From NCBI GenBank assembly GCA_965219995.1, contig CBDCOX010000002.1, positions 32,001 to 96,000 on the forward strand: a stretch of 64,000 nucleotides of DNA, in the 5' to 3' direction. Under the pieces are notes generated by a model. The model did not search any database, was not told where the DNA came from, and saw nothing but the letters and a program-made list of their open reading frames with translations. Shown piece by piece: positions 1-64,000 of this stretch. The stretch is from Candidatus Latescibacterota bacterium. GTDB taxonomy: Bacteria; Latescibacterota; UBA2968; GCA-2709665. The position numbers and the translations under genes were made by a program. How positions within the stretch are numbered: position 1 is the first letter of the stretch; every line of letters starts with the position of its first letter.

Positions 1-1
1 C

Positions 2-124
2 GCGCTGAAGGCGCACGGCCACCAGTATCCCTGCGCGCTTGTCGAGGAGGACCGGCTGATCGTGGCCTACTCGGTCAACAAAGAGCACATGGAACTGCTC
101 ACGGTGGATCCTGGAGAATTGTAA
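2..124 (+). CDS. 3' end of a gene truncated by the window, possibly exo-alpha-sialidase/BNR-repeat protein
   Basis: Manual translation ALKAHGHQYPCALVEEDRLIVAYSVNKEHMELLTVDPGEL*; the QYP..LIVAYS.NKE tail resembles BNR/sialidase-like propellers. Confidence 0.4.
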   Translation, partial: ALKAHGHQYPCALVEEDRLIVAYSVNKEHMELLTVDPGEL

Positions 125-138
125 GGCAGCCGCATCGG

Positions 139-540
139 TCAATCGGACAGCCGGAACCGGATGGGCATCGTCATCTTTACTGCGACGGGCCGGTCGTTCT
201 GCACGGCCGGCTCGAATAGGAATTGCGAAACCGCCTCGACCGCCGCTTTCCTGAAGATATCCGGACCCCGCAGCACCCGCACGTCTCTGACGCTTCCTTC
301 GGCGCCAACCGTGAACGCGACGAAAACGTCTCCTTCCAGCCCCGCCCTCATCGCAACCTCCGGGTAGGCCGACGTCATGCTGCGTGTCAGCACGGGTCTC
401 CGCTCAACGTGCCAGAATTCCAGGACTTCCTCCTCGATGGGCGCCGTCTCACGGCGCGCGGGCGGGACTTGCCCTCCCGGACGTTGTAAAGCATCAAGAA
501 CAGCTGTTAGCCGTCGGATTGAAGCAAAAGCGAGAATCAA
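139..540 (-). CDS. Energy transducer TonB C-terminal domain protein (start uncertain, possibly 5'-degenerate)
   Basis: YPEVAMRAGLEGDVFVAFTVGAEGSVRDVRV...FEPAVQNDRPVAVKMTMPIRFRL is a typical TonB_C pattern; no clear N-terminal membrane anchor. Confidence 0.75.
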   Translation of the reverse strand: MILAFASIRRLTAVLDALQRPGGQVPPARRETAPIEEEVLEFWHVERRPVLTRSMTSAYPEVAMRAGLEGDVFVAFTVGAEGSVRDVRVLRGPDIFRKAAVEAVSQFLFEPAVQNDRPVAVKMTMPIRFRLSD

Positions 541-973
541 AAATCAAATTCAAAACCCCCTTTTCCCCAAATTCCCTGCCTCCGGCGGGTTCCTTTTGAA
601 GCGACCAAAAGGAACCAAAAGTCGCCGCTGGGCGCGGGGCCTGCCACAGGCACAGCGCGAACACCCTCACAGGATGCACAGAACCTGCTGCCCTGACACC
701 CGAGGAGCCACATCGATTCGCGTTGCTGGACGGAATCGCGCGCTCTGCTCTGGTAGCCCTCTTGAAAGGCTATCCATACGTGTATTCATTCGTCTTCTGT
801 GAGGGAGGAGCAGACTGCTGTCAACGAATGGCTTTCAGCCACAAACGAACTCACGTCACCGCTGTCAAGTGGTATGCCCAGAGAGGAATTCACATTGCAT
901 TTAGAATTAATTATTTAATATTTAAAGCCAAAACAACAAAGCTTGACAATCTGTTACCAGACGGCCTGGCGGA

Positions 974-3121
974 TCAGCGACGCGCGGCCGCGGCGAGCCG
1001 GTCTTCGTGGAACGGCCCCGTCTCAAACGTCCTCGCAACGACGTCCAGCTGGCGCAGGTAGGGTTCCTTCCTTCGATTCGGGCCGTAAACCCCGATATCC
1101 AGAAAGTATAGCCTGTCCTTCTCCGCGTCTACCAGAACGTAGCTTCTGAAGGGTCCGCCTTTCCAGTTACGATTGTTCTGCCAAATGCCTTCCAGGTACA
1201 CCGCCAGCCGGCTCCCCAACTCCCGCTGATTCACCTTCAGGCCTGTCCGGTCGACGACGTCGTTCTCAAAGAAACGGGCGGCAATCTCGTTCCGCTTCCG
1301 GATGCACCACGCCTCCGTCAGCCGGTCCGGAGGCACGCCTTCCTCGCGGTAGACAAACAACCACTGTGTCACGCGCGCGTGGGTTCGGGTGAACACGACA
1401 AACCCGCTATCGGCATGGGTATCGATCAGATTGAACCCGAAGGGTATTCGCAACCGCCATCCGAACCGGCCCGCCAGTTCCGATGCGAGCGCTTCTCTCT
1501 CGCCAAAACGGAAGAGGTTCCCGGCGACCCGTTCATCGCGCTTCCCGTCGATAGCGCTGAAAATCCGATCGGCCTCCGTCATCATATTGGCTCTCAGCGC
1601 ATCGCGGTCTTCACCCGTAACCAGAACCACAACCTGGTCGTCAGCCCAGACGTCCCGCCGGATGACGAAAGGCGCTGTTCCGTTCCGCATGGCATCTCTG
1701 TGCGCCTGAGGCACGAGGGAGCGCACCAGCCCGGCCGCTTCGTGGACACCGTCCAGCGGCGCCGCGATCACGATATTCTTGCGTCGCAGTTTTTTGAATT
1801 CTTCGGGACGAACGAACAGGACATGATAGAGACGCTCCTTTCTTGGCGTCAGGATTTCCCTCTCCATAACCTCCAGGAACGGTTTCTGAAACGTCCGGGC
1901 GTCCATGGAATCCGCAATGACCGTGACCAGATCGACCCGTCCGGAACCGGGAGGCAGTCTATCCAGCCGCAGATACGCAAGCAGCCGGTCCCTGAACGCC
2001 GCCAGCTTCACGAACGCTTCGGAACGGCCCGGAACCTCGACCACGGGGCCCACGCGTCCGCACTGCACCAGCACCGCCAGAATCAAGCCCGAAGCCAGCA
2101 ACAGACCTGAGCGGGATAGGCGATGTTCGGCGCCGCGTCTGCCGTTCAGCAACCGTGTGACCCGACGAACGACGTGCTTCCGGTCTCCTCCTGCGCCGAA
2201 GCCCATCGTCGAACCGAGCGGCGACGCCATCATCTCCGTCAGGCGCGTCAGGCAGGCCGCATAACTTCTGGCTCCTCCTTTAATGCCCACCACCACGTCG
2301 TCACAAGCGACCTCCCGATCCAGGTCCATCTGTCGAGCAATCCACCAAACGGCCGGATGGAAGAACAGAACACACCCCGCCACCGCCTGAAAGAGTCTGG
2401 TCCAGTCGTCAAGACGGTGCAGGTGCGCCAGTTCATGCAGGACCACCTGATCGAATTCCGCCTCCGTCAGGCGCTCCAGCGTGGACTCGGGGATCAGAAT
2501 CACGGGTCTGAGGAGACCCGTCGCCGCGGGAGACTGCACGTGTGCCGAACTGCACAGGCGCACCCATCGCCGGGACTCGCAGGAGCGGATCAGGCGGCGT
2601 AATCTGTCCTGATATCGGGCGGGAAGGGGCTCTGCGCTCCGCTTGAGGCGCCGGAGGAGACGGAACCCCCGAACGAGTCTGGCCGAGAATGCCAACGCGA
2701 CCAGCACCCAGACCGCGAAGACGACCGGTGGCCACCACGCGGGAGGTTCCGGCGCAAACGCCAGCCCCGAGCGATCCCTGTGGGTCGGTCGATCAGCGCC
2801 TGGCGACGATTCAGAGGCGGCTACATCGATCGGCCTGCGCGAGCCGGGTTTTCCGTGAACGTCCGTTTCCGCAGCCTGAAACCACATCCGTGCGGCGGCC
2901 GCACGATCGGGCGGGCTCCAGACCCCGGACCAGGTCAGCCCGAATACCACGATCAGCGTGGCCGTCCAGATAACGTACCGGGTCCGGGCGTTCAGCCACC
3001 GGGCCAGGTTCAGCAGGCACGCGACCGCAAGCGTGATGGCCAGGCCCTTCCAGAGACCATCGAGCATGGAGGACACCGTCACGCGGGATACGGCGTCGAA
3101 AACCTCATAGGCCGCCAACAT
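974..3121 (-). CDS. BlaR1-like M56 metallopeptidase fused to a C-terminal DUF4837-like extracytoplasmic domain
   Basis: N-terminal TM helices, HELAH zinc motif, FFHPAVWW..REVACD; C-terminal DVWADDQ..LEGIW..GGPFRSY..VYGP..K pattern of DUF4837. Confidence 0.85.
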   Translation of the reverse strand: MLAAYEVFDAVSRVTVSSMLDGLWKGLAITLAVACLLNLARWLNARTRYVIWTATLIVVFGLTWSGVWSPPDRAAAARMWFQAAETDVHGKPGSRRPIDVAASESSPGADRPTHRDRSGLAFAPEPPAWWPPVVFAVWVLVALAFSARLVRGFRLLRRLKRSAEPLPARYQDRLRRLIRSCESRRWVRLCSSAHVQSPAATGLLRPVILIPESTLERLTEAEFDQVVLHELAHLHRLDDWTRLFQAVAGCVLFFHPAVWWIARQMDLDREVACDDVVVGIKGGARSYAACLTRLTEMMASPLGSTMGFGAGGDRKHVVRRVTRLLNGRRGAEHRLSRSGLLLASGLILAVLVQCGRVGPVVEVPGRSEAFVKLAAFRDRLLAYLRLDRLPPGSGRVDLVTVIADSMDARTFQKPFLEVMEREILTPRKERLYHVLFVRPEEFKKLRRKNIVIAAPLDGVHEAAGLVRSLVPQAHRDAMRNGTAPFVIRRDVWADDQVVVLVTGEDRDALRANMMTEADRIFSAIDGKRDERVAGNLFRFGEREALASELAGRFGWRLRIPFGFNLIDTHADSGFVVFTRTHARVTQWLFVYREEGVPPDRLTEAWCIRKRNEIAARFFENDVVDRTGLKVNQRELGSRLAVYLEGIWQNNRNWKGGPFRSYVLVDAEKDRLYFLDIGVYGPNRRKEPYLRQLDVVARTFETGPFHEDRLAAAARR

Positions 3122-3131
3122 TGACAGTTTC

Positions 3132-3509
3132 CTAACTGCTTTCGTCCATCATTCGTTTCAGACGATCGAGAACGTCCCCGTCGACCGCTTCGTTCTCGAC
3201 GATGTTCAGCATCAGCGCTTCGGGCGAATTGTTGAAAAACCGGCTCATCATGTACCGGACGACGCTCTTTCTGGCTTCCTCGCGGCCGACAACCGGCTGG
3301 TAGACATAGGCCCTGCCTTCCTTTTCGTGGGACACGTAGCCCTTCCGTTCGAGAATCCTGAGCGTTGTCAGCACCGTGCTGTAAGCGAGCGGCGCTGTGC
3401 CGGGCAACGCCGCGACAACGTCGTTGACGGTGGCCGTTTCCTTCTTCCACAGCACGTCCATCAGTCTGAGTTCGGCTTCGGTAAGCGTGGGTGACTTGGG
3501 CCTTGCCAT
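3132..3509 (-). CDS. BlaI/MecI/CopY family transcriptional repressor
   Basis: LTEAELRLMDVLW..YSTVLTTLRILERKGYV..GRAYVY; immediately upstream of the M56 gene; ATG at 3509 preferred over the longer ORF start. Confidence 0.92.
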   Translation of the reverse strand: MARPKSPTLTEAELRLMDVLWKKETATVNDVVAALPGTAPLAYSTVLTTLRILERKGYVSHEKEGRAYVYQPVVGREEARKSVVRYMMSRFFNNSPEALMLNIVENEAVDGDVLDRLKRMMDESS

Positions 3510-3697
3510 GCGTTGTGCTCCTATAAATGACCATCCGAAATGCACGACATCTTGTTGCGCCGTTCGCCGGTCTCGTCATCGGGAGACGATGATCGGCCCG
3601 TTTCAGTCTGAAAACGGGGGCCCGCGACCGGAACGACTCCGCAGTTCGCGCGGGATGGATCGCGTAACGGCGGGGTGCGATTAATTCCTTAATATAA

Positions 3698-3725
3698 ATT
3701 ATACCGAATTTTAATCGTTTGTCAA
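3698..3725 (-). promoter_or_regulatory. Putative sigma70 promoter for blaI-blaR1
   Basis: Minus-strand TTGACA (3725-3720), 16 nt spacer, TATAAT (3703-3698) in an AT-rich intergenic region. Confidence 0.6.
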
Positions 3726-3849
3726 TTAAAAAATTAATAATTCGTCCGGGGAACGGCCCGGCCATGGTGTTCCGATCAACGGCAGTCACACCGGTGGCAT
3801 CCATGGAGTCTTGCCGGCCGCGGAATTCTCAATATACTGCGGAATTTTC

Positions 3850-3891
3850 TTGACATCAGCCTCGTGGATGAGTAAATTAAAACGTACGTTT
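3850..3891 (+). promoter_or_regulatory. Putative sigma70 promoter plus palindromic TetR operator
   Basis: TTGACA 3850-3855, 17 nt spacer, TAAATT 3873-3878, then perfect palindrome AAACGTACGTTT 3880-3891 upstream of the tetR gene. Confidence 0.65.
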
Positions 3892-3937
3892 AAATCATAC
3901 GTTTGTTTTAATCTCTCCATTAAATCCCCGAATCAGC

Positions 3938-4582
3938 ATGAACCAGACTGATACGCACAACCGGTTGCTCGACGCTGCCGAGAATCTGTTTGCGGAACAC
4001 GGAATCGCAGCCACGTCCCTGCGGGCTATCACGTCGGAGGCGACGGCCAACCTGGCGTCAATCCACTATCACTTCGGGTCCAGGGAAGCGCTGGTCGAAG
4101 CCGTCTTCGCCCGGCGGCTCGAACCGCTCAACCGGGAGCGGTGCCGTCTTCTCGACGTGGAAGAAGCCGCCGCCGACGGCTCGCCTCCCGTCGAAGCCAT
4201 CGTTTACGCCTTCGTCGCGCCCGTGATGCGGCTCGCGCACGATCCCGACGGCGGCGGCGAGCATTTCATGTGTCTCATGGGGAGGCTGTACTCGGAACCC
4301 GGAGACCTGGCGTACAGAATCATCCAGCAATTCGAGGAGGTCTTCCTTCGATTTACGTCGGCGCTGTCCCGAAGCCTGCCCCACCTGTCCCGGGCCGATC
4401 TGCTGTGGAGGTTCTTTTTCATGGTCGGCAGCATGAGCATGCCGCTGATGGGCAGGCACATCATCCCGCGCAGGACCGACGGGCTGTGCGATCCGTCCGA
4501 CATCGAGAACAACATCAAACGCCTCGTGGCGTTTCTCTCGGCAGGCCTCCGGGCCGCCGCGCCGAATGGAGACACAACTTGA
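3938..4582 (+). CDS. TetR/AcrR family transcriptional regulator
   Basis: LLDAAENLFAEHGIAATSLRAIT..ANLASIHYHFGSREAL HTH. Confidence 0.95.
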   Translation: MNQTDTHNRLLDAAENLFAEHGIAATSLRAITSEATANLASIHYHFGSREALVEAVFARRLEPLNRERCRLLDVEEAAADGSPPVEAIVYAFVAPVMRLAHDPDGGGEHFMCLMGRLYSEPGDLAYRIIQQFEEVFLRFTSALSRSLPHLSRADLLWRFFFMVGSMSMPLMGRHIIPRRTDGLCDPSDIENNIKRLVAFLSAGLRAAAPNGDTT

Positions 4583-6021
4583 GAACCGTTCTGCCCGTTA
4601 TCTGCCTGCTGCTGGCGGCCTGCGCCGCGGCGCCGCGGGTGAACCCGCCGGACGTCGACGTGACGCTTCCGGATGCCTGGTCCGCGGGACCCGCCGGGAC
4701 GGCGGCGGCGGACACGCTGTGGTGGCGTGCATTCAATGACGAGACCCTTTCCGGCCTGGTTGCAGACGCGCTCGCGAGAAACCACAACCTCCAGGCCTCC
4801 GCCGCCAGGGTACGCGCCGCCGCGGCTCGCGCGAGGATCGCGGGGGCCCCTCTCTATCCCGATGCCGGAGGCCGCGCCAGCGGGTCCCGGCGGAAACAGA
4901 ACTTCATCGGTCTGCCCATCCCCGGATCCGGAAACGGCGTCCTGACGTCCACTTCGAGCAGCTTCGGCCTTTCGCTCGACGTTTCCTGGGAGCTCGATCT
5001 CTGGAACCGTCTGGGAGCCGGCGCGTCAGCGGCGCTGGCCGACGTGCAGGCCGCGCGCGCGGACCACAACGGCGCGAGACTCTCGCTTTCCGGGCAGACC
5101 GTCAAGGCCTGGTTCGCCGCGGTGGAGGCGCACAGGCAGGTCGAACTCTCGGAAGCCACGGTTGAGAATTTCAGGACGTCCAGCGAGGTCGTGCGGGAAC
5201 GGTACCGGCGTGGCCTGAGGCATGCACTGGACCTCCGCCGCGCGCTTTCGAGCCTTGCCGGGGCCGAAGCCGTACTCCAGCAACACCGGCTGGTATTCGG
5301 CGCAACCTGCCGCCAGCTGGAAGTACTCCTGGGCAGGTATCCCGCCGCCGCCCTGAGGCCGGGCGTAACCCTGCCGGAACTCCCGGAGGCGATTCCCGCC
5401 GGCCTGCCCGCCGACCTCGTGGCGCGGCGGCCGGACCTCGTCGCGGCGGAACGCAGACTGGCCGCATCCTACGCCCGGTACACGCAGGCCAGGCGGGCGC
5501 TCTATCCGCGCATCAGCCTGACGGGCTCCGCCGGCACGTCCACCAGGGACCTCGAGAATCTGCTCGACGGCGACTTCAGTGTCTGGAACCTGGCCGGAAA
5601 CATCCTGCAACCCCTCTTCCAGGGCGGGCGAATTCGCGGCGGCATCCAGTTGGCCGCCTCACAATCCGAGCAGGCCGTTTCCGCGTACGTTCAGAGCGTC
5701 CTGTCGGCTTATGCCGAAGTCGAAACAGCACTCGCGGCAGAGACGCTCCTGGCGAAGAGACAGGCGGCACTGGAAACCGCAACCGAGCAGGCCCTCGCCG
5801 CGCGCCGTCTCGCCGAAGACCGTTACGCCGGCGGGCTCGCGGACCTGAACACCATGCTCGATGCCCAGCGCGGGGCCTACGCGTCCGAGAGCCAGCTGAT
5901 CGCCGTACGCCGGCAGCGCCTGGAGAACCGGGTCAACCTGCACCTCGCGCTCGGCGGGGGCTTCGGGGATGCCCGGAGGATGGTTTCCACGACGCCTACA
6001 ACGCAAACGGAAGGACTGTAG
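4579..6021 (+). CDS. RND efflux outer membrane factor lipoprotein (OprM/NodT family)
   Basis: Lipobox LAAC after a TTG overlapping the tetR stop; WELDLW, RRPDLVAAERRL, LHLALGGG motifs. Confidence 0.93.
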   Translation: MRTVLPVICLLLAACAAAPRVNPPDVDVTLPDAWSAGPAGTAAADTLWWRAFNDETLSGLVADALARNHNLQASAARVRAAAARARIAGAPLYPDAGGRASGSRRKQNFIGLPIPGSGNGVLTSTSSSFGLSLDVSWELDLWNRLGAGASAALADVQAARADHNGARLSLSGQTVKAWFAAVEAHRQVELSEATVENFRTSSEVVRERYRRGLRHALDLRRALSSLAGAEAVLQQHRLVFGATCRQLEVLLGRYPAAALRPGVTLPELPEAIPAGLPADLVARRPDLVAAERRLAASYARYTQARRALYPRISLTGSAGTSTRDLENLLDGDFSVWNLAGNILQPLFQGGRIRGGIQLAASQSEQAVSAYVQSVLSAYAEVETALAAETLLAKRQAALETATEQALAARRLAEDRYAGGLADLNTMLDAQRGAYASESQLIAVRRQRLENRVNLHLALGGGFGDARRMVSTTPTTQTEGL

Positions 6022-6024
6022 AAC

Positions 6025-7296
6025 ATGAGTATCAAGCCTTTGCAAAGCAGGCATCCGGACAAGCCGCGTCTCTTCGCGCGTATCTGGCGCTGGATTCGTC
6101 GGCATCCGAAGGCGCTGCTCCCGCCGGCGGTGATTGCGTTCGGAGGTCTTTGCGCGTTCGTCCTGATCGCCACACGGTCCGACGTCGTGGTGGCGCCTCC
6201 GGAAACACCGCCGCCTCTGGTACGGGCGATGCCCGTCGAAATCCAGGATGTACAACTCGCACTGCAAGCCCAGGGCACCGTTGCGCCGCGTACCAAGACC
6301 AGTCTGGTGTCGCAGGTTGCCGGCCAGATCATCTCGGTCTCTCCCGCGTTTGCCAACGGAGGCTTCTTCAGAGCAGGCGACGTTCTGCTCGCCGTCGATC
6401 CGCGCGACTACGAACTCGCGGTGGATCGCGCCCGGGCCGTGGTCGCGCAGGCCGAGGTACGGTTGGCGCGGGAAGAGGAAGAAGCCGACCTGGCCAGGCA
6501 GGAATGGCAGCGCCTGGGCAACGGCGAAGCCACCGACCTGGCCCTTCGGAAGCCTCAGCTGGCCGACGCCCGGGCCGCCCTCCAGGCCGCGCGGGCATCC
6601 CAGGAGCAGGCCCGGCTCGCACTCGAGCGAACCCGCATCCGGGCGCCCTACGAAGGGCGGGTGCTGTCCAAGATCGTGGACCTGGGGCAGTACGTCAATC
6701 CCGGTGCGCCCGTCGCCCGCATCTATGCCGTGGACTACGCCGAGATCCGCCTGCCCGTGCCGCACGAGCAACTCGCGTATCTGGACCTGGTCTACAACGC
6801 TCGCAGCGAACTCGCGCCGGCCTCCCGCCCGAAAGCCCTGGTTCATGCGGATTTCGCCGGGGCGCCGCACACATGGAGCGGCGAAATCGTCCGCATCGAA
6901 GGGGAGATTGACGCCCGCACGCGCATGGTCAATCTGGTCGCGCGGGTCGACGCGCCATACGACCGGGGCGATGACAAGGGCCGCGCTCCCCTGTTCGCCG
7001 GGCTGTTTGTCGAGGTGGAAGTCCTCGGGCGCGTCGCCAGGGACATCGCGGTGATTCCCCGCACGGCCCTGAGGGGCGCCAACCAGGTCCTTGTGATCGA
7101 CGACGACGATCGTCTGCGTTTTCGTCAGGTCGATCTGTTGAGGCTCGAAGCGGAGAACGCCCTCATCCGGTCCGGCCTCGACGGAGGAGAACGGGTCTGC
7201 ATCTCCACGCTGGATGCCGTTGTGGAGGGCATGCAGGTACGCATCATCACCCCGGAGAACGATGCCGCGATCCGGACTGAGGGAGGCGCCGGATGA
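6025..7296 (+). CDS. RND efflux periplasmic adaptor (MFP)
   Basis: QVAGQI..GDVLL..LERTRIRAPYEGRV..GQYV lipoyl/hairpin pattern; operon context. Confidence 0.93.
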   Translation: MSIKPLQSRHPDKPRLFARIWRWIRRHPKALLPPAVIAFGGLCAFVLIATRSDVVVAPPETPPPLVRAMPVEIQDVQLALQAQGTVAPRTKTSLVSQVAGQIISVSPAFANGGFFRAGDVLLAVDPRDYELAVDRARAVVAQAEVRLAREEEEADLARQEWQRLGNGEATDLALRKPQLADARAALQAARASQEQARLALERTRIRAPYEGRVLSKIVDLGQYVNPGAPVARIYAVDYAEIRLPVPHEQLAYLDLVYNARSELAPASRPKALVHADFAGAPHTWSGEIVRIEGEIDARTRMVNLVARVDAPYDRGDDKGRAPLFAGLFVEVEVLGRVARDIAVIPRTALRGANQVLVIDDDDRLRFRQVDLLRLEAENALIRSGLDGGERVCISTLDAVVEGMQVRIITPENDAAIRTEGGAG

Positions 7297-10200
7297 ATCG
7301 CGCAATCGCCTGGTTCGCCGAAAACAGCGTCGCGGCCAATCTACTCATGGTCGTTATCCTGGCCAGCGGACTGATCACGATCGGCGGCATCGAACTCGAG
7401 ATCTTTCCCGAGTTCTCCGCGGACGTCGTAACGGTGTCCGTTGTCTATCGCGGGGCGGCGCCCGAGGAGGTGGAAGAGGGCGTCTGCGTGCGGATCGAGG
7501 AAGCCGTTCAGAGCATCGAAGGCATCGAACGCATCCGTTCGACGGCCTCCGAAAACCGGGGCAGCGTGAATATCGAGCTCATGCCGGGTACCGACGCACG
7601 AAGAGTCCTCGAGGACGTCAAGTCCGCCGTCGACGCCATTGACACGTTTCCGGACGAAACCGAACAGCCCCTCATCCAGGAAGTGGTCATGCGTCGCCAG
7701 GTGGTCAATGTGGCGGTCTCGGGCGACGCCGACGAGGCCACCCTCAAATACCTGGGTGAACAGGTCCGGGACGAGATTACCGCCATTCCGGGAATTACCC
7801 AGGCGGAACTGAGCGGCGCGCGTCCGTACGAGGTTTCCATCGAAGTCTCTGAAGGCGCGTTGCGGCGATTCAACCTTACGTTCGACGAAGTCGTGAGGGC
7901 GGTGCGCCGCTCCTCCCTGGATCTGCCAGGCGGCGCCATCAAGACGGACGGCGGCGAAATCCTGCTGCGGACAAAAGGGCAGGCCTACCGGGGCACGGCT
8001 TTCGAGAACATCGTACTGCGAACCCGCCCCGACGGCGCCGCACTCACCGTGGGGGACGTGGCCACGGTCGTGGACGGATTCGCCGACGCGGACATATCGG
8101 GACGGTTCGACCTGGAACCGGGCGTGATGGTGCAGGTGTTCCGGGTGGGCGACCAGGACGCGCTTGACATCTCCCGCAAAGTCAAGGAGTACATCAAATC
8201 GGCGGAATCCCGCATGCCCGAGGGCATTTCACTGACCATCTACGCGGATTTCTCCAGGATTCTCGAAGGCCGCCTGAACCTGATGCTGAAGAACGGCCGT
8301 GGGGGTTTCATCCTCGTCCTCGTCATCCTCGCGCTGTTCCTGAGACTTCGTCTGGCCTTCTGGATCGCGCTCGGAATCCCGATCTCCTTCCTGGGCGCCA
8401 TCGCGTTGATGCCGACCGTCGGCGCGTCCATCAATCTGATCTCGCTGTTTGCGTTCATCGTCGTACTCGGTATCGTCGTCGACGACGCCATTGTCGTCGG
8501 CGAAAACATCTACCGGCGGTTCCAGCAGGGCGAGCGGGGCCTTCGGGGCGCCATCGCCGGCGCCCAGGAAGTGGCCGTGCCGGTCACCTTCGCGGTGTTG
8601 ACGTCCATCGCCGCGTTTTCGCCCCTGCTGATGGTCCCCGGCGCGTCCGGAAAGATCATGAGGCTGATCCCGGAGATCGTCATCCTCACTCTGATATTCT
8701 CGCTCGTCGAATCCCTGTTCATCCTGCCGGCCCACCTGGCGCACGCCAGGCTCCGCGAAAGAAAGAAAACAACCAGCCGTATCGGTGGGACCTTGAGACG
8801 GTTTCGAGACGGCTTTTCGTCCCGCCTGGACTGGATCATCCACCAGCTCTACCGGCCGTTTCTCGAACGATGCCTGGAGTGGCGGTACCTGAGCGCGTCC
8901 GTGGGGGTGGCCGCGCTGACCCTGACGGCCGGCCTCATTCTCGGGGGCTGGATCGGCTTCGTGTTTCTGCCGCAGGTACCGGCCGACAACGTGGCGGCGA
9001 TTCTGACCATGCCTCAGGGTACGCCCGCCGAGGCGACCGCGCGGGTCGTGCGCAAGCTGGAGGCGTCCGCGATCCGGCTGCAGCGGGAACTCGAATCGGA
9101 AACCGACGAGAAAATCTTCACGCACATGCTCGCGCTGGTCGGAGACCAGCCTCTCCGCGCGGCCCAGCGTGACAACCGCGGCCGGAACGCCTCCTACTCC
9201 GGCGCCCACCTCGGTGAAGTCAACATCGAACTCACGCCGGCCGAGGAGCGGAGCGTCAGCAGCATCGAGATCGCGCGGCGATGGCGCAAGCTTGCCGGCC
9301 CCATACCCGACGCGACGGAACTGACGTTCACCTCTTCTCTCTTTTCCGTGGGCGAACCCATCAATATCCAGCTTACCGGGCCGGACTACGGCGAACTACG
9401 GGCCGCCGCCGAGAAACTCAAAATGAGGCTGGCCGAGTATCCGGGTGTGCTGGACATCGCCGATTCGTTTCGCCCTGGAAAAAAGGAAGTGAAACTTGCC
9501 CTGACCGAAGAAGCCCGCCTGCTTGGCCTGACCATGGCGGACATGGCCCGGCAGGTCCGACAGGCGTTCTACGGCGAGGAGGCGCAGCGCATCCAGCGGG
9601 GCAGGGACGACGTTCGGGTGATGGTCCGCTATCCCGAGAGCGAACGGCGGTCGATGAACAACCTGGAGAGCATGCGTTTACGCACCCCGGAAGGCGTCGA
9701 AGTGCCCTTTTCCGTCGCCGCGCGGACGGAACTGGGGCGGGGTTACGCCGCCATCCGCCGCACGGACCGGCAGCGCATCGTCAGCGTCACCGCGGACGTC
9801 GACGAGGGCACGACCAACGCCAACGTGGTCCTGGCGGACGTCACCGCAAGGGTGCTGCCGGCAATCGTCGCGGACCACCCCCGCGTCCGGTTCAGTCTGG
9901 AAGGCGAACAGAGGGAGCAGCAGGAGTCCATGGCGGGTCTTACGAGGAGTTTCGGCATGGCCCTGTTCGTCATCTTCGGCCTGCTCGCGATTCCCTTCCG
10001 CTCCTACCTTCAGCCGCTCATCATCATGGCCGTGATCCCCTTCGGATTCGTCGGCGCCGTGATCGGGCACATCATCATGGGCCTCGACCTCACGATTCTA
10101 TCGATCTTCGGCCTGGTCGCGCTGTCAGGCGTGGTCATCAACGACAGCCTGGTGATGGTGGACTTCATCAACCGCCGGCGCAAGGAGGGCAACGACCTGC

Positions 10201-10493
10201 AGGATGCCATCCGGCAGTCGGGGATGGCGCGGTTCCGCCCCATCCTGCTCACGTCTCTCACCACGTTCGCGGGTCTGACCCCGCTGCTGTTCGAGAAGAG
10301 CCTGCAGGCGCAGCTGCTCATCCCGATGGCGACCTCGCTGGGCTTCGGCGTCATTTTCGGTACGGCGGTCATCCTGATTCTCGTTCCCGTCACCTATGCC
10401 ATCCTGGAAGACATCAGGCACGGCGTCGCCGGGCTGTTCCGCCGTCGGCCGGCCCCCGAGCCGGAGGCCGCGCCGCGTCCCGCGGATGACTGA
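7293..10493 (+). CDS. RND efflux transporter permease (AcrB/AcrD/AcrF family)
   Basis: 1066 aa; GIVVDDAIVVGEN, RFRPILLTSLTT motifs. Confidence 0.96.
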   Translation: MNRAIAWFAENSVAANLLMVVILASGLITIGGIELEIFPEFSADVVTVSVVYRGAAPEEVEEGVCVRIEEAVQSIEGIERIRSTASENRGSVNIELMPGTDARRVLEDVKSAVDAIDTFPDETEQPLIQEVVMRRQVVNVAVSGDADEATLKYLGEQVRDEITAIPGITQAELSGARPYEVSIEVSEGALRRFNLTFDEVVRAVRRSSLDLPGGAIKTDGGEILLRTKGQAYRGTAFENIVLRTRPDGAALTVGDVATVVDGFADADISGRFDLEPGVMVQVFRVGDQDALDISRKVKEYIKSAESRMPEGISLTIYADFSRILEGRLNLMLKNGRGGFILVLVILALFLRLRLAFWIALGIPISFLGAIALMPTVGASINLISLFAFIVVLGIVVDDAIVVGENIYRRFQQGERGLRGAIAGAQEVAVPVTFAVLTSIAAFSPLLMVPGASGKIMRLIPEIVILTLIFSLVESLFILPAHLAHARLRERKKTTSRIGGTLRRFRDGFSSRLDWIIHQLYRPFLERCLEWRYLSASVGVAALTLTAGLILGGWIGFVFLPQVPADNVAAILTMPQGTPAEATARVVRKLEASAIRLQRELESETDEKIFTHMLALVGDQPLRAAQRDNRGRNASYSGAHLGEVNIELTPAEERSVSSIEIARRWRKLAGPIPDATELTFTSSLFSVGEPINIQLTGPDYGELRAAAEKLKMRLAEYPGVLDIADSFRPGKKEVKLALTEEARLLGLTMADMARQVRQAFYGEEAQRIQRGRDDVRVMVRYPESERRSMNNLESMRLRTPEGVEVPFSVAARTELGRGYAAIRRTDRQRIVSVTADVDEGTTNANVVLADVTARVLPAIVADHPRVRFSLEGEQREQQESMAGLTRSFGMALFVIFGLLAIPFRSYLQPLIIMAVIPFGFVGAVIGHIIMGLDLTILSIFGLVALSGVVINDSLVMVDFINRRRKEGNDLQDAIRQSGMARFRPILLTSLTTFAGLTPLLFEKSLQAQLLIPMATSLGFGVIFGTAVILILVPVTYAILEDIRHGVAGLFRRRPAPEPEAAPRPADD

Positions 10494-10542
10494 AACCGGA
10501 TTCCCGCGGCAACGGAAAGTCGATGGTCCCTGCTTCGACAAT

Positions 10543-10595
10543 TTTGCAGTCAATTGCAAATTTGTCTTGACATTTTTGCAGTTTAGTGCAAAATT
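10543..10595 (+). promoter_or_regulatory. Promoter with two palindromic operator-like sites upstream of the AAA-DUF4143 gene
   Basis: TTTGCA-N6-TGCAAA at 10543-10560 and TTTTGCA-N6-TGCAAAA at 10574-10593 flank TTGACA 10567-10572. Confidence 0.55.
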
Positions 10596-10600
10596 GTCAT

Positions 10601-11785
10601 ATGGGCGACCTGATTTCCAGATACCTCGAATCCGCAGCGACGGAAGACCTGAATTCGAGGATGGTCTTTGTCGCAGGCCCGCGGCAGGTAGGAAAAACCA
10701 CACTTGCGACGCTTTTGTCACGGCGCCATTCAAAGAGCGTTTACCTGAACTGGGACAATCGAACCCATCGGGAAAGGATTCTGCGAGAGGAATGGGATCC
10801 CGAAAGCCAGATTCTTGTCTTCGACGAAGTCCACAAGTACGATCGATGGAAAGGACTGATCAAAGGCATCTGGGACACGAGAGGGAACAATGAACGGATT
10901 ATCGTAACCGGGAGTTCGAGGCTGGACACCTATCGTCGCGGCGGCGACTCGCTTTTGGGAAGATACCACCTGTACCGGCTCCACCCATTCACCGCAGCCG
11001 AACTTGAGGGCGGCTGGAATGAAGACGATAACGCTGAACCCTATGAACTGACATTCGGAACTGCGCGCTCTGACAACGTCCGGCATTTGATGGCGTTCGG
11101 TGGTTTTCCCGAGCCCTGCCTCACGGGCAGCACGCGTACCCACCGCCGCTGGCTTCGCGAACGATTCGAACGGGTCTTCAGAGAAGACATTCGAGACACG
11201 ACAGTCGTCCGGTCGCTCTCACAGATCGAACTGCTGGGCGCGATGATGCCGAAACGCGTGGGGTCTCCGCTTTCGATGAATGCAATATCCGAAGACCTCG
11301 AAGTCAGTCCGCACACGGTTCGAACCTGGGTCGACCTGCTATGCCGGAATTACTACACCTATGGTGTCGCCCCATATCACCGACGCATCGAACGGGCCGT
11401 GAAGAAATCCGCCAAATACTATCTGTGGGACTGGTCTGAGGTCGATGATGAAGGGACCAGATTCGAGAATCTCATCGCCTCCCATCTCCTTAAGTTCTGC
11501 CACTTCCTCCGGGATGCCAACGGGATAAACACAGATCTGCGGCTTCTGCGGGACCGTGAGAAACGTGAAGTGGATTTCGTGGTTCTGTGGGATGAAAAAC
11601 CGTGGTTCCTCGTCGAGTGCAAGTTGACCGCACCCCGAAACCACGGGCACCTCGTCCGTTTTGCCGATCTGCTGAACGTCAAACAGCGATTTGTCGTCGC
11701 ACTGTCCGAGAGAGACGACTACCTGGACCGCCGCACGGGCGTCCGCGTTCTTCCCGCGTCCAGGTTTCTGACCGCGTTTCCATAG
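10601..11785 (+). CDS. AAA_14 ATPase with DUF4143 C-terminal domain
   Basis: GPRQVGKTT Walker A, FDEVHK Walker B, TGSS, GGFPEP, KYYLWD, EVDFV..VECK. Confidence 0.92.
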   Translation: MGDLISRYLESAATEDLNSRMVFVAGPRQVGKTTLATLLSRRHSKSVYLNWDNRTHRERILREEWDPESQILVFDEVHKYDRWKGLIKGIWDTRGNNERIIVTGSSRLDTYRRGGDSLLGRYHLYRLHPFTAAELEGGWNEDDNAEPYELTFGTARSDNVRHLMAFGGFPEPCLTGSTRTHRRWLRERFERVFREDIRDTTVVRSLSQIELLGAMMPKRVGSPLSMNAISEDLEVSPHTVRTWVDLLCRNYYTYGVAPYHRRIERAVKKSAKYYLWDWSEVDDEGTRFENLIASHLLKFCHFLRDANGINTDLRLLRDREKREVDFVVLWDEKPWFLVECKLTAPRNHGHLVRFADLLNVKQRFVVALSERDDYLDRRTGVRVLPASRFLTAFP

Positions 11786-11824
11786 GAATCCGTTAACGGG
11801 CTGGATTATGCACGGGGGACCCCG

Positions 11825-12613
11825 CTACAGAAGCGACCTGACAAAACCCCCGTCCACCTGCAGCGACGTGCCCGTAATGTAGCTCGCCCGCTCCGACGCC
11901 AGAAAGACAACGTAGGCGGACAGTTCCGGCACGGTCCCCAGGCGGCCCAGCGGGATTTCGTCGGCCAGCGGGCGCATGGCATCCTGAACGGAGATGCCCT
12001 CTGCCCGGGCGGTTTCTTCGAACTCCTCCCGCAATAACTCGGTGTCGATAAACCCGGTACACACGTTGTTCACCAGAATCCCGTCGCGCGCGTGTTCGTT
12101 CGCAAGGGTCTTCGCCGCGCCCGCAACCGCGGTCCGCAACACGTTCGAAACCGTGTTACCCGCCGGTTGCCTGACCGCAAATGCGCAGAGGTTGATGATC
12201 CTCCCGCCACCCCGCGCCTGCATCAGGGGAATGGCGCGCCTGCACATCCGGAGTACGTAATTCAGGATCAGATCCGTGTATTCGCCCCACATCTCTTCCG
12301 TCACCTGCGCGAACGGGACGGCGGGCGGACCCCCGGAGTTGTTCACCAGAATGTCGATTCCGCCAAACGCGTCAACAGTCTCCCGCGTCAGTCGATCCAC
12401 GGTTTCCTCAGTTGAGAGGTCGCCGGCAACGGTGAGCACGTCCGAACCCGTAGCGGACCTGATCTCCGCGGCGGCCGCCTCCAGCCTCCGCTCGTTCCTC
12501 GCGCACACGGCCACCCGCGCCCCCTCCCGTGCAAGCGCCATCGCGCATCCCTTTCCCAATCCTCGGCTTGCGCCCCCAACGATCGCCACCTTGTCCATCA
12601 ATCCCATGTCCAT
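11825..12613 (-). CDS. SDR family oxidoreductase (FabG-like, atypical catalytic motif)
   Basis: GGASRGLG, DILVNNSGGP, SYITGTSLQVDGG. Confidence 0.9.
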   Translation of the reverse strand: MDMGLMDKVAIVGGASRGLGKGCAMALAREGARVAVCARNERRLEAAAAEIRSATGSDVLTVAGDLSTEETVDRLTRETVDAFGGIDILVNNSGGPPAVPFAQVTEEMWGEYTDLILNYVLRMCRRAIPLMQARGGGRIINLCAFAVRQPAGNTVSNVLRTAVAGAAKTLANEHARDGILVNNVCTGFIDTELLREEFEETARAEGISVQDAMRPLADEIPLGRLGTVPELSAYVVFLASERASYITGTSLQVDGGFVRSLL

Positions 12614-12694
12614 CTGAAGACCTCCCCTCCGGTAAACTTGACATTCGTCCACGCGCCGCGCATGATACCCAACCGGTCCATTCAGGCGGCCAGT

Positions 12695-12890
12695 CTCAAT
12701 TCGAAAAAAGATAACCGTTCAATTGGCCACAAAAAGCACAAATGGCACAAAAGGTACCGATGCGAAACGGCGTGTGTCTTTACGACGTGACCCTGCTGGT
12801 ATTTCCTTGTCTTTCGGCTTATACGTCCTGCAACAGGATAGCTGTTTTTGTGCCTCTTGTGGCAATTTGCCTTAAATCGACAAATCCAGC
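12695..12890. repeat. MITE-like element, family B (CACAAAA 9-mer periodic inverted ends), copy 1
   Basis: ATTGGCCACAAAAAGCACAAA..TTTTTGTGCCTCTTGTGGCAAT inverted ends; alignable by eye along its length with 42972-43164. Confidence 0.8.
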
Positions 12891-13100
12891 ACGCCGACAC
12901 TGTGGAGAAAGCTACTTGAACGGGTCAAAAAGTCCGTACGAAACGACATTCTCTCCGTTTACGTCAGTGACCTGAAGGTTTCTGGAAATCCATCCACAAA
13001 TCGCCTTTGTTCTCTTGCGTATAATCGAATTAACGTCCCCGAAAAATGACGAATCGCGACCAGTTTCCAGGACTGAACACCAGGAAAAAGGAGTTGAGGT

Positions 13101-14972
13101 ATGAGATCAACCCGGGTACTCGCGGGTAACTTTCGCCACCACGGCCCCGCTACGCAGAGCAGCCACCCGAGAGGCATCGTCGCAGCAGCGGGCGGGGACG
13201 GCCGGAACGTCGTCCTCGTCTGGCTGTTCGACCACCGGGGCGGGTACGCGCTGCTGGTCATAGACGCCGCCACGGGCGAGAGCCGGGAGTTCCCCGTACC
13301 CTTTCCTCCCGGTGACGATTGCCCCTACGCGTCGCTCCTTTCGTCCAGGAACCGGTTCTACACCCACTTCAACGGCTGGTTCGTGGAGTTCGACGTCAAT
13401 GCGATGGACTACACGATCTGCCGCGAGACCGCTCCGCGCATGGCGATGGGACTGACCGAAGACGACACGGGAATCATCTGGTCTTCGACCTATCCGCAGA
13501 GCGGGCTCGCTTCATACGATCCTGAATCCGGCGAATTCAGGGACTACGGGCACCTTTACGCCCAGAACTGGCGCCAGTATCCCACCACCCTTGCCACGGA
13601 CGACGCCGGCTGGGTCTACTTCGGCATCGGGACCACCCTGTGCCAGATTATTGCGTTCGATCCGAAAAACGAAAAGGCCGCGCCCCTGCTCGCGGAGCAC
13701 GAACGATCGCGTGGCAGCGCATCCGTTTACCGGGACCTCAACGGGAGAGTCTACGCCCTGCCGCCAACGGGAACCCCCTGGCCGGGGGACAATCCGGATG
13801 CCGAAACATGGTACGAACTCTACCGTGGCGAACGCAAGGAAGTACCCAGGAGGGAACGGCGCGAGAAGATCTATATCGCGGGCGACTCCGGTCACTTTCA
13901 TCCGGACTTCCCGGACGGGAGCCGGCTCGTGGACTGCAGTATGGTCGATCGGGTGATATCGGTCGAAGATCCCGACGGCAATCGCCTGGCGGACGTGACG
14001 TTCGACTACACGAGTGAAGGCGCGCACATCATGGGCGTTGCCGCGGCCCCCGACGGAACCATCTGCGGAGGCACCTTCTTTCCCCGGCGTACGTTCAGCT
14101 ATCGTCCGGAAACCGACACATGGCTCGAGCGGGAGAGCTTCGGCCAGTGGAATACCGTGGGCAGCCAGGGAGGCCGGTTTTTCGTGGGCGGGTACGGCAG
14201 CGGTACACTCCTGGAATGGGACCCGTTCAAGCCATGGGTGACGACGGAAAAGGAGAACCCCGCGTCGAACCCCTTCTTCCACCGGACCTGTACGCCCACC
14301 ATGCACCGGCCGCACAAGCTGCTCGTCCATCCGGACGGCGAGACGCTGGTGGTCGCGGGAACTCCGGGCTATGGCTATACGGGCGGCGGGCTGCTGTTCT
14401 GGAACTGTGAGACGCGGACCGGGACCCTGATGGAACACACCGACCTGTTGCCCGCTCACTCCACGGCAAGCCTCGCGGCGCTTTCCGGCCGAAAGCTACT
14501 GGGGGGCACGACAACCAACCCGGGAACGGGAGGCGAGCAGAAGGCGGCCGAAGCGGAACTCTACGTTTTCGATATGGAATTGACAAAACTGGAATGGCGA
14601 GACGTCCTATTCCCGGGGGCGCAGGAATACACGGACCTGTGCATGGGGCGGGACGGTCTCGCGTACGGCTTTGTCGACAGGGCCCGCTTCTTCGTCTTCC
14701 ACCCCGGGAAGCGCGAGTTGGTGCATCAGGAAGACACGGAACGGAACTTCGGACTGACGGCGCATCAGCAGGGTCCGCGGGTGTTCGTGACGGCGCCGGA
14801 CGGTACCGTTTACGTTCTGTTTGCAAAAGGCATCGGACGTATCGACAGTCGCACGTTCGCGATCGAAATGTGCGCGCCTTCGCCGGTGTCAATCAGCAAC
14901 GGCGGGGACTGCCTCGACGGCCGCATCTATTTCACCAGCAACTCGCATCTCTACAGCTGGGAAATCGTGTAG
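13101..14972 (+). CDS. Hypothetical beta-propeller protein
   Basis: 623 aa ORF with RBS; repeated GxxYDP/DGxxY blade-like motifs. Confidence 0.7.
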   Translation: MRSTRVLAGNFRHHGPATQSSHPRGIVAAAGGDGRNVVLVWLFDHRGGYALLVIDAATGESREFPVPFPPGDDCPYASLLSSRNRFYTHFNGWFVEFDVNAMDYTICRETAPRMAMGLTEDDTGIIWSSTYPQSGLASYDPESGEFRDYGHLYAQNWRQYPTTLATDDAGWVYFGIGTTLCQIIAFDPKNEKAAPLLAEHERSRGSASVYRDLNGRVYALPPTGTPWPGDNPDAETWYELYRGERKEVPRRERREKIYIAGDSGHFHPDFPDGSRLVDCSMVDRVISVEDPDGNRLADVTFDYTSEGAHIMGVAAAPDGTICGGTFFPRRTFSYRPETDTWLERESFGQWNTVGSQGGRFFVGGYGSGTLLEWDPFKPWVTTEKENPASNPFFHRTCTPTMHRPHKLLVHPDGETLVVAGTPGYGYTGGGLLFWNCETRTGTLMEHTDLLPAHSTASLAALSGRKLLGGTTTNPGTGGEQKAAEAELYVFDMELTKLEWRDVLFPGAQEYTDLCMGRDGLAYGFVDRARFFVFHPGKRELVHQEDTERNFGLTAHQQGPRVFVTAPDGTVYVLFAKGIGRIDSRTFAIEMCAPSPVSISNGGDCLDGRIYFTSNSHLYSWEIV

Positions 14973-15065
14973 CCTGAACGCGACGGTTCGGAGGCCCCGC
15001 CTGAATGCCCCAATAACCGGCGCCGGACACCAACTTCCGGGCCGTATGCAGTGCAGTCGGAAGCA

Positions 15066-15803
15066 CTATGGATTCAAACTGAAGGCTTTTGCCTTCCAGT
15101 TGTCGTAAAACCGCCTCGCGTATGCCCTGAAGACGTCCAGACGGCTCGTCACGGCCCGCTCGAAGGCGTATATGGCATCCTCGCCAAGTGTTTCCAGCAG
15201 GGCGTCGTGATAGGCGGGCACCGCATCCCACTCCTTGATCGTCTCCGCCGTGATCTCGATGTGAAACTGGGCGGTGATGGCGTGGTTCCCCATGGACATC
15301 GCCTGTACCGCGCACAATTCGGACGACGCGAGGACTTCCAGTCCATCCGGAACGGTCCTTACCGCCGAACTGTGCCACTGGAGGCAGGGCAGCGCAGGGG
15401 GGAAACCCGCAAAGAAGCCGCTTCTCTTCCCGGATTCCGTCAGGGAAATATCCATCACCCCGACCTCCGGGCTCTCGTTCGGACCGACGTGCCCGCCCAG
15501 GGCCGAGGCCAGCAGCTGATGTCCCAGGCAGATGCCCACGAAGGGCATCTTTTTCTCAGACACGGCGTACCGAATGGCGGCTTTCTCCTCCACCAGCCAC
15601 GGGTACGTCCCCTCCTCCCAAACGTCCATCGGGCCGCCCATTGCCCATAGCGCGTCGTATGCGTCCAGGTCCGGGATAGGTTCTCCTTCATCCAGTTCCA
15701 CGGCGTCCCACCGGATCCCGTCCTCGGCGAAGAATTCCCGGAAGAGGCCCGGGTGTTCCACGTCCAGATGTTGGAAGACCAGTAGTCGTTCAAGGCCCAT
15801 CAT
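15066..15803 (-). CDS. Type 1 glutamine amidotransferase
   Basis: MGGPMDV, GICLGHQL nucleophile elbow, QWH, QFHIE. Confidence 0.92.
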   Translation of the reverse strand: MMGLERLLVFQHLDVEHPGLFREFFAEDGIRWDAVELDEGEPIPDLDAYDALWAMGGPMDVWEEGTYPWLVEEKAAIRYAVSEKKMPFVGICLGHQLLASALGGHVGPNESPEVGVMDISLTESGKRSGFFAGFPPALPCLQWHSSAVRTVPDGLEVLASSELCAVQAMSMGNHAITAQFHIEITAETIKEWDAVPAYHDALLETLGEDAIYAFERAVTSRLDVFRAYARRFYDNWKAKAFSLNP

Positions 15804-15983
15804 TGCCTCCGGGGTTTTCCTTCTGGATTCCGGTCAAGGGATTCGATATCTTGAACCTGCAGCGTGTGCCCCTCCCCGAGCATGCAGTTCTGAAGCCTGT
15901 GGAACGGCATAAAGATGTCGAAGCAAGGGCCCGGATCAGGGCTCGTGGGTCACCACGTTCAACGTTTTGTGGAGGCGAATTCC

Positions 15984-16697
15984 ATGAATCTGTTGCGAAA
16001 ATGCGGCGCTGAATTCGTCGGCGCCTTCGCCATCGTGCTGGGCGGGTGCGGCGCCGTTGCCGCCAACCAGATCAGCGGCGGCGCCGTCTCGCACGTGGGC
16101 ATCGCGACCGCGTTCGGCCTCATCGTGATGACGATGGTCTACGCCACCGGCCACATCTCGGGCGCACACTTCAATCCCGCCGTGACGATCGCCTTCTCCT
16201 TTACACGTCACTTTCCCAAACGGGAGATCCTCCCGTACATCGCTGCCCAATGTCTGGGCGCCGTCGTCGCCAGCGGCATCCACCTCGCCACCCTGTCGCC
16301 CGTCCTTAGAGCAAGGCTTCCCGGACAGAGACTGGACCTGGGTGTCACCCAGCCTCTGGACGGCGCGTGGACCACGGCGTTCGTCTGGGAGTTCCTGCTC
16401 GCTTTCCTGCTGATGGTCGTGATCATGGCGGTTGCCACGGACTATCGGGCCACGGGCCAGGCAGCCGGCCTTGCCATCGGAGGCACGATCTGGTTCGAAG
16501 CCATGTTCGCCGGTCCCATTTGCGGCGCGTCCATGAATCCCGCCCGCAGCCTGGGTCCGGCCCTGGTTTCCGGCAACTGGCTGCATTTTTCGGCCTATGC
16601 TGCCGGACCCGTTCTGGGCGCGCTTGCCGGCGCGCTCTTCTACGAATTCATCCGCTGCAACCGGGACGGCGGGGCGGAAGCCAGGGGATGCTGCTGA
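15984..16697 (+). CDS. MIP family channel (aquaporin/aquaglyceroporin-like)
   Basis: ISGAHFNPAVT and SMNPARSLGP NPA boxes; C-terminal C..GCC tail. Confidence 0.93.
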   Translation: MNLLRKCGAEFVGAFAIVLGGCGAVAANQISGGAVSHVGIATAFGLIVMTMVYATGHISGAHFNPAVTIAFSFTRHFPKREILPYIAAQCLGAVVASGIHLATLSPVLRARLPGQRLDLGVTQPLDGAWTTAFVWEFLLAFLLMVVIMAVATDYRATGQAAGLAIGGTIWFEAMFAGPICGASMNPARSLGPALVSGNWLHFSAYAAGPVLGALAGALFYEFIRCNRDGGAEARGCC

Positions 16698-16761
16698 GGT
16701 CGGACCTGCTGCGATCCAGCGGCGCCGTAGCAGGTCTTCCGGCAGAGTACGGAGAGCCGGC

Positions 16762-17598
16762 TTACAGCACCAGTGCGACGGCGAGAACGGCCAGCGCCAC
16801 CCCGGCCGCGGCGACCCGGTTGAGACGTTCCTTCCATAGGAAATGGGCGGACAGGTTGTCCAGCAGGATCACGCTGCATCCCGTGGCCGGAAAGAACAGG
16901 GTGCCGGGCAGCCGGCTGAGGGCAACCATGATGACGGAAAGCGCCAGCGCGTTGTAGGCGCCCAGGCCGATCCCCGTCGCGAATTCGGGCCGCCTGGGGC
17001 GCCGCATTTTTACCGCAACGAAGATATAGCCGATGGTACCGGCGGTGGCGCCCATGACGGTCAGGATCTGAAGGAATTCCCGGTCCAGGCCGGCATAGTG
17101 GACCGACCGGAGGCAGGAGTGGCTCAGACCCTGCAGAAGGAAAACTGCGAACAACAGTCCGAACGTTTTCCCTCCCCTCTCACGGGCGCTTCCACCCGCA
17201 CCCGAAGTCATCATCATCAATGCGGGAAAGGCAAGGACGATCCCTCCGAGCTGAGAGGGTTCGACCGGCTCCTGCCAGAGCCAGATTCCCAGGGCAACGG
17301 GCACGGCAATGGAGATGCGGAAGGCCGTCAGCACGGCCCCGACGGACGCGATTTCAAGGACGCGCATCATCAACGACATCGAACTGATGAACACGGCGCC
17401 CGTAATCAGGCCGGTCTGCAACGCCGCCGGCGAAAACGTGAACCGGCCGGTGGCCAGAAGATAGGCGGAAAGGACCGCACAGAGCACCAGGTAATTCGTA
17501 GATACGACGACGGGCGCGTAATAGCCCCTGCGCTGAGAGAACTTGCAGATCTGGACAAATCCGAAATCGAGCAGAATCGCGAATATCAGCCAGGACAA
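16762..17598 (-). CDS. DMT/EamA-like membrane transporter (start approximate)
   Basis: About 10 hydrophobic helices in two repeats; WQEP and LWKERL motifs. Confidence 0.75.
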   Translation of the reverse strand: MSWLIFAILLDFGFVQICKFSQRRGYYAPVVVSTNYLVLCAVLSAYLLATGRFTFSPAALQTGLITGAVFISSMSLMMRVLEIASVGAVLTAFRISIAVPVALGIWLWQEPVEPSQLGGIVLAFPALMMMTSGAGGSARERGGKTFGLLFAVFLLQGLSHSCLRSVHYAGLDREFLQILTVMGATAGTIGYIFVAVKMRRPRRPEFATGIGLGAYNALALSVIMVALSRLPGTLFFPATGCSVILLDNLSAHFLWKERLNRVAAAGVALAVLAVALVL

Positions 17599-17852
17599 TA
17601 CAGGCGCCTTTTGCGTCTTCTTCGGCAGATTACCATGGAACAGCACAGAGAGTTCGCGTTCGAGAAGTCCCGCGTGTGTGCCTGGGAGAGGGCTTGAGGA
17701 TACGCCGGTGGGAGGGCGTATGCGCCGTAACGAAGTTGCATGCGGCTGCAGGCGGACCGTTAGAAGGGGCGGGCCGGCAGGCAAGGAGATCTCGACGCGG
17801 GGAGACGGGATGAATCGCCGGAAGAATGGCGAGGGTTTCTATTGGCAGGACA

Positions 17853-18626
17853 CTAATTCCCCCATGCCTCCCGGACCCACGGCACGGCCGCGCGCAAAGG
17901 CGTGATGAACAACTCGATCTGGTAATGCGTCACGTCCTGGACGACAATCATCTCTATCTGAACGTCCGCCTCTTTCAGGGCCCGCACGGTCGTCTCCACG
18001 GGTTCGAACGGAATCACCTCATCGGCGACGCTGTGGATGACCAGCAGGGGAACCTGCCAGTCGACCTCGACGGCATTCTCTTCCGGCACCGCGGCCATGG
18101 GGATGGCCGCCCGGAACATGTCCGGGTGCCGCGCCGCCATATACCAGGCGCCCCGCCCGCCCATGCTGAAACCGGTCACAAGCGTCCTGGTTTCGTCGAT
18201 CATGTAGTTGGCCTTGATTGCCCGGATCAGATCCAGCACATTCTGTTCGCTTTCCGGGTTGTCCCAGCCCTGAACCACCGCTTCAGGCGCCACGATGATC
18301 GCCCCGAGATCCTCCAGCGCGGGCCTGATCAGGGCCTCCAGCAATCGGCTGCCGTAATACGGCACGATCACACCGCCGTAATGCAGCGACAGAATGAGCG
18401 GCGTCGGCTGCCCGGCGTCGAACCCGGACGGTATGAAGATCGTGTACCGCTGGTTTCCGGGCGGCAGCACTCTGTTGTGAATGCCGGGTGTCCGGGGCAT
18501 CCCTTCGTCTGCGGGCCCTGCCGGATCGTCGGACCCGCAGGCTGCCGTCGCGGCTGCAAGCGCTGCCGCCAGCAACCAGTGGACGGCTGGCGATTTTTTG
18601 TTTAACCCCCGGTTTGCGTTTATCAT
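17853..18626 (-). CDS. Alpha/beta hydrolase (esterase/peptidase) lipoprotein
   Basis: Lipobox TAAC; LSLHYGG, GFSMGG nucleophile, HSVADEVIP, terminal His. Confidence 0.85.
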   Translation of the reverse strand: MINANRGLNKKSPAVHWLLAAALAAATAACGSDDPAGPADEGMPRTPGIHNRVLPPGNQRYTIFIPSGFDAGQPTPLILSLHYGGVIVPYYGSRLLEALIRPALEDLGAIIVAPEAVVQGWDNPESEQNVLDLIRAIKANYMIDETRTLVTGFSMGGRGAWYMAARHPDMFRAAIPMAAVPEENAVEVDWQVPLLVIHSVADEVIPFEPVETTVRALKEADVQIEMIVVQDVTHYQIELFITPLRAAVPWVREAWGN

Positions 18627-18710
18627 ATCTTTCCCATTGTTTTCACCTTGCATTGAGTTCAATATAAAATAACCACGTCGCATAACAAATCAAGTATTGA
18701 AGGAAGATCC

Positions 18711-20339
18711 ATGACTGGCGCCGATGTCCTGATCCGGAGTCTCAAGGCGCAGAACGTGCGTTGTATCGTCGGCATGCCCGGCAACCAGAATATCGACATT
18801 TACGACGCGCTGTTACGCGCCGGCGGTATCGATCATTACCTCATCCGAAACGAACTGGGCGCAACGCTCCTCGCCAACGGGTATGCCCGCGCGTCGGGCG
18901 AAGTCGGGGTTGCGCTCACCGTCCCGGGGCCCGGCGCCACGAACGCTTCCACGGGTATTGTAGACGCCCACACGGACTGCGTTCCCGTGCTGCTGATTAC
19001 CGGAGGCACCGAAGTCGCCTTCAACGGGCGGGACAGGAGCAAGTGCTTCCACGGCCTGGACCAGGCCGCCTTCTTCGCGCCGATCACCCGGTACTTCGCC
19101 CGGCCGGAGCGCATCGCAGACATTCCCGAAGCCGTCACCGGGGCCTTTGCCGCGCTGCGCGCGCCCAGGCCAGGCCCGGCCGTGATCGAACTGCCCATGG
19201 ACGTTGCCGCCGCGGAAGGGGAGGTCGATGTCCCCGCGTACGTAAGCGGGGACCGGCCCGCGCCGGACCCTGCGGACATCCGACGCGTCGGGGAAGTCAT
19301 CTCGCGCATGGAGCGGCCCGCAATCCTCACGGGCGGCAATACGGCCGATGCGGACGCGGTCTCCGAACTTCGGGCTTTTTCCGAAACGCTGAACGCCCCC
19401 GTCATCTTCAGCCGGCTCGGCAAGGGCGTGTTTCCGGACTCCCATCCGCTGTCCGCCGGTCACTGCCGCGCCCGGCTGGCCAGAAATGTCCTTCAACAGG
19501 CCGACGGGCTGATTGCCGTGGGGTGCCGGTTCACGCAGATCGACACGTCCGGCTGGACGATGGAGTTGCCCTTCGCGCGCGTGCAACTCGATCCGGATCC
19601 GGCGGAACTCGGCCGGGAGATCTCCATCGACGCAGGTGCGGCGGGGGACCTGAAGCAGTCTGTACCCGCGCTGCTGGACGTGCTGAACGAGACCGGAAAA
19701 CCATCCGCCGTCTGGAACGAATGGCTGGAATCATCGCGGGCCGAACTCGCCAGGACCCGCCGGCCGCTGCCGATCATGTCCGCGATGAGAGGGAGTCTCG
19801 ACGCAGACGCCATCGTTTCCGTGGACGTGACCTCGATCGGGTACCGGTCCTTCGATGAATTCCCGATAGACCACCCACGGTGTTTCATGTACCCCTGTCA
19901 CTCGGTCACCCTCGGTTTCGCTGCGCCGGCGGCGATCGGCGCGAAGCTCGCCCAACCCCACCGTCAGGTGGCGGCCTTCTGCGGCGACGGCGGATTTCAG
20001 ATGACCGCTTTCGAGCTGGCAACCGCCGCCGAACACGGCATCGAAGTCATCTGCGTGGTCATCAACGACGGCAGCCTCAGCGCCATCCGGGGCGCGCAGG
20101 CCAAGGCATTCAACGGACGGGTCATCGATACCGACATGGAGACGCCCCGGATTGCCGACCTTGCGCGTTCCATGGGGGCACGTGGCGTGCGCGTGGAAGC
20201 ACCCGATCGTTTTCCGGCGGTTTTCGCCGACGTCATCGGCCTTGAGGGCCCGACGGTCATCGAAGTCGTGATGCAGAAGCAACGCGATGCCCTCATCCGG
20301 CAGGTGCCGTGGCTGTATCCCGATCAACCTGATCGTTAA
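18711..20339 (+). CDS. Thiamine-pyrophosphate-binding enzyme (acetolactate synthase-like)
   Basis: PGPGATN, GDGGFQM..INDG TPP motif. Confidence 0.92.
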   Translation: MTGADVLIRSLKAQNVRCIVGMPGNQNIDIYDALLRAGGIDHYLIRNELGATLLANGYARASGEVGVALTVPGPGATNASTGIVDAHTDCVPVLLITGGTEVAFNGRDRSKCFHGLDQAAFFAPITRYFARPERIADIPEAVTGAFAALRAPRPGPAVIELPMDVAAAEGEVDVPAYVSGDRPAPDPADIRRVGEVISRMERPAILTGGNTADADAVSELRAFSETLNAPVIFSRLGKGVFPDSHPLSAGHCRARLARNVLQQADGLIAVGCRFTQIDTSGWTMELPFARVQLDPDPAELGREISIDAGAAGDLKQSVPALLDVLNETGKPSAVWNEWLESSRAELARTRRPLPIMSAMRGSLDADAIVSVDVTSIGYRSFDEFPIDHPRCFMYPCHSVTLGFAAPAAIGAKLAQPHRQVAAFCGDGGFQMTAFELATAAEHGIEVICVVINDGSLSAIRGAQAKAFNGRVIDTDMETPRIADLARSMGARGVRVEAPDRFPAVFADVIGLEGPTVIEVVMQKQRDALIRQVPWLYPDQPDR

Positions 20340-20373
20340 CCATTTCGGCGCCATAACGGGACGAAAGGAACAA

Positions 20374-20575
20374 TAGCCACAGAAAGCACAAAAAGCACAG
20401 AAGGGAAAGAACGAAGCCGGCGCGTTGTGGAAGTGTGGCAACGCGGATATTCACTCAACAGCACTGGGAGTTCGGTTTTTCAATTTGTGCTTTTGTGCCT
20501 TTTGTGGCCAATGTATTTATGTGCCGGACTGATCGAGCAGGAAGATAGCCACAGAAAGCACAAAAGGCACAGCGC
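20374..20575. repeat. Family B CACAAAA-periodic repeats (+, -, + copies)
   Basis: GCCACAGAAAGCACAAAAAGCACAG, TTTGTGCTTTTGTGCCTTTTGTGGC and GCCACAGAAAGCACAAAAGGCACAG in the intergenic gap. Confidence 0.75.
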
Positions 20576-20595
20576 ATGTGAGAGAGCGAGGAGCG

Positions 20596-21729
20596 ATGAA
20601 AATAACAGAGGTCAAGACCTTTCCCGTCTTCTACGGTTCCCGCAACTACCTTTTCGTCAAGATCGAAACCGACGAGGGCATCTACGGTGTGGGCGAATTC
20701 GGGATCACGTGGAAAGAGCAGGCCGGCGTCGGCGCGATTCGGCACATGGCCTCCGATCTCATCGGCCAGGACCCGCTCAATATCGAATACATCTGGCAGA
20801 TCCTGTTCCGGGGCGATTTCTTCCCCGGCGGGCGTATCCATATGGCCGCGATCAGCGCGATCGACATTGCCCTGTGGGACATCAAGGGCAAGGCACTGGA
20901 GCAGCCGGTCCATATGCTGCTGGGCGGCAGGCTCCGGGACCGTGTGGTCTGCTACACCGGCATCGGCGGCAGGACGCCGGAAGATACGGCGCATTCCGCC
21001 GAAGAACGTGTCGCCGAAGGGTGGAAATATCTCCGCATGTCCGTTCTGGATCGTGACGGCGTCCTGGAACCCGCAACCGCCGTTCGGGACTCCGTCGCGC
21101 ATTTCGCGGCAGCCCGGGAAGCTGTCGGTCCCAATATCGAAATCTGCATCGACGTACACACGCGGCTGGATCCCCCGGACACCATCCGCCTGGGCCGCAA
21201 ACTGGAACCGTACGATCCGTTTTTCATCGAAGACCCGCTCAGGTGTGAGAACCCGCAGACCTACCGGCTGGTCCGCAACCACGTGAACTGTCCGCTGGCC
21301 GTGGGGGAACACTACGCCACCAAGTGGGAGTTCCGCCAACTCATCGAGGAAGAACTGGCCGACTACGCACGCATCGACCTCTGCATTGTGGGCGGCCTCA
21401 CCGAGGCCCGCAAGGTGGCCAACTGGTGCGAGACCCACTACATCCGGATCGTGCCCCATAACCCGCTCGGTCCGGTTTCGGCCGCCGCCTGCCTCCACCT
21501 GGACGTTGCCACGGACAACTTTGCCGTTCAGGAAGGCGGTCTGGTCGGGCGCACCGTCATGGAGGACCTGTTTCCCGTCCAGGTGCCGTACGAATCGGGT
21601 CACCTCCTGGTGTCCGACCGCCCGGGGCTGGGGGTGGAATTCGACGAGGCCGCGACCGCAAAATACCCGTTCCGGTGGGGGCACGGCCCCCGGCTGCAAC
21701 GGGAAGACGGTTCGTTCACGAACTGGTAG
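20596..21729 (+). CDS. Mandelate racemase/muconate lactonizing family enzyme (galactonate dehydratase-like)
   Basis: SAIDIALWDIKGK, DVH, FIEDP, GE, PHNP, PGLGVEFDE. Confidence 0.92.
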   Translation: MKITEVKTFPVFYGSRNYLFVKIETDEGIYGVGEFGITWKEQAGVGAIRHMASDLIGQDPLNIEYIWQILFRGDFFPGGRIHMAAISAIDIALWDIKGKALEQPVHMLLGGRLRDRVVCYTGIGGRTPEDTAHSAEERVAEGWKYLRMSVLDRDGVLEPATAVRDSVAHFAAAREAVGPNIEICIDVHTRLDPPDTIRLGRKLEPYDPFFIEDPLRCENPQTYRLVRNHVNCPLAVGEHYATKWEFRQLIEEELADYARIDLCIVGGLTEARKVANWCETHYIRIVPHNPLGPVSAAACLHLDVATDNFAVQEGGLVGRTVMEDLFPVQVPYESGHLLVSDRPGLGVEFDEAATAKYPFRWGHGPRLQREDGSFTNW

Positions 21730-21820
21730 GCATACCGGGAGGCGTATGCAGGAGTGTGGCGGGATACAGGACGCGGCACGGACGGGAGCACGACAGCGCA
21801 AGTGAGATGAATTCATAGAA

Positions 21821-21851
21821 AAAGGGTTACGCCGAACTGGCGTAACCCTTT
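21821..21851 (-). terminator. Intrinsic terminator downstream of tRNA-Leu
   Basis: AAAGGGTTACGCC-GAACT-GGCGTAACCCTTT hairpin. Confidence 0.75.
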
Positions 21852-21860
21852 GATTGTTTT

Positions 21861-21947
21861 TGGTGCCGAAGCCGAGACTCGAACTCGGACGGGCATGCGC
21901 CCACTGCGCCCTCAACACAGCGTGTCTACCATTTCCACCACTTCGGC
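21861..21947 (-). tRNA. tRNA-Leu (GAG)
   Basis: GCCGAAG..TGGTAGAC..anticodon loop TTGAGGG..long variable arm..GTTCGAGTC..CTTCGGCACCA. Confidence 0.97.
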
Positions 21948-22037
21948 AAAATGGAACCGGTTGTCTGCCGTACCGATCGGACCGGCGGCACGACCGACAG
22001 TGGCTGTCGTTCGGATTCGGGAAGTCGCCGGGAGTCG

Positions 22038-22433
22038 TTACCGAACTGTATCGGCGGGTGAAGTTGCCGGCCGGGTACGTTCGGAAGCCGCACCCCGTCC
22101 GGACTGGTCGAGCGGCTGAGGCAGGCCGGACGGCGTGCTCTGAAGCGGCAAGGGCTGTTCCCGGAGGGCACGCTCGGCCGCGCTCTCGGGGATCGAGCTA
22201 TCGCCCCGGGAAGCGTACCAGAGTGCGATGCAGGTCAGAAAAAAAACGACCGCCAGAACGGTGGTTACCTTGCTCAGAAACGTGGCGGCGCCGGCCCCGC
22301 CGAACATCGCGCTTCCGCCGCCGCCGCCCCCGAAAGCGGTGGAGAGGCCGCCCCCTTTGCTGGCCTGCAGCAGAATGGTTACGATCAATACCAGGCAAAC
22401 CAGAACATGAACAATGAGAAGAAGCGTTGTCAT
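22038..22433 (-). CDS. secG: Preprotein translocase subunit SecG
   Basis: ILLQASKGGGLSTAFGG..FLSKVT; conserved tpiA-secG-tRNA-Leu synteny. Confidence 0.96.
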   Translation of the reverse strand: MTTLLLIVHVLVCLVLIVTILLQASKGGGLSTAFGGGGGGSAMFGGAGAATFLSKVTTVLAVVFFLTCIALWYASRGDSSIPESAAERALREQPLPLQSTPSGLPQPLDQSGRGAASERTRPATSPADTVR

Positions 22434-22459
22434 TGTAGATTCCTAAACCAGGTTGATTC

Positions 22460-23230
22460 CTAAACCAGATCAGGCTGAATGGCAGCCTTTACGATGGCCG
22501 CGAATGCACTGGACTCGAGCGAAGCGCCTCCGATCAATCCGCCGTCGATATCGGACCGGCTGAACAGATCGGCGGCGTTCTCCGGTTTGACGGAACCGCC
22601 GTACTGGATTCGCACCGAACGTGCGACGTGGTCGCCGTACAGGTCCTGAAATCCCCGGCGGATCGAAGCGTGAACGGACTCGGCCTGTTCGGGCGTTGCC
22701 GTCAGGCCCGTGCCAATCGCCCACACGGGTTCGTAGGCGACCACACAATCCAACGCATCCGATGCGTTCACGTCGCTGAAAGCCGCCGAAACCTGCCGCT
22801 GAATCACCCGTTTCGTTTCCCCGGACCGGCGCTCGCCGATGGTTTCACCCACACAGACGATCGGTTTCAGTCCCGCGCCGAGGGCGGCCCTAAGCCGCTG
22901 ATTTACAGTCGTATCCGTTTCGCCGAAGTATGCGCGACGTTCAGAGTGCCCTAATATAACGTACTCACATCCGCATGTCAACAGCATGCCCGCCGAAACC
23001 TCCCCGGTAAACGCCCCTTCATCCGCCCAGTGCAGATTCTGCGCGCCCAACTTCACGGCACTGCTTCCAAGCACGTTACGTACGCGCTCGAGAACCGTGA
23101 AGGCGGGACACACCACGACCTCGACATCCGTCGCGCCGTCCACCGAATCCAGAATCCCCCGCGCGAGGTCCTCCGCCTCGCCCGACGCCATGTGCATTTT
23201 CCAGTTTCCCGCCACAATGGGTACCCGCAT
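22460..23230 (-). CDS. tpiA: Triosephosphate isomerase
   Basis: AGNWKM, GHSERR, AYEPVWAIGTG, YGGSVKP, IGGASL. Confidence 0.98.
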   Translation of the reverse strand: MRVPIVAGNWKMHMASGEAEDLARGILDSVDGATDVEVVVCPAFTVLERVRNVLGSSAVKLGAQNLHWADEGAFTGEVSAGMLLTCGCEYVILGHSERRAYFGETDTTVNQRLRAALGAGLKPIVCVGETIGERRSGETKRVIQRQVSAAFSDVNASDALDCVVAYEPVWAIGTGLTATPEQAESVHASIRRGFQDLYGDHVARSVRIQYGGSVKPENAADLFSRSDIDGGLIGGASLESSAFAAIVKAAIQPDLV

Positions 23231-23270
23231 CCCGGTCTCCGCACGAAATCGCTCAGTCACGCCTGGTGTT

Positions 23271-24464
23271 TCACAGTTTGCGGTCCGACAGGGCGGCCAC
23301 GCCCGGAAGCACCCTGCCTTCGAGAAATTCCAGGAAGGCCCCGCCGCCCGTTGAAACATGGCCCAGCCTGTCCGCGAGACCGCACGTTGTCAGGGCCCCG
23401 ACCGTTTCTCCGCCGCCGGCGAGGGTATTGGCGCCGCGCGACGACGCCTCCGCAACGGCTCGCGCCACAGCGTGGGTGCCCGGCGCAAAGGCAGGGATCT
23501 CCGATACGCCCATTGGCCCGTTCCACACCACGGACCCGGCCTTCAGGATCTCCTCCGAAAAGGTCGTCCGGGTGTCGGGCCCGATATCGAATCCCTCCAG
23601 GTCCGTCGGCATGGCGTCTCGCGGTACGACCTGAGGTATCGCGTCCTCTCGCGGCTCGACCGCAACCACGCAGTCCGTGGGCAGCAACAGCCGGACGCCC
23701 GAGCCGGCAGCGCGTTTCAGCAGGACTTCCGCCATCCCCACGCGGTCCTCCTCGAGCAGCGACCGTCCGATCTCGAGGCCCATCGCCTTGAAGAACGTGT
23801 ACGCCATACCGCCGCCGATCAGAAGCGTATCCACGAGGGACAGCAGATGCTGAATGATGTCGATCTTTCCGGAAATCTTCGCGCCGCCGAGGACGGCGAC
23901 AAACGGCCTGGCCGGCGCCGACAATGCCTCTTCCAGGGAATCCAGTTCCCGCTGCATCAGGAACCCGGCGGCACAGTCCACGAAATGATGGGTCACGCCT
24001 TCCGTGGACGCGTGCGCCCGGTGCGCCGTGCCGAAAGCGTCGTTCACGTAGGCAGAACCCATTTCACAGAGCTGGCGGGCGAAATCGGGATCGTTCGCTT
24101 CTTCCGCGGCGTGAAACCTCAGATTCTCCAGCAGAACCACGCCATCCGTGCGCTTTGCGAGCGCCTCCGTTTCCGGACCCACGCAATCCGGCGCCATCAG
24201 GACCTCGCGCCCCAACAATTCGCCCAGGCGTTCGGCCACGGGCTTCAGAGAAAATTCGGGATCGACGCGCCCGCCGGGCCTGCCCAGGTGGGACATCAGG
24301 ATCGGAACGCCTCCGTGATCCAGTATAAATCGGACCGTGGGGAGCGCGGCACGGATCCGCGTGTCGTCCCCGACGCCCCCGTTCTGGAGCGGCACGTTGA
24401 AATCCACCCTCACCAGAACCCGCCGTCCGGCAAGCTCCAGATCCGCAATCGAAAGTTTCGCCAT
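23271..24464 (-). CDS. pgk: Phosphoglycerate kinase
   Basis: RVDFNVP, SHLGRP, LENLRF, DAFGTAHRAHAS, STGGGA. Confidence 0.98.
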   Translation of the reverse strand: MAKLSIADLELAGRRVLVRVDFNVPLQNGGVGDDTRIRAALPTVRFILDHGGVPILMSHLGRPGGRVDPEFSLKPVAERLGELLGREVLMAPDCVGPETEALAKRTDGVVLLENLRFHAAEEANDPDFARQLCEMGSAYVNDAFGTAHRAHASTEGVTHHFVDCAAGFLMQRELDSLEEALSAPARPFVAVLGGAKISGKIDIIQHLLSLVDTLLIGGGMAYTFFKAMGLEIGRSLLEEDRVGMAEVLLKRAAGSGVRLLLPTDCVVAVEPREDAIPQVVPRDAMPTDLEGFDIGPDTRTTFSEEILKAGSVVWNGPMGVSEIPAFAPGTHAVARAVAEASSRGANTLAGGGETVGALTTCGLADRLGHVSTGGGAFLEFLEGRVLPGVAALSDRKL

Positions 24465-24644
24465 ATTGCCAATTCCCGGCGCCAGCTTCTTACCATCATA
24501 AGACAGGGAGCCGTCCTGCGCTCATACCTTGCGTAGTCCGGCTCCCGAAACCCCGCTCACCGGCAGCTCTTCCGAAAGCGGTCAACATATATACGATTTC
24601 TGTGCAACGCCACCCCGGGCCGGACATGCCTTCTGCGGCGGCGT

Positions 24645-25709
<1,065 letters not shown>

Positions 25710-26747
25710 TCAGCCAAAAAAGACCCTGGCGATGTCATACATATTCATATCGACGGTGCGCAACTTGGATACCGCGTCTTTCAGGGGCACAGATACGATA
25801 TCTGTACCACGCAGCGCCACCATCTGGCCGAATTCGCCGGCGTGCACGAGGTCGATCGCGGCGATGCCGAACCGGGTGCCCAGAACGCGATCGAATGCAG
25901 TCGGATTGCCTCCGCGCTGGATGTGGCCCAGCACGGTTACCCGGGTTTCGAAGCCCGTTCGCTTTTCTATTTCTTCGCCGAGTACGATACCGATTCCGCC
26001 CAGACGCACGTGCCCGAAGGCATCGCGTTCCTCGGACTGAAGTACGTGCGACTCGTCGGACAGCCTGGCGCCCTCCGCAACCACCACGATACTGAAGGTC
26101 TTGCCGCGGTCGTGGCGTTTCTGAATGGATGCGCAGACCATATCCAGGTCGACGGGCTGTTCGGGTATCAGCACCATGTCGGCGCCGCCCGCGATGCCCG
26201 CTTCCACGGCGATCCAGCCCGCGTGACGCCCCATCACCTCGACCACCATCACCCGGTTGTGGGATTCGGCGGTCGTATGCAGCCTGTCAATGGCGTCCGT
26301 GACGGTATTGATGGCCGTATCGAACCCGAATGTCTGGTCCGTTCCGTCCAGATCGTTGTCGATGGTCTTTGGCACGCCGATGACGTTCACGCCTTCTTCG
26401 TACAGCTTGCTCGCCACGCCGACCGTGTCGTCTCCGCCGACGGCAATCAGCGCATCCAGCCCCATATTGATCAGATTCTCCTTTACGGTCGCGCTACCGT
26501 TGGGCTCCTTGAACGGATTGGTCCTGGATGTGCCCAGGATGGTACCTCCCCGGGGCAGGATGCCCGAAACCGCATTCAGGTCCAGCGGCATGGAGATCGA
26601 CTCGAGCATGCCTCTCCAGCCCAGCATAACGCCCACGATCTCGTAACCGTAAGCGTCTATTCCTTTCCTGGTAACCGCCCGTATTACCGCGTTCAACCCG
26701 GGGCAATCGCCGCCGCCGGTTAAAATGCCAACACGCCTGATCGCCAT
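25710..26747 (-). CDS. pfkA: 6-phosphofructokinase (PfkA family)
   Basis: TGGGDCPGLN, GGDDT, PKTIDND, EVMGRHAG, LGHIQRGG. Confidence 0.96.
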   Translation of the reverse strand: MAIRRVGILTGGGDCPGLNAVIRAVTRKGIDAYGYEIVGVMLGWRGMLESISMPLDLNAVSGILPRGGTILGTSRTNPFKEPNGSATVKENLINMGLDALIAVGGDDTVGVASKLYEEGVNVIGVPKTIDNDLDGTDQTFGFDTAINTVTDAIDRLHTTAESHNRVMVVEVMGRHAGWIAVEAGIAGGADMVLIPEQPVDLDMVCASIQKRHDRGKTFSIVVVAEGARLSDESHVLQSEERDAFGHVRLGGIGIVLGEEIEKRTGFETRVTVLGHIQRGGNPTAFDRVLGTRFGIAAIDLVHAGEFGQMVALRGTDIVSVPLKDAVSKLRTVDMNMYDIARVFFG

Positions 26748-26916
26748 GGGAGCGCTCCGCGCCAGGTCCGATTGTCACGCATGATTTGTCGCACGGACAG
26801 GGTCCGTGTACACGGCTGCCCATCCGCAATACGACTCGTTCGGAAACCGTAAATTTAACGCATCACTCGCACAGTGTCAAGTTGTTTTTTTTGTCAAAGT
26901 GTTTGGAATCAACGCG

Positions 26917-27702
26917 TTAGATGAAAAGACGGGCGCTGGAATCGTCCTTCGGGGGCCCCGTTTTTTCCGCATCGAAATAGGGACATGCCACGGTCGCCAC
27001 GTCGACTTCGGATGCGCCCGCTTCGAGCAGTGCGGCGGCACACGCGTTGGCCGTGGCCCCCGTGGTAACCACGTCGTCCACGAGCAGTACCCTGCGTTCC
27101 CTGACGCGATCGCGCCGGCGACTGCGGAACGCGCCCTCCATATTTGCGCCGCGTTCCGCCGAGTCCAGGTTCGTCTGGGTTTCCGTGGCACGAACGCGCT
27201 TCAGCGCACGGTCTTCAAGGGAAAGATCCAGCACCCGTGCCATGGCGCGGGCGATCAGTACGCTCTGGTTGTAGCCCCTTTCGCGCAGCCGGCTGCCGTG
27301 GAGGGGCACCGGCACAACGACCGGCCGGGCTTCCGCGAGCGATTCCCTTTCCAGCATCCGTCCCAGGGCCCGGCCGAGGGCCTGGCCGGCAGCGGTCTGC
27401 CCCTGATATTTCAACATGTGAACCAGTCGCTGCGCCGACTGGCTATAGGTTGTGAGCGCAAACAACCGGGAAAATACAAACGCTTTGTCCGCGCAATTCG
27501 CGCACGGATCGGAAAGTCCCGGACAGCCGCACCGGGCGCATCGCGGTCCCTGGATGATGCCCAGCGCCTCCCAGCAACCGGGACAAAGCCCGTCGGATTC
27601 CTCGAGCGGTGTCCGGCAGAGCAGACAGTGCGGGGGATATACGAAGCTGAGTACGGATTCCCGGAAAGATTGAAGGAACTGAATGAAGGCGTCCCGTTTC
27701 AA
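26917..27702 (-). CDS. comF: ComF family protein (zinc ribbon + PRTase)
   Basis: CxxC pairs, VPVPLH..RGYNQS, LLVDDVVTTGAT. Confidence 0.9.
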   Translation of the reverse strand: MKRDAFIQFLQSFRESVLSFVYPPHCLLCRTPLEESDGLCPGCWEALGIIQGPRCARCGCPGLSDPCANCADKAFVFSRLFALTTYSQSAQRLVHMLKYQGQTAAGQALGRALGRMLERESLAEARPVVVPVPLHGSRLRERGYNQSVLIARAMARVLDLSLEDRALKRVRATETQTNLDSAERGANMEGAFRSRRRDRVRERRVLLVDDVVTTGATANACAAALLEAGASEVDVATVACPYFDAEKTGPPKDDSSARLFI

Positions 27703-27875
27703 TCGATCACCGCCTGAATGAAGAGAAATGGCTTGCAAAAGCAGCCCGTTACCAATACATTCCCACACTCGATCCCACCGTCCGCGCACGGTTGGTGAAT
27801 CCCGCTTCCAACGTGCGATTCCGTCTCCCCGCTCCCGCACGGCCACGCCCCTTTTTCCCGTCCCGGTCGACCTCC

Positions 27876-29852
27876 ATGAAAAATACCCGCGCGATCATCT
27901 TCGATCTTGACGGAACCCTCTTCGACCTGGACCCACTGGTTCAGGCCGCCCGCAAGAGGGTCGCGCGCCATCTCCATGCCCATGGTTTCTTCGCCTCGGA
28001 ATCCTACGCCCTCAGCCGGATCAACGAACTGGAACGGCGGCACGGGCCCTACTATTCTTCGTCTCCCTATTATTTCGCCTTCTACGACATCGCCAAAGCC
28101 CTCCAGCGCGACAAGCCCGATCAACTCGCCGATTATATCAACAGGCTGCGTCCCAGCCATCGGAGTCTGGAGGACACCGACTCCATCGAAGCCTTTGTTG
28201 CGGAACTCGAATACGTCTACAACAGCGAGGCCGTCGAAGACGTAAAGCTCTTTCCGGGCGCGTTCCAGACGCTGCAGGAACTTCGCGACGCGGGCTGCCT
28301 GCTCTTTCTGGTGACGTTCGGGCGGACGCTTCGGCAGAAAAACAAGATAAATCTCCTGAAGATTGCGCCTTACTTCCACAGAATCGTCAACGAAGGCCCG
28401 CCGTCTCACGACTATTGGTTCGCCGAACTCATCAAAGACCATAAACTTTCGCCCGAGGAAGTCGTGTGCGTAGGCGACCGCGCCCAAGATGAGATTCGGG
28501 CGGGCAACCGGCTCGGATGCACGACGGTCTGGATGCGCCGCGGACGATTCGCCGAGGAGGAGCCGGGTGAGGGCGACCGGCCTACCCATCAGATCCGCCT
28601 CCTCCCTCAACTCTCGACCCTGATCCACCTGGCTCGCATGGACAAGGACCGGCGCCGGTTGAAAGTGGCCGCGCTCGGCGGGGGCACCGGGCTTCCCATC
28701 GTACTGCGAGGAATCCAGACCTACACCGACAGCCCTGCCGCGGTGGTTGCGGTTACCGACACCGGGGCCTCCTCGGGACGCATCCGCTGGAATCTGGGGG
28801 TGCAGCCGCCCGGCGACATCCGCAACGCGCTGACCGCGCTCGCCGATCGACGCCGTGTCTCCTCGGGGTTGATCCGCGTATTTCAACACCGGTTTCCGAA
28901 CAGTGAACGGGAAGCCGGGATCTTCCGGAACGACAACATCGGTAACTTCCTGATTGCCGCGCTGACCCAGCAACTCGGCGATTTCCAGAAAGCCATCGAG
29001 ACGGCCGGCGATATGCTGCGCATACGCGGGGAGGTCTTTCCCGCCACGAACCAGAACGTGGACATCTGCGCCGAACTCGAAAACGGAGATCAGCGCTATA
29101 CCGAGTGGATGGTGCGCAAAACCGGTAAATCGCCTCTAAAGCGCGCATATCATGTCGCCAACGGCGATATCCTTCGGGAGTTACAACAATCCGACGGCGC
29201 CCTATACATGGAGGAGGATTCCCAAACCGGTCAGGTGGAGGTCTACGCCAGGCCCGGAAAGGACTTCCAACCCGCCAGGAACGGGGCCCGCGCACCGCGC
29301 GCCGCCGTGCAGGCCCTCGCGGACGCGGACGTCGTGGTCCTCGGTCCCGGCAGCCTCTTCACGAGTGTGATTACAAATCTGCTCGTGCCGGACATCACCC
29401 GTGCGCTGTCCGCCCGTCAACACGGCAAGGTCCTCTACGTCTGCAATATCGTGACCCAGCCCGGGCAGACCGACGGATTCGGCGCGTCGGACCATCTCCG
29501 CGCTATTTTGCGACACTTTCCGGAAAGACATACCGGTATCCTGGACCACATGCTTGTGCAGGATCCGGAGGCGTTCCACAGGCCTGGAGGCCGAAAATGG
29601 CAACCGGTGCTGAATGCGTACCTCCGCGATGGCAAGGAACCGGTGAGATGCGATCCCGATGAGATCCGGCGTCTGGTAGCCTGCACGGTAACCGACCTGC
29701 TGGAGGACTACACGTCCGAGGCGAGGAGCCGCAGCGCGGGAGACTTTATCAGCCACAATCCGGACAGGGTGGCCGACGCGGTCTGCCGCGTGTACTGCGG
29801 GTTGGAAGTGCCGGACTACGGGGAGCTGGACAATGGCTCGTCGACGGATTGA
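27876..29852 (+). CDS. HAD hydrolase fused to a YvcK/CofD-like (UPF0052) domain
   Basis: N-terminal FDLDGTL and VGDR..DEI..GNRLG; C-terminal LGGGTGL, PPGDIRNAL, GPGSLFTSVITNLLV, TQPGQTDG. Confidence 0.88.
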   Translation: MKNTRAIIFDLDGTLFDLDPLVQAARKRVARHLHAHGFFASESYALSRINELERRHGPYYSSSPYYFAFYDIAKALQRDKPDQLADYINRLRPSHRSLEDTDSIEAFVAELEYVYNSEAVEDVKLFPGAFQTLQELRDAGCLLFLVTFGRTLRQKNKINLLKIAPYFHRIVNEGPPSHDYWFAELIKDHKLSPEEVVCVGDRAQDEIRAGNRLGCTTVWMRRGRFAEEEPGEGDRPTHQIRLLPQLSTLIHLARMDKDRRRLKVAALGGGTGLPIVLRGIQTYTDSPAAVVAVTDTGASSGRIRWNLGVQPPGDIRNALTALADRRRVSSGLIRVFQHRFPNSEREAGIFRNDNIGNFLIAALTQQLGDFQKAIETAGDMLRIRGEVFPATNQNVDICAELENGDQRYTEWMVRKTGKSPLKRAYHVANGDILRELQQSDGALYMEEDSQTGQVEVYARPGKDFQPARNGARAPRAAVQALADADVVVLGPGSLFTSVITNLLVPDITRALSARQHGKVLYVCNIVTQPGQTDGFGASDHLRAILRHFPERHTGILDHMLVQDPEAFHRPGGRKWQPVLNAYLRDGKEPVRCDPDEIRRLVACTVTDLLEDYTSEARSRSAGDFISHNPDRVADAVCRVYCGLEVPDYGELDNGSSTD

Positions 29853-30525
29853 TGCCGTCATCTTCGACCTGGACGACACCCTGTTCGACTGCACCGGCCA
29901 ACTGACGGAACCGGCGCGCCTTCGGGCGGCTGAAGTCCTTGCCGCGGCCATCCCCGATTCAGACGTGCATGTCCTGCGCCGCCAGCAGGGGGAACTGGTC
30001 GAACGGTTGAGTTCCTCCGACTCCATTCGCGAAATCGCCGGCCGGCACGGACTGTCAGCCGATGTCGCGGAAAGCGCGCTTTCGGCCTACAATCGGGACG
30101 AGGTGGAAGATATCGCGCCCTTTCCGGATACGCTCGTAACGCTGGATGAACTCGCGACGAGGAATTACCGGCTCTGCCTCGTGACCACCGGCCGCCCGGA
30201 ACGGCAGCGGCGAAAGATAAGCCGCCTGGGCCTGTGCGGTTATTTCAGCGAGGGGGACGGCACCCTCTTTTTTCACGACGACCGGGACGACCGTGAAAAA
30301 GACGGGGCGCTGCGTCGGGCGGCCCGTCGATACGACCTTCCGCCCGGCCGGATCCTGTCGGTGGGGGACAAGCTGGATTCCGAGATCGCGGCTTCCAGGC
30401 GCCTGGGCATGCGCACTGCGCGCCTGCGCTTCGGCAGACAAAAAAACCAGCGCCCTCGAACTCCCGAGGAACGCCCGGACCACGAACTGAACCGCCTGTC
30501 GGACCTGCTTGAATTGCTTCCCTGA
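29833..30525 (+). CDS. HAD family hydrolase
   Basis: FDLDDTL, VTTG, VGDKLDSEI. Confidence 0.9.
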   Translation: MARRRIDAVIFDLDDTLFDCTGQLTEPARLRAAEVLAAAIPDSDVHVLRRQQGELVERLSSSDSIREIAGRHGLSADVAESALSAYNRDEVEDIAPFPDTLVTLDELATRNYRLCLVTTGRPERQRRKISRLGLCGYFSEGDGTLFFHDDRDDREKDGALRRAARRYDLPPGRILSVGDKLDSEIAASRRLGMRTARLRFGRQKNQRPRTPEERPDHELNRLSDLLELLP

Positions 30526-30537
30526 AATAACGCGCGT

Positions 30538-31329
30538 TTACTGGTTTCCCTTCCGCGCCCCGGCATTCGCTGTGACCCGATCGCCTCGACGCAACCCCAG
30601 TTTCCGCGCCGCATTGCCTCCGTTGATCGCGACCTCCAGCGTATCCTCGCTTCCGTAGAGAACCAGCGCCTCGCCCTCCGGCACGTCGGCGTACGTCCGG
30701 GAGATGCCGTCAAACAGATTCTTCCCGATACGGACGCGGACCTCGCCGTCTCCCACGCGCTGCCTGCCAAGATTGCTGATCGCATTTCCGAAACCATCGA
30801 CGTGCACGATCCGCCCCACAACGTCGTCGCCGCACGCATGAACCGTCCACAGATCCAGGCGGTTGGGGTCCGCAACCGGCGGTCCCAGTTCCTCAGCCGG
30901 AACTCCGTTGCTCAGATGCGCCGCAACGGGGCCGAAGATGTCCCGGCCGTGAAACGTCGAGCTCACCGCGGGTCTGAAGCGCGCCGCATTGCGGATTTCA
31001 ACGACCTTCCACTTCATTTCGCGCTCGAATACGGCGCTGAACAGTCCGTTGTCCGGACCGACGAACAGGTATTCCGACGTATCCACCACGATCGCGCGGC
31101 GGGCGCTTCCAACCCCGGGATCCACAACCGCGAGATGGACCGTGCCGGCCGGGAAATAACGGTATGCGCTGGAAAGGACATAGGCGCCGGAGGCCACGTC
31201 CTGCGGAGGGATCCGGTGGGCCACGTCCACCAGGGTGGCGTCCGGAGCGATTGCGAGCATCGCGCCCTTCATCGCGGCCACGTACCCGTCGTGAAGCCCG
31301 AAATCCGATGTCAGCGTGATCACAGCCAA
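30538..31329 (-). CDS. SAM hydroxide adenosyltransferase (chlorinase/fluorinase-like, DUF62)
   Basis: TLTSDFG, VVDPGVGS, GPDNG, STFHGRDIF, DGFGN. Confidence 0.93.
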   Translation of the reverse strand: MAVITLTSDFGLHDGYVAAMKGAMLAIAPDATLVDVAHRIPPQDVASGAYVLSSAYRYFPAGTVHLAVVDPGVGSARRAIVVDTSEYLFVGPDNGLFSAVFEREMKWKVVEIRNAARFRPAVSSTFHGRDIFGPVAAHLSNGVPAEELGPPVADPNRLDLWTVHACGDDVVGRIVHVDGFGNAISNLGRQRVGDGEVRVRIGKNLFDGISRTYADVPEGEALVLYGSEDTLEVAINGGNAARKLGLRRGDRVTANAGARKGNQ

Positions 31330-31370
31330 GACACACCTCCACACCTCACCCCCGGCCGCCCGACCACCGG

Positions 31371-31526
31371 GTGAGACGTAAGACGGAAGAGGGTAGAGAT
31401 TACCAGCCTTGTTAGGATTCTTCTCGTGCCGGAGGCAAGAAGGAACAAAAAAATCGGGCGAGTATTTCTTCTACCGTCTACCGGCTCCCGTCTCACCGCT
31501 GTTGGTCTACCGTCTTCCCTCTACCC
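31371..31526. repeat. Family C 7-mer-periodic inverted repeat element
   Basis: GTGAGACGTAAGACGGAAGAGGGTAGAG facing CTACCGTCTACCGGCTCCCGTCTCACC and TCTACCGTCTTCCCTCTACC. Confidence 0.6.
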
Positions 31527-31717
31527 GCATTCAGGCTTTTTTTATTGAGGCTAAGTGCCGATATCCACAATATAACGCATGTCCGGCTGTCACGTGAAAC
31601 AGGATTCAAGCCCGTCCCGCGAGACGGAACGGACGTCCTCCTGCCCGCGAGGCTTGAGAGCGCGTGCGGGCAAGGCATGACGCCGGGCTCCCGACTGGCA
31701 GTTCCTTATCCCTGTTC

Positions 31718-32407
31718 TCAGAACAGTTCCGCCTCCTTCATGCTCAGAAACCGCTCCGCGCCAAGAATGATGTGGTCCAGCACCTCGATGCCCATAATCT
31801 CTCCGGCCTGCACCATCCGACGCGTCAGTTCGATGTCCTCACGGCTCGGCGTCACGTCCCCCGACGGGTGGTTGTGCGCCAGGATGACGCTGGCGGCGCT
31901 CGTGCCCACGGCGGGGAAGAACACCTCCCGGGGATGAACCAGCGACGCGTTCAGCGACCCCACCGACACCTCCTCCCGGCAGATGACCTGGTTGCGGGCA
32001 TTCAGAAAGACCGCCACGAAATGCTCTTTCCTGCGATCCTTGATCTCCGCCAGCAGCCCCACCGCGTCCGCGGGCTTCGTGATGGAGGGCTCGATGCCCA
32101 TGCCCTGGTTCAGCGCCCGTCGCGACAGTTCGAATCCGGCCACGAGGCCGGCCGCCTTCGCCCTGCCGATGCCCTTGATGCCCGTCAGTTCCGCCAGGCC
32201 CATCGCCATGAGCGACTGGAGCGCATGCTGTTTCAGGATCTCACCGGCAACCTCCAGCACGTTCCTGCCTTCATAGCCCGTACGCAGAAGGACTGCCAGC
32301 AGTTCCTCGTTCCTCAGCGCTTCGGCGCCAAGCCGTTCCAGTTTCTCACGCGGCAGGTCCACGTCCGCGACACCGTCGATACCTCTGCCTCGTGCCAGCG
32401 TTTCCAT
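31718..32407 (-). CDS. radC: RadC/UPF0758 JAB domain protein
   Basis: PREKL..G..L..ELLAVLLRTG, GIGRAKA, VHPREVF, HNHPSGD..PS.ED, LDHII. Confidence 0.95.
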   Translation of the reverse strand: METLARGRGIDGVADVDLPREKLERLGAEALRNEELLAVLLRTGYEGRNVLEVAGEILKQHALQSLMAMGLAELTGIKGIGRAKAAGLVAGFELSRRALNQGMGIEPSITKPADAVGLLAEIKDRRKEHFVAVFLNARNQVICREEVSVGSLNASLVHPREVFFPAVGTSAASVILAHNHPSGDVTPSREDIELTRRMVQAGEIMGIEVLDHIILGAERFLSMKEAELF

Positions 32408-32478
32408 ACGGTCGGATCCCCGGTTGAAGTGAAACAAATAAAAAAGTTACCAGCGGTCAGCAATTCGCGGGTGTGAGG

Positions 32479-32570
32479 GTGGGGCAGACATTCCTGTCTG
32501 CCGCCGTCAATGCCCTTCTGCCGAAATGCAGACAGAAGAACGGCATGGGCGACCGGCCGGTCGCCCCTAC
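32479..32570. repeat. Pair of REP-like palindromes
   Basis: GTGG-GGCAGACA-TTCC-TGTCTGCC and GGGCGACCGGCCGGTCGCCC-CTAC (GTAG foot on the minus strand). Confidence 0.6.
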
Positions 32571-32723
32571 GCTTAAAGCAAACTCCGTTCCTGGAGAACG
32601 ACAAACGTCAGTTCCCGTCCAAATCGCGGCACCCCGCCATGTCGCAGCACCATTCTGCAGGCGCGGGCCGTTCATTCTGTTCAATGCTGTGGAATCGCAG
32701 GGAAAGATTCGTCCATACGAGCA

Positions 32724-33932
32724 ATGAACGCGAGAATCGGGTATAAGAAAAAGAATTCCGAAAAACGCCGACCCTTTGGTTATATTTCGAACCGTGCATC
32801 GTTCGACCTGAAACTTTCGCTTCAGGAGGCATTTGTGGACGCGAATCAAGCGGTGAGCCTGTTCGAGCAGAACTGGTTTCTGCGCAACGATGAGAGGCTG
32901 GATCTCACCGGAACGGAACGGCAGTTCATCTCGGCGGCGATGGGACCGGCGCCGAAGCGATGGGACGGGGAGCCCGACGTCTGCCGGATGACGGAGTTGC
33001 TTGCCGCGGCGCCGGCGGTGCTCGACCGCATTGGCGCGCGGTTGCTGACGGTGCTGGTTGGCATGAGAGGATGCGGGCCGGCCGTTACATTCCTCCTCGA
33101 ACAGGGTGTCCCGCTGGAGATCGACAGGACGTCGTACAACGTGCTGCACGAAGCGGCCTGGGGAGGGATGGTCGATACGTTGCAGGCGGTCTTTCAATCG
33201 GGCGTTGCGGACGCGACGTGTGTCTCGGTAAAGAAGCCCCACGTCGGATGGCCCGATAACCTGTCGCTTATGTACTGGGCCGCCGCGGGCGGATACGCCG
33301 AATGCGCCGAACTCCTTATTCGATACGGCGCCGGCGTTCACCATGAATTGCAGATAAAGGGCAACGGCGAGCGTGGAACGACGTCCCTTCAGGAGGCCGT
33401 CGCGTCCGGACGTGAGGAGGGCTCAAAGCTGGAAGGCAGGCTTGCGGTTGCGCGAATCCTCATCGAAGACGGCGCATACTATGACGTGTATTCCGCGTGC
33501 GCCCTGGACGATACGTCCCGGCTGAAGGAACTCATCGACCGGAATCCGGGGGCCGCCACCGGCGCCGATGCGTACGCAATGACGCCGCTGCATTGGGCGG
33601 TCCGGGCCGGATCGATGGCTTGCACGAAGAACATGCTGGCGTGCGGCGCCGTCGTCGACGCCCGGAACAAGGCAGGTCGGACCCCGCTTCAACTGGCGGC
33701 CGAGGCAGACCGGGCGGAGATGATTCGACTGCTCGCAGAGCAAGGCGCCGACCTCAACACGCAGGACAGGAAAGGACGCACCCCGCTCCATCGTGCGATG
33801 TATGAAGGCCGCGTGCGCGCCGCCGAAGCGCTGCTCGAGTCCGGCGCCGACCCGACGGTGCTGAACAAGAATGGCAAGAACGCCTTCGAAGTCGCCAGGA
33901 AGGAAGCGAAGAGGTTCAGAGAGCGGGTGTGA
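32724..33932 (+). CDS. Ankyrin repeat protein (start uncertain)
   Basis: Repeated TPLHWA, GRTPLQLAA, GRTPLHRA..GAD motifs. Confidence 0.88.
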   Translation: MNARIGYKKKNSEKRRPFGYISNRASFDLKLSLQEAFVDANQAVSLFEQNWFLRNDERLDLTGTERQFISAAMGPAPKRWDGEPDVCRMTELLAAAPAVLDRIGARLLTVLVGMRGCGPAVTFLLEQGVPLEIDRTSYNVLHEAAWGGMVDTLQAVFQSGVADATCVSVKKPHVGWPDNLSLMYWAAAGGYAECAELLIRYGAGVHHELQIKGNGERGTTSLQEAVASGREEGSKLEGRLAVARILIEDGAYYDVYSACALDDTSRLKELIDRNPGAATGADAYAMTPLHWAVRAGSMACTKNMLACGAVVDARNKAGRTPLQLAAEADRAEMIRLLAEQGADLNTQDRKGRTPLHRAMYEGRVRAAEALLESGADPTVLNKNGKNAFEVARKEAKRFRERV

Positions 33933-34021
33933 GATCCGGGAAATGTCGCCGGGATTGCGCCGCGGGGGAACCGCGGTCGTAAATCGAACAGTATGGTGAA
34001 ATCGAAAGCTGCGTGAAATAG

Positions 34022-35041
34022 GTGTCTATGTCGCCTGAGACAACGGATAATTCGCTGATCCGGGTCGAAAACGTCACCAAGACCTTCAAGAGACAGAAGA
34101 GAAAGGAGGGTCTTCAGGGGGCAATACAGGGACTCTTCAGCAGGCAATATGAGACCGTTACGGCCGTGGACGATGTCACGTTCGAGATCGCAAGGGGGGA
34201 GGTGGTGGGTTACATCGGTCCCAATGGCGCCGGTAAATCCACAACGATCAAAATGCTGGTGGGCATCCTCGTACCAACCTCCGGGAACATCCGTGTCCGC
34301 GGGCTGGTGCCTCACGAGAACCGAATCGAAAACGCCGGCCGTATGGGTGTCGTGTTCGGCCAGAGAACCCAGCTCTGGTGGGATATCCCGGTTTCAGAGT
34401 CATTCCGGCTCATGAGATACATGTACAAAATTCCACCGGAACGATTTCGGAAGAACCTGGGGTTATTCTCTGAAATCCTTGGCCTGGAGGAGTTTATCAA
34501 TACGCCAGTCAGGCAGCTCAGCCTCGGGCAGCGAATGAGGTCGGACATCTGCGCGGCGCTCCTGCACGATCCTGCGATTGTCTATCTCGACGAACCAACC
34601 ATCGGTCTGGACGTTGTGGTCAAGGAGAACATCAGGGATTTCATCAAAGAGATAAACCGGGAGCGTGACACCACGGTCATCCTGACCACCCATGATATGT
34701 CCGACATTGAGAAGCTCTGTACGCGCGTGATGGTGATCGACAGCGGCAGCATCATGTACGACGGCAACCTGCAGCAACTGAAAGAGCGATTCGGAATGGA
34801 CGAGACGCTTGATGTAGAAACGGAAGCGCCAGTTTCCGACCCGGACGATCTATACCAACTCGGGGTCTCGGAATTTCAACAGGACGGTAGCAAGTTATCC
34901 ATAAAATACAATAAGGCGACAGTCAACTCCACAACCGTAATCGGCTGGGTCATGGAACGACGTCGCGTGAGGGACTTTGTCGTCAGAGAGACTGAGATTG
35001 ATGAAGTCATCAGAAGGATGTACCTGGCCAGATCCAGTTGA
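34022..35041 (+). CDS. ABC transporter ATP-binding protein
   Basis: GPNGAGKST, LSLGQRMR, LDEPTIGLD, TTH. Confidence 0.95.
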   Translation: MSMSPETTDNSLIRVENVTKTFKRQKRKEGLQGAIQGLFSRQYETVTAVDDVTFEIARGEVVGYIGPNGAGKSTTIKMLVGILVPTSGNIRVRGLVPHENRIENAGRMGVVFGQRTQLWWDIPVSESFRLMRYMYKIPPERFRKNLGLFSEILGLEEFINTPVRQLSLGQRMRSDICAALLHDPAIVYLDEPTIGLDVVVKENIRDFIKEINRERDTTVILTTHDMSDIEKLCTRVMVIDSGSIMYDGNLQQLKERFGMDETLDVETEAPVSDPDDLYQLGVSEFQQDGSKLSIKYNKATVNSTTVIGWVMERRRVRDFVVRETEIDEVIRRMYLARSS

Positions 35042-35064
35042 ACCGGCTCACAGGCGGCCATGAT

Positions 35065-35865
35065 ATGAAAGTCTACATTGAATTTCTAAAGAACGCTTTC
35101 CAGTCCAATCTTGCCTACAAGATGAATGTATTCCTGAGCCTGGTCAGTTCTATCGTCGTTCTTCTGGTACAGATCTATTTCTGGCGCGCGCTGTTTCAGG
35201 ATATCGGTCAGACACAGACGAACATGGGGGTCATCAGCTTTCGGGACATGGTCACGTACACGCTTGTCAGCACCGGAATCTCCATCGCCATCAGCACGAC
35301 GACTGTGTTCAAAGTCAATGACAGAATCAGGACTGGAGAAATCGCAATGGACCTCATCAAGCCGGTGAGTCTGAAAGGCATGTTGTTTTGCGATGCGCTC
35401 GGAAACAACGGCTTCAGGATGGTTTTCCAGTTGACGCCGTTTCTGATCGTTGGCATCCTGATGTTCGGCATTCGCATACCCTCCGTACCGTATCTTGTCC
35501 TGTTCGTGATATCCGCGATCAACGGTATGATGATTTATTTTTCGATCAGCTATTTGATTGGACTGATCGGATTTTGGTTTCTTGCCGTGGCATCATTGAG
35601 CATGCTGTTCAATGTTCTGATCAACGTATTCTCGGGGGAAATGGTACCGTTGTGGTTCTTCCCTGAATTCCTGTACGAACTTTCCGTCTTCCTCCCGTTC
35701 CGTCTCATCTATTTTGCACCGCTGGCGATATTTCTGGAGAAAACAGTCCTTGCCGACGCGATCGGCATTGTCCTGCAGCAATTCCTTTGGATCGGAATTC
35801 TGGCGGGAATTGAAAGAATATTGTGGATGAGAGCAGTGAGAAAGCTGGTCATACAGGGCGGTTGA
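35065..35865 (+). CDS. ABC-2 family permease (DUF990-like)
   Basis: IRTGEIAMDLIKP, SGEMVPLWFFP, C-terminal VIQGG. Confidence 0.9.
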   Translation: MKVYIEFLKNAFQSNLAYKMNVFLSLVSSIVVLLVQIYFWRALFQDIGQTQTNMGVISFRDMVTYTLVSTGISIAISTTTVFKVNDRIRTGEIAMDLIKPVSLKGMLFCDALGNNGFRMVFQLTPFLIVGILMFGIRIPSVPYLVLFVISAINGMMIYFSISYLIGLIGFWFLAVASLSMLFNVLINVFSGEMVPLWFFPEFLYELSVFLPFRLIYFAPLAIFLEKTVLADAIGIVLQQFLWIGILAGIERILWMRAVRKLVIQGG

Positions 35866-35866
35866 G

Positions 35867-36688
35867 ATGGACAACTTAAGATTGTACGGACGATTCCTGG
35901 TCGTCTACCTGAAGACCCTGATCGAATACAGATTTAACTTTTTTGCCTCACAGATCATCACGATCGTTGTGTATCTGATCAGCTTCCTGGGCGTATGGAT
36001 TGTTCTGAATAAGTTCAAAATCATACACGGATGGAATTTCTATGAGATCATGCTGCTGTACAATCTCAATCTCTTTTCGTACGGCGCAAGCAGTCTGTTT
36101 TTCCGTGGACCCATGCGCCGTCTGGAGTATATGGTTCAGGAAGGTTCATTCGACAGTATTTTGATCTATCCGATGAACCCTTTCGCGAACTTGATCTGTC
36201 GCGATTTCAGTCATAGTTTCATGGCCCATATGGTCCTGGGCGTCGTATTTTTTTATATCTGTTTCGAAAACCTGAGCATTGTGTGGACGTGGATGAACGT
36301 GGTCTGGTTCGGGCTGGTGCTGATTGGCGCTACGTTGATCCAGGCGGCGATCATGGTACTGACAGGGACGATGAGCTTCTGGTTTGTGAGGTCGGCGGCA
36401 GTTGTCGATACGGCGATTTACGGTTTGAGGAGGTTTGTCAACTATCCTCTCGGCATGTACGACAAATGGGTGCAGGTACTCCTGACTTTCGTCATCCCCT
36501 ACGGCTTTGTTGCCTATTTCCCTGCTGAGCATTTCTTGAACAAATCGGACGCTCCATTGTTCCATGGGATCACGCTGTTCGATCCGTTGTTCCAGTACGG
36601 GACCCCCCTGATCGGCATTGCGAGCTTCTTCCTGGCGTACAGACTCTGGTGTGTCGGCATCAACAGATACGAGAGTACAGGGTCGTAG
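35867..36688 (+). CDS. ABC-2 family permease (DUF990-like)
   Basis: EYRFNF, GWNFYE, GSFDSILIYP, YP..Y, C-terminal YESTGS. Confidence 0.9.
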   Translation: MDNLRLYGRFLVVYLKTLIEYRFNFFASQIITIVVYLISFLGVWIVLNKFKIIHGWNFYEIMLLYNLNLFSYGASSLFFRGPMRRLEYMVQEGSFDSILIYPMNPFANLICRDFSHSFMAHMVLGVVFFYICFENLSIVWTWMNVVWFGLVLIGATLIQAAIMVLTGTMSFWFVRSAAVVDTAIYGLRRFVNYPLGMYDKWVQVLLTFVIPYGFVAYFPAEHFLNKSDAPLFHGITLFDPLFQYGTPLIGIASFFLAYRLWCVGINRYESTGS

Positions 36689-36709
36689 TTTCCTGCGGGC
36701 TGTGAAAAT

Positions 36710-37765
36710 ATGCTGCGTACTTCCAAATACGTTCTGCGCTTCCTCGCGGCCATTCTGGCCGTCGTCGCAGTTCTATGGTTTGTGGAAATCGACCAGGTGG
36801 CAAAGGGCACAGGAAGAATCGTACCCGAGAGAGAAACCTGGATCAGCGGGCTCGTCGAAGCGCAGATCGCAAAGGTCTATGTGGAGGAGGGTCAACTGGT
36901 GGCGGCAGGAGATTCCCTGATTGCGTTCAAGAGCGACATTGCTGAATCGCGGCTCACCGTTGCAAGACGAGCCTACGAGCGTTCCGTGGCCGAGCGGGAG
37001 GCCGCGAGGGCCACGCTCCAGGCCGTTGAGGCGTCGCCTCCCGAACAGGAACTGAAAGGTCTCAGTAGTGAATTGGAAGCAATGAAGGAGAAATCTCGAT
37101 TGGCGAACTGGCAGTTGAAGATGGCACACCGATTATTCGATCACGGCGGGCTTGTCAGCGCTGACGATCTGGAGAAAGCCAGGTCAGATTCGATCCTCGC
37201 CACGATGCATATCGAGAAATCGTTGTCAGCGTTGGAGCTGTTGAAGTCAGGGCCGATAACTCCCCTGCGCAAGAAGGCGTTCTTTACGTTCAAGGCGAGG
37301 GATGCGGAAGTAGCCGAAGCTGAAGCCGCATACAACATGGTTCGCCGGGAAATGGGGCGCTATACACTGCGGGCGCCCGGACCGGGACGGATCCTGATGG
37401 TCCTGCGCAAGGCGGGCGGGGTTCCCTCCGTGGGCGATACGCTGATGTTGATCGGATCGGAGGATCCTGTGTTGGCCGAGTGCCACGTTCCGGCGGAGTT
37501 CGCTCCGTGGATCAGGCGAGGACAGGAAGTCAATCTCTGGCCGCAGTGGGAAAGTTCATTTGAATTCTCGGGGCAGGTACAGTCGGTGCGGCGCTATGTG
37601 CAGCGAAAGGGATATCCCTCCGTACGCGTCCTTGTGAGGATCGATTCGGCGCCCCCCCTTGTTCCCGGGAACCGACTCGTGGCCGAAGTAAAGCTGCGCC
37701 GCGCCAGTGTTCTTGAGTTGATTCTGTTTCCATTTGACTGGTCAATCGCCGGCGGATCGGAGTGA
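36710..37765 (+). CDS. HlyD family periplasmic adaptor
   Basis: N-terminal TM, VEEGQLVAAGDSL, coiled coil, LRAPGPGRI. Confidence 0.8.
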   Translation: MLRTSKYVLRFLAAILAVVAVLWFVEIDQVAKGTGRIVPERETWISGLVEAQIAKVYVEEGQLVAAGDSLIAFKSDIAESRLTVARRAYERSVAEREAARATLQAVEASPPEQELKGLSSELEAMKEKSRLANWQLKMAHRLFDHGGLVSADDLEKARSDSILATMHIEKSLSALELLKSGPITPLRKKAFFTFKARDAEVAEAEAAYNMVRREMGRYTLRAPGPGRILMVLRKAGGVPSVGDTLMLIGSEDPVLAECHVPAEFAPWIRRGQEVNLWPQWESSFEFSGQVQSVRRYVQRKGYPSVRVLVRIDSAPPLVPGNRLVAEVKLRRASVLELILFPFDWSIAGGSE

Positions 37766-37769
37766 CTCG

Positions 37770-39008
37770 CTAATCGCTGAAGACCTCGCTGGCGCCGGAC
37801 AGGAGGTTTTGGAGACGGTCGCCGGCCTTCATCACGCCTCGGATCCGCCGCAGGCAGGCCACGTCCTCCAGGGGGTTCCCGTCCACCGCGATGACGTCTG
37901 CCAGAAAACCCGGAGCGAGGCGCCCCAGCCGATCCGCCATTCCCAGCATATCGGCCGTATTCGTAGTCACGGCCCTGATCGCGTCGACGGTTGAGACGCC
38001 GAGGTCCGCCATCGCCCGGGCCTCTCGCCACAACGTCGCGTGCGTACTGTCGGTTCCGAGGCAGACTTTCACCCCGGCCAGAACGGCTTCCGGGAGATGG
38101 CGCGCCGTGCGTTCCCTGGCGCGTTCCACGCGCCGCCGCCACCAGTCCATGCCCCAGGTCTCGAAGGACTCGAATCCAACCTCCCGGTCGAAGAAAAGCT
38201 GGAGATTGGGGTCGCTCAGGTACGCGCCGGACTTGACGAACAGGTTTACGTCTTCGGCCTCGAGCAGATTGGCGTGTTCGATACTGTCGATCCCCGCATC
38301 CATGGCCCATCGCATCGCCGGGCCGCCGATCGCGTGCGCGGCCACAGGAACGCCCAGGTCGTGCGAGACGCCGATGGCCGCCTCGATCTCTTCCCGCGAA
38401 TAGGCCGCCACGTCGGTAAGGTCGCCCCGCAGATAGTCCTCGAACGTATCGCCGACTCTCACGTTGGTGATGAATAGTTTCGTCCAGTCCGCCCCTTCCG
38501 ACACGTTTTCACGGATCCGCGCCGCGAGTTCCGCTTCGCCGTCGGCCGGATGGGAAAGAAAGGGCGCCGTGCCGTTCGCCGGTCGCAGCGCCCGTACGCA
38601 GACCTTCAGCCGGGGTCCCGCGGCCTCTTTTCGTCGGATGGCCTCCCGGAACGGCTTTTCGACGCCCGCGCGGTCTCCGAGCGTCCGCATGGTGGTCACG
38701 CCTGCGGCCAGGTCGCTTCTGAGATTCATCGCTCCACGAAGGACCGCGGTTGCGGGATCCAGCTCGAAATGAACGTTCAGCGGAACGCGGAAGCGGTTGT
38801 TGGCCGTAATGTGGGCGTGGGCGTCGATCAGGGCCGGCATCACCGTCCAGGAGGACCAGTCCAGCGTCTCCCACGTTGGATCCACGTTCAGGGTCGCCGG
38901 CGCGCCCGCGTCCAGAACGCGGGCGCCATTGAGGATCACGACCCCGCCCGGAATCGCCGGCACGTCCGGGTCTGCGACGAGAAGCTTCGACTTGATCAGG
39001 GTCGGCAT
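37770..39008 (-). CDS. Amidohydrolase family protein
   Basis: MPALIDAHAH, GVTTMR, AAHA, SIEH, GTDS, GRLAPGFLADVIAVDGNP. Confidence 0.92.
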   Translation of the reverse strand: MPTLIKSKLLVADPDVPAIPGGVVILNGARVLDAGAPATLNVDPTWETLDWSSWTVMPALIDAHAHITANNRFRVPLNVHFELDPATAVLRGAMNLRSDLAAGVTTMRTLGDRAGVEKPFREAIRRKEAAGPRLKVCVRALRPANGTAPFLSHPADGEAELAARIRENVSEGADWTKLFITNVRVGDTFEDYLRGDLTDVAAYSREEIEAAIGVSHDLGVPVAAHAIGGPAMRWAMDAGIDSIEHANLLEAEDVNLFVKSGAYLSDPNLQLFFDREVGFESFETWGMDWWRRRVERARERTARHLPEAVLAGVKVCLGTDSTHATLWREARAMADLGVSTVDAIRAVTTNTADMLGMADRLGRLAPGFLADVIAVDGNPLEDVACLRRIRGVMKAGDRLQNLLSGASEVFSD

Positions 39009-39040
39009 AGGCGGTCGGGTGCGCTCTTCGGATGCCGGGG

Positions 39041-39979
39041 TCAGACTCGGACAAGCTTGCGGAAACTGCGCATTTCTCTTGGCGGGACCATTTGCGAACC
39101 GAATGCGCTCCAGGACACTTCGCCGACGTAGATATCGCCTCGCGAGTCCACGGCAACCCCGTGCGGCGCCGTAAACTGGCCGGGACCCTCGCCTGCCCGC
39201 GGGTCTCCCAGCCGGGCGAGACGCCTGCCCGTCAGGTCGTGAACGCTCACGCACGAACCCACGTTCGGATAGGTTGCGTTGACCTCAAGCTGGGTCGGCA
39301 GTTGTCCGATATAGACGAGGTCGTTGTCGATATGCAGCCCGCACGGTCGGTGAAGGTTGTTCCACTGCGTGAGAAAATCGCCCTGCGGATCGAACACCTG
39401 TACCCGGTGGTTTTCCCGGTCGGCAATATAGACCGATCCGCGGCTGTCGGTGCAGACGCTGTGGACCAGGTTGAACTGCCCGGGATCGGTTCCGTAGTCT
39501 CCCCAGGAGAAGAGATGTTCGCCCGCCGGCGAGTACTTGTGCACCCGCGCGTTGCCGTAGCCGTCCGAGATGTAGAGGTCTCCCGTGGACGGGTCGAAGG
39601 CCACCTTCGTGGGCTGATTGAACGGCGCTCCGCTCTGGTCCGGGGCGCTCCGGCCGGGGGTCCCGATGACCATCAGGACCTCGCCTTCGAGCGTGCATTT
39701 GCGTACACAGTGGCCCTGGTCGTCCACGCAATAGAGCATCCCGTCGGGACCCAGGGTGAGGCCATGGGGGCGTACGAACAGGCCCTCGCCCCAGGAACCC
39801 AGGAATCGTCCGTCCCGCTCGAACACGATGACCGGATGTTCGCCACGGTTGAACACGTACACCCGGTCGTCCGAATCCACCGCCATGTCCACGACCTCTT
39901 TGAACCGCCAGCCGTCTGGCAGACGCGCCCAATCGGTTTGTTCTTCAAACTGATATTCACCGCTGCCGAGAAGAGCCAT
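39041..39979 (-). CDS. NHL-repeat protein (peptidyl-alpha-hydroxyglycine lyase-like)
   Basis: FVRPHG, FNQPT, DGYGNARVHK, ADRENHRVQVF, FTAPHG. Confidence 0.9.
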   Translation of the reverse strand: MALLGSGEYQFEEQTDWARLPDGWRFKEVVDMAVDSDDRVYVFNRGEHPVIVFERDGRFLGSWGEGLFVRPHGLTLGPDGMLYCVDDQGHCVRKCTLEGEVLMVIGTPGRSAPDQSGAPFNQPTKVAFDPSTGDLYISDGYGNARVHKYSPAGEHLFSWGDYGTDPGQFNLVHSVCTDSRGSVYIADRENHRVQVFDPQGDFLTQWNNLHRPCGLHIDNDLVYIGQLPTQLEVNATYPNVGSCVSVHDLTGRRLARLGDPRAGEGPGQFTAPHGVAVDSRGDIYVGEVSWSAFGSQMVPPREMRSFRKLVRV

Positions 39980-40285
39980 AAAGTGCTCCTGTTTGTCCGG
40001 GTTAATGGATGACCCGACCGATCCGGTCGGGCGAATCCGGGGATCGCAAGGTACTGCGACGTTGCTCGGATTTCTCAGACGATCCGACCGGTGTCCAGTA
40101 TACGCCTCCGCGTTCGGGCGTGTCAACAGGAACGCACGCCGGCGCTGTTCGTCGGGTCGCCTGCGCCGTTGGTCTACAACGCACAATTTGCTTGTCTGCA
40201 ACCATACACCGCGCTATCTTTTCCCGCAGGAAGAACGAGCAATGCGTGGGTTGAGCAGACCGACACACATCCGGAGTCCGAAACC

Positions 40286-40591
40286 ATGCACATTTCTCCC
40301 GTTCACGTGGCCTTCCGGGGTTTTCATCTCGATCTCGCGGATGCCAGAATCCTGGACTGCATCCATCAGGGGCTGAGCGCGGGAAAGGTGAAGCGTCCCG
40401 CGTTCACGCGCTGGCCCGGGAGCGAACCGATCTCCGTCCAGATCGGCGAGTCGCACATGGTGAACTGGAGGCGCCAGTTCGAAGACGGCGTGTGCGTGGA
40501 CATCCCCGATGAAACGGCGCGAGCGCTGGACGATATCCTGGGCGTACCGGACATTCCTCCCCGCAGCCCTGCCCCTCCGGGGGAGACGTAA
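40286..40591 (+). CDS. Hypothetical protein
   Basis: GGAG RBS before ATG; protein-like composition; no recognised motif. Confidence 0.5.
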   Translation: MHISPVHVAFRGFHLDLADARILDCIHQGLSAGKVKRPAFTRWPGSEPISVQIGESHMVNWRRQFEDGVCVDIPDETARALDDILGVPDIPPRSPAPPGET

Positions 40592-40748
40592 GACGGGAGT
40601 CGGGAGAGATTGTTCGCCCCGTGGGATTTCATTTTATGCCGTAGGCATTAGGGAAATTCCAATCGGGCAAGGATGTCATCTACCGTCTAACGTCTACCCT
40701 CTTACCGCTTTCAGGTCTTTCATCTACCCTCTCCCGTCTCCCCGTCTG
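40582..40748. repeat. Family C 7-mer-periodic inverted repeat element
   Basis: GAGACGTAAGACGGGAGTCGGGAGAG facing TCTACCGTCTAACGTCTACCCTC and CCCTCTCCCGTCTCCCGTCT; shares GAGACGTAAGACGG with the 31371 element. Confidence 0.6.
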
Positions 40749-40822
40749 TCGAAAGGCGAAGGGAACAGGTGAGGTTTGAGGGGTGGGGAGATTCCCCCTC
40801 CAATCTGCAAAAGGAGCCTGAA

Positions 40823-41632
40823 ATGGACGATGAAGAGAGATATTTCTTCGATCTCAACGGCTATCTCGTGGTTGAGAACGCGCTCTCCTCCGAGGAAGTT
40901 GCCGCTTGCAACGAGGCCATAGACCGGAACGCCCACCGCATTCGCGAACGATCCGGCGAACAGTCCCTGTCCGGAAAATCCAGATCGCTGAAGGGTCTGC
41001 AGGGCCGCGGCGATCTCGGCGGGATGCTCACGTGGCCGAAGCCCTGGTGCCAGCCGTTCAGGGATCTTCTTGCCCATCCCTCGATCGTGCCGTACCTCAA
41101 CGAGGTGTTGCGCGAGGGCTTCCGCCTGGACCACGTCTACGGTATCATTATGCGCAAGGGCACGGAAGGACACGTGCTGCACGGCGGCGGCACCACGGAC
41201 GACCTGACCCATTTCTACCAGTTTCACAATGGCAGAATGCGCTGCGGCCTGACCGTTGTCGCATGGATGTTTACAGACTGCGGACCCGGGGACGGCGGCT
41301 TTTCATGTATTCCGGGGAGCCACAAATCGAATTATCCCACGCCCCGGGGCGTGGCCCTGCTGGACAGAGACATCGGCGTGGTGCGGCAGGTGGAAGCGAA
41401 AGCGGGTTCGGCCGTGATCTTCACCGAAGCCCTGACACACGGGACGATGCCGTGGACGGCCGACCACCAGCGGCGTTCCATCCTCTACAAATACTCGCCG
41501 GGCCCGCTGACGTATGCAAGCGTCTACGTGCCCGAGGGCGTGGATGAAGTGCTGGACGAGTTCACGCCCCGGCAGCGTGCCGTGCTGGAGCCGCCGTACC
41601 GCCCGGCCCGCCCGACCGTGTCCGCCGGCTGA
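40823..41632 (+). CDS. Phytanoyl-CoA dioxygenase (PhyH) family protein
   Basis: FDLNGYLVVENAL, LHGG, GGF..IPGSHK, FTEALTHG. Confidence 0.9.
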   Translation: MDDEERYFFDLNGYLVVENALSSEEVAACNEAIDRNAHRIRERSGEQSLSGKSRSLKGLQGRGDLGGMLTWPKPWCQPFRDLLAHPSIVPYLNEVLREGFRLDHVYGIIMRKGTEGHVLHGGGTTDDLTHFYQFHNGRMRCGLTVVAWMFTDCGPGDGGFSCIPGSHKSNYPTPRGVALLDRDIGVVRQVEAKAGSAVIFTEALTHGTMPWTADHQRRSILYKYSPGPLTYASVYVPEGVDEVLDEFTPRQRAVLEPPYRPARPTVSAG

Positions 41633-41705
41633 ACGTCGTCATTCCCGCCTCCCCGGCGCCGGTCGACGGGTTGACATTCGTGCAGTTCCGCATTGACCCA
41701 ATGCA

Positions 41706-41737
41706 GAAGCCCCGGTTGGATTCAACCGGGGCTTTCG
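41706..41737. terminator. Hairpin between convergent genes, probable terminator
   Basis: AAGCCCCGGTTG-GATT-CAACCGGGGCTT. Confidence 0.6.
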
Positions 41738-41772
41738 TACGTTCGGGATCTGCAACGGCGCCGGAACCGCCG

Positions 41773-42921
41773 CTAAAGGTAGTTCACACCGTACCACAGC
41801 GCCGGAATCGGGAACACCTCCGCCAGGACCTCGCCGGCGCGCCCTCCTGATTTCAGCAGCGAGTCTTCGGCGCCATCGAGCGTACCGAAGATCAGCTGCA
41901 CCGCGGCGCCCTGGTCCGGGGCCACCACCCGGTCGCCACCATACGAGAAGATCATCTCGTCTCCCTGCTCCCTGAAGACCAGGCTCTGCGCCGCCGACTC
42001 TCCCACCACTTCCGCGAAGTACGGCCGCATCCGCTCCATGAACTGCACGAAATTGATCAGCGTAACCGTCCCCGATGAATTGGCCGGCGCGCCGGTGATC
42101 CCCCTGGCCTGAAGACAGTCCTGGAACCAGCGGTCGCATCCCATGACGTGGAGCCCGATCGACTGGATGTCCAGCGTCCGGACCAGCTTTCCGAGGGCGC
42201 CGGTCAGGCATCGGCGGTCGCCTGCCGCCTCCTGTACCGGTATGCTGCCGTCGCCTTCGCCCGGCTGTTGCACGATCATATATCCGCGCGTCAGCCCTGC
42301 CTCGCACACTTTGAAGACCAGCGCGGGACGGTTCATGACGAACCCGTTGAAGGCGTAGGCGTAGTCGGAGGGGGGGCGCATCCATCGCACGTGCTCCTCC
42401 CGGTAGACCGAAGCCAGTTCGGGTACATCGTCAGGAGAGGCCGCCACCAGTTCCACGCCCGCGTCGTCGAAATCCCCGGCCCGATCCGCCTTGAGCGTGA
42501 AGTTCCAGTCGCGGCCGACGTAGCGGCAACCGTACCGGTGGTACATCTTGCGGTACCCGGAAACCAGCATGAAGTCCACCCCGTCGTCCCGGCAGACACG
42601 CATCGTGTCTTCGAACAGGGCCGTTGCGTACCCGTTGCCGCGGTGTTCTTCGTACGTGGCCACCCCGCCAAGGGACGACGCGCGCACGGTGCATCCGAAT
42701 ATGGACGCGTTCCGCCGCAGCGCGCCGATGTGAGACACGACGCGACCGTCCACCACCACCACCCGCATTTCACCGGCGTGCGCCGGGGTATAGAAGTGGG
42801 GATATTCGTCGACCAGACCCGGCCGGAACACGGTGTGGACCAGTTCGGACAGGCTCTCGAATTCGTCCGGATGCAGGCTGCGCATGCCATCGCGCCATGA
42901 GGGTTCGGTTTCTCTGGGCAT
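41773..42921 (-). CDS. GNAT family acetyltransferase (Eis-like)
   Basis: LGGVATYEEHRGNGYATAL acetyl-CoA motif; tandem GNAT/SCP2-like length. Confidence 0.85.
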   Translation of the reverse strand: MPRETEPSWRDGMRSLHPDEFESLSELVHTVFRPGLVDEYPHFYTPAHAGEMRVVVVDGRVVSHIGALRRNASIFGCTVRASSLGGVATYEEHRGNGYATALFEDTMRVCRDDGVDFMLVSGYRKMYHRYGCRYVGRDWNFTLKADRAGDFDDAGVELVAASPDDVPELASVYREEHVRWMRPPSDYAYAFNGFVMNRPALVFKVCEAGLTRGYMIVQQPGEGDGSIPVQEAAGDRRCLTGALGKLVRTLDIQSIGLHVMGCDRWFQDCLQARGITGAPANSSGTVTLINFVQFMERMRPYFAEVVGESAAQSLVFREQGDEMIFSYGGDRVVAPDQGAAVQLIFGTLDGAEDSLLKSGGRAGEVLAEVFPIPALWYGVNYL

Positions 42922-42971
42922 TCTCGTCTCCCTTCACCGGGGATCTGGGGACCCCAACGAGTCAGATGAAC

Positions 42972-43164
42972 CTCAATTCCAAAAAAGAAAACCGTTAAAT
43001 TGGCCACAAAAAGCACAAAAGACACAAAACGTATCGGTGCAAACGGCGTGTGTCGTAACGCGGTGACCCTCAGGTATTTCCTTGTCTTTCGGCCATGCAC
43101 CCTGAAACAGGAAGGCGGTTTTTGTGCCTCTTGTGGCAATCTGCCTTTAATCGAAAAGTCCAGC
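42972..43164. repeat. MITE-like element, family B, copy 2
   Basis: Same ends and interior (AAACGGCGTGTGTC, GGTATTTCCTTGTCTTTCGGC) as 12695-12890. Confidence 0.8.
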
Positions 43165-43247
43165 CAGCCGAAACTGTGGAAAAAACTCCCGAAACGGGCC
43201 GAAAAGGTCGTCTCGCAGGACATTTTTTCCGTTCACGTCCAGTGTCC

Positions 43248-44213
43248 TCAATTATCCAGGCAATCCGACGCCGCTTCTCCCGACATAAAGCCCGGAACGC
43301 TGAAGTACCGTTCCGCCGAATCGCAGATCACCGTGGCCACGCGCTTGCCTTCGCCCATTTCCTCCGCCACCCGGAGCGCTGCCCAGACGTTCGCGCCCGC
43401 CGATATGCCGCTCAGGATACCCTCTTCGGACGCGAGGCGTCTTGCGGTCTCGAACGCGTCGGCCTCGGTCGCGCAGATCACCCGGTGGTAGATCTCCCGG
43501 TTCAGTACCTCGGGTACGAATCCCGCGCCGATGCCCTGGATGTCGTGAAGTCCCGGCGCACCGCCGGAAAGCACATTGGACCGTTGCGGTTCCACCGCCA
43601 CCACCAGGACCCCGGGCAGTTCCGCCTTCAGGACCTCGCCCACGCCCGTGATGGTGCCGCCCGTACCCACGCCGGCCACGAACGCGTCCAGCCGCCCCTC
43701 CACCGCATCCAGAATCTCGCGCGCGGTTGTGCGGCGGTGCACCTCGGGATTCGCCGGATTCGCGAACTGCTGGGGCATGAACGTCTCGGCGGGGGCCTCC
43801 CTCGCGATGCGTACCGCCTCGTCCACGGCGCCCTGCATGTCCTCCGCGCCCGGGGTCAGCACGACGTCGGCCCCGAAACTCTGCAGGAGGTCCCGCCGTT
43901 CCCGGCTCATGGAATCCGGCATGGTCAGCACCAGGCGATATCCCTTCGCCGCGGCAACAAGGGCAAGGCCGATGCCTGTATTCCCGCTGGTGGGCTCCAC
44001 AATGGTCATGCCCGGCTTCAGGCTGCCGTCCCGCTCGGCGGCATCGATCATGGCGAACGCAATCCGGTCCTTCACCGAACAGACCGGGTTGGCGGCCTCG
44101 ATCTTTGCGGCCACTTCGGCCATGCCCGGTTCCACCATCCGGTTCAGCCGCACCATCGGCGTTTCGCCGATCAGTTCCAGGATGTCGTCCACTACCGCGT
44201 TGGCCGCTGGCAT
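43248..44213 (-). CDS. cysK: Cysteine synthase A
   Basis: NPVCSVKDRIA (PLP Lys), EPTSGNTGIGLA, GVGTGGTITG, IQGIGAGFVP. Confidence 0.95.
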   Translation of the reverse strand: MPAANAVVDDILELIGETPMVRLNRMVEPGMAEVAAKIEAANPVCSVKDRIAFAMIDAAERDGSLKPGMTIVEPTSGNTGIGLALVAAAKGYRLVLTMPDSMSRERRDLLQSFGADVVLTPGAEDMQGAVDEAVRIAREAPAETFMPQQFANPANPEVHRRTTAREILDAVEGRLDAFVAGVGTGGTITGVGEVLKAELPGVLVVAVEPQRSNVLSGGAPGLHDIQGIGAGFVPEVLNREIYHRVICATEADAFETARRLASEEGILSGISAGANVWAALRVAEEMGEGKRVATVICDSAERYFSVPGFMSGEAASDCLDN

Positions 44214-44223
44214 GTCGCTACCT

Positions 44224-44673
44224 TTAATGTTCTGTCCCGCGGGTCTCCACGGCCTCAATCGCCAGTTTCCCCAGCCGCTGAATGTCCTCCGCGATCGACT
44301 CGTCTTCCAGGTCCGCGGGGCCGCACCACCGGTATCCCTCGGCCTCGGAGGCCGCCACCTTCAGGCTGCCGCCCGTGACCCGTGCGAAATAGATCAGGTC
44401 GATGTGCTGGTGGTCGGCTGAAATCTGTTCCAGGAGGATGCATTCGGGGCGGCTCAGCACGTCCACCGTGCCCATCCGAGAGCGACGTGACAGGAGGGCA
44501 ACCTCCAGGCCGCATTCTTCCCGGACCTCCCGGACGGCCGCGTCGCACGGCAGTTCGTCCTTGTCGATATGCCCGCCGGGCGGAAGCCACAGCCTGAGCC
44601 GCTTGTGAAACAGCAACAACGTCCTGCCGTCCTGAACGACGAACGTGGTCGCGGTGAAATCTCGCGTCGTCAT
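44224..44673 (-). CDS. NUDIX hydrolase
   Basis: PGGHIDKDELPCDAAVREVREECGL Nudix box. Confidence 0.92.
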   Translation of the reverse strand: MTTRDFTATTFVVQDGRTLLLFHKRLRLWLPPGGHIDKDELPCDAAVREVREECGLEVALLSRRSRMGTVDVLSRPECILLEQISADHQHIDLIYFARVTGGSLKVAASEAEGYRWCGPADLEDESIAEDIQRLGKLAIEAVETRGTEH

Positions 44674-44789
44674 CACCCTGAATATACCTTGCGCGACCGA
44701 GGGGTGAAAGTACAAAAGGACTGTGATTGGAGTGATTAAAACCTGATTAGCGTGATTAAGGCAAAGGCGGGTACAGGTCAAAAGCAACA

Positions 44790-44980
44790 AACATGGATGG
44801 ACAGGATGGACAGGATAAAACCAAACGAGAAGGTAAACCGGGTGGAAGCTGAGCGGCCAGGCTGCGCGGAACCGGTCATGAACGCCGACCCGGATTTCCG
44901 GACGTCCCAGCTGACCTGGTTTCTCGTACCGCCTTTTCCGGTCTTACGCCTTTATCCTGCCTGTCCTGTGCATCCATGTT
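44790..44980. repeat. Family A (GGACAGGAT-periodic) inverted pair
   Basis: + copy 44790-44819 AACATGGATGGACAGGATGGACAGGATAAA; - copy 44951-44980. Confidence 0.85.
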
Positions 44981-45026
44981 AAATCGTGTGTTGCTTCTTG
45001 GGTTGTCGGGTGTCGTCATTTCCGGT

Positions 45027-45410
45027 CTACCAGATGGTCTGTGCGTAATACGCCTGGATGATCGCATCGGAGGTGACGATGGGGCAGGCGTTCAGGCCGG
45101 CGGTGGCGACGATGGTCCGATCGGCGGGGTCCCGATGGTCCCAGTCCAGTTCCAGATTTCTGATCCATGTCCGGGCGCAGACGGGGAGGATTTCGACGCG
45201 GTCGACTTGTTCCAGTCTGTCCGTGAATTCCCGGATGGAAACCGGTATAACCAGTTGTTCTTTCTTGACCTTGATACCGATTTCCCATATCGATATCGCA
45301 CTGAGGGCAATCCTGTCGGCGTCCGCAATCGCCTGTGCGGCAGCATTCGACAGCCGATCTCGATCGAGCGTCCAGAATATGAGGGAGGAGGTGTCCAGGA
45401 GGACCATCAC
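45027..45410 (-). CDS. vapC: VapC PIN-domain toxin
   Basis: LLDTSSLIFW, SAISIWEI, HRDPADRTIVATA, VTSD. Confidence 0.93.
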   Translation of the reverse strand: MMVLLDTSSLIFWTLDRDRLSNAAAQAIADADRIALSAISIWEIGIKVKKEQLVIPVSIREFTDRLEQVDRVEILPVCARTWIRNLELDWDHRDPADRTIVATAGLNACPIVTSDAIIQAYYAQTIW

Positions 45411-45637
45411 GATTCCGTCCATTCATCTGTGGTCGGAAGATTGATGTCGTCGCGATAGATGACCTGGCCCGAAAGCGCGCCGAACACGTCGTCGACCGTC
45501 TTCTTTCTCGAAATCGGCTGAATGCGCAACACCGGGCGCCTGCGATCCGTGACGATCAACGACTCGCCGGATTCCTCAAGCTCGCGAAAGATGCGCAGCA
45601 TGTGCGCTTTCAGTTTGCTCTTGGAGATGGAATTCAT
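45407..45637 (-). CDS. Phd/YefM family antitoxin
   Basis: ISKSKLKAHMLRIFRELEESGESLIVTDRRRPV; overlaps the vapC start. Confidence 0.9.
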   Translation of the reverse strand: MNSISKSKLKAHMLRIFRELEESGESLIVTDRRRPVLRIQPISRKKTVDDVFGALSGQVIYRDDINLPTTDEWTES

Positions 45638-45659
45638 ACGATCTCCTTACGAAATAAAA

Positions 45660-45713
45660 ATGACTATAGTCATCACTATGGTCATAATATACATAAACAA
45701 GAAATACTGTCAA
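45660..45713 (-). promoter_or_regulatory. TA promoter with tandem palindromic operators
   Basis: Minus-strand TTGACA 45713-45708 and TATATT 45691-45686; ATGACTATAGTCAT palindrome plus an imperfect second copy, 45660-45685. Confidence 0.65.
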
Positions 45714-45757
45714 ATGAAACGACAGGGTATGACTAACGGGGACAAATCGAGAATTTC

Positions 45758-46252
45758 ACATGGGCGGACAGGATGAACAGGATATAGATCACAAACCTGC
45801 AATATCCAGTCATCCCTGCGTACGATTCATTCCGGTCTTGAAGGATTTTCCTCCTCACCACCTGAGCCCATTACGTCCCACCTGAACCGTGTTCTCGCAC
45901 CGCCTTTTTTAATTATACGCCTTTATCCTGCCTGTCCTGTGCATCCGTGTTCCACTGCATCAATTCTCGATGGTCATTCGCTACCAACCATTACCGACAT
46001 GGATGGACAGGATAAACAGGATAACATCCAAACCGGAAACACCAGGTCAAGCCAGCAAATCAATTAATCCTGCCGTTGCAGATCCTGATTCAGGCTTCAC
46101 GAGATCGATGTCGCACACTGCGTCAACGTGCTTCTAATGTACTACGGAGTCTCGTCATCAGCCGCAGACCGCACCCTGTTGTGTCCCGTCTGTATGTTTG
46201 TGATGTGATCTCCTGTTTTGCCTTTATCCTGTCCATCCTGTGCATCCATGTT
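45758..46252. repeat. Two consecutive family A inverted pairs
   Basis: +45758-45786/-45922-45951 and +45997-46024/-46223-46252. Confidence 0.85.
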
Positions 46253-46864
46253 TCATTCTTCTTTGCCAGGATCTTCGCCGGTTTTTTCCCATGCCTTCGT
46301 GAATGTCTCCGGCTCAACGCCGAGCGCATCGGCCACGCGGTTAATGTAGTTGAAGAAGCCGATGATCTGGATGGCGTCGTGGATGGACCGATCGTCGAAA
46401 CCGTGCTCGCGCAGCCGCTCGATATCCGCGGCGGTAGAGTCTCTCGGATCCAGGCTGAGCTTCTTCGCGAAGGCGCATAGCGCGCGGTCGGCGGGGGAGA
46501 GGGGGGCCCGGCGCCAGTCGGCGGCAACCAGATGCACCAGCCGGTCGGCCTCGCTGTCATCTTCAACGCCGAAATCCGCGGCGACCTCGGCACGGAGGTC
46601 GTGGGCGTGGGCGCGTATTCAGTAGACGCAACGGTTTGCGGCCGAAACGACCACGGCGAGCATCTCTCGCTGCGCACGGCTGAGCGGGGAGGGGCCGTGC
46701 ATCAACGCGCCGTAGAAATCCAGCGACGCCTTCATCGCGCGGGGGTTCTGGCTCATCACGGAAACAATGCCCCAGACGCGCCCCTCCCGCCCCATCGCGG
46801 CGTCATACTGCTGCTTCAACAAACCCGTCGCGGCCTCCGGAGGAATGACGTCGATATAGGGCAT
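46253..46864 (-). CDS. AhpD/carboxymuconolactone decarboxylase-like peroxidase-related protein, probable selenoprotein (CxxU)
   Basis: ORFs 46619-46864 and 46253-46537 are in one frame, joined through TGA 46621-46619: NRCVY-U-IRAH; C-terminal FFNYINRVADALG; hairpin just 3' of the UGA. Confidence 0.85.
46582..46601 (-). promoter_or_regulatory. Putative bacterial SECIS hairpin
   Basis: CGACCTC-CGTGCC-GAGGTCG starting 17 nt after the UGA; G at loop position 2. Confidence 0.65.
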
Positions 46865-46945
46865 CGCGGCCTCCTTCGCAACATGGATCAATGCGGAAAC
46901 GGCAAAACCAAAAAGGCAAGGTAAATTCAACAACACAAACCAACA

Positions 46946-47080
46946 AACATGGATGGACAGGATGGGCAGGATAAAAACCGTGAGAAACTAAGAAAATCGC
47001 TAAAGACACGAAAACCGCAAAGAACAGGTCAAATCAAAACTGCCAAACATGGATGGACAGGATGAGCAGGATAAAAACCG
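46946..47080 (+). repeat. Tandem family A doublet (left boundary of the inner island)
   Basis: + copies at 46946 and 47046; the block resembles 62791-62920. Confidence 0.8.
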
Positions 47081-47221
47081 CGAAAAAAGATAAAATCAGT
47101 CAAACCTGCGGTAAGGCACACTGGCTGTTCAAGTTGCCATCTCAAACTTTATTTGTCTTTGAGTATTCTGAGGATTGTCTTATGGAAAATACGGAAAAAT
47201 AAGGAGTTGGCACGTATAAAA

Positions 47222-47248
47222 ATGGCCCAGGGATTTGCCTGGGCCGTT
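47222..47248 (-). terminator. Putative terminator after the YjzC-like gene
   Basis: GGCCCAGG-GATTTG-CCTGGGCC hairpin with a U tail on the minus strand. Confidence 0.55.
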
Positions 47249-47277
47249 TAAGATCGCACATCTAAAGATCAATGCAA

Positions 47278-47478
47278 TCAACGTTTTCCATGCCCACTTT
47301 GATTCTTAGTACGGTCCACAAGTCGAAATTTCCAACCAGGACGTTGTGTTGGTGGCAAAGGTCTATCTATAATAGCAGTTATCTCAATTGCATTAGGGAC
47401 CTTACCACCAAGTGGTCCCACTTCCTGATATTGACCCGAAGCCTGAGCCAGCTCACCCGATCTTTGCAACCTAGGCAT
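47278..47478 (-). CDS. YjzC-like small protein
   Basis: GELAQASGQYQEVGPLGG..PLPPTQRPG..LVDRTK; GGAGG RBS. Confidence 0.8.
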   Translation of the reverse strand: MPRLQRSGELAQASGQYQEVGPLGGKVPNAIEITAIIDRPLPPTQRPGWKFRLVDRTKNQSGHGKR

Positions 47479-48009
47479 TGGAAAGTCCTCCAAATAAATT
47501 TGTCGTAAACAAAAACGGCATATTTATTAATGAGTTACGGGGGAATGGATATTGGGTTCTACGGGCTCACCTCCTTAACCCTTCCATTTGACCGTATCCT
47601 TGATTAGTGGTTCTTGCGCGGCTGCCGTCAACAGCCGCGCATCTTCTTACTTTAAAATAGCATTGTGTTCGCCAGAAGACAAACATTTAAATGAAAATTT
47701 ATCACAAAAACCCCCTCTTTTCGTACCATGTCAATGGCCTCAGAAGGTAGAGCTTCTGAGGCCATATCGTGAAGAGACTCAAAATTCAAATTCATTATCC
47801 GTATGTTACCGAATCGGAGCCCTTCTCTTTACTAACTTTACCGGATACAAAGGGTACGGGTATCGTTTTGGGTCCCCGACTGCCATCATCACGACCATAG
47901 GGTTGTGTATTTTGTTCTTTGACAGATCGCTCCCAACCCTCATTACCAGGCGCAGGCGCAGGTGTCGGTGCTTCCTTTGGATGATTCATTTTGGCCCCTT
48001 TCTGACTTA

Positions 48010-48822
48010 CTATGGCAGCACACTACTGGTGACTCGTTTTTGTCGAACTATACGTAAGCCCTCCTTTTGAGTAATTACTGCAATATCCACTGGACCCCCG
48101 ACACTTCGAACCCCAGAAGTAAAATGCATTAGCTTAGTAGTAGTTTCAATAAGAAATACTGAAAGATCGATACAATCTTGAAGAGGCAAAAAACCATAAG
48201 GTATAGAGACAGATAACGGATTCAAAATAGTTTGTTGTATATTTTGACATTGTTCATCTGTTAATGATAATAAGTCTCGTAACTGTTGCAATACTTGATC
48301 ACCCACGCCACCTAAAAGGTGAAAAGCATGAGTTGTGACTCCACCCCAACATAAACCAAAATCACCGTCCGCTGCGCGTATTTCTATGGGCTCTATATTT
48401 TCATTTGGAACATGTGTTAAATAGACTCGACCATGTCCTTCATTTTCATTATAACCGCCCACTAAAAAATAAATATGGCCGGGTGGGTTATTAGGTGCCG
48501 CTGAGGCCCAAGCATTATTAAAGAAATCTCGAAGCAATAAGGCAAAATTCAACACTGATAATCGTGGTTGAGTTCTAATATAGTTTTCAAATTCTGGTAA
48601 ATAACTATGTACCGTTCTTGGCGAAAGTGAATTTATGGCTCCCGCTCCATATGTCATGGCCCCAATATGACTTTGCTTCTTAGTGTATAGTAGCTTCATT
48701 GCATTATCATACGTAGAAGCAAATACCAAATCCGTATTAGGTTCTTGTGATGTAAATGTTGTACGACTATCTACCGCTAAGACAACACCTTCTGAAGCCT
48801 TAAAAGCAATTGCAAAGGACAT
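48010..48822 (-). CDS. Proteasome-beta/Ntn-hydrolase-like protein
   Basis: N-terminal S-FAIAFKASEGVVLAVDSRTT, FLVGGY, C-terminal VGGPVDIAVIT; AT-rich DNA. Confidence 0.7.
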   Translation of the reverse strand: MSFAIAFKASEGVVLAVDSRTTFTSQEPNTDLVFASTYDNAMKLLYTKKQSHIGAMTYGAGAINSLSPRTVHSYLPEFENYIRTQPRLSVLNFALLLRDFFNNAWASAAPNNPPGHIYFLVGGYNENEGHGRVYLTHVPNENIEPIEIRAADGDFGLCWGGVTTHAFHLLGGVGDQVLQQLRDLLSLTDEQCQNIQQTILNPLSVSIPYGFLPLQDCIDLSVFLIETTTKLMHFTSGVRSVGGPVDIAVITQKEGLRIVRQKRVTSSVLP

Positions 48823-48968
48823 CTCAAATACCTCTTAAATTTACCGTATCTTACAAAATAAAGCAAGTTTAAAACCACGCTTGATACGTTTAGTTATTAT
48901 CACTAATAGTTAAGTAGCAACCCTCAAAATATGAACTTCAAGATAAAATGTCAATAATTTAAACGACT

Positions 48969-49419
48969 TTAAACACACCCTCCCAAAACCCCCTCCTTCC
49001 GCCGATTGTACCGATAGCACGCCTCGGCCAGATACAGTTCCATCCACTTTAAGCTGTAGTGATGTTGAGTGCAGTAATACGCCCGTTTCACGGTTTCCCA
49101 GAACAACGCCAGCCGGCGCAACGGAGTCTCGCTGGGCCGATGATCGAAGTACCAATCCAACATCTTGAAGAAATTATGTCGAGTCGTGTGCAATCGCGTC
49201 CCCCGCTTAATCATCTCCTTCAAAGCCCCATAGACTGCTAGACTTACTCGTACCGATTCGGACCGTTACCCTTCCCCCGTGCTCGATCGCACCTACCAGC
49301 ATTGTCTTCTTCGTCCAGTATGCCCGGACTGATTTACTGTATCGCGGCTTTCCGCCCAGGTAAGTTTCACTGGCCTCGACTATACCGGTCAGCAATTCCC
49401 GACCTGCGACCCGTTGCAT
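48969..49419 (-). pseudogene. IS1595 family transposase relic
   Basis: Frame-broken fragments GIVEASETYLGGKPR..KTMLVGAIEHGG and FWETVKRAYY..HHYSLKWMELYLAEACYRYNRR; 5' part cut off by IS21. Confidence 0.8.
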
Positions 49420-49559
49420 CTGTTGCTGTTAATGATCGCCCATATGCGGCCAATGCGGGATCGCCCTAATGGGGCCACCTGGGATGCGATATAGGTTTCG
49501 GACTATCCGGCAACGGTTCTACCTTCTGATTGTCTCCCCGACAGTCAGGAGGGAAGGAC

Positions 49560-51107
49560 ATGGCCAACCGGAGGTTCGAGATGTATCAGATTCGCCAGGT
49601 ATTGACGCGTATGCGGTTGGGCGATTCGGATCGTGCGATCGCCCGTTCAGGGTTGATGGGTCGGCAGAAGGCCGGCGCGCTTCGTGACGTGGCAGGCCGT
49701 GAGGGATGGCTGGACGCTTCCAACGTGTTGCCCGATGATGCCACGCTGGTGCAGGTGGTTCAGGTTCCAACCTCGCGACCTCAGTCGGCCTCGTCGGTTT
49801 TGCCCTACCAGGACAAGGTGACAGCCTGGTGGCGTGAGGGTATCCGGGGTACCGTCATCCACCAGGCGTTGGTGGACACCTACGGCTATGCCGGCTCGTA
49901 TTCTTCCATCCGTCGTTTTCTCCAGCAGCTCAAAGACGCTCATCCCGACGTCACCACCGTGTTGGACTTCGATCCGGGCGACGTGGCGCAGGTGGACTTC
50001 GGGCGGGGTCCCACGATACAGGACGTCTTCACCCACCAGACCATCGCGACGTGGATCTTCGTGATGGTGCTGGCCTGGTCTCGCCACCAGTATGCCGAGA
50101 TCGTGCCGGACCAGAAGGTCGAGACGTGGCTTTCCTGCCACAGAAGCGCCTTCGAGTTCTTCGGCGGAGTCCCGGCACGCGTGGTGATCGACAACCCCAA
50201 AAACGCCATCACCAGGGCCTGCTACCACGATCCGGAGGTGCAGCGCGCCTACGGCGAGTGCGCCGAAGGCTATGGCTTCACCATCTCCCCGTGCCCCGTG
50301 CGAGACCCGAAGAAGAAGGGGCGCGTGGAGGCTGCCGTGAAGTATGTCAAGCGCAGCTTTGTTCCCCTGCGCCAGTTCCGTGACATCAGAGATGCCAACC
50401 GGCAGTTGCAGGACTGGATCCTGGGGGTGGCCGGTAACCGCATTCACGGCACTACCCACGAACGACCCCTGACACGCTTTGCACAGACCGAGCGCGAGTT
50501 CCTCAAGCCGTTACCCGCCATTCCACCTGAGCAGGCGGCCTGGGCCAAGGTGAAGGTTCACGGCGACTGCCACGTCCAGTTCGAGAAGTGTCGATACTCC
50601 GTGCCCTATGCCCTGGTGCGCCAACAGCTCTGGTTGCGGGCCAGCCCAAAAACCGTGAGGATCTACCAGAACCACAACATGGTGGCCGTTCACCTCCGTA
50701 AAAACACACCTGGTGCACGCGCGACCGTTACCGAACATCTGCCGCCAGAGGCGCGCGCTTTCCTGATGCGCGATCCACAATGGTGCCTCAAACAGGCACA
50801 GCGTATCGGTCCTTCCTGCCACCACCTCATCAAGACCCTCTTCTCCGATCGCGTGCTGGACAACCTCCGCGCTGCGCAGGGCATCATCCGACTTTCACAA
50901 CGCTACGGCGCAAGGCGCCTCGAGGCCGCCTGCGACCGCGCCCTGGCCTTTGACAACCCCCGCTACCGGAGTGTCAAAAGCATCCTCGAAAAAGGTCTGG
51001 ACCAATGCAAGCATCCAAATGAGACGTCCACAGCCCCACACACCCTCGCGTCAGCCTATACGGGACAGGGACGTTTTTGTCGCGATGCCACAACCCTCTT
51101 CAGCTAA
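49560..51107 (+). CDS. istA: IS21 transposase IstA
   Basis: PGDVAQVDFG, FFGGVP..DNPK, KGRVEAAV DDE motifs. Confidence 0.95.
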   Translation: MANRRFEMYQIRQVLTRMRLGDSDRAIARSGLMGRQKAGALRDVAGREGWLDASNVLPDDATLVQVVQVPTSRPQSASSVLPYQDKVTAWWREGIRGTVIHQALVDTYGYAGSYSSIRRFLQQLKDAHPDVTTVLDFDPGDVAQVDFGRGPTIQDVFTHQTIATWIFVMVLAWSRHQYAEIVPDQKVETWLSCHRSAFEFFGGVPARVVIDNPKNAITRACYHDPEVQRAYGECAEGYGFTISPCPVRDPKKKGRVEAAVKYVKRSFVPLRQFRDIRDANRQLQDWILGVAGNRIHGTTHERPLTRFAQTEREFLKPLPAIPPEQAAWAKVKVHGDCHVQFEKCRYSVPYALVRQQLWLRASPKTVRIYQNHNMVAVHLRKNTPGARATVTEHLPPEARAFLMRDPQWCLKQAQRIGPSCHHLIKTLFSDRVLDNLRAAQGIIRLSQRYGARRLEAACDRALAFDNPRYRSVKSILEKGLDQCKHPNETSTAPHTLASAYTGQGRFCRDATTLFS

Positions 51108-51127
51108 AAAAACGGGAGAACAACAAC

Positions 51128-51907
51128 ATGAACCCGATGCCCGAACTTGCCCCCATGCTCAAAAGACTGCGCCTGTCCGGCATCCTCGAGACACTGCCTG
51201 CCAGAAATCAGGAAGCCATCGACAACAAACTCGCTTACAGCGAGTTCCTCGCCCTGCTTGTCCAGGACGAGGTCGCACGCAGAGAACACAAAAAGTTCAA
51301 CCTGCGCCTGCGACGCGCGGGCTTCCGCGGCGAGAAAACCCTCGAGGGCTTCGACTTCGCCTTCAACCCCGCCATCAATCAGGCCTTCATCAAGGACCTG
51401 GCCACCTGTGCCTTCATCAAGGAAAAGGTCGCAATACTGATTGCAGGACCCTGCGGCACGGGCAAAAGCCACATCGCACAAGCCCTGGGACACCTCGCCG
51501 TCAGAGCCGGCTACGACACCCTGTTCACCACACAAACCAAGCTGTTGGGACAACTCCACGCCGCACGGGCGACAGGCACCTTCGAGCGGCGCTTCCACAA
51601 TGTTGTCAAAACACCGCTGCTCATCATCGATGACTTCGGCCTCAAACCCATGACGCCGCCACACGACGAGGACTTCCACGACCTCATCTCTGAACGCTAT
51701 GAACGGGCGGCTACCATCGTCACCTCAAACCTCGACTTCTCGGAATGGGTTCACGCCTTCCCGAATCGACTCCTCGGCGCCGCCACCCTCGACCGTCTCA
51801 GGCACGGCGCCTATCGCGTCATCCTCGACGGCGAAAGCTTCCGCGCACCTAAACCCTTACCACAATCACAAAAAAAACACCTTGGAAAGGAGGCCCAAGA
51901 GCACTAA
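51128..51907 (+). CDS. istB: IS21 helper ATPase IstB
   Basis: KTLEGFDF, GPCGTGKSH, LLIIDDFG, TSN, LDRLRH. Confidence 0.95.
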   Translation: MNPMPELAPMLKRLRLSGILETLPARNQEAIDNKLAYSEFLALLVQDEVARREHKKFNLRLRRAGFRGEKTLEGFDFAFNPAINQAFIKDLATCAFIKEKVAILIAGPCGTGKSHIAQALGHLAVRAGYDTLFTTQTKLLGQLHAARATGTFERRFHNVVKTPLLIIDDFGLKPMTPPHDEDFHDLISERYERAATIVTSNLDFSEWVHAFPNRLLGAATLDRLRHGAYRVILDGESFRAPKPLPQSQKKHLGKEAQEH

Positions 51908-52011
51908 TTATATGCCCCTTCCGAAACACTAAAATCGACACTTCCAGGTGGCTCCATTACGCCGATCATGGGTGGCCCCATTAGGGCGATCCGTGACAAG
52001 GAGTAAAGGCC

Positions 52012-53277
52012 GTGGCTAAGACAGTAATGATATTCGGGGCAGGTGCAACGTTACCATTTTTCTGTCCACCCATTACAACCAGTAAGTTGACTGATTTGGT
52101 GCAGAATAGGCGGAAATGGAAAGACCTTCTGGATAGGTATAACACAGAAATGTGTCGCGCGAGTTGCCTTTTGGATTGTAAGGTCAAATGGGAGCCCGTA
52201 TCGCACCTAATCCAGCGGGCGTTCGAAGTAAAAGGGTGCGTCAACTTTGAGGAACTCATCGGGTTTTGTGATCTGTATTCATCGTACGTGATTCACGATA
52301 GTTACCTTGCAAACAGTGGAATTGGAATTGAAACAAAACGTCAGCACGATCTCTTGAGGTTCTTCAACGTTAGACAGCCAAATCAAGACTGTCAATACTG
52401 GCAGATGGTACCCTTTTTGTTCAGACAAATCATCGCCGAAGCAATCGAAGAATGGGTTGGTCAATATCGATCAAAAAACTACTGTAGCCTCCTGATCCGG
52501 CAAAAGGAATTGCTTTTGGGGCAACTTAGGCAGGGCGATCTGTCATGCTACTCTTTTAACTATGATGACGTCTTGCTTCAGACGGTTTCGGCTGGAAAGT
52601 TGCCCTTGCAGACGGGCTTCGTTTCCGGACGCTTTTGCGGAGAGAAATTCCTTAAAGCGCCATCTATTCTGGCGTTTTTGCACGGCCATGCCAGCTGGGC
52701 TCTGGACAACTGCGGTATGAGGGAATTTGGATCAATCTCTGATGCCAACCGTTGGCGAATCGGGCGTCTCTTCACCGATGATGCGCCTCCGATGGAATTC
52801 GTCGATGAATCTGGCGCCTACGATTTCAATTCATTTCTAACCACTGGCTTGGATAAGGACCCCTCATTCAACCGCAAACCCTATTGTGCGTACCACCAAA
52901 GACTTGCCTACGACCTTATGTCTGCAGATCGACTCATCGTGGTTGGATACTCGTTCAGGGACCAACACGTTGATAGGTTTCTGCTGAACTTTCTTGATCT
53001 CAAACCGACGACAAATAAAGTCATGGTCATTGACCGGTGGGATTATGATATTGATCAACAATCCGAGTTCACTAATCCGTTCGGATCGCTGCGCCGCGTA
53101 CTGGCCAAATTTGACGGTACGAGCATTCCCTTTACGCAGGGTGGCAACGGGCGAATAAACAACGTCGGCTATGGGCCTTTTTGTGGTTCGATTTGGATTT
53201 ACAAGAAAGGTTACGCCGACTTTCTTGTCGAGTGGGAGACCGTTCTCGATGAATGGCAATCGTCGGATAGTTCGTAG
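52012..53277 (+). CDS. SIR2-like domain protein (putative antiphage NADase)
   Basis: IFGAGA, SFNYD, LHG, VGYSFRDQHV motifs. Confidence 0.8.
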   Translation: MAKTVMIFGAGATLPFFCPPITTSKLTDLVQNRRKWKDLLDRYNTEMCRASCLLDCKVKWEPVSHLIQRAFEVKGCVNFEELIGFCDLYSSYVIHDSYLANSGIGIETKRQHDLLRFFNVRQPNQDCQYWQMVPFLFRQIIAEAIEEWVGQYRSKNYCSLLIRQKELLLGQLRQGDLSCYSFNYDDVLLQTVSAGKLPLQTGFVSGRFCGEKFLKAPSILAFLHGHASWALDNCGMREFGSISDANRWRIGRLFTDDAPPMEFVDESGAYDFNSFLTTGLDKDPSFNRKPYCAYHQRLAYDLMSADRLIVVGYSFRDQHVDRFLLNFLDLKPTTNKVMVIDRWDYDIDQQSEFTNPFGSLRRVLAKFDGTSIPFTQGGNGRINNVGYGPFCGSIWIYKKGYADFLVEWETVLDEWQSSDSS

Positions 53278-53440
53278 TTGAACGACCCGTTTTAAAAAGG
53301 TCGGCAGTTGCCTGTTTGTCATACCGCCATGCACAATTTCGGATTGAATGCCGAAATCGTCGTTTTGTGATTGGTCGATCCAATTGGATTTCTACGTACA
53401 GATGAGGCACGATCAAAATGTGAGTGAGATTGTGCTTCGC

Positions 53441-53683
53441 TTAATGTTTCGTGTCCTTGGGTGGGTGGGGGTCGTTTCCAGGAGGTACGGTATCCGAATC
53501 ACGCCAACGCCCATCCCGTCCCTGAATGCGAACCTCGCCCCCACCTAAGTTCCCAACAATCTCCTTTGCCCGTTGCTCAGCTTCACGCTGAGTGTCGTGA
53601 ACAGAACTGGCTTTTTCTGAATTCGGCCCCTTGACAGCCCAGCCTTCGGGATGTTTCGTTACATACCGTTCATTCCTGCCCAT
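53441..53683 (-). CDS. DUF2188 domain protein
   Basis: GWAVKG..KASSVHDTQREA..A..GEVRIQGRDGRWRDSD..GNDPHPP. Confidence 0.9.
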   Translation of the reverse strand: MGRNERYVTKHPEGWAVKGPNSEKASSVHDTQREAEQRAKEIVGNLGGGEVRIQGRDGRWRDSDTVPPGNDPHPPKDTKH

Positions 53684-54094
53684 ATCGACCTCCTTGATTT
53701 AGTTGATTCGTGTTTAACGGATGTTCAAAGAGTGTTGGTTCATTGAGGTTGTATCGCGGTTACTCTCGGTGACGCCGCCTCGAAAACCCGTAATGGAAGA
53801 GGTCGGAACTCATTCAACGCCTTCGATTCGCACATGCTTCTGCTATCCTACATTTGATTGTTCTCTGAACTACGGTATCGACCTCAGGGCAATGGAGATG
53901 GCTGTGCCGCTTACGTAGCGTTTTAGTGATGCGGTCAAGTGATCATTCGTTATTATCCCTCCTTTGGACCATGATGTTGCATTTTATGGGACGGATTCAG
54001 GCTCTCAACAATGGTCATGCTGCCAGGACCGATTGTCCGCGGTATCCCGTTACGGGAACTTTCGGTTCGTCAGCCTCCATCGCCAATTGTCGGT

Positions 54095-54484
54095 TCAGCG
54101 GGTCCACAGCTTAGACAACCAAGCCAGAAAGCCCGCCCGTGGCGTATAGTGTGCGCATTTGTTCCTTCTGTCATGCAAGCGCCCTGCCTCAATCTGCCGC
54201 TTCGACCACCGTCGGGCCCATTTCACGGTACAATGCTCAATCCAATAATGTGACATGCACTCGAAGCTCCAGTTGCCGATAGACGGGCTCAGAGAGATAG
54301 AATCTCCATCAAAGGAAAGTGTCCAGTCGGTGGGTGTCAGCGGCGTTACAACCTCGCCCCCGCAACCGCAGCAGCACTTATGCACGGCTGTGGCGTAGTC
54401 GATTGAGACGTAAATCGTCCGTTCTTGAAGATCCTCCGGAATAGTCTTGACGAATATAAATTCGAGGATCATCGACTGCCTCAT
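54095..54484 (-). CDS. DUF6527 family protein
   Basis: HKCCCGCG.EVVTPL.P..W, SLSPSIGNW..C.SHYWI; translationally coupled to the E1 gene. Confidence 0.85.
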   Translation of the reverse strand: MRQSMILEFIFVKTIPEDLQERTIYVSIDYATAVHKCCCGCGGEVVTPLTPTDWTLSFDGDSISLSPSIGNWSFECMSHYWIEHCTVKWARRWSKRQIEAGRLHDRRNKCAHYTPRAGFLAWLSKLWTR

Positions 54485-55665
54485 ACTTTGTCCTCATTGT
54501 TGATCACATTTCCGTCGAGTGTGTAAGTGCTGAAATGCTCGTGCTCCAAATCGAGGTAGAAACCGGCCAGCTTTTTCCATTTTATCACCGCCAAGGCAGC
54601 ATTAAGCGCGTTCAGTTCGGCTATCTGGATGTTTCGCGAGTATATGCCATCGTCGTCGCCACCAGAGAATCCGATTCTGTTTCGTTCTCTTATATGGTCG
54701 CGCTTCATGGGGGTGCTCGTCGTCACCCGTAGGACGCCCAATAGCTTGTCGTCGGCGAGTTCGATTCCCATACCTACATCAATGAATGGAATATCCAGAT
54801 CTTCAAGTTTTTCGATGATGGGTAGTTTCACGTTGCCCTTATCCACACAAAGAAAAACAAATTCCATGTCTTTCAATAGGCTGACGTTGGACGCGTCGAT
54901 ATGGAAGTCATGCGAAATGATGCCTTTCCGCATCTTGGCATAGCGATTCGAATGATGAGTGACTTTTTTGGGTATCGATCTTAACTCCTCAATGGAGGGT
55001 GCGCCGGGTGCCCGGAATGCGTTGTGTTGTAGGAATTCATCTCCGTCAAAGATATGGATCTCCCGAACCCACGTTTTTGCAACTAAATCAAGAATATAGG
55101 ACCCTGTTCCACCAAGGCCAATGATTGCAACTCTTTGGAGGTGAAGCCTATTCGAAACCGTCGTAATTCCTGCGCGGCTTGAAGCAGTGTCGACGTAGTT
55201 GAATATTGAGTCTGGGTCATCTGATGCGATCACCCGTCGGGTCTGCGCTGTAGCGGTCGAGTCAAGGGCTTCTGCGTGGCCTGCAATGATGGCAACGTAT
55301 GTGACCATCTTGTGGTAATAGTCCTTGTAATCTCCGCTAATTGGCTTACTTGAAAATGAGTGGTCTATCACCAAACCTTCGCAGATTTCCTGCCGGTCGC
55401 TTTGGAGCTTTATTTTTTCGAGTTCGGAACCGTTTCGATCACAAGGATGCTCACCGGCGAACATTGCCACGTGTGTGCTTGGAGTAGCGGTAACGTCGCC
55501 GGCAAGATCAAGGGAGGAGACGAGTACCCCCCGCCGCACCTGCTTTTGAGGGTTCACGTAAGGTACGTTGTACATCAATAGAAAGCCCGACCTGACGTCA
55601 ATCTCATAACCGTCATCCAACAGCCTTTTTAGGTCGGCACTACGATTTATCAGTTGCTGTGACAT
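54481..55665 (-). CDS. E2-like (DUF6791) plus ThiF/E1 adenylyltransferase fusion
   Basis: N-terminal DLKRL.D.GYEI..VPYV..HSFSSKP; C-terminal IIGLGGTGSY, DGD..HNAFR, FLCVD, IDVGMG, YSRNIQIAELNALNA. Confidence 0.88.
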   Translation of the reverse strand: MSQQLINRSADLKRLLDDGYEIDVRSGFLLMYNVPYVNPQKQVRRGVLVSSLDLAGDVTATPSTHVAMFAGEHPCDRNGSELEKIKLQSDRQEICEGLVIDHSFSSKPISGDYKDYYHKMVTYVAIIAGHAEALDSTATAQTRRVIASDDPDSIFNYVDTASSRAGITTVSNRLHLQRVAIIGLGGTGSYILDLVAKTWVREIHIFDGDEFLQHNAFRAPGAPSIEELRSIPKKVTHHSNRYAKMRKGIISHDFHIDASNVSLLKDMEFVFLCVDKGNVKLPIIEKLEDLDIPFIDVGMGIELADDKLLGVLRVTTSTPMKRDHIRERNRIGFSGGDDDGIYSRNIQIAELNALNAALAVIKWKKLAGFYLDLEHEHFSTYTLDGNVINNEDKV

Positions 55666-55948
55666 TGAAGATCATGCCATCTTTGACCCTCACGATTTCG
55701 CCTTCGATAAGGATCCCTTCCGGTTTGTTTCCCACACCGTGTCGATAGGTAATGGTGAATTCGATAAATTTTCCAGTGGGAGGGTCATCGAATGCCAGCG
55801 CGACCAGTTCACGAAATGTCAACTCCGCCCTTATACTGACCTTTTTTTCTCGGCCGTTAACGATTATTGTGGCGTCTTTGGCGGGTCCGGAGTCCGCCTC
55901 CTTGTGTCCGAATTCACCGTTTTCTGCTTTTACGTGTTCAATCTGCAT
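55640..55948 (-). CDS. Multi-ubiquitin family ubiquitin-like protein (single domain)
   Basis: IIVNGREK..LTFRELVALAF..TITY..G.L..G..V.VKDGMIFNVTATDKS; AAGGAG RBS; overlaps the E2-E1 start. Confidence 0.85.
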   Translation of the reverse strand: MQIEHVKAENGEFGHKEADSGPAKDATIIVNGREKKVSIRAELTFRELVALAFDDPPTGKFIEFTITYRHGVGNKPEGILIEGEIVRVKDGMIFNVTATDKS

Positions 55949-56054
55949 TGCACTAACTCCTTTCTTCCTCAACCCGCAGACAGATGTGGATTTCGGCTGC
56001 GTCTGTCGCTGCCGACCATCTGGCCGTTCCTGCGTGCGAATCTCGAAACAGGTC

Positions 56055-56208
56055 CAGATTGGAATCTGCAGAATATACAAGAAATCAATAAATGTGTCAA
56101 TAACAAAAGGTGAAAACGCCTTTTATCAAACGCTTCTGCTCAAGATTTGGCCTTGGAAAGCCTTCTATGTTTTTATTGCTTGACATTCGTTCCCCGATTG
56201 CCTAAATT
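56055..56208. promoter_or_regulatory. Divergent sigma70 promoters with a palindromic operator candidate
   Basis: Minus TTGACA 56100-56095 / TATATT 56077-56072; plus TTGACA 56180-56185 / TAAATT 56203-56208; palindrome CAGATT-GG-AATCTG 56055-56068. Confidence 0.6.
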
Positions 56209-56221
56209 CTGTGCCAGCGAT

Positions 56222-56602
56222 ATGCGACGGCGACCTGAATCAGAACGACTCTACGAGATTGTAGGGCAGAAGGTAGAACGTAGGCGGCGTGAGGCTAAGC
56301 TTACGCAGGCCCAATTGGCCGGGCTATGTGGCCTCGCGCGTGGTTCCATTGCCAACATTGAGAGCGGAAACCAGCGTCCAACCATTCATACGCTATGGGA
56401 TCTCGCGGAGGCGCTTAAGGTCGATATGCGCTCGCTTCTGCCTTCGCCTGAAGAATTCCTGCCGGATGTGGGGGGTACTGCGAGGCCGGTAATCACGGGT
56501 AGGTTACAGAAGGTGGCGGGAGAGAGTCGAAATCAGATTGCTTCCTTCATCGCTAGTAGCCGAGCGGAGGTCATGCCAGATGTCTCTGGAGAGGATGGCT
56601 GA
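56222..56602 (+). CDS. XRE family HTH regulator (CapH-like)
   Basis: RREAKLTQAQLA..GLARGSIANIESGNQRP..L..LAEAL. Confidence 0.9.
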   Translation: MRRRPESERLYEIVGQKVERRRREAKLTQAQLAGLCGLARGSIANIESGNQRPTIHTLWDLAEALKVDMRSLLPSPEEFLPDVGGTARPVITGRLQKVAGESRNQIASFIASSRAEVMPDVSGEDG

Positions 56603-57083
56603 GGCGCTACTCGCAAATGCAGGCGTGAATTCCGCACCGGTTGACTTGAATCGAGTGGCAGAGCACTTGTGCATAAAGATTCAGTACGTCGACCTCGGTG
56701 AGGATTGTTCGGGCGTGCTCGTCCGTAATGGGGACCGTGCCGTGATTGGTGTCAATGAGGATCACCATTCGAATCGCCAGCGGTTTAGTATCGCGCATGA
56801 GATCGCCCATTTCGTTCTACATAGGGGCGATACGTACATCGACAAGGGGTATCGCGTACAATTTCGCGACCTTGAATCAGGCTCTGGGACAAAACGGGAA
56901 GAGATGGAGGCTAATGCACTTGCTGCGGCATTGCTAATGCCTGCCGCTTGGGTAAGGCGTGCCTTCCTCCTGAAGCCTTTTGATTTGGCTGAAGACGATG
57001 TACTTAAGATGCTTGCTGATAATTTTAACGTGAGCACTCAAGCGATGACCTACCGACTCATGAAACTACGAATGATCAGCTGA
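56580..57083 (+). CDS. ImmA/IrrE family metallopeptidase (CapP-like)
   Basis: RQRFSIAHEIAH, EMEANALAAALLMP, FNVSTQAM.YRL. Confidence 0.92.
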   Translation: MSLERMAEALLANAGVNSAPVDLNRVAEHLCIKIQYVDLGEDCSGVLVRNGDRAVIGVNEDHHSNRQRFSIAHEIAHFVLHRGDTYIDKGYRVQFRDLESGSGTKREEMEANALAAALLMPAAWVRRAFLLKPFDLAEDDVLKMLADNFNVSTQAMTYRLMKLRMIS

Positions 57084-57172
57084 AGGCCTGTTACTACTTT
57101 CACCCGCCTGCCAATCCGCTGCCGGACAATTCCCCGCTAATCTTTCTTCACTCAGCCGATTCTCCGATACGT

Positions 57173-59788
57173 TTAGCACAGGCTTGTTTGAAGGAGACTA
57201 GTCGGTTTTCTTTCCGTCTCCTGCCCATTCTGTCTATCCCCGTCGCCCCACACCCGCCGTATCGCCGCCTGAATCCTCTTCTCCATTCGCTTTATTAACT
57301 TCTTGTTCGCATCCAAGATGGCTTGTTCGCCCTTGATTTCGGTGACGATTTCTTCTTGTGTCTCGGCAGCGGGTAGGGGAATTCTGTAGCTTTCCAGGAC
57401 GGTTTTGGGAACCCGTTGTAGTCCTCCAGTTCCGGTCATCTGTGGTGTTGCCCATTTTCGAAATTTGGGCGTAGCGACGCTGAGGTATATCCATTCAGGG
57501 ATAACTTCCCGTTCCGGTCTCAGCACGTAAAACTCGCTCGAACCAAACCCGATTCCGTTGCTCAAGCCGTTGGCGATTCCCGCTTTGCCATTCTCAAAAC
57601 AGGGAGTCACCTTTGCAATAAGTACGTCGTCGTCCCTGAAGTAAGTATAGCTGGTGCCAACTTCATTTAAGCGCTTACAATGTCTCGGTGAAAAATACAT
57701 ACTGTTTGAGCCCAGATCAGCCATCGGCACAAAAGAAACGAATCTTGTGCCGTCGAATGCATTCAATTCCGATTTTCGAGGATTTAGATTGCAGACTTCC
57801 CCGATTTCCACCATCGGCCAATCGGGGTCGATGGGAATATGCGGTCGGTAGTTGTCGATGACTGCGCGCGCACCGTCGATCACCCGCTGATACCCCTTGA
57901 TCTCCGCCACAATCTCCCGCTGCACATCCAGAGGCGGTAGGGGAAAACTGAAGCTCGAATACTGTCTCGCGTTAATATTGGTAAGCGTGCCTGTCTTCGA
58001 GTTACTGTCTATCCACTCGCGCCACGTCTCTGACTTGGTTACGTGATAAACAAATTCAGGAACGGCTTTAGTCGGATCGATACGGAAACGAATCAAGTAA
58101 CCAGCGTATTGATAATTTCCTTGCTGATTTCCGTGCAGGTAGGTACGTCCAACGGAGCCCGAGCGTGCGATAAGTAGGTCACCAGGTTTCAAGAAGAGGT
58201 CTGGCTCGATTAGTGAAGGCGAAACTGAATCGCTTGAACGGAGTTCTCCGTCGTCTGTAATGTCAGTTATCCGCACATATCGTACTTTGTTATCGAATGT
58301 AACTTTGCGTGCCCCGGAACCGTACGTCGGTTTGCCCAAGATAATTTCGCCAAGGTTTACCCAGGCGTATTTTGTATCGTTGGTTCTGTATTCCCTATAC
58401 CTCTCCCCACTCAGGTTGTACTCCCCACCAGCCGCGATTTTTGACTTTGGGACGATGAGTGGCACCCCTTGCTGAATGAGTTGCTCCAGGATTGACTGAT
58501 CGGCGGCGGGGTGTGGTTCGCCTTTATCCTGCCCATCCTGTCCATCCATGTTCCCAACATTGCCAATGTACTCCTTCATGGCCTCCAAGGTCCGCGGGAG
58601 GTCGTTCAGATCGATCGGTCTGCGCTGGGCGCCGAGGTCGAAGCCGTCATTTTCGACTTTGAAGAAGGCGATCTGATCGGTCCGTTTCGCCAGGGATTTG
58701 TCGAGGATCAGGATTGACGTCTTGACGCCGGAGTAGGGATTGAAGACGCCCGCGGGGAGGGAGACGACGGCGACCAGATAGTCCTCGACCAGCATCTTGC
58801 GCAGTTGTTTGTGGGCGTTTTGGCTCTGGAAGATGATGCCCTCGGGGACGATGATCCCGGCGCGGCCGGATGGCGTAAGATGTTCGGCCATGTAGTCCAC
58901 GAACAGGACTTCGCTGCGTTTGGATTTCACGGAAAAGCGGTTGTGCGGGCGGATGCCGCCCTTCGGCGACATGAACGGCGGATTGGCCAGAATGACGTCG
59001 GCGTATTCGTTCCAGCGGTCCTCGCTGGTGAGGGTGTCGTATTCGACAATGTGCGGTTTCTGAAAGCCGTGCAGGTACATGTTTACCAATGACAGTCGGA
59101 CCATATCCGGTGAGATATCGTAGCCCTTGAAGTTTGCGGTGAGTTTTTCCCGTTCGTCAGGTGTGAGCGTACTGTTTCCGTCGTCGTCGGTATTGGCCTC
59201 GACAATGTGCTTGTACGAGGAAATGAGAAACCCGGCAGTGCCGCAGGCCGGGTCCAGAATGGTTTCGTTTTTCTTCGGGTCGATCACCGCGACGATGAAG
59301 TCGATGATGTGGCGCGGGGTGCGGAACTGACCGGCGTCGCCCTGCGAACCCAGGACCGAGAGCAGGTACTCGAAGGCATCCCCGAGGCGCTCGCTGTGGT
59401 CGTACGTGAACTCGTCGATGACCTTCAAAAAGGCGCGGAGCGTTTCCGGGTCGCGATAGGGGAGGTAGGCGTTGTTGAAGATGTCCCTGAAAAGCGGCGG
59501 TATGCCGGGATTCTCGGGCATTCGGTCAATGGCTTCGGCGTAGACATTGAGCATCTCATGTCCGCCCAGGCCGGAACGCATCAGCTTCGGCCAGCCGAAC
59601 CGGGCAAATTCACCGGCGAAGAATTTCCGCGTGCCGCCCAGCTCCTCGCTCTTGGCGTCCATGTCGTCCATGAACTTGTAGATCAACGCGATCGTGATCT
59701 GCTCGACCTGGCTCTTGGGATCCGGCACCTTCCCGACCAAAATATCGCGGGCGGTATCTATACGGCGTTTCGTTTCAGCGTCTAACAT
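57173..59788 (-). CDS. Type I-like RM N6-adenine methyltransferase fused to specificity (S) domains
   Basis: GQFRTPRHI, ILDPACGTAGFL, NPPF; two TRD+CR units ending PLPPLDVQREIV and PLPAAETQEEIV. Confidence 0.92.
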   Translation of the reverse strand: MLDAETKRRIDTARDILVGKVPDPKSQVEQITIALIYKFMDDMDAKSEELGGTRKFFAGEFARFGWPKLMRSGLGGHEMLNVYAEAIDRMPENPGIPPLFRDIFNNAYLPYRDPETLRAFLKVIDEFTYDHSERLGDAFEYLLSVLGSQGDAGQFRTPRHIIDFIVAVIDPKKNETILDPACGTAGFLISSYKHIVEANTDDDGNSTLTPDEREKLTANFKGYDISPDMVRLSLVNMYLHGFQKPHIVEYDTLTSEDRWNEYADVILANPPFMSPKGGIRPHNRFSVKSKRSEVLFVDYMAEHLTPSGRAGIIVPEGIIFQSQNAHKQLRKMLVEDYLVAVVSLPAGVFNPYSGVKTSILILDKSLAKRTDQIAFFKVENDGFDLGAQRRPIDLNDLPRTLEAMKEYIGNVGNMDGQDGQDKGEPHPAADQSILEQLIQQGVPLIVPKSKIAAGGEYNLSGERYREYRTNDTKYAWVNLGEIILGKPTYGSGARKVTFDNKVRYVRITDITDDGELRSSDSVSPSLIEPDLFLKPGDLLIARSGSVGRTYLHGNQQGNYQYAGYLIRFRIDPTKAVPEFVYHVTKSETWREWIDSNSKTGTLTNINARQYSSFSFPLPPLDVQREIVAEIKGYQRVIDGARAVIDNYRPHIPIDPDWPMVEIGEVCNLNPRKSELNAFDGTRFVSFVPMADLGSNSMYFSPRHCKRLNEVGTSYTYFRDDDVLIAKVTPCFENGKAGIANGLSNGIGFGSSEFYVLRPEREVIPEWIYLSVATPKFRKWATPQMTGTGGLQRVPKTVLESYRIPLPAAETQEEIVTEIKGEQAILDANKKLIKRMEKRIQAAIRRVWGDGDRQNGQETERKPTSLLQTSLC
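58523..58552 (-). repeat. Family A repeat embedded in frame in the methyltransferase gene
   Basis: AACATGGATGGACAGGATGGGCAGGATAAA on the coding strand, read as NMDGQDGQDK. Confidence 0.85.
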
Positions 59789-59805
59789 CGAAGAACCTCA
59801 GACTT

Positions 59806-60235
59806 ACATGGATGGACAGGATGAACAGGATAAATTCAAGAACCCAAAACATCGGATTCAGCCAACGCATCAACGATTCCAGCCGTTGCAGTGGTATATA
59901 TCATCCAGAGCTTGTTGCTGAAAACTGCCTTGTAATTGACGGTTCGAGAATGCAGAACTTCGTTGAGAAAGAGTCTTGTTTCCTTGTGATTTTCAATGTA
60001 TATTTCGTTTGTCTGGACGTTTTATTAGCTCTTGCAAATTGACTAAAATGTCTTATTGCAGGCCCCACGGGTTTCGGCTCGTGGGATTTTTTTTGTATTT
60101 GAATGAATCGTAGGAAGAAACGAGTTGAGGTTTATAGCTTATATGCCGGTTTTCGGGGTGGTTTTCCTTTGTGTTTTTGTGCCTTTTGTGGCCATTTTGT
60201 TTTTTTCTTGCCTCTGATCCTGTGCATCCATGTTT
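59806..60235. repeat. Family A inverted pair with an internal family B unit, between the M-S and R genes
   Basis: +59806-59834; half copy -60217-60235; TTTGTGTTTTTGTGCCTTTTGTGGC at ~60168-60192. Confidence 0.75.
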
Positions 60236-60236
60236 C

Positions 60237-62765
60237 CTAAGCAGCAAACTGATTTAGCGGGACGTAGTCCTTGACGTATTCGGGGACGAGTTTGCGGTAT
60301 TTCTCCGGTACGGCGCCAAGGTCCTTCATTGAGAGAACGGGGTTGGTGGCCAGGCCGGTGTAGTCCCGGTTTTCGATGATGTGACGTACCTGGTCGCTGG
60401 TGACGTACGCTTTGAAGTAGTTCTTGATCGCGGGGATGGACTCGACCTGTTCGGGGGTATAGTCGGCCACGAACTTCCCGAATTCCTCTTCCAGCATCTC
60501 ATCTTTGGATTTAAACCGCGGAATCAGCCCAAACACCTTTTCCAGGATCTCCCTGAGCGTGATGCGACGGTCCACGGCTGCGGCCTTGCGCAGCTTTTCG
60601 AGCGTGTAATACTCCTCGGGCCGGTCGAAGACTTCCCGGTTGACGTAGTCGATGACCCGGTCCCACTGCCCCGCCTCCACGGCCTGCGCGATGACGTCAT
60701 CCTTCCGAACAGCATCCTCGAATTTCTCGAAGAACATCCGATCGATCCTCATCCCTTCCGCTCCGACGGCCTCGACCTTGATGGTCGACAGGATGTCCCG
60801 ACCCAGGTACTCGTAGGCACCAGCGTCGGCGACGGGAGTATTCGGATCCTCTTTTTCGATAGCAACCTTGTAGGAAGGCAGTCCCAACACTTCGTCGTAG
60901 TTGAACTCGGTTTCGAAGTATTCGCAGTTGGCGAAGAAGTCGAACAGCTTGAACTCGGTCTTATCCGGCTCGTCTACGCGTTCCGCGATGGCCGGATTCT
61001 GCAACTGTTCGAGGAAGTTATGCTTCCTTGTACCTCGCCCCTTGATCTGGATGAAGTCGGTGGGCGAGAAGATCGGGCGAAAGAGACCGAGATTAAGGAT
61101 GTCGGTACAATCATATCCCGTTGTCATCATGCCGACCGTCACACAAACCCGCGCTTTGCTCGTCAGATACTCAGGGAGGAAGTTCCCGGATCCGAGCAGG
61201 TTATTGTTGCTGAAATTAACGGTGAACCGCTGGGCATCCGAAATCTGCGATGTGACCTGTACGGCGAAGTCCGACTTGTATCTGTCCGGAAACATGACGT
61301 GAGCCATCAGGTTGAGGATTTGAGTCAGTTTTGCAGCGTGTTTTTGACTGACGGCGAAGACGATGGACTTGCCGATTTCGCCGCTGACGGGGTCACGAAG
61401 CGCGTTTTCGAGGAACGTCTTGCAGAAGAGCTGGTTGGTCGCGTCGGAATAGAATCGCTTCTCGAACTCACGCTTTTTGTAAGCCTCTTCCTGTTCTTCA
61501 CCCTCATCGTCCGTAAATGATACGACGAATCCCTGTTCGGAGAGCAACTTTGTTGTCACTTTCGTTCGCGCGTCAACGACCGTCGGGTTGATCAGATAGC
61601 CGTCCTTCACGCCGTCCAGCAGGGAGTATTTGAATGTGGGCTGCCCGCTTTCGCACCCAAATGTACGGTAGGTGTCCAGGAGCAAACGGCGTTCTGCTTC
61701 GCGCGGGTCCCGCGTGGTCGGGCTGGTCCCGTCGAATCCTCTCAGATAGTCCCGGGGAGTTGCGGTCAGGCCCAGTTTGTACCCGACGAAGTAGTCGAAT
61801 ACGGACCGGGCGTTGCCACCGATGGACCGGTGGGCTTCGTCGGAGATGACGAGGTCGAAGTCGGTGGGCGAAAACAGCGATTGGTACTTATTGTTGAACA
61901 GCAGCGACTGGACCGTGGTGACGACGATCTCCGCGGAACGCCAGTCGTCCCGCCGTTCCTTGTAGATCACCGTTTGGAAGTCAGCCGAAAGCAGGGCGGT
62001 GAAGACCTTCCTCGCCTGTTCCTCGAGTTCCAGCCGGTCGACGAGAAACAGCACACGAGAGGCATTGCCGGAGCGCAGAAAGAGCTTGATCACAGCCGCG
62101 GACACCAGGGTCTTGCCGGTTCCGGTGGCCATTTCGAACAGGAACCGGTCTTTCCCGTCCTTCACGATCCTCTGAAGCGTATGAACGGCCCGGAGTTGGT
62201 AGGGGCGGAGGAAATTCAATCCGTTGGACTTGATAAAGGCGGGGCGTTCGGCTTCGTTCGTCCACGCCGCTTCCGAGGCATAATTCGGCCGCTGGGTGAG
62301 TACGATGTAATCCTCACTGACGGACTCATCGACCAGGCGCTGAGGGTTGGGCTGGACTTTATTGTAGTTGGTTACGGAGTCCGGCGTCGGGAAGGAAGTG
62401 ATGACGTACGGATTGCCTCTCTCGAGGTCCCAGAAGTAATGCAGATTTCCGTTCGACAGGATGACGAAGCGGCAGTTCTGCGAGCGGGCGTATTTTCGTG
62501 CCTGTTCTTTGCCCACCAGCGGGTTTTTGTCCTCCGACTTGGCCTCCAGGACGATCAGCGGGAAGCCTTTTTCGTCAAGGAGGAGAAAGTCTACGCGACC
62601 TGTCGCGTTCTCAAAGTCGTCGCCCAGTGCGTCCAGGTCGGCCTTCTTCAGCTTGACGCTCGCCTCGACGCGAATGTTGGCAGGCTTGCCTTCATTGTCG
62701 AAGAACCGCCACCCCGCCGCCTCGAGCAGTTTGTTGATCTTGATCCTCGCCGCTGCTTCGTTCAT
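60237..62765 (-). CDS. hsdR: Type I restriction subunit R (HsdR-like SF2 helicase-nuclease)
   Basis: VDFLL..LEAK nuclease motif, QARKYA, MATGTGKT, DEAH, GLTATP, TTGYD, QIKGRGTR. Confidence 0.9.
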   Translation of the reverse strand: MNEAAARIKINKLLEAAGWRFFDNEGKPANIRVEASVKLKKADLDALGDDFENATGRVDFLLLDEKGFPLIVLEAKSEDKNPLVGKEQARKYARSQNCRFVILSNGNLHYFWDLERGNPYVITSFPTPDSVTNYNKVQPNPQRLVDESVSEDYIVLTQRPNYASEAAWTNEAERPAFIKSNGLNFLRPYQLRAVHTLQRIVKDGKDRFLFEMATGTGKTLVSAAVIKLFLRSGNASRVLFLVDRLELEEQARKVFTALLSADFQTVIYKERRDDWRSAEIVVTTVQSLLFNNKYQSLFSPTDFDLVISDEAHRSIGGNARSVFDYFVGYKLGLTATPRDYLRGFDGTSPTTRDPREAERRLLLDTYRTFGCESGQPTFKYSLLDGVKDGYLINPTVVDARTKVTTKLLSEQGFVVSFTDDEGEEQEEAYKKREFEKRFYSDATNQLFCKTFLENALRDPVSGEIGKSIVFAVSQKHAAKLTQILNLMAHVMFPDRYKSDFAVQVTSQISDAQRFTVNFSNNNLLGSGNFLPEYLTSKARVCVTVGMMTTGYDCTDILNLGLFRPIFSPTDFIQIKGRGTRKHNFLEQLQNPAIAERVDEPDKTEFKLFDFFANCEYFETEFNYDEVLGLPSYKVAIEKEDPNTPVADAGAYEYLGRDILSTIKVEAVGAEGMRIDRMFFEKFEDAVRKDDVIAQAVEAGQWDRVIDYVNREVFDRPEEYYTLEKLRKAAAVDRRITLREILEKVFGLIPRFKSKDEMLEEEFGKFVADYTPEQVESIPAIKNYFKAYVTSDQVRHIIENRDYTGLATNPVLSMKDLGAVPEKYRKLVPEYVKDYVPLNQFAA

Positions 62766-62790
62766 TCTGATATCTTTTCAGAAATTAACC

Positions 62791-63132
62791 AACATGGATG
62801 GACAGGATGGACAGGATAAAAACCGCAAGAAACTACGAAAACAACAAAAGCCACAAAAGGCACAAACTGGGCAGATCAAAACATCCAACATGGATGGGCA
62901 GGATGGGCAGGATAAAACCACACAAAACAACGAAAACACCGAGAGCCACAAAATGCACAAAGGGCACAAACAGGGGAAAACCAGGACCACTAAAGAATGT
63001 ACTGGAAGAACTGTATGAGTTGATTGTGTCTCTTCCTCAGCAGCGACTCCCGATCTGATCTGCGTGATCTTGGCCGTTGAACCTCTTTATTGTTCGCCTG
63101 CTCTTATCCGGTCTGTCCTGCTATGTCCATGG
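62791..63132. repeat. Family A doublet interleaved with family B units, plus a degenerate inverted copy
   Basis: +62791, +62887, GCCACAAAAGGCACAAA units, - copy 63104-63132. Confidence 0.8.
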
Positions 63133-63150
63133 TCCCCTGTTTCAAGCGCT

Positions 63151-63369
63151 TTACTCGAACAGCGTTCGTGGTAGCCCCGATTGCCGAATGATTGCCATCA
63201 GTGTCCCTTTTCGTAGTTCCTTGTGGTCAGGAACCGGTACAGTGATCGTACTCTCGGACGTGATCCTCTGCATGACGACATGGCTGCTCCTGCGCCGGAC
63301 TTCGGTAAATCCGTGGTCCGCGAGTATTTCACAGGTTTCGCGTCCCGACAATACCCGAAGTCTAACCAA
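63151..63369 (-). CDS. hicA: HicA family toxin
   Basis: LSGRETCEIL..GF..R..SH..TVPVP.H.EL..GTL..IIRQSGL. Confidence 0.88.
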   Translation of the reverse strand: MVRLRVLSGRETCEILADHGFTEVRRRSSHVVMQRITSESTITVPVPDHKELRKGTLMAIIRQSGLPRTLFE

Positions 63370-63583
63370 TGGCAACCTCCACCTGGGTTACGTACACTTC
63401 CTCGTGCAGGCGCTGCTGAATCTCAGTATCTGAGGCCGTTTCCAGGAACAACTCCAACGCCTCCTTCAGGTTTCCCCTTGCTTCAGAAACGGTTCCACCC
63501 TGACTCGCGATGTCCACTTCAGGGCACAGGGCAACGTATCCATCGCCTTCGCGTTCTATAATTGCAGTCAACTTTCTTGTCAT
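63362..63583 (-). CDS. hicB: HicB family antitoxin
   Basis: AIIEREGDGYVALCPEVDIASQGGTVSEARGNLKEALELFLE. Confidence 0.92.
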   Translation of the reverse strand: MTRKLTAIIEREGDGYVALCPEVDIASQGGTVSEARGNLKEALELFLETASDTEIQQRLHEEVYVTQVEVAIG

Positions 63584-63735
63584 CGCAAGCTCCCGTCGTG
63601 AGGATTTCCTTGTTTGACGCTTTCCTTCCTCCTCCGCTTTTGCAGTTGCCATTCATCACAGCCGTTTCCCGCCGTTATGATGTTGTCTGATTTTCGTTCT
63701 TCGACTTGGTTCTTCCCGTTTTTTAGCTTTCTGTT

Positions 63736-63895
63736 TTTATCCTGCTGATCCGGTGTATCCATGTTGTCCGGTTTTGATCTTTCGGTTTGGTTCTTCCCCG
63801 CTGTTGTCCCATGTTTTGGTTTTCTGCCTTTATCCTGTCCATCCTGTATATCCATGTTCCCCTGTATCAATCCTCGATGGTCCTTCGCTACCACC
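63736..63895 (-). repeat. Family A doublet at the right boundary of the island
   Basis: - copies 63736-63765 and 63829-63858; the flank to 63895 matches 45952-45988. Confidence 0.8.
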
Positions 63896-63998
63896 CGCCC
63901 ACCTGCGTCCGGTCCACGATATCCCGTGTGAGAATGTCGAACGCGGCGCCGAGGCCTGCGTGCCGGGCTTCCTCGCGCTGGCCCGCGGCGCTGTAGAT
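63888..63998 (-). CDS. 3' end of a probable LptE family lipoprotein (truncated by the window)
   Basis: Manual translation IYSAAGQREEARHAGLGAAFDILTRDIVDRTQVGGW* resembles the DIV..T..GW tail of LptE-family proteins. Confidence 0.55.
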   Translation of the reverse strand: MYSAAGQREEARHAGLGAAFDILTRDIVDRTQVGGW

Positions 63999-64000
63999 GC

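What the first reader, a model, noticed from the sequence alone, without database searches (positions are those of the whole stretch)
44790..63895. Repeat-delimited, integron-like cassette array with no integrase in view
Seen: about 16 copies of a ~30-bp motif AACATGGATGGACAGGATGGACAGGATAAA (9-nt period) at +44790, -44951, +45758, -45922, +45997, -46223, +46946, +47046, -58523, +59806, -60217 (half), +62791, +62887, -63104 (degenerate), -63736 and -63829. I saw no full copy in the first 44.7 kb. All but one lie in gaps between cargo units (vapBC | ahpD-Sec | inner island | M-S | hsdR | hicAB). Many form head-to-head pairs ~190-430 bp apart that could fold into long single-strand hairpins. The bracketed genes are mostly co-oriented on the minus strand downstream of lptE, and one repeat abuts the ahpD stop codon. 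Recalled, not verified here: similar 9-mer leaders accompany GxxExxY-type genes. Inference: the repeats are recombination or insertion sites through which defence and TA cassettes accumulate, analogous to attC, with the enzyme acting in trans.
Basis: partly seen in the sequence, partly recalled or inferred. Interest (0 to 1): 0.85.

Follow-up and report, generated by a model that had tools for sequence, protein, structure and literature searches.

The report
Repeat-studded variable gene array, not integron
A 27-30 base repeat found all over this genome and in many bacterial phyla is packed into one variable stretch of toxin-antitoxin and restriction genes, where genes are gained or lost exactly at the repeat, but it is not an integron.

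Summary
14 of the 16 listed copies of AACATGGATGGACAGGATGGACAGGATAAA ("M") are confirmed at nhmmer E<=0.01, one at E 0.06 and one only by eye. There is no copy before 44.7 kb.

M is not specific to this array.
- 103 of 117 genomic copies lie elsewhere, beside ordinary genes.
- All 14 congeners carry it.
- The exact 24-mer occurs in at least 8 phyla, often as the arms of tiny 90-200 bp palindromes.
- Elsewhere in this genome, M sits inside mobile MITEs with IS1380-type ends, 4-bp target duplications and clean empty sites.
- The genome has no integron integrase and no RAYT, only two tyrosine recombinases.

Even so, the lptE-NUDIX interval is a real hot spot conserved across the genus: 14 copies in 19 kb, against a null maximum of 9. 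Array copies lack transposon ends and are better conserved than their flanks. Four gene-unit indels between species end exactly at directly repeated M copies.

Best reading: a MITE-type repeat core that serves as a recombination substrate. A dedicated recombinase is not excluded.

The parts
44788..44822 (+). M copy, next to the NUDIX start; left arm of convergent pair 1
   Evidence: E 9e-10
44948..44982 (-). M copy 45 nt after the vapC stop, co-oriented with vapC; right arm of pair 1. Present at the same site in 12 of 14 species
45756..45787 (+). M copy upstream of vapB; left arm of pair 2
45919..45950 (-). M copy; right arm of pair 2. It is followed by a 41-nt copy of the lptE 3' end
45996..46027 (+). 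M copy; left arm of pair 3
46220..46252 (-). M copy that abuts the ahpD stop codon (TGA AAC ATGG). Found at the same site in 10 of 14 species by the automatic rule
46944..47079 (+). M-72nt-M tandem module upstream of ahpD; left direct repeat of the 16-kb island
58520..58551 (-). M copy in frame inside the fused hsdM-hsdS ORF. It encodes the linker GNMDGQDGQDK
59802..59834 (+). M copy upstream of hsdM
60217..60234 (-). Half M copy directly after the hsdR stop
   Evidence: E 0.062
62789..62919 (+). M-62nt-M tandem module upstream of hsdR; right direct repeat of the 16-kb island
63095..63130 (-). Degenerate M copy about 20 nt after the hicA stop
   Evidence: by eye; found by no search
63733..63764 (-). 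M copy between lptE and hicB
   Evidence: E 2.7e-4
63826..63857 (-). M copy about 30 nt after the lptE stop
44224..44790 (-). NUDIX hydrolase gene, the conserved left border of the array
   Evidence: present in 14 of 14 species
45027..45637 (-). vapBC unit (PIN toxin and Phd-type antitoxin) with its own sigma70-like promoter at 45713-45684
   Evidence: present in 13 of 14 species
46253..46936 (-). AhpD-like (CMD) gene with an in-frame TGA at 46616-46618
47080..62788 (.). About 15.7 kb island that the compact congeners lack. It holds unknown ORFs, IS21 (49423-52004), a SIR2-like ORF, DUF6527/ThiF-DUF6791/Multi_ubiq genes (54095-56080), HTH+M78 (56147-57083), hsdM-S (57173-59788) and hsdR (60237-62765)
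63151..63652 (-). hicAB unit
63888..64000 (-). 3' end of lptE (runs on to 64385 in the genome), the conserved right border

Best explanation
M is the conserved 27-30 bp core of a widespread family of non-coding intergenic repeat elements. Where these elements are intact in this genus they are MITEs. They have IS1380-type ends (CCTGAATAATTCA...), make 4-bp YTAR-like target duplications, and were moved in trans by a DDE_Tnp_1_4 transposase that survives in relatives but not in this genome.

The stretch 44.8-63.9 kb is the lptE-NUDIX interval, a hot spot conserved across the genus. It holds small self-contained units (vapBC, hicAB, higA, an AhpD selenoprotein, GxxExxY, type I R-M and others). M copies without transposon ends sit at about half of the junctions, typically one just after a stop codon and an inverted one before the next start.

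Shown: units differ between species, and in four checked cases the breakpoints are two directly repeated M copies. Inferred: unit loss, and probably gain, goes through recombination between M copies by the cell's general recombination or replication-slippage machinery, with no dedicated integrase. Why the M sequence is held constant across phyla and at orthologous sites is not explained. Binding by some protein is the most likely reason.
For: Dispersed and intergenic:
- 111-121 copies lie around the chromosome, and 112 of 117 are intergenic.
- The 164 flanking genes outside the array are ordinary (MWU p 0.16, 0.93 and 0.58).

Mobile:
- Family A has 15 full copies in G000, 7 in G010 and 1 in G001.
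- It has terminal inverted repeats, and 9 of 15 copies show 3-6 nt direct repeats by eye.
- A G010 copy has a clean empty site in G000, with a CTAT duplication.
- Two more M-bearing elements in G000 are missing from relatives: one from 1 of 1 relative aligned, the other from 4 of 4.
- The autonomous IS in G013 (about 20 ends matched) shares its first 14 nt with the MITE and makes CTAG/CTAT/TTAG duplications. Its transposase matches PF13701 at E 1e-156.
- 38 of 117 M copies have this end within 50 nt upstream, against 156 of 5000 control 50-mers.

Widespread:
- 14 of 14 congeners carry the motif.
- At least 111 stretches of species-representative genomes from at least 8 phyla hold the exact 24-mer.
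- 39 of 80 fetched loci hold a convergent pair <=200 nt apart (my count). One such element folds with z -13.7.

Hot spot: 14 copies in 19.2 kb against a null maximum of 9, and 7-27 copies in the syntenic locus of every congener.

Breakpoints at M. In a noisy automatic scan, 24 of 34 indels had at least one breakpoint within 40 nt of M and 9 had both, while 20% of non-genic positions lie that close. These events are not independent.

No dedicated enzyme found: no integron integrase over the cut-off, two tyrosine recombinases far away, no Y1 transposase.
Against: - Array copies are not ordinary MITE ends. Only 1 of 14 has the IS1380-type end, which is chance level.
- M at three orthologous array sites is far better conserved (pairwise identity 0.93, 0.78, 0.79) than the adjacent non-coding DNA (0.28-0.59), and better than the adjacent coding DNA (0.64-0.69). 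Decaying selfish relics would not show this. It needs selection or gene conversion.
- The autonomous IS ends do not contain M, so M is not that transposase's terminal binding site.
- Exact conservation of 24 nt across phyla is unexplained.
- The repeats at the hsdR junctions are only about 29 bp with 5 differences, a poor substrate for RecA.
- All four exact indels fit a site-specific enzyme equally well.
- Gain versus loss was not dated on a tree.
- Gene calls outside the window come from my own crude caller.
Confidence: 0.6

Rival explanations
1. M is a dedicated site-specific recombination site, and gene cassettes are captured and excised at M by an enzyme encoded elsewhere. This would be a chromosomal analogue of attC/IntI, or of Acinetobacter pdif modules with XerC/XerD.
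For: - Four unit indels have breakpoints exactly at direct M copies.
- Array copies lack transposon ends.
- M is held constant at orthologous sites.
- M copies alternate in orientation around small TA-type modules, as pdif sites do (recalled).
- The outer bases AAC...GTT are the same as the ends of the attC R boxes (recalled consensus; sequences).
- The convergent pairs can fold.
Against: - No integron integrase is present. The only two tyrosine recombinases lie at 2.16 and 3.16 Mb.
- M has no dyad symmetry for a tyrosine-recombinase core (by inspection).
- 103 of 117 copies sit beside ordinary genes.
- Only 84 of 160 array gaps hold an M copy.
- Units have their own promoters and mixed orientation.
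- Unit order is stable across 14 species.
- hsdR divergence (88-94% aa) is in the same range as NUDIX divergence, which fits inheritance plus loss.
Confidence: 0.15
2. M is mainly a host cis-element kept by selection. It could be a protein-binding site, or, as inverted pairs, a long RNA hairpin that insulates or processes transcripts between units. MITEs merely carry it, and indels at M are by-products.
For: - M is more conserved than its flanks at orthologous sites.
- It is conserved across phyla.
- It sits tightly next to stops (median 26 nt) and starts (median 54 nt).
- The hairpins are strong.
- M is tolerated in frame as a protein linker in 5 of 5 hsdM-S genes.
Against: - There is no orientation bias relative to transcription: 43 copies are co-oriented and 45 opposed in tandem gene gaps.
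- No Rfam family matches.
- M does not coincide with promoter-like or terminator-like sites.
- G001 lacks the vapC-side copy with no visible consequence.
- Copy number varies 7-87 between congeners, as it does for selfish repeats.
Confidence: 0.2
3. The cluster is an assembly artefact or a chance aggregation.
For: Short-read contigs of public runs break at M copies.
Against: - The same locus carries 7-27 copies in 14 independently assembled genomes, several of them single contigs.
- None of 5000 random placements reached 14.
Confidence: 0.01

Closest known systems
MITEs derived from IS1380-family insertion sequences (family name recalled; Pfam PF13701 shown)
   Same: Non-coding elements of 120-260 bp with terminal inverted repeats CCTGAATAATTCA, 4-bp YTAR-like duplications, presence/absence between species, and a matching autonomous IS in a congener.
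   Different: - The conserved 27-nt M core is not part of the IS ends.
- Array copies have M without the ends.
- The same core recurs in many phyla with different spacers.
REP / BIME / REPIN elements with RAYT
   Same: An intergenic repeat of high copy number, often in inverted pairs, conserved within a lineage, and used as a landing site by other mobile elements. Here a group II intron sits directly after M in G008 at the one copy checked; the second intron copy also follows an M on the map.
   Different: - M is not itself a palindrome and carries no GTAG/CGTC tag (by inspection; the tags are as described in PMC3733652, passages read).
- No Y1/RAYT gene is present in the genome.
Neisseria intergenic mosaic elements (dRS3/NIME), Correia elements and 'minimal mobile elements' (recalled)
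   Same: Mosaic intergenic repeats lie at the borders of variable gene slots between conserved flanking genes, and gene content is swapped by recombination without a resident integrase.
   Different: - The sequence and the taxon are different.
- Transformation-driven exchange is not shown here.
- The M core is shared across phyla.
Acinetobacter plasmid pdif modules (XerC/XerD) (recalled)
   Same: Small TA and accessory modules are each bounded by sites of about 28 bp in alternating orientation, and the enzyme, if there is one, acts in trans.
   Different: - M lacks the two dyad-related arms and the 6-bp spacer of a dif site (by inspection).
- The location is chromosomal.
- Most M copies flank ordinary genes.
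Integron cassette arrays (attC, IntI)
   Same: A repeat lies 3' of many units, the outer bases are AAC/GTT, hairpins are possible, and the cargo is rich in TA genes, as in chromosomal integrons.
   Different: - No IntI is present, and no attI or Pc was seen.
- The arms are 27 bp and the pairs lie 160-430 bp apart in the window.
- Units have their own promoters and mixed orientation.
- The repeat is dispersed across the genome.

Membership tests
Integron | Integron integrase (IntI) gene beside the array | tested here: not met
   TIGR02249 has no match over its cut-off in the 98.6%-complete genome. PF00589 matches only at C2:2161056 and C2:3164521.
Integron | attC sites: imperfect palindromes of 57-141 bp with R''/L''...L'/R' boxes | tested here: inconclusive
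   No attC model was on hand. By inspection the arms are 27-bp near-perfect repeats lying 160-430 bp apart. The outer AAC/GTT is present, but RYYYAAC fits only about 3 of 14 copies (sequences).
Integron | Promoterless, co-oriented cassettes; the site confined to the array | tested here: not met
   vapBC has a TTGACA-16-TATATT promoter inside its unit. higA and other units lie on the other strand. 103 of 117 copies lie outside the array.
REPIN/RAYT | RAYT (Y1 HUH transposase) gene in the genome | tested here: not met
   PF01797 gives 0 matches; the control rings in 6 of 14 known genomes.
REPIN/RAYT | Unit is a short palindrome with a GTAG or CGTC tag | tested here: not met
   M is a direct 9-nt repeat with no self-complementarity (by inspection).
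MITE | Terminal inverted repeats and a target-site duplication | tested here: met
   Met for family A and relatives and for 38 of 117 M copies. Not met for the array copies, where only 1 of 14 qualifies.
MITE | Insertion polymorphism with empty sites | tested here: met
   three sites outside the array.
MITE | A related autonomous element with the same ends | tested here: met
   The 1.69-kb IS in G013 has left end CCTGAATAATTCAC, CTAG/CTAT/TTAG duplications and a PF13701 transposase. It is absent from G000 (tblastn).
pdif / Xer modules | 28-bp site with two dyad-related 11-bp arms and a 6-bp spacer | tested here: not met
   By inspection of M. Only the outer ...CCATGTTAAAT of one copy resembles a XerD arm (recalled consensus).
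pdif / Xer modules | Recombination by XerC/XerD | not testable with these tools
   Two tyrosine recombinases exist. Their type and activity are unknown.
GxxExxY-linked repeat | Co-occurrence of M with GxxExxY genes | tested here: not met
   TIGR04256 is found in 32 of 41 relatives, including genera where M was not found, and was not found in the M-bearing G003 and G009. 3 of 12 GxxExxY loci have M nearby. G000's single gene lies 9 kb from the nearest M.

The most novel reading that the evidence does not exclude
M is the recognition site of a still unidentified trans-acting DNA enzyme or binding protein shared by at least eight phyla. If so, M-flanked genes (TA pairs, R-M, GxxExxY nucleases, an AhpD selenoprotein) would be portable modules, a chromosomal integrase-less counterpart of integron cassettes or pdif modules. 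The MITEs would be hitch-hikers that carry the same site.
Probability: 0.15. Interest if true: 0.85.

Novelty: new variant of a known kind. Interest (0 to 1): 0.6.

Why it matters
A 24-27 nt non-coding sequence that is letter-perfect in Latescibacterota, Acidobacteriota, Chloroflexota, Planctomycetota, Verrucomicrobiota, Gemmatimonadota and some Proteobacteria and Desulfobacterota is unusual. I found it in no paper or Rfam family searched.

It marks the exact borders at which defence and toxin-antitoxin genes differ between species of one genus. It therefore gives a concrete, testable handle on how integrase-less genomic hot spots exchange genes.

It also explains a class of spurious N-terminal extensions (MDGQDGQDK...) on annotated proteins, and one real in-frame linker.

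If a specific M-binding enzyme exists, this would be a new gene-capture system. If not, it is a clean natural example of dispersed repeats acting as recombination anchors.

Tried and rejected
- Rfam: no family covers M in the window or in 18 loci from other phyla.

- Public runs: no RNA holder is listed.

- Reads: only Logan contigs could be laid. They break at M copies. The listed 'joints' have sides of 20-33 nt with foreign letters between, so they are repeat cross-mapping. They give no evidence for or against circles or excision. Parts without cover in X5 and X7 are not interpreted.

- RAYT/HUH: none found.

- GxxExxY and four-helix-bundle genes as the cognate enzyme: rejected, because there is no linkage and no co-occurrence.

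- Phage vector: 1 hit in the viral contigs.

- The five-copy IS of G000 (TIR CCTCAATG) as parent of the MITEs: only CCTnAAT and the target type are shared, and the G013 IS fits better.

- A pair of MITE ends around a gene in G000: none found.

- The 3.4-kb duplicate at C2:4.05 Mb is a gene duplication, not an IS.

- The automatic indel scan is noisy. Its events are not independent, and it missed the higA case. I use it only as a rough check.

- DnaA box, CsrA site, promoter and dif readings of M were considered by eye only and dropped for lack of fit.

- Literature: searches for the motif strings, GxxExxY, family accessions, IS1380+MITE and intergenic repeats in these phyla (passages of PMC3733652 read) turned up no description of M. 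Supplements are closed, and the additional files of PMC3733652 that list TIR and REP families might hold it.

Full report
**Observation.**
- The motif ("M", core ATGGATGGACAGGATGGACAGGATAAA, usually preceded by AAC) is real. The 30-mer has 9 matches at <=3 mismatches against none in 100 shuffles. The 27-mer has 13 matches at <=5 mismatches.
- A profile gives 14 copies at E<=0.01, plus the half copy at 60217 (E 0.062).
- Nothing lies before 44.7 kb.
- Pfam confirms the gene names: NUDIX, PIN/Phd (vapBC), a CMD/AhpD protein with an in-frame TGA, IS21, a ubiquitin-like gene set, HTH+M78, a fused hsdM-S, hsdR, hicA(B), and LptE starting at 63888.
- One copy (58520) lies inside the hsdM-S frame.
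- The convergent pairs fold as single strands with z -5.5 and -4.2.

**Not confined to the array.**
- The genome (one 5.43-Mb contig plus a 9.6-kb one) holds 111 copies at <=5 mismatches and 113-121 by profile, all round the chromosome.
- I built a crude codon-usage gene caller (4117 genes, 86% coding). By its calls, 112 of 117 copies are intergenic. Of the 5 'inside' calls, only the hsdM-S copy is deep in a frame.
- The AACATGG end lies next to a gene border: a stop for 51 copies (median 26 nt) or a start for 61 copies (median 54 nt). There is no bias relative to the direction of transcription, with 43 copies co-oriented and 45 opposed in tandem gaps.
- Outside the array, the 164 flanking genes do not differ from the other genes in length, GC or codon score (p 0.16, 0.93, 0.58).
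- The window cluster is nevertheless exceptional. It has 14 copies in 19.2 kb. In 5000 random placements in intergenic DNA the maximum averaged 4.2 and never exceeded 9. The next clusters (6, 5, 4, 4) are at about chance level: a maximum of at least 5 arose in 31% of placements, and of at least 6 in 6%.

**Distribution.**
- At <=2 mismatches the motif occurs in 14 of 14 congeners (7-50 copies; own genome 87). It occurs in 1 of 7 genomes of other genera in the family and in 2 of 19 genomes of the next family.
Their record titles name Acidobacteriota, Chloroflexota, Planctomycetota, Verrucomicrobiota, Gemmatimonadota, Latescibacterota, Burkholderiaceae, Syntrophobacteraceae and Desulfuromonadales.
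- One Latescibacterota locus from that scan (L018) shows the same spacing of M copies as the G010 array. The window's genus therefore most likely belongs to that phylum.
- In those loci M is often both arms of a tiny palindrome: (A)ATTMAC-M...spacer...M'-GTKAATT. By my count, 39 of 80 loci hold a convergent pair <=200 nt apart. One such element folds with z -13.7.
- Only 1 of 2.9 million viral contigs has the motif.
- No Rfam family covers it. No paper that I could search prints it or describes it.

**What M belongs to elsewhere in this genome.**
- Blast extension from each copy shows a sharp left boundary about 30-35 nt upstream of M and subfamily-specific tails.
- Family A is a 255-bp element with 15 full copies. 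Its ends are CCTGAATAATTCAC / GTGAATAATTCACC, and 9 of 15 copies show 3-6 nt direct repeats (TAG, TTAG, CTAG and others; by eye).
- G010 has 7 family A copies and G001 has 1. Other congeners have only diverged relatives.
- A G010 copy has a clean empty site in G000, flanked by a CTAT duplication.
- Two other M-bearing elements of about 250 bp in G000 are missing from relatives: one cleanly from G001, the other from G010, G001, G013 and G002.
- G013 carries about 20 copies of a 1.69-kb IS. Its left end is identical to the MITE's first 14 nt, it makes CTAG/CTAT/TTAG duplications, and it encodes a 454-aa PF13701 transposase. That this is the IS1380 family is my recollection.
- G000 has no such gene (tblastn).
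- 38 of 117 M copies have this end within 50 nt upstream, against 3% of control 50-mers.
- The IS ends themselves hold no M. M is therefore an internal module of the MITEs, not the known transposase-binding terminus.

**The array.**
- DNA and protein comparison shows the same backbone in all 14 congeners: PALP-NUDIX | vapBC | (hicB-like) | (higA) | ahpD | variable | hicAB | lptE. Each locus holds 7-27 M copies.
- Type I R-M occupies the variable slot in G000, G001, G008, G012 and G013. GxxExxY genes occupy a slot in G008, G010, G012 and G013, with the N-terminus MDKQDGQDK read from M in the one inspected, G008.
- Array copies differ from the dispersed ones. Only 1 of 14 has the IS-type end.
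- At three orthologous sites M is much better conserved (0.93, 0.78, 0.79) than its neighbours (0.28-0.69).
- Not every junction has a copy. 84 of 160 gaps between called genes in the 14 loci do. 42 of 192 genes have a co-oriented copy <=60 nt after the stop, and 46 have an inverted one <=150 nt before the start.

**Breakpoints.** Four indels were checked by hand.
1. The roughly 16-kb island of G000 lies between two direct copies of an M-spacer-M module (46944-47079 and 62789-62919). Compact species have one module joining the ahpD-side and hicA-side flanks.
2. G006 has rcM-higA-rcM where G011 has a single rcM, with collinear flanks on both sides. In G014 the interior between a convergent pair is 560 nt with an ORF, instead of 60 nt, and the change begins and ends at the ATAAA ends of M.
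3. G008 has rcM-hsdR-rcM where G010 has one rcM. There is no homology beyond the roughly 29-bp repeat.
4. G008 has a 2.56-kb segment (group II intron plus higA) between two rcM copies where G012 has one.

An automatic scan found 34 clean indels. 24 had at least one breakpoint within 40 nt of M, 9 had both, and 10 had none. Against this, 20% of non-genic positions lie that close to M. Many of the events are the same deletion seen from several genomes, so I give no p-value.

**Mechanism.**
- The genome encodes no integron integrase over the cut-off, only two tyrosine recombinases far from the array, and no Y1 transposase.
- GxxExxY genes do not track M.
- vapBC has its own promoter inside its unit.
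- hsdR divergence between species (88-94% aa) is in the same range as NUDIX divergence. This fits vertical descent with losses.
- I therefore favour recombination between dispersed direct M copies by general machinery, on a scaffold laid down by old MITE-type insertions (confidence 0.6).
- Points against this reading: the repeats are short and imperfect, the array copies lack transposon ends, and M is under constraint. A dedicated M-specific enzyme (0.15) or a host cis-function (0.2) therefore remains open. These readings are not mutually exclusive.

**What could not be done.** Public runs gave only contigs, which break at M and cannot show circles. Paper supplements were closed.

Noticed in passing
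window 46253-46936 (-), TGA at 46616-46618: The AhpD-like (CMD) gene has an in-frame TGA at the second position of its CxxC motif (read C-V-Y-U). In 13 of the 14 congeners the gene is likewise called as two ORFs, so the TGA looks conserved and this is probably a selenoprotein. No SECIS was sought.
   Followed up: partly
window 58520-58551 (-), inside ORF 57173-59788: M is read in frame as the linker between the methylase and specificity parts of a fused hsdM-hsdS ORF (...GNMDGQDGQDK...). The linker is present in 5 of 5 species that have the system, and is partly altered in G001.
   Followed up: partly
L014:2338-4899 (G008 array); a second copy lies near G008 array position 23752-25032: A group II intron (Rfam RF02003/RF00029, RT ORF of 426 aa) begins directly after the ...CCATG end of an M copy. 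Both intron copies in G008 follow an M on the map, which suggests M is its homing site.
   Followed up: partly
window 52012-57083: The inner island holds a candidate defence set: an ORF with a weak SIR2_2 match, DUF6527, ThiF with DUF6791, Multi_ubiq, then a divergent HTH plus M78 peptidase pair.
   Followed up: no
window 49423-52004: An IS21-type element (istA with rve and a Mu-transposase C-terminal domain; istB). Copies 95-96% identical occur in G010 and G001, and partial copies occur elsewhere in G000.
   Followed up: no
window 45950-45996 and 63858-63900: A 41-nt piece of the lptE 3' end plus the adjoining M is duplicated between vapB and ahpD. In G010 the same unit is repeated several times.
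   Followed up: partly
L159:1328-1458 (G015): Upstream of a GxxExxY gene the 9-nt unit of M is expanded into a run of at least 11 overlapping profile hits at 9-nt steps. The unit can therefore behave as a microsatellite. G000's own GxxExxY gene is preceded by a different 9-mer run (CACAAAGAC type).
   Followed up: no
genome-wide, downstream of M (listing): The tails that follow M in this genus are strikingly poor in T on the M strand. They are built of short A/C/G-rich modules (CACGAGAAAACGAG, CTACGAAACACGCG, CCACAAAAGGCAC, CAGGATTNN). Such a strand has almost no stop codons in any frame.
   Followed up: no
L172:11222-11384 (G000 C2:3297222-3297384): An unrelated repeat of about 160 bp has dozens of copies at 85-96% identity in each of four congeners. 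This genus is rich in several families of intergenic repeats.
   Followed up: no
G000 C2:1604258-1605817 and four more copies: A 1.56-kb IS with a DDE_Tnp_1 transposase, TIR CCTCAATGTGAAAT and TTAG/TTAA/CTAA duplications. One copy lies 12 nt from a family A MITE.
   Followed up: partly
window 44001-64000, runs X5-X7: Contigs from runs labelled sponge and marine metagenome cover NUDIX, vapBC, ahpD, IS21 and parts of the R-M genes. Most are 90-99% alike. Related strains therefore occur in such samples.
   Followed up: no
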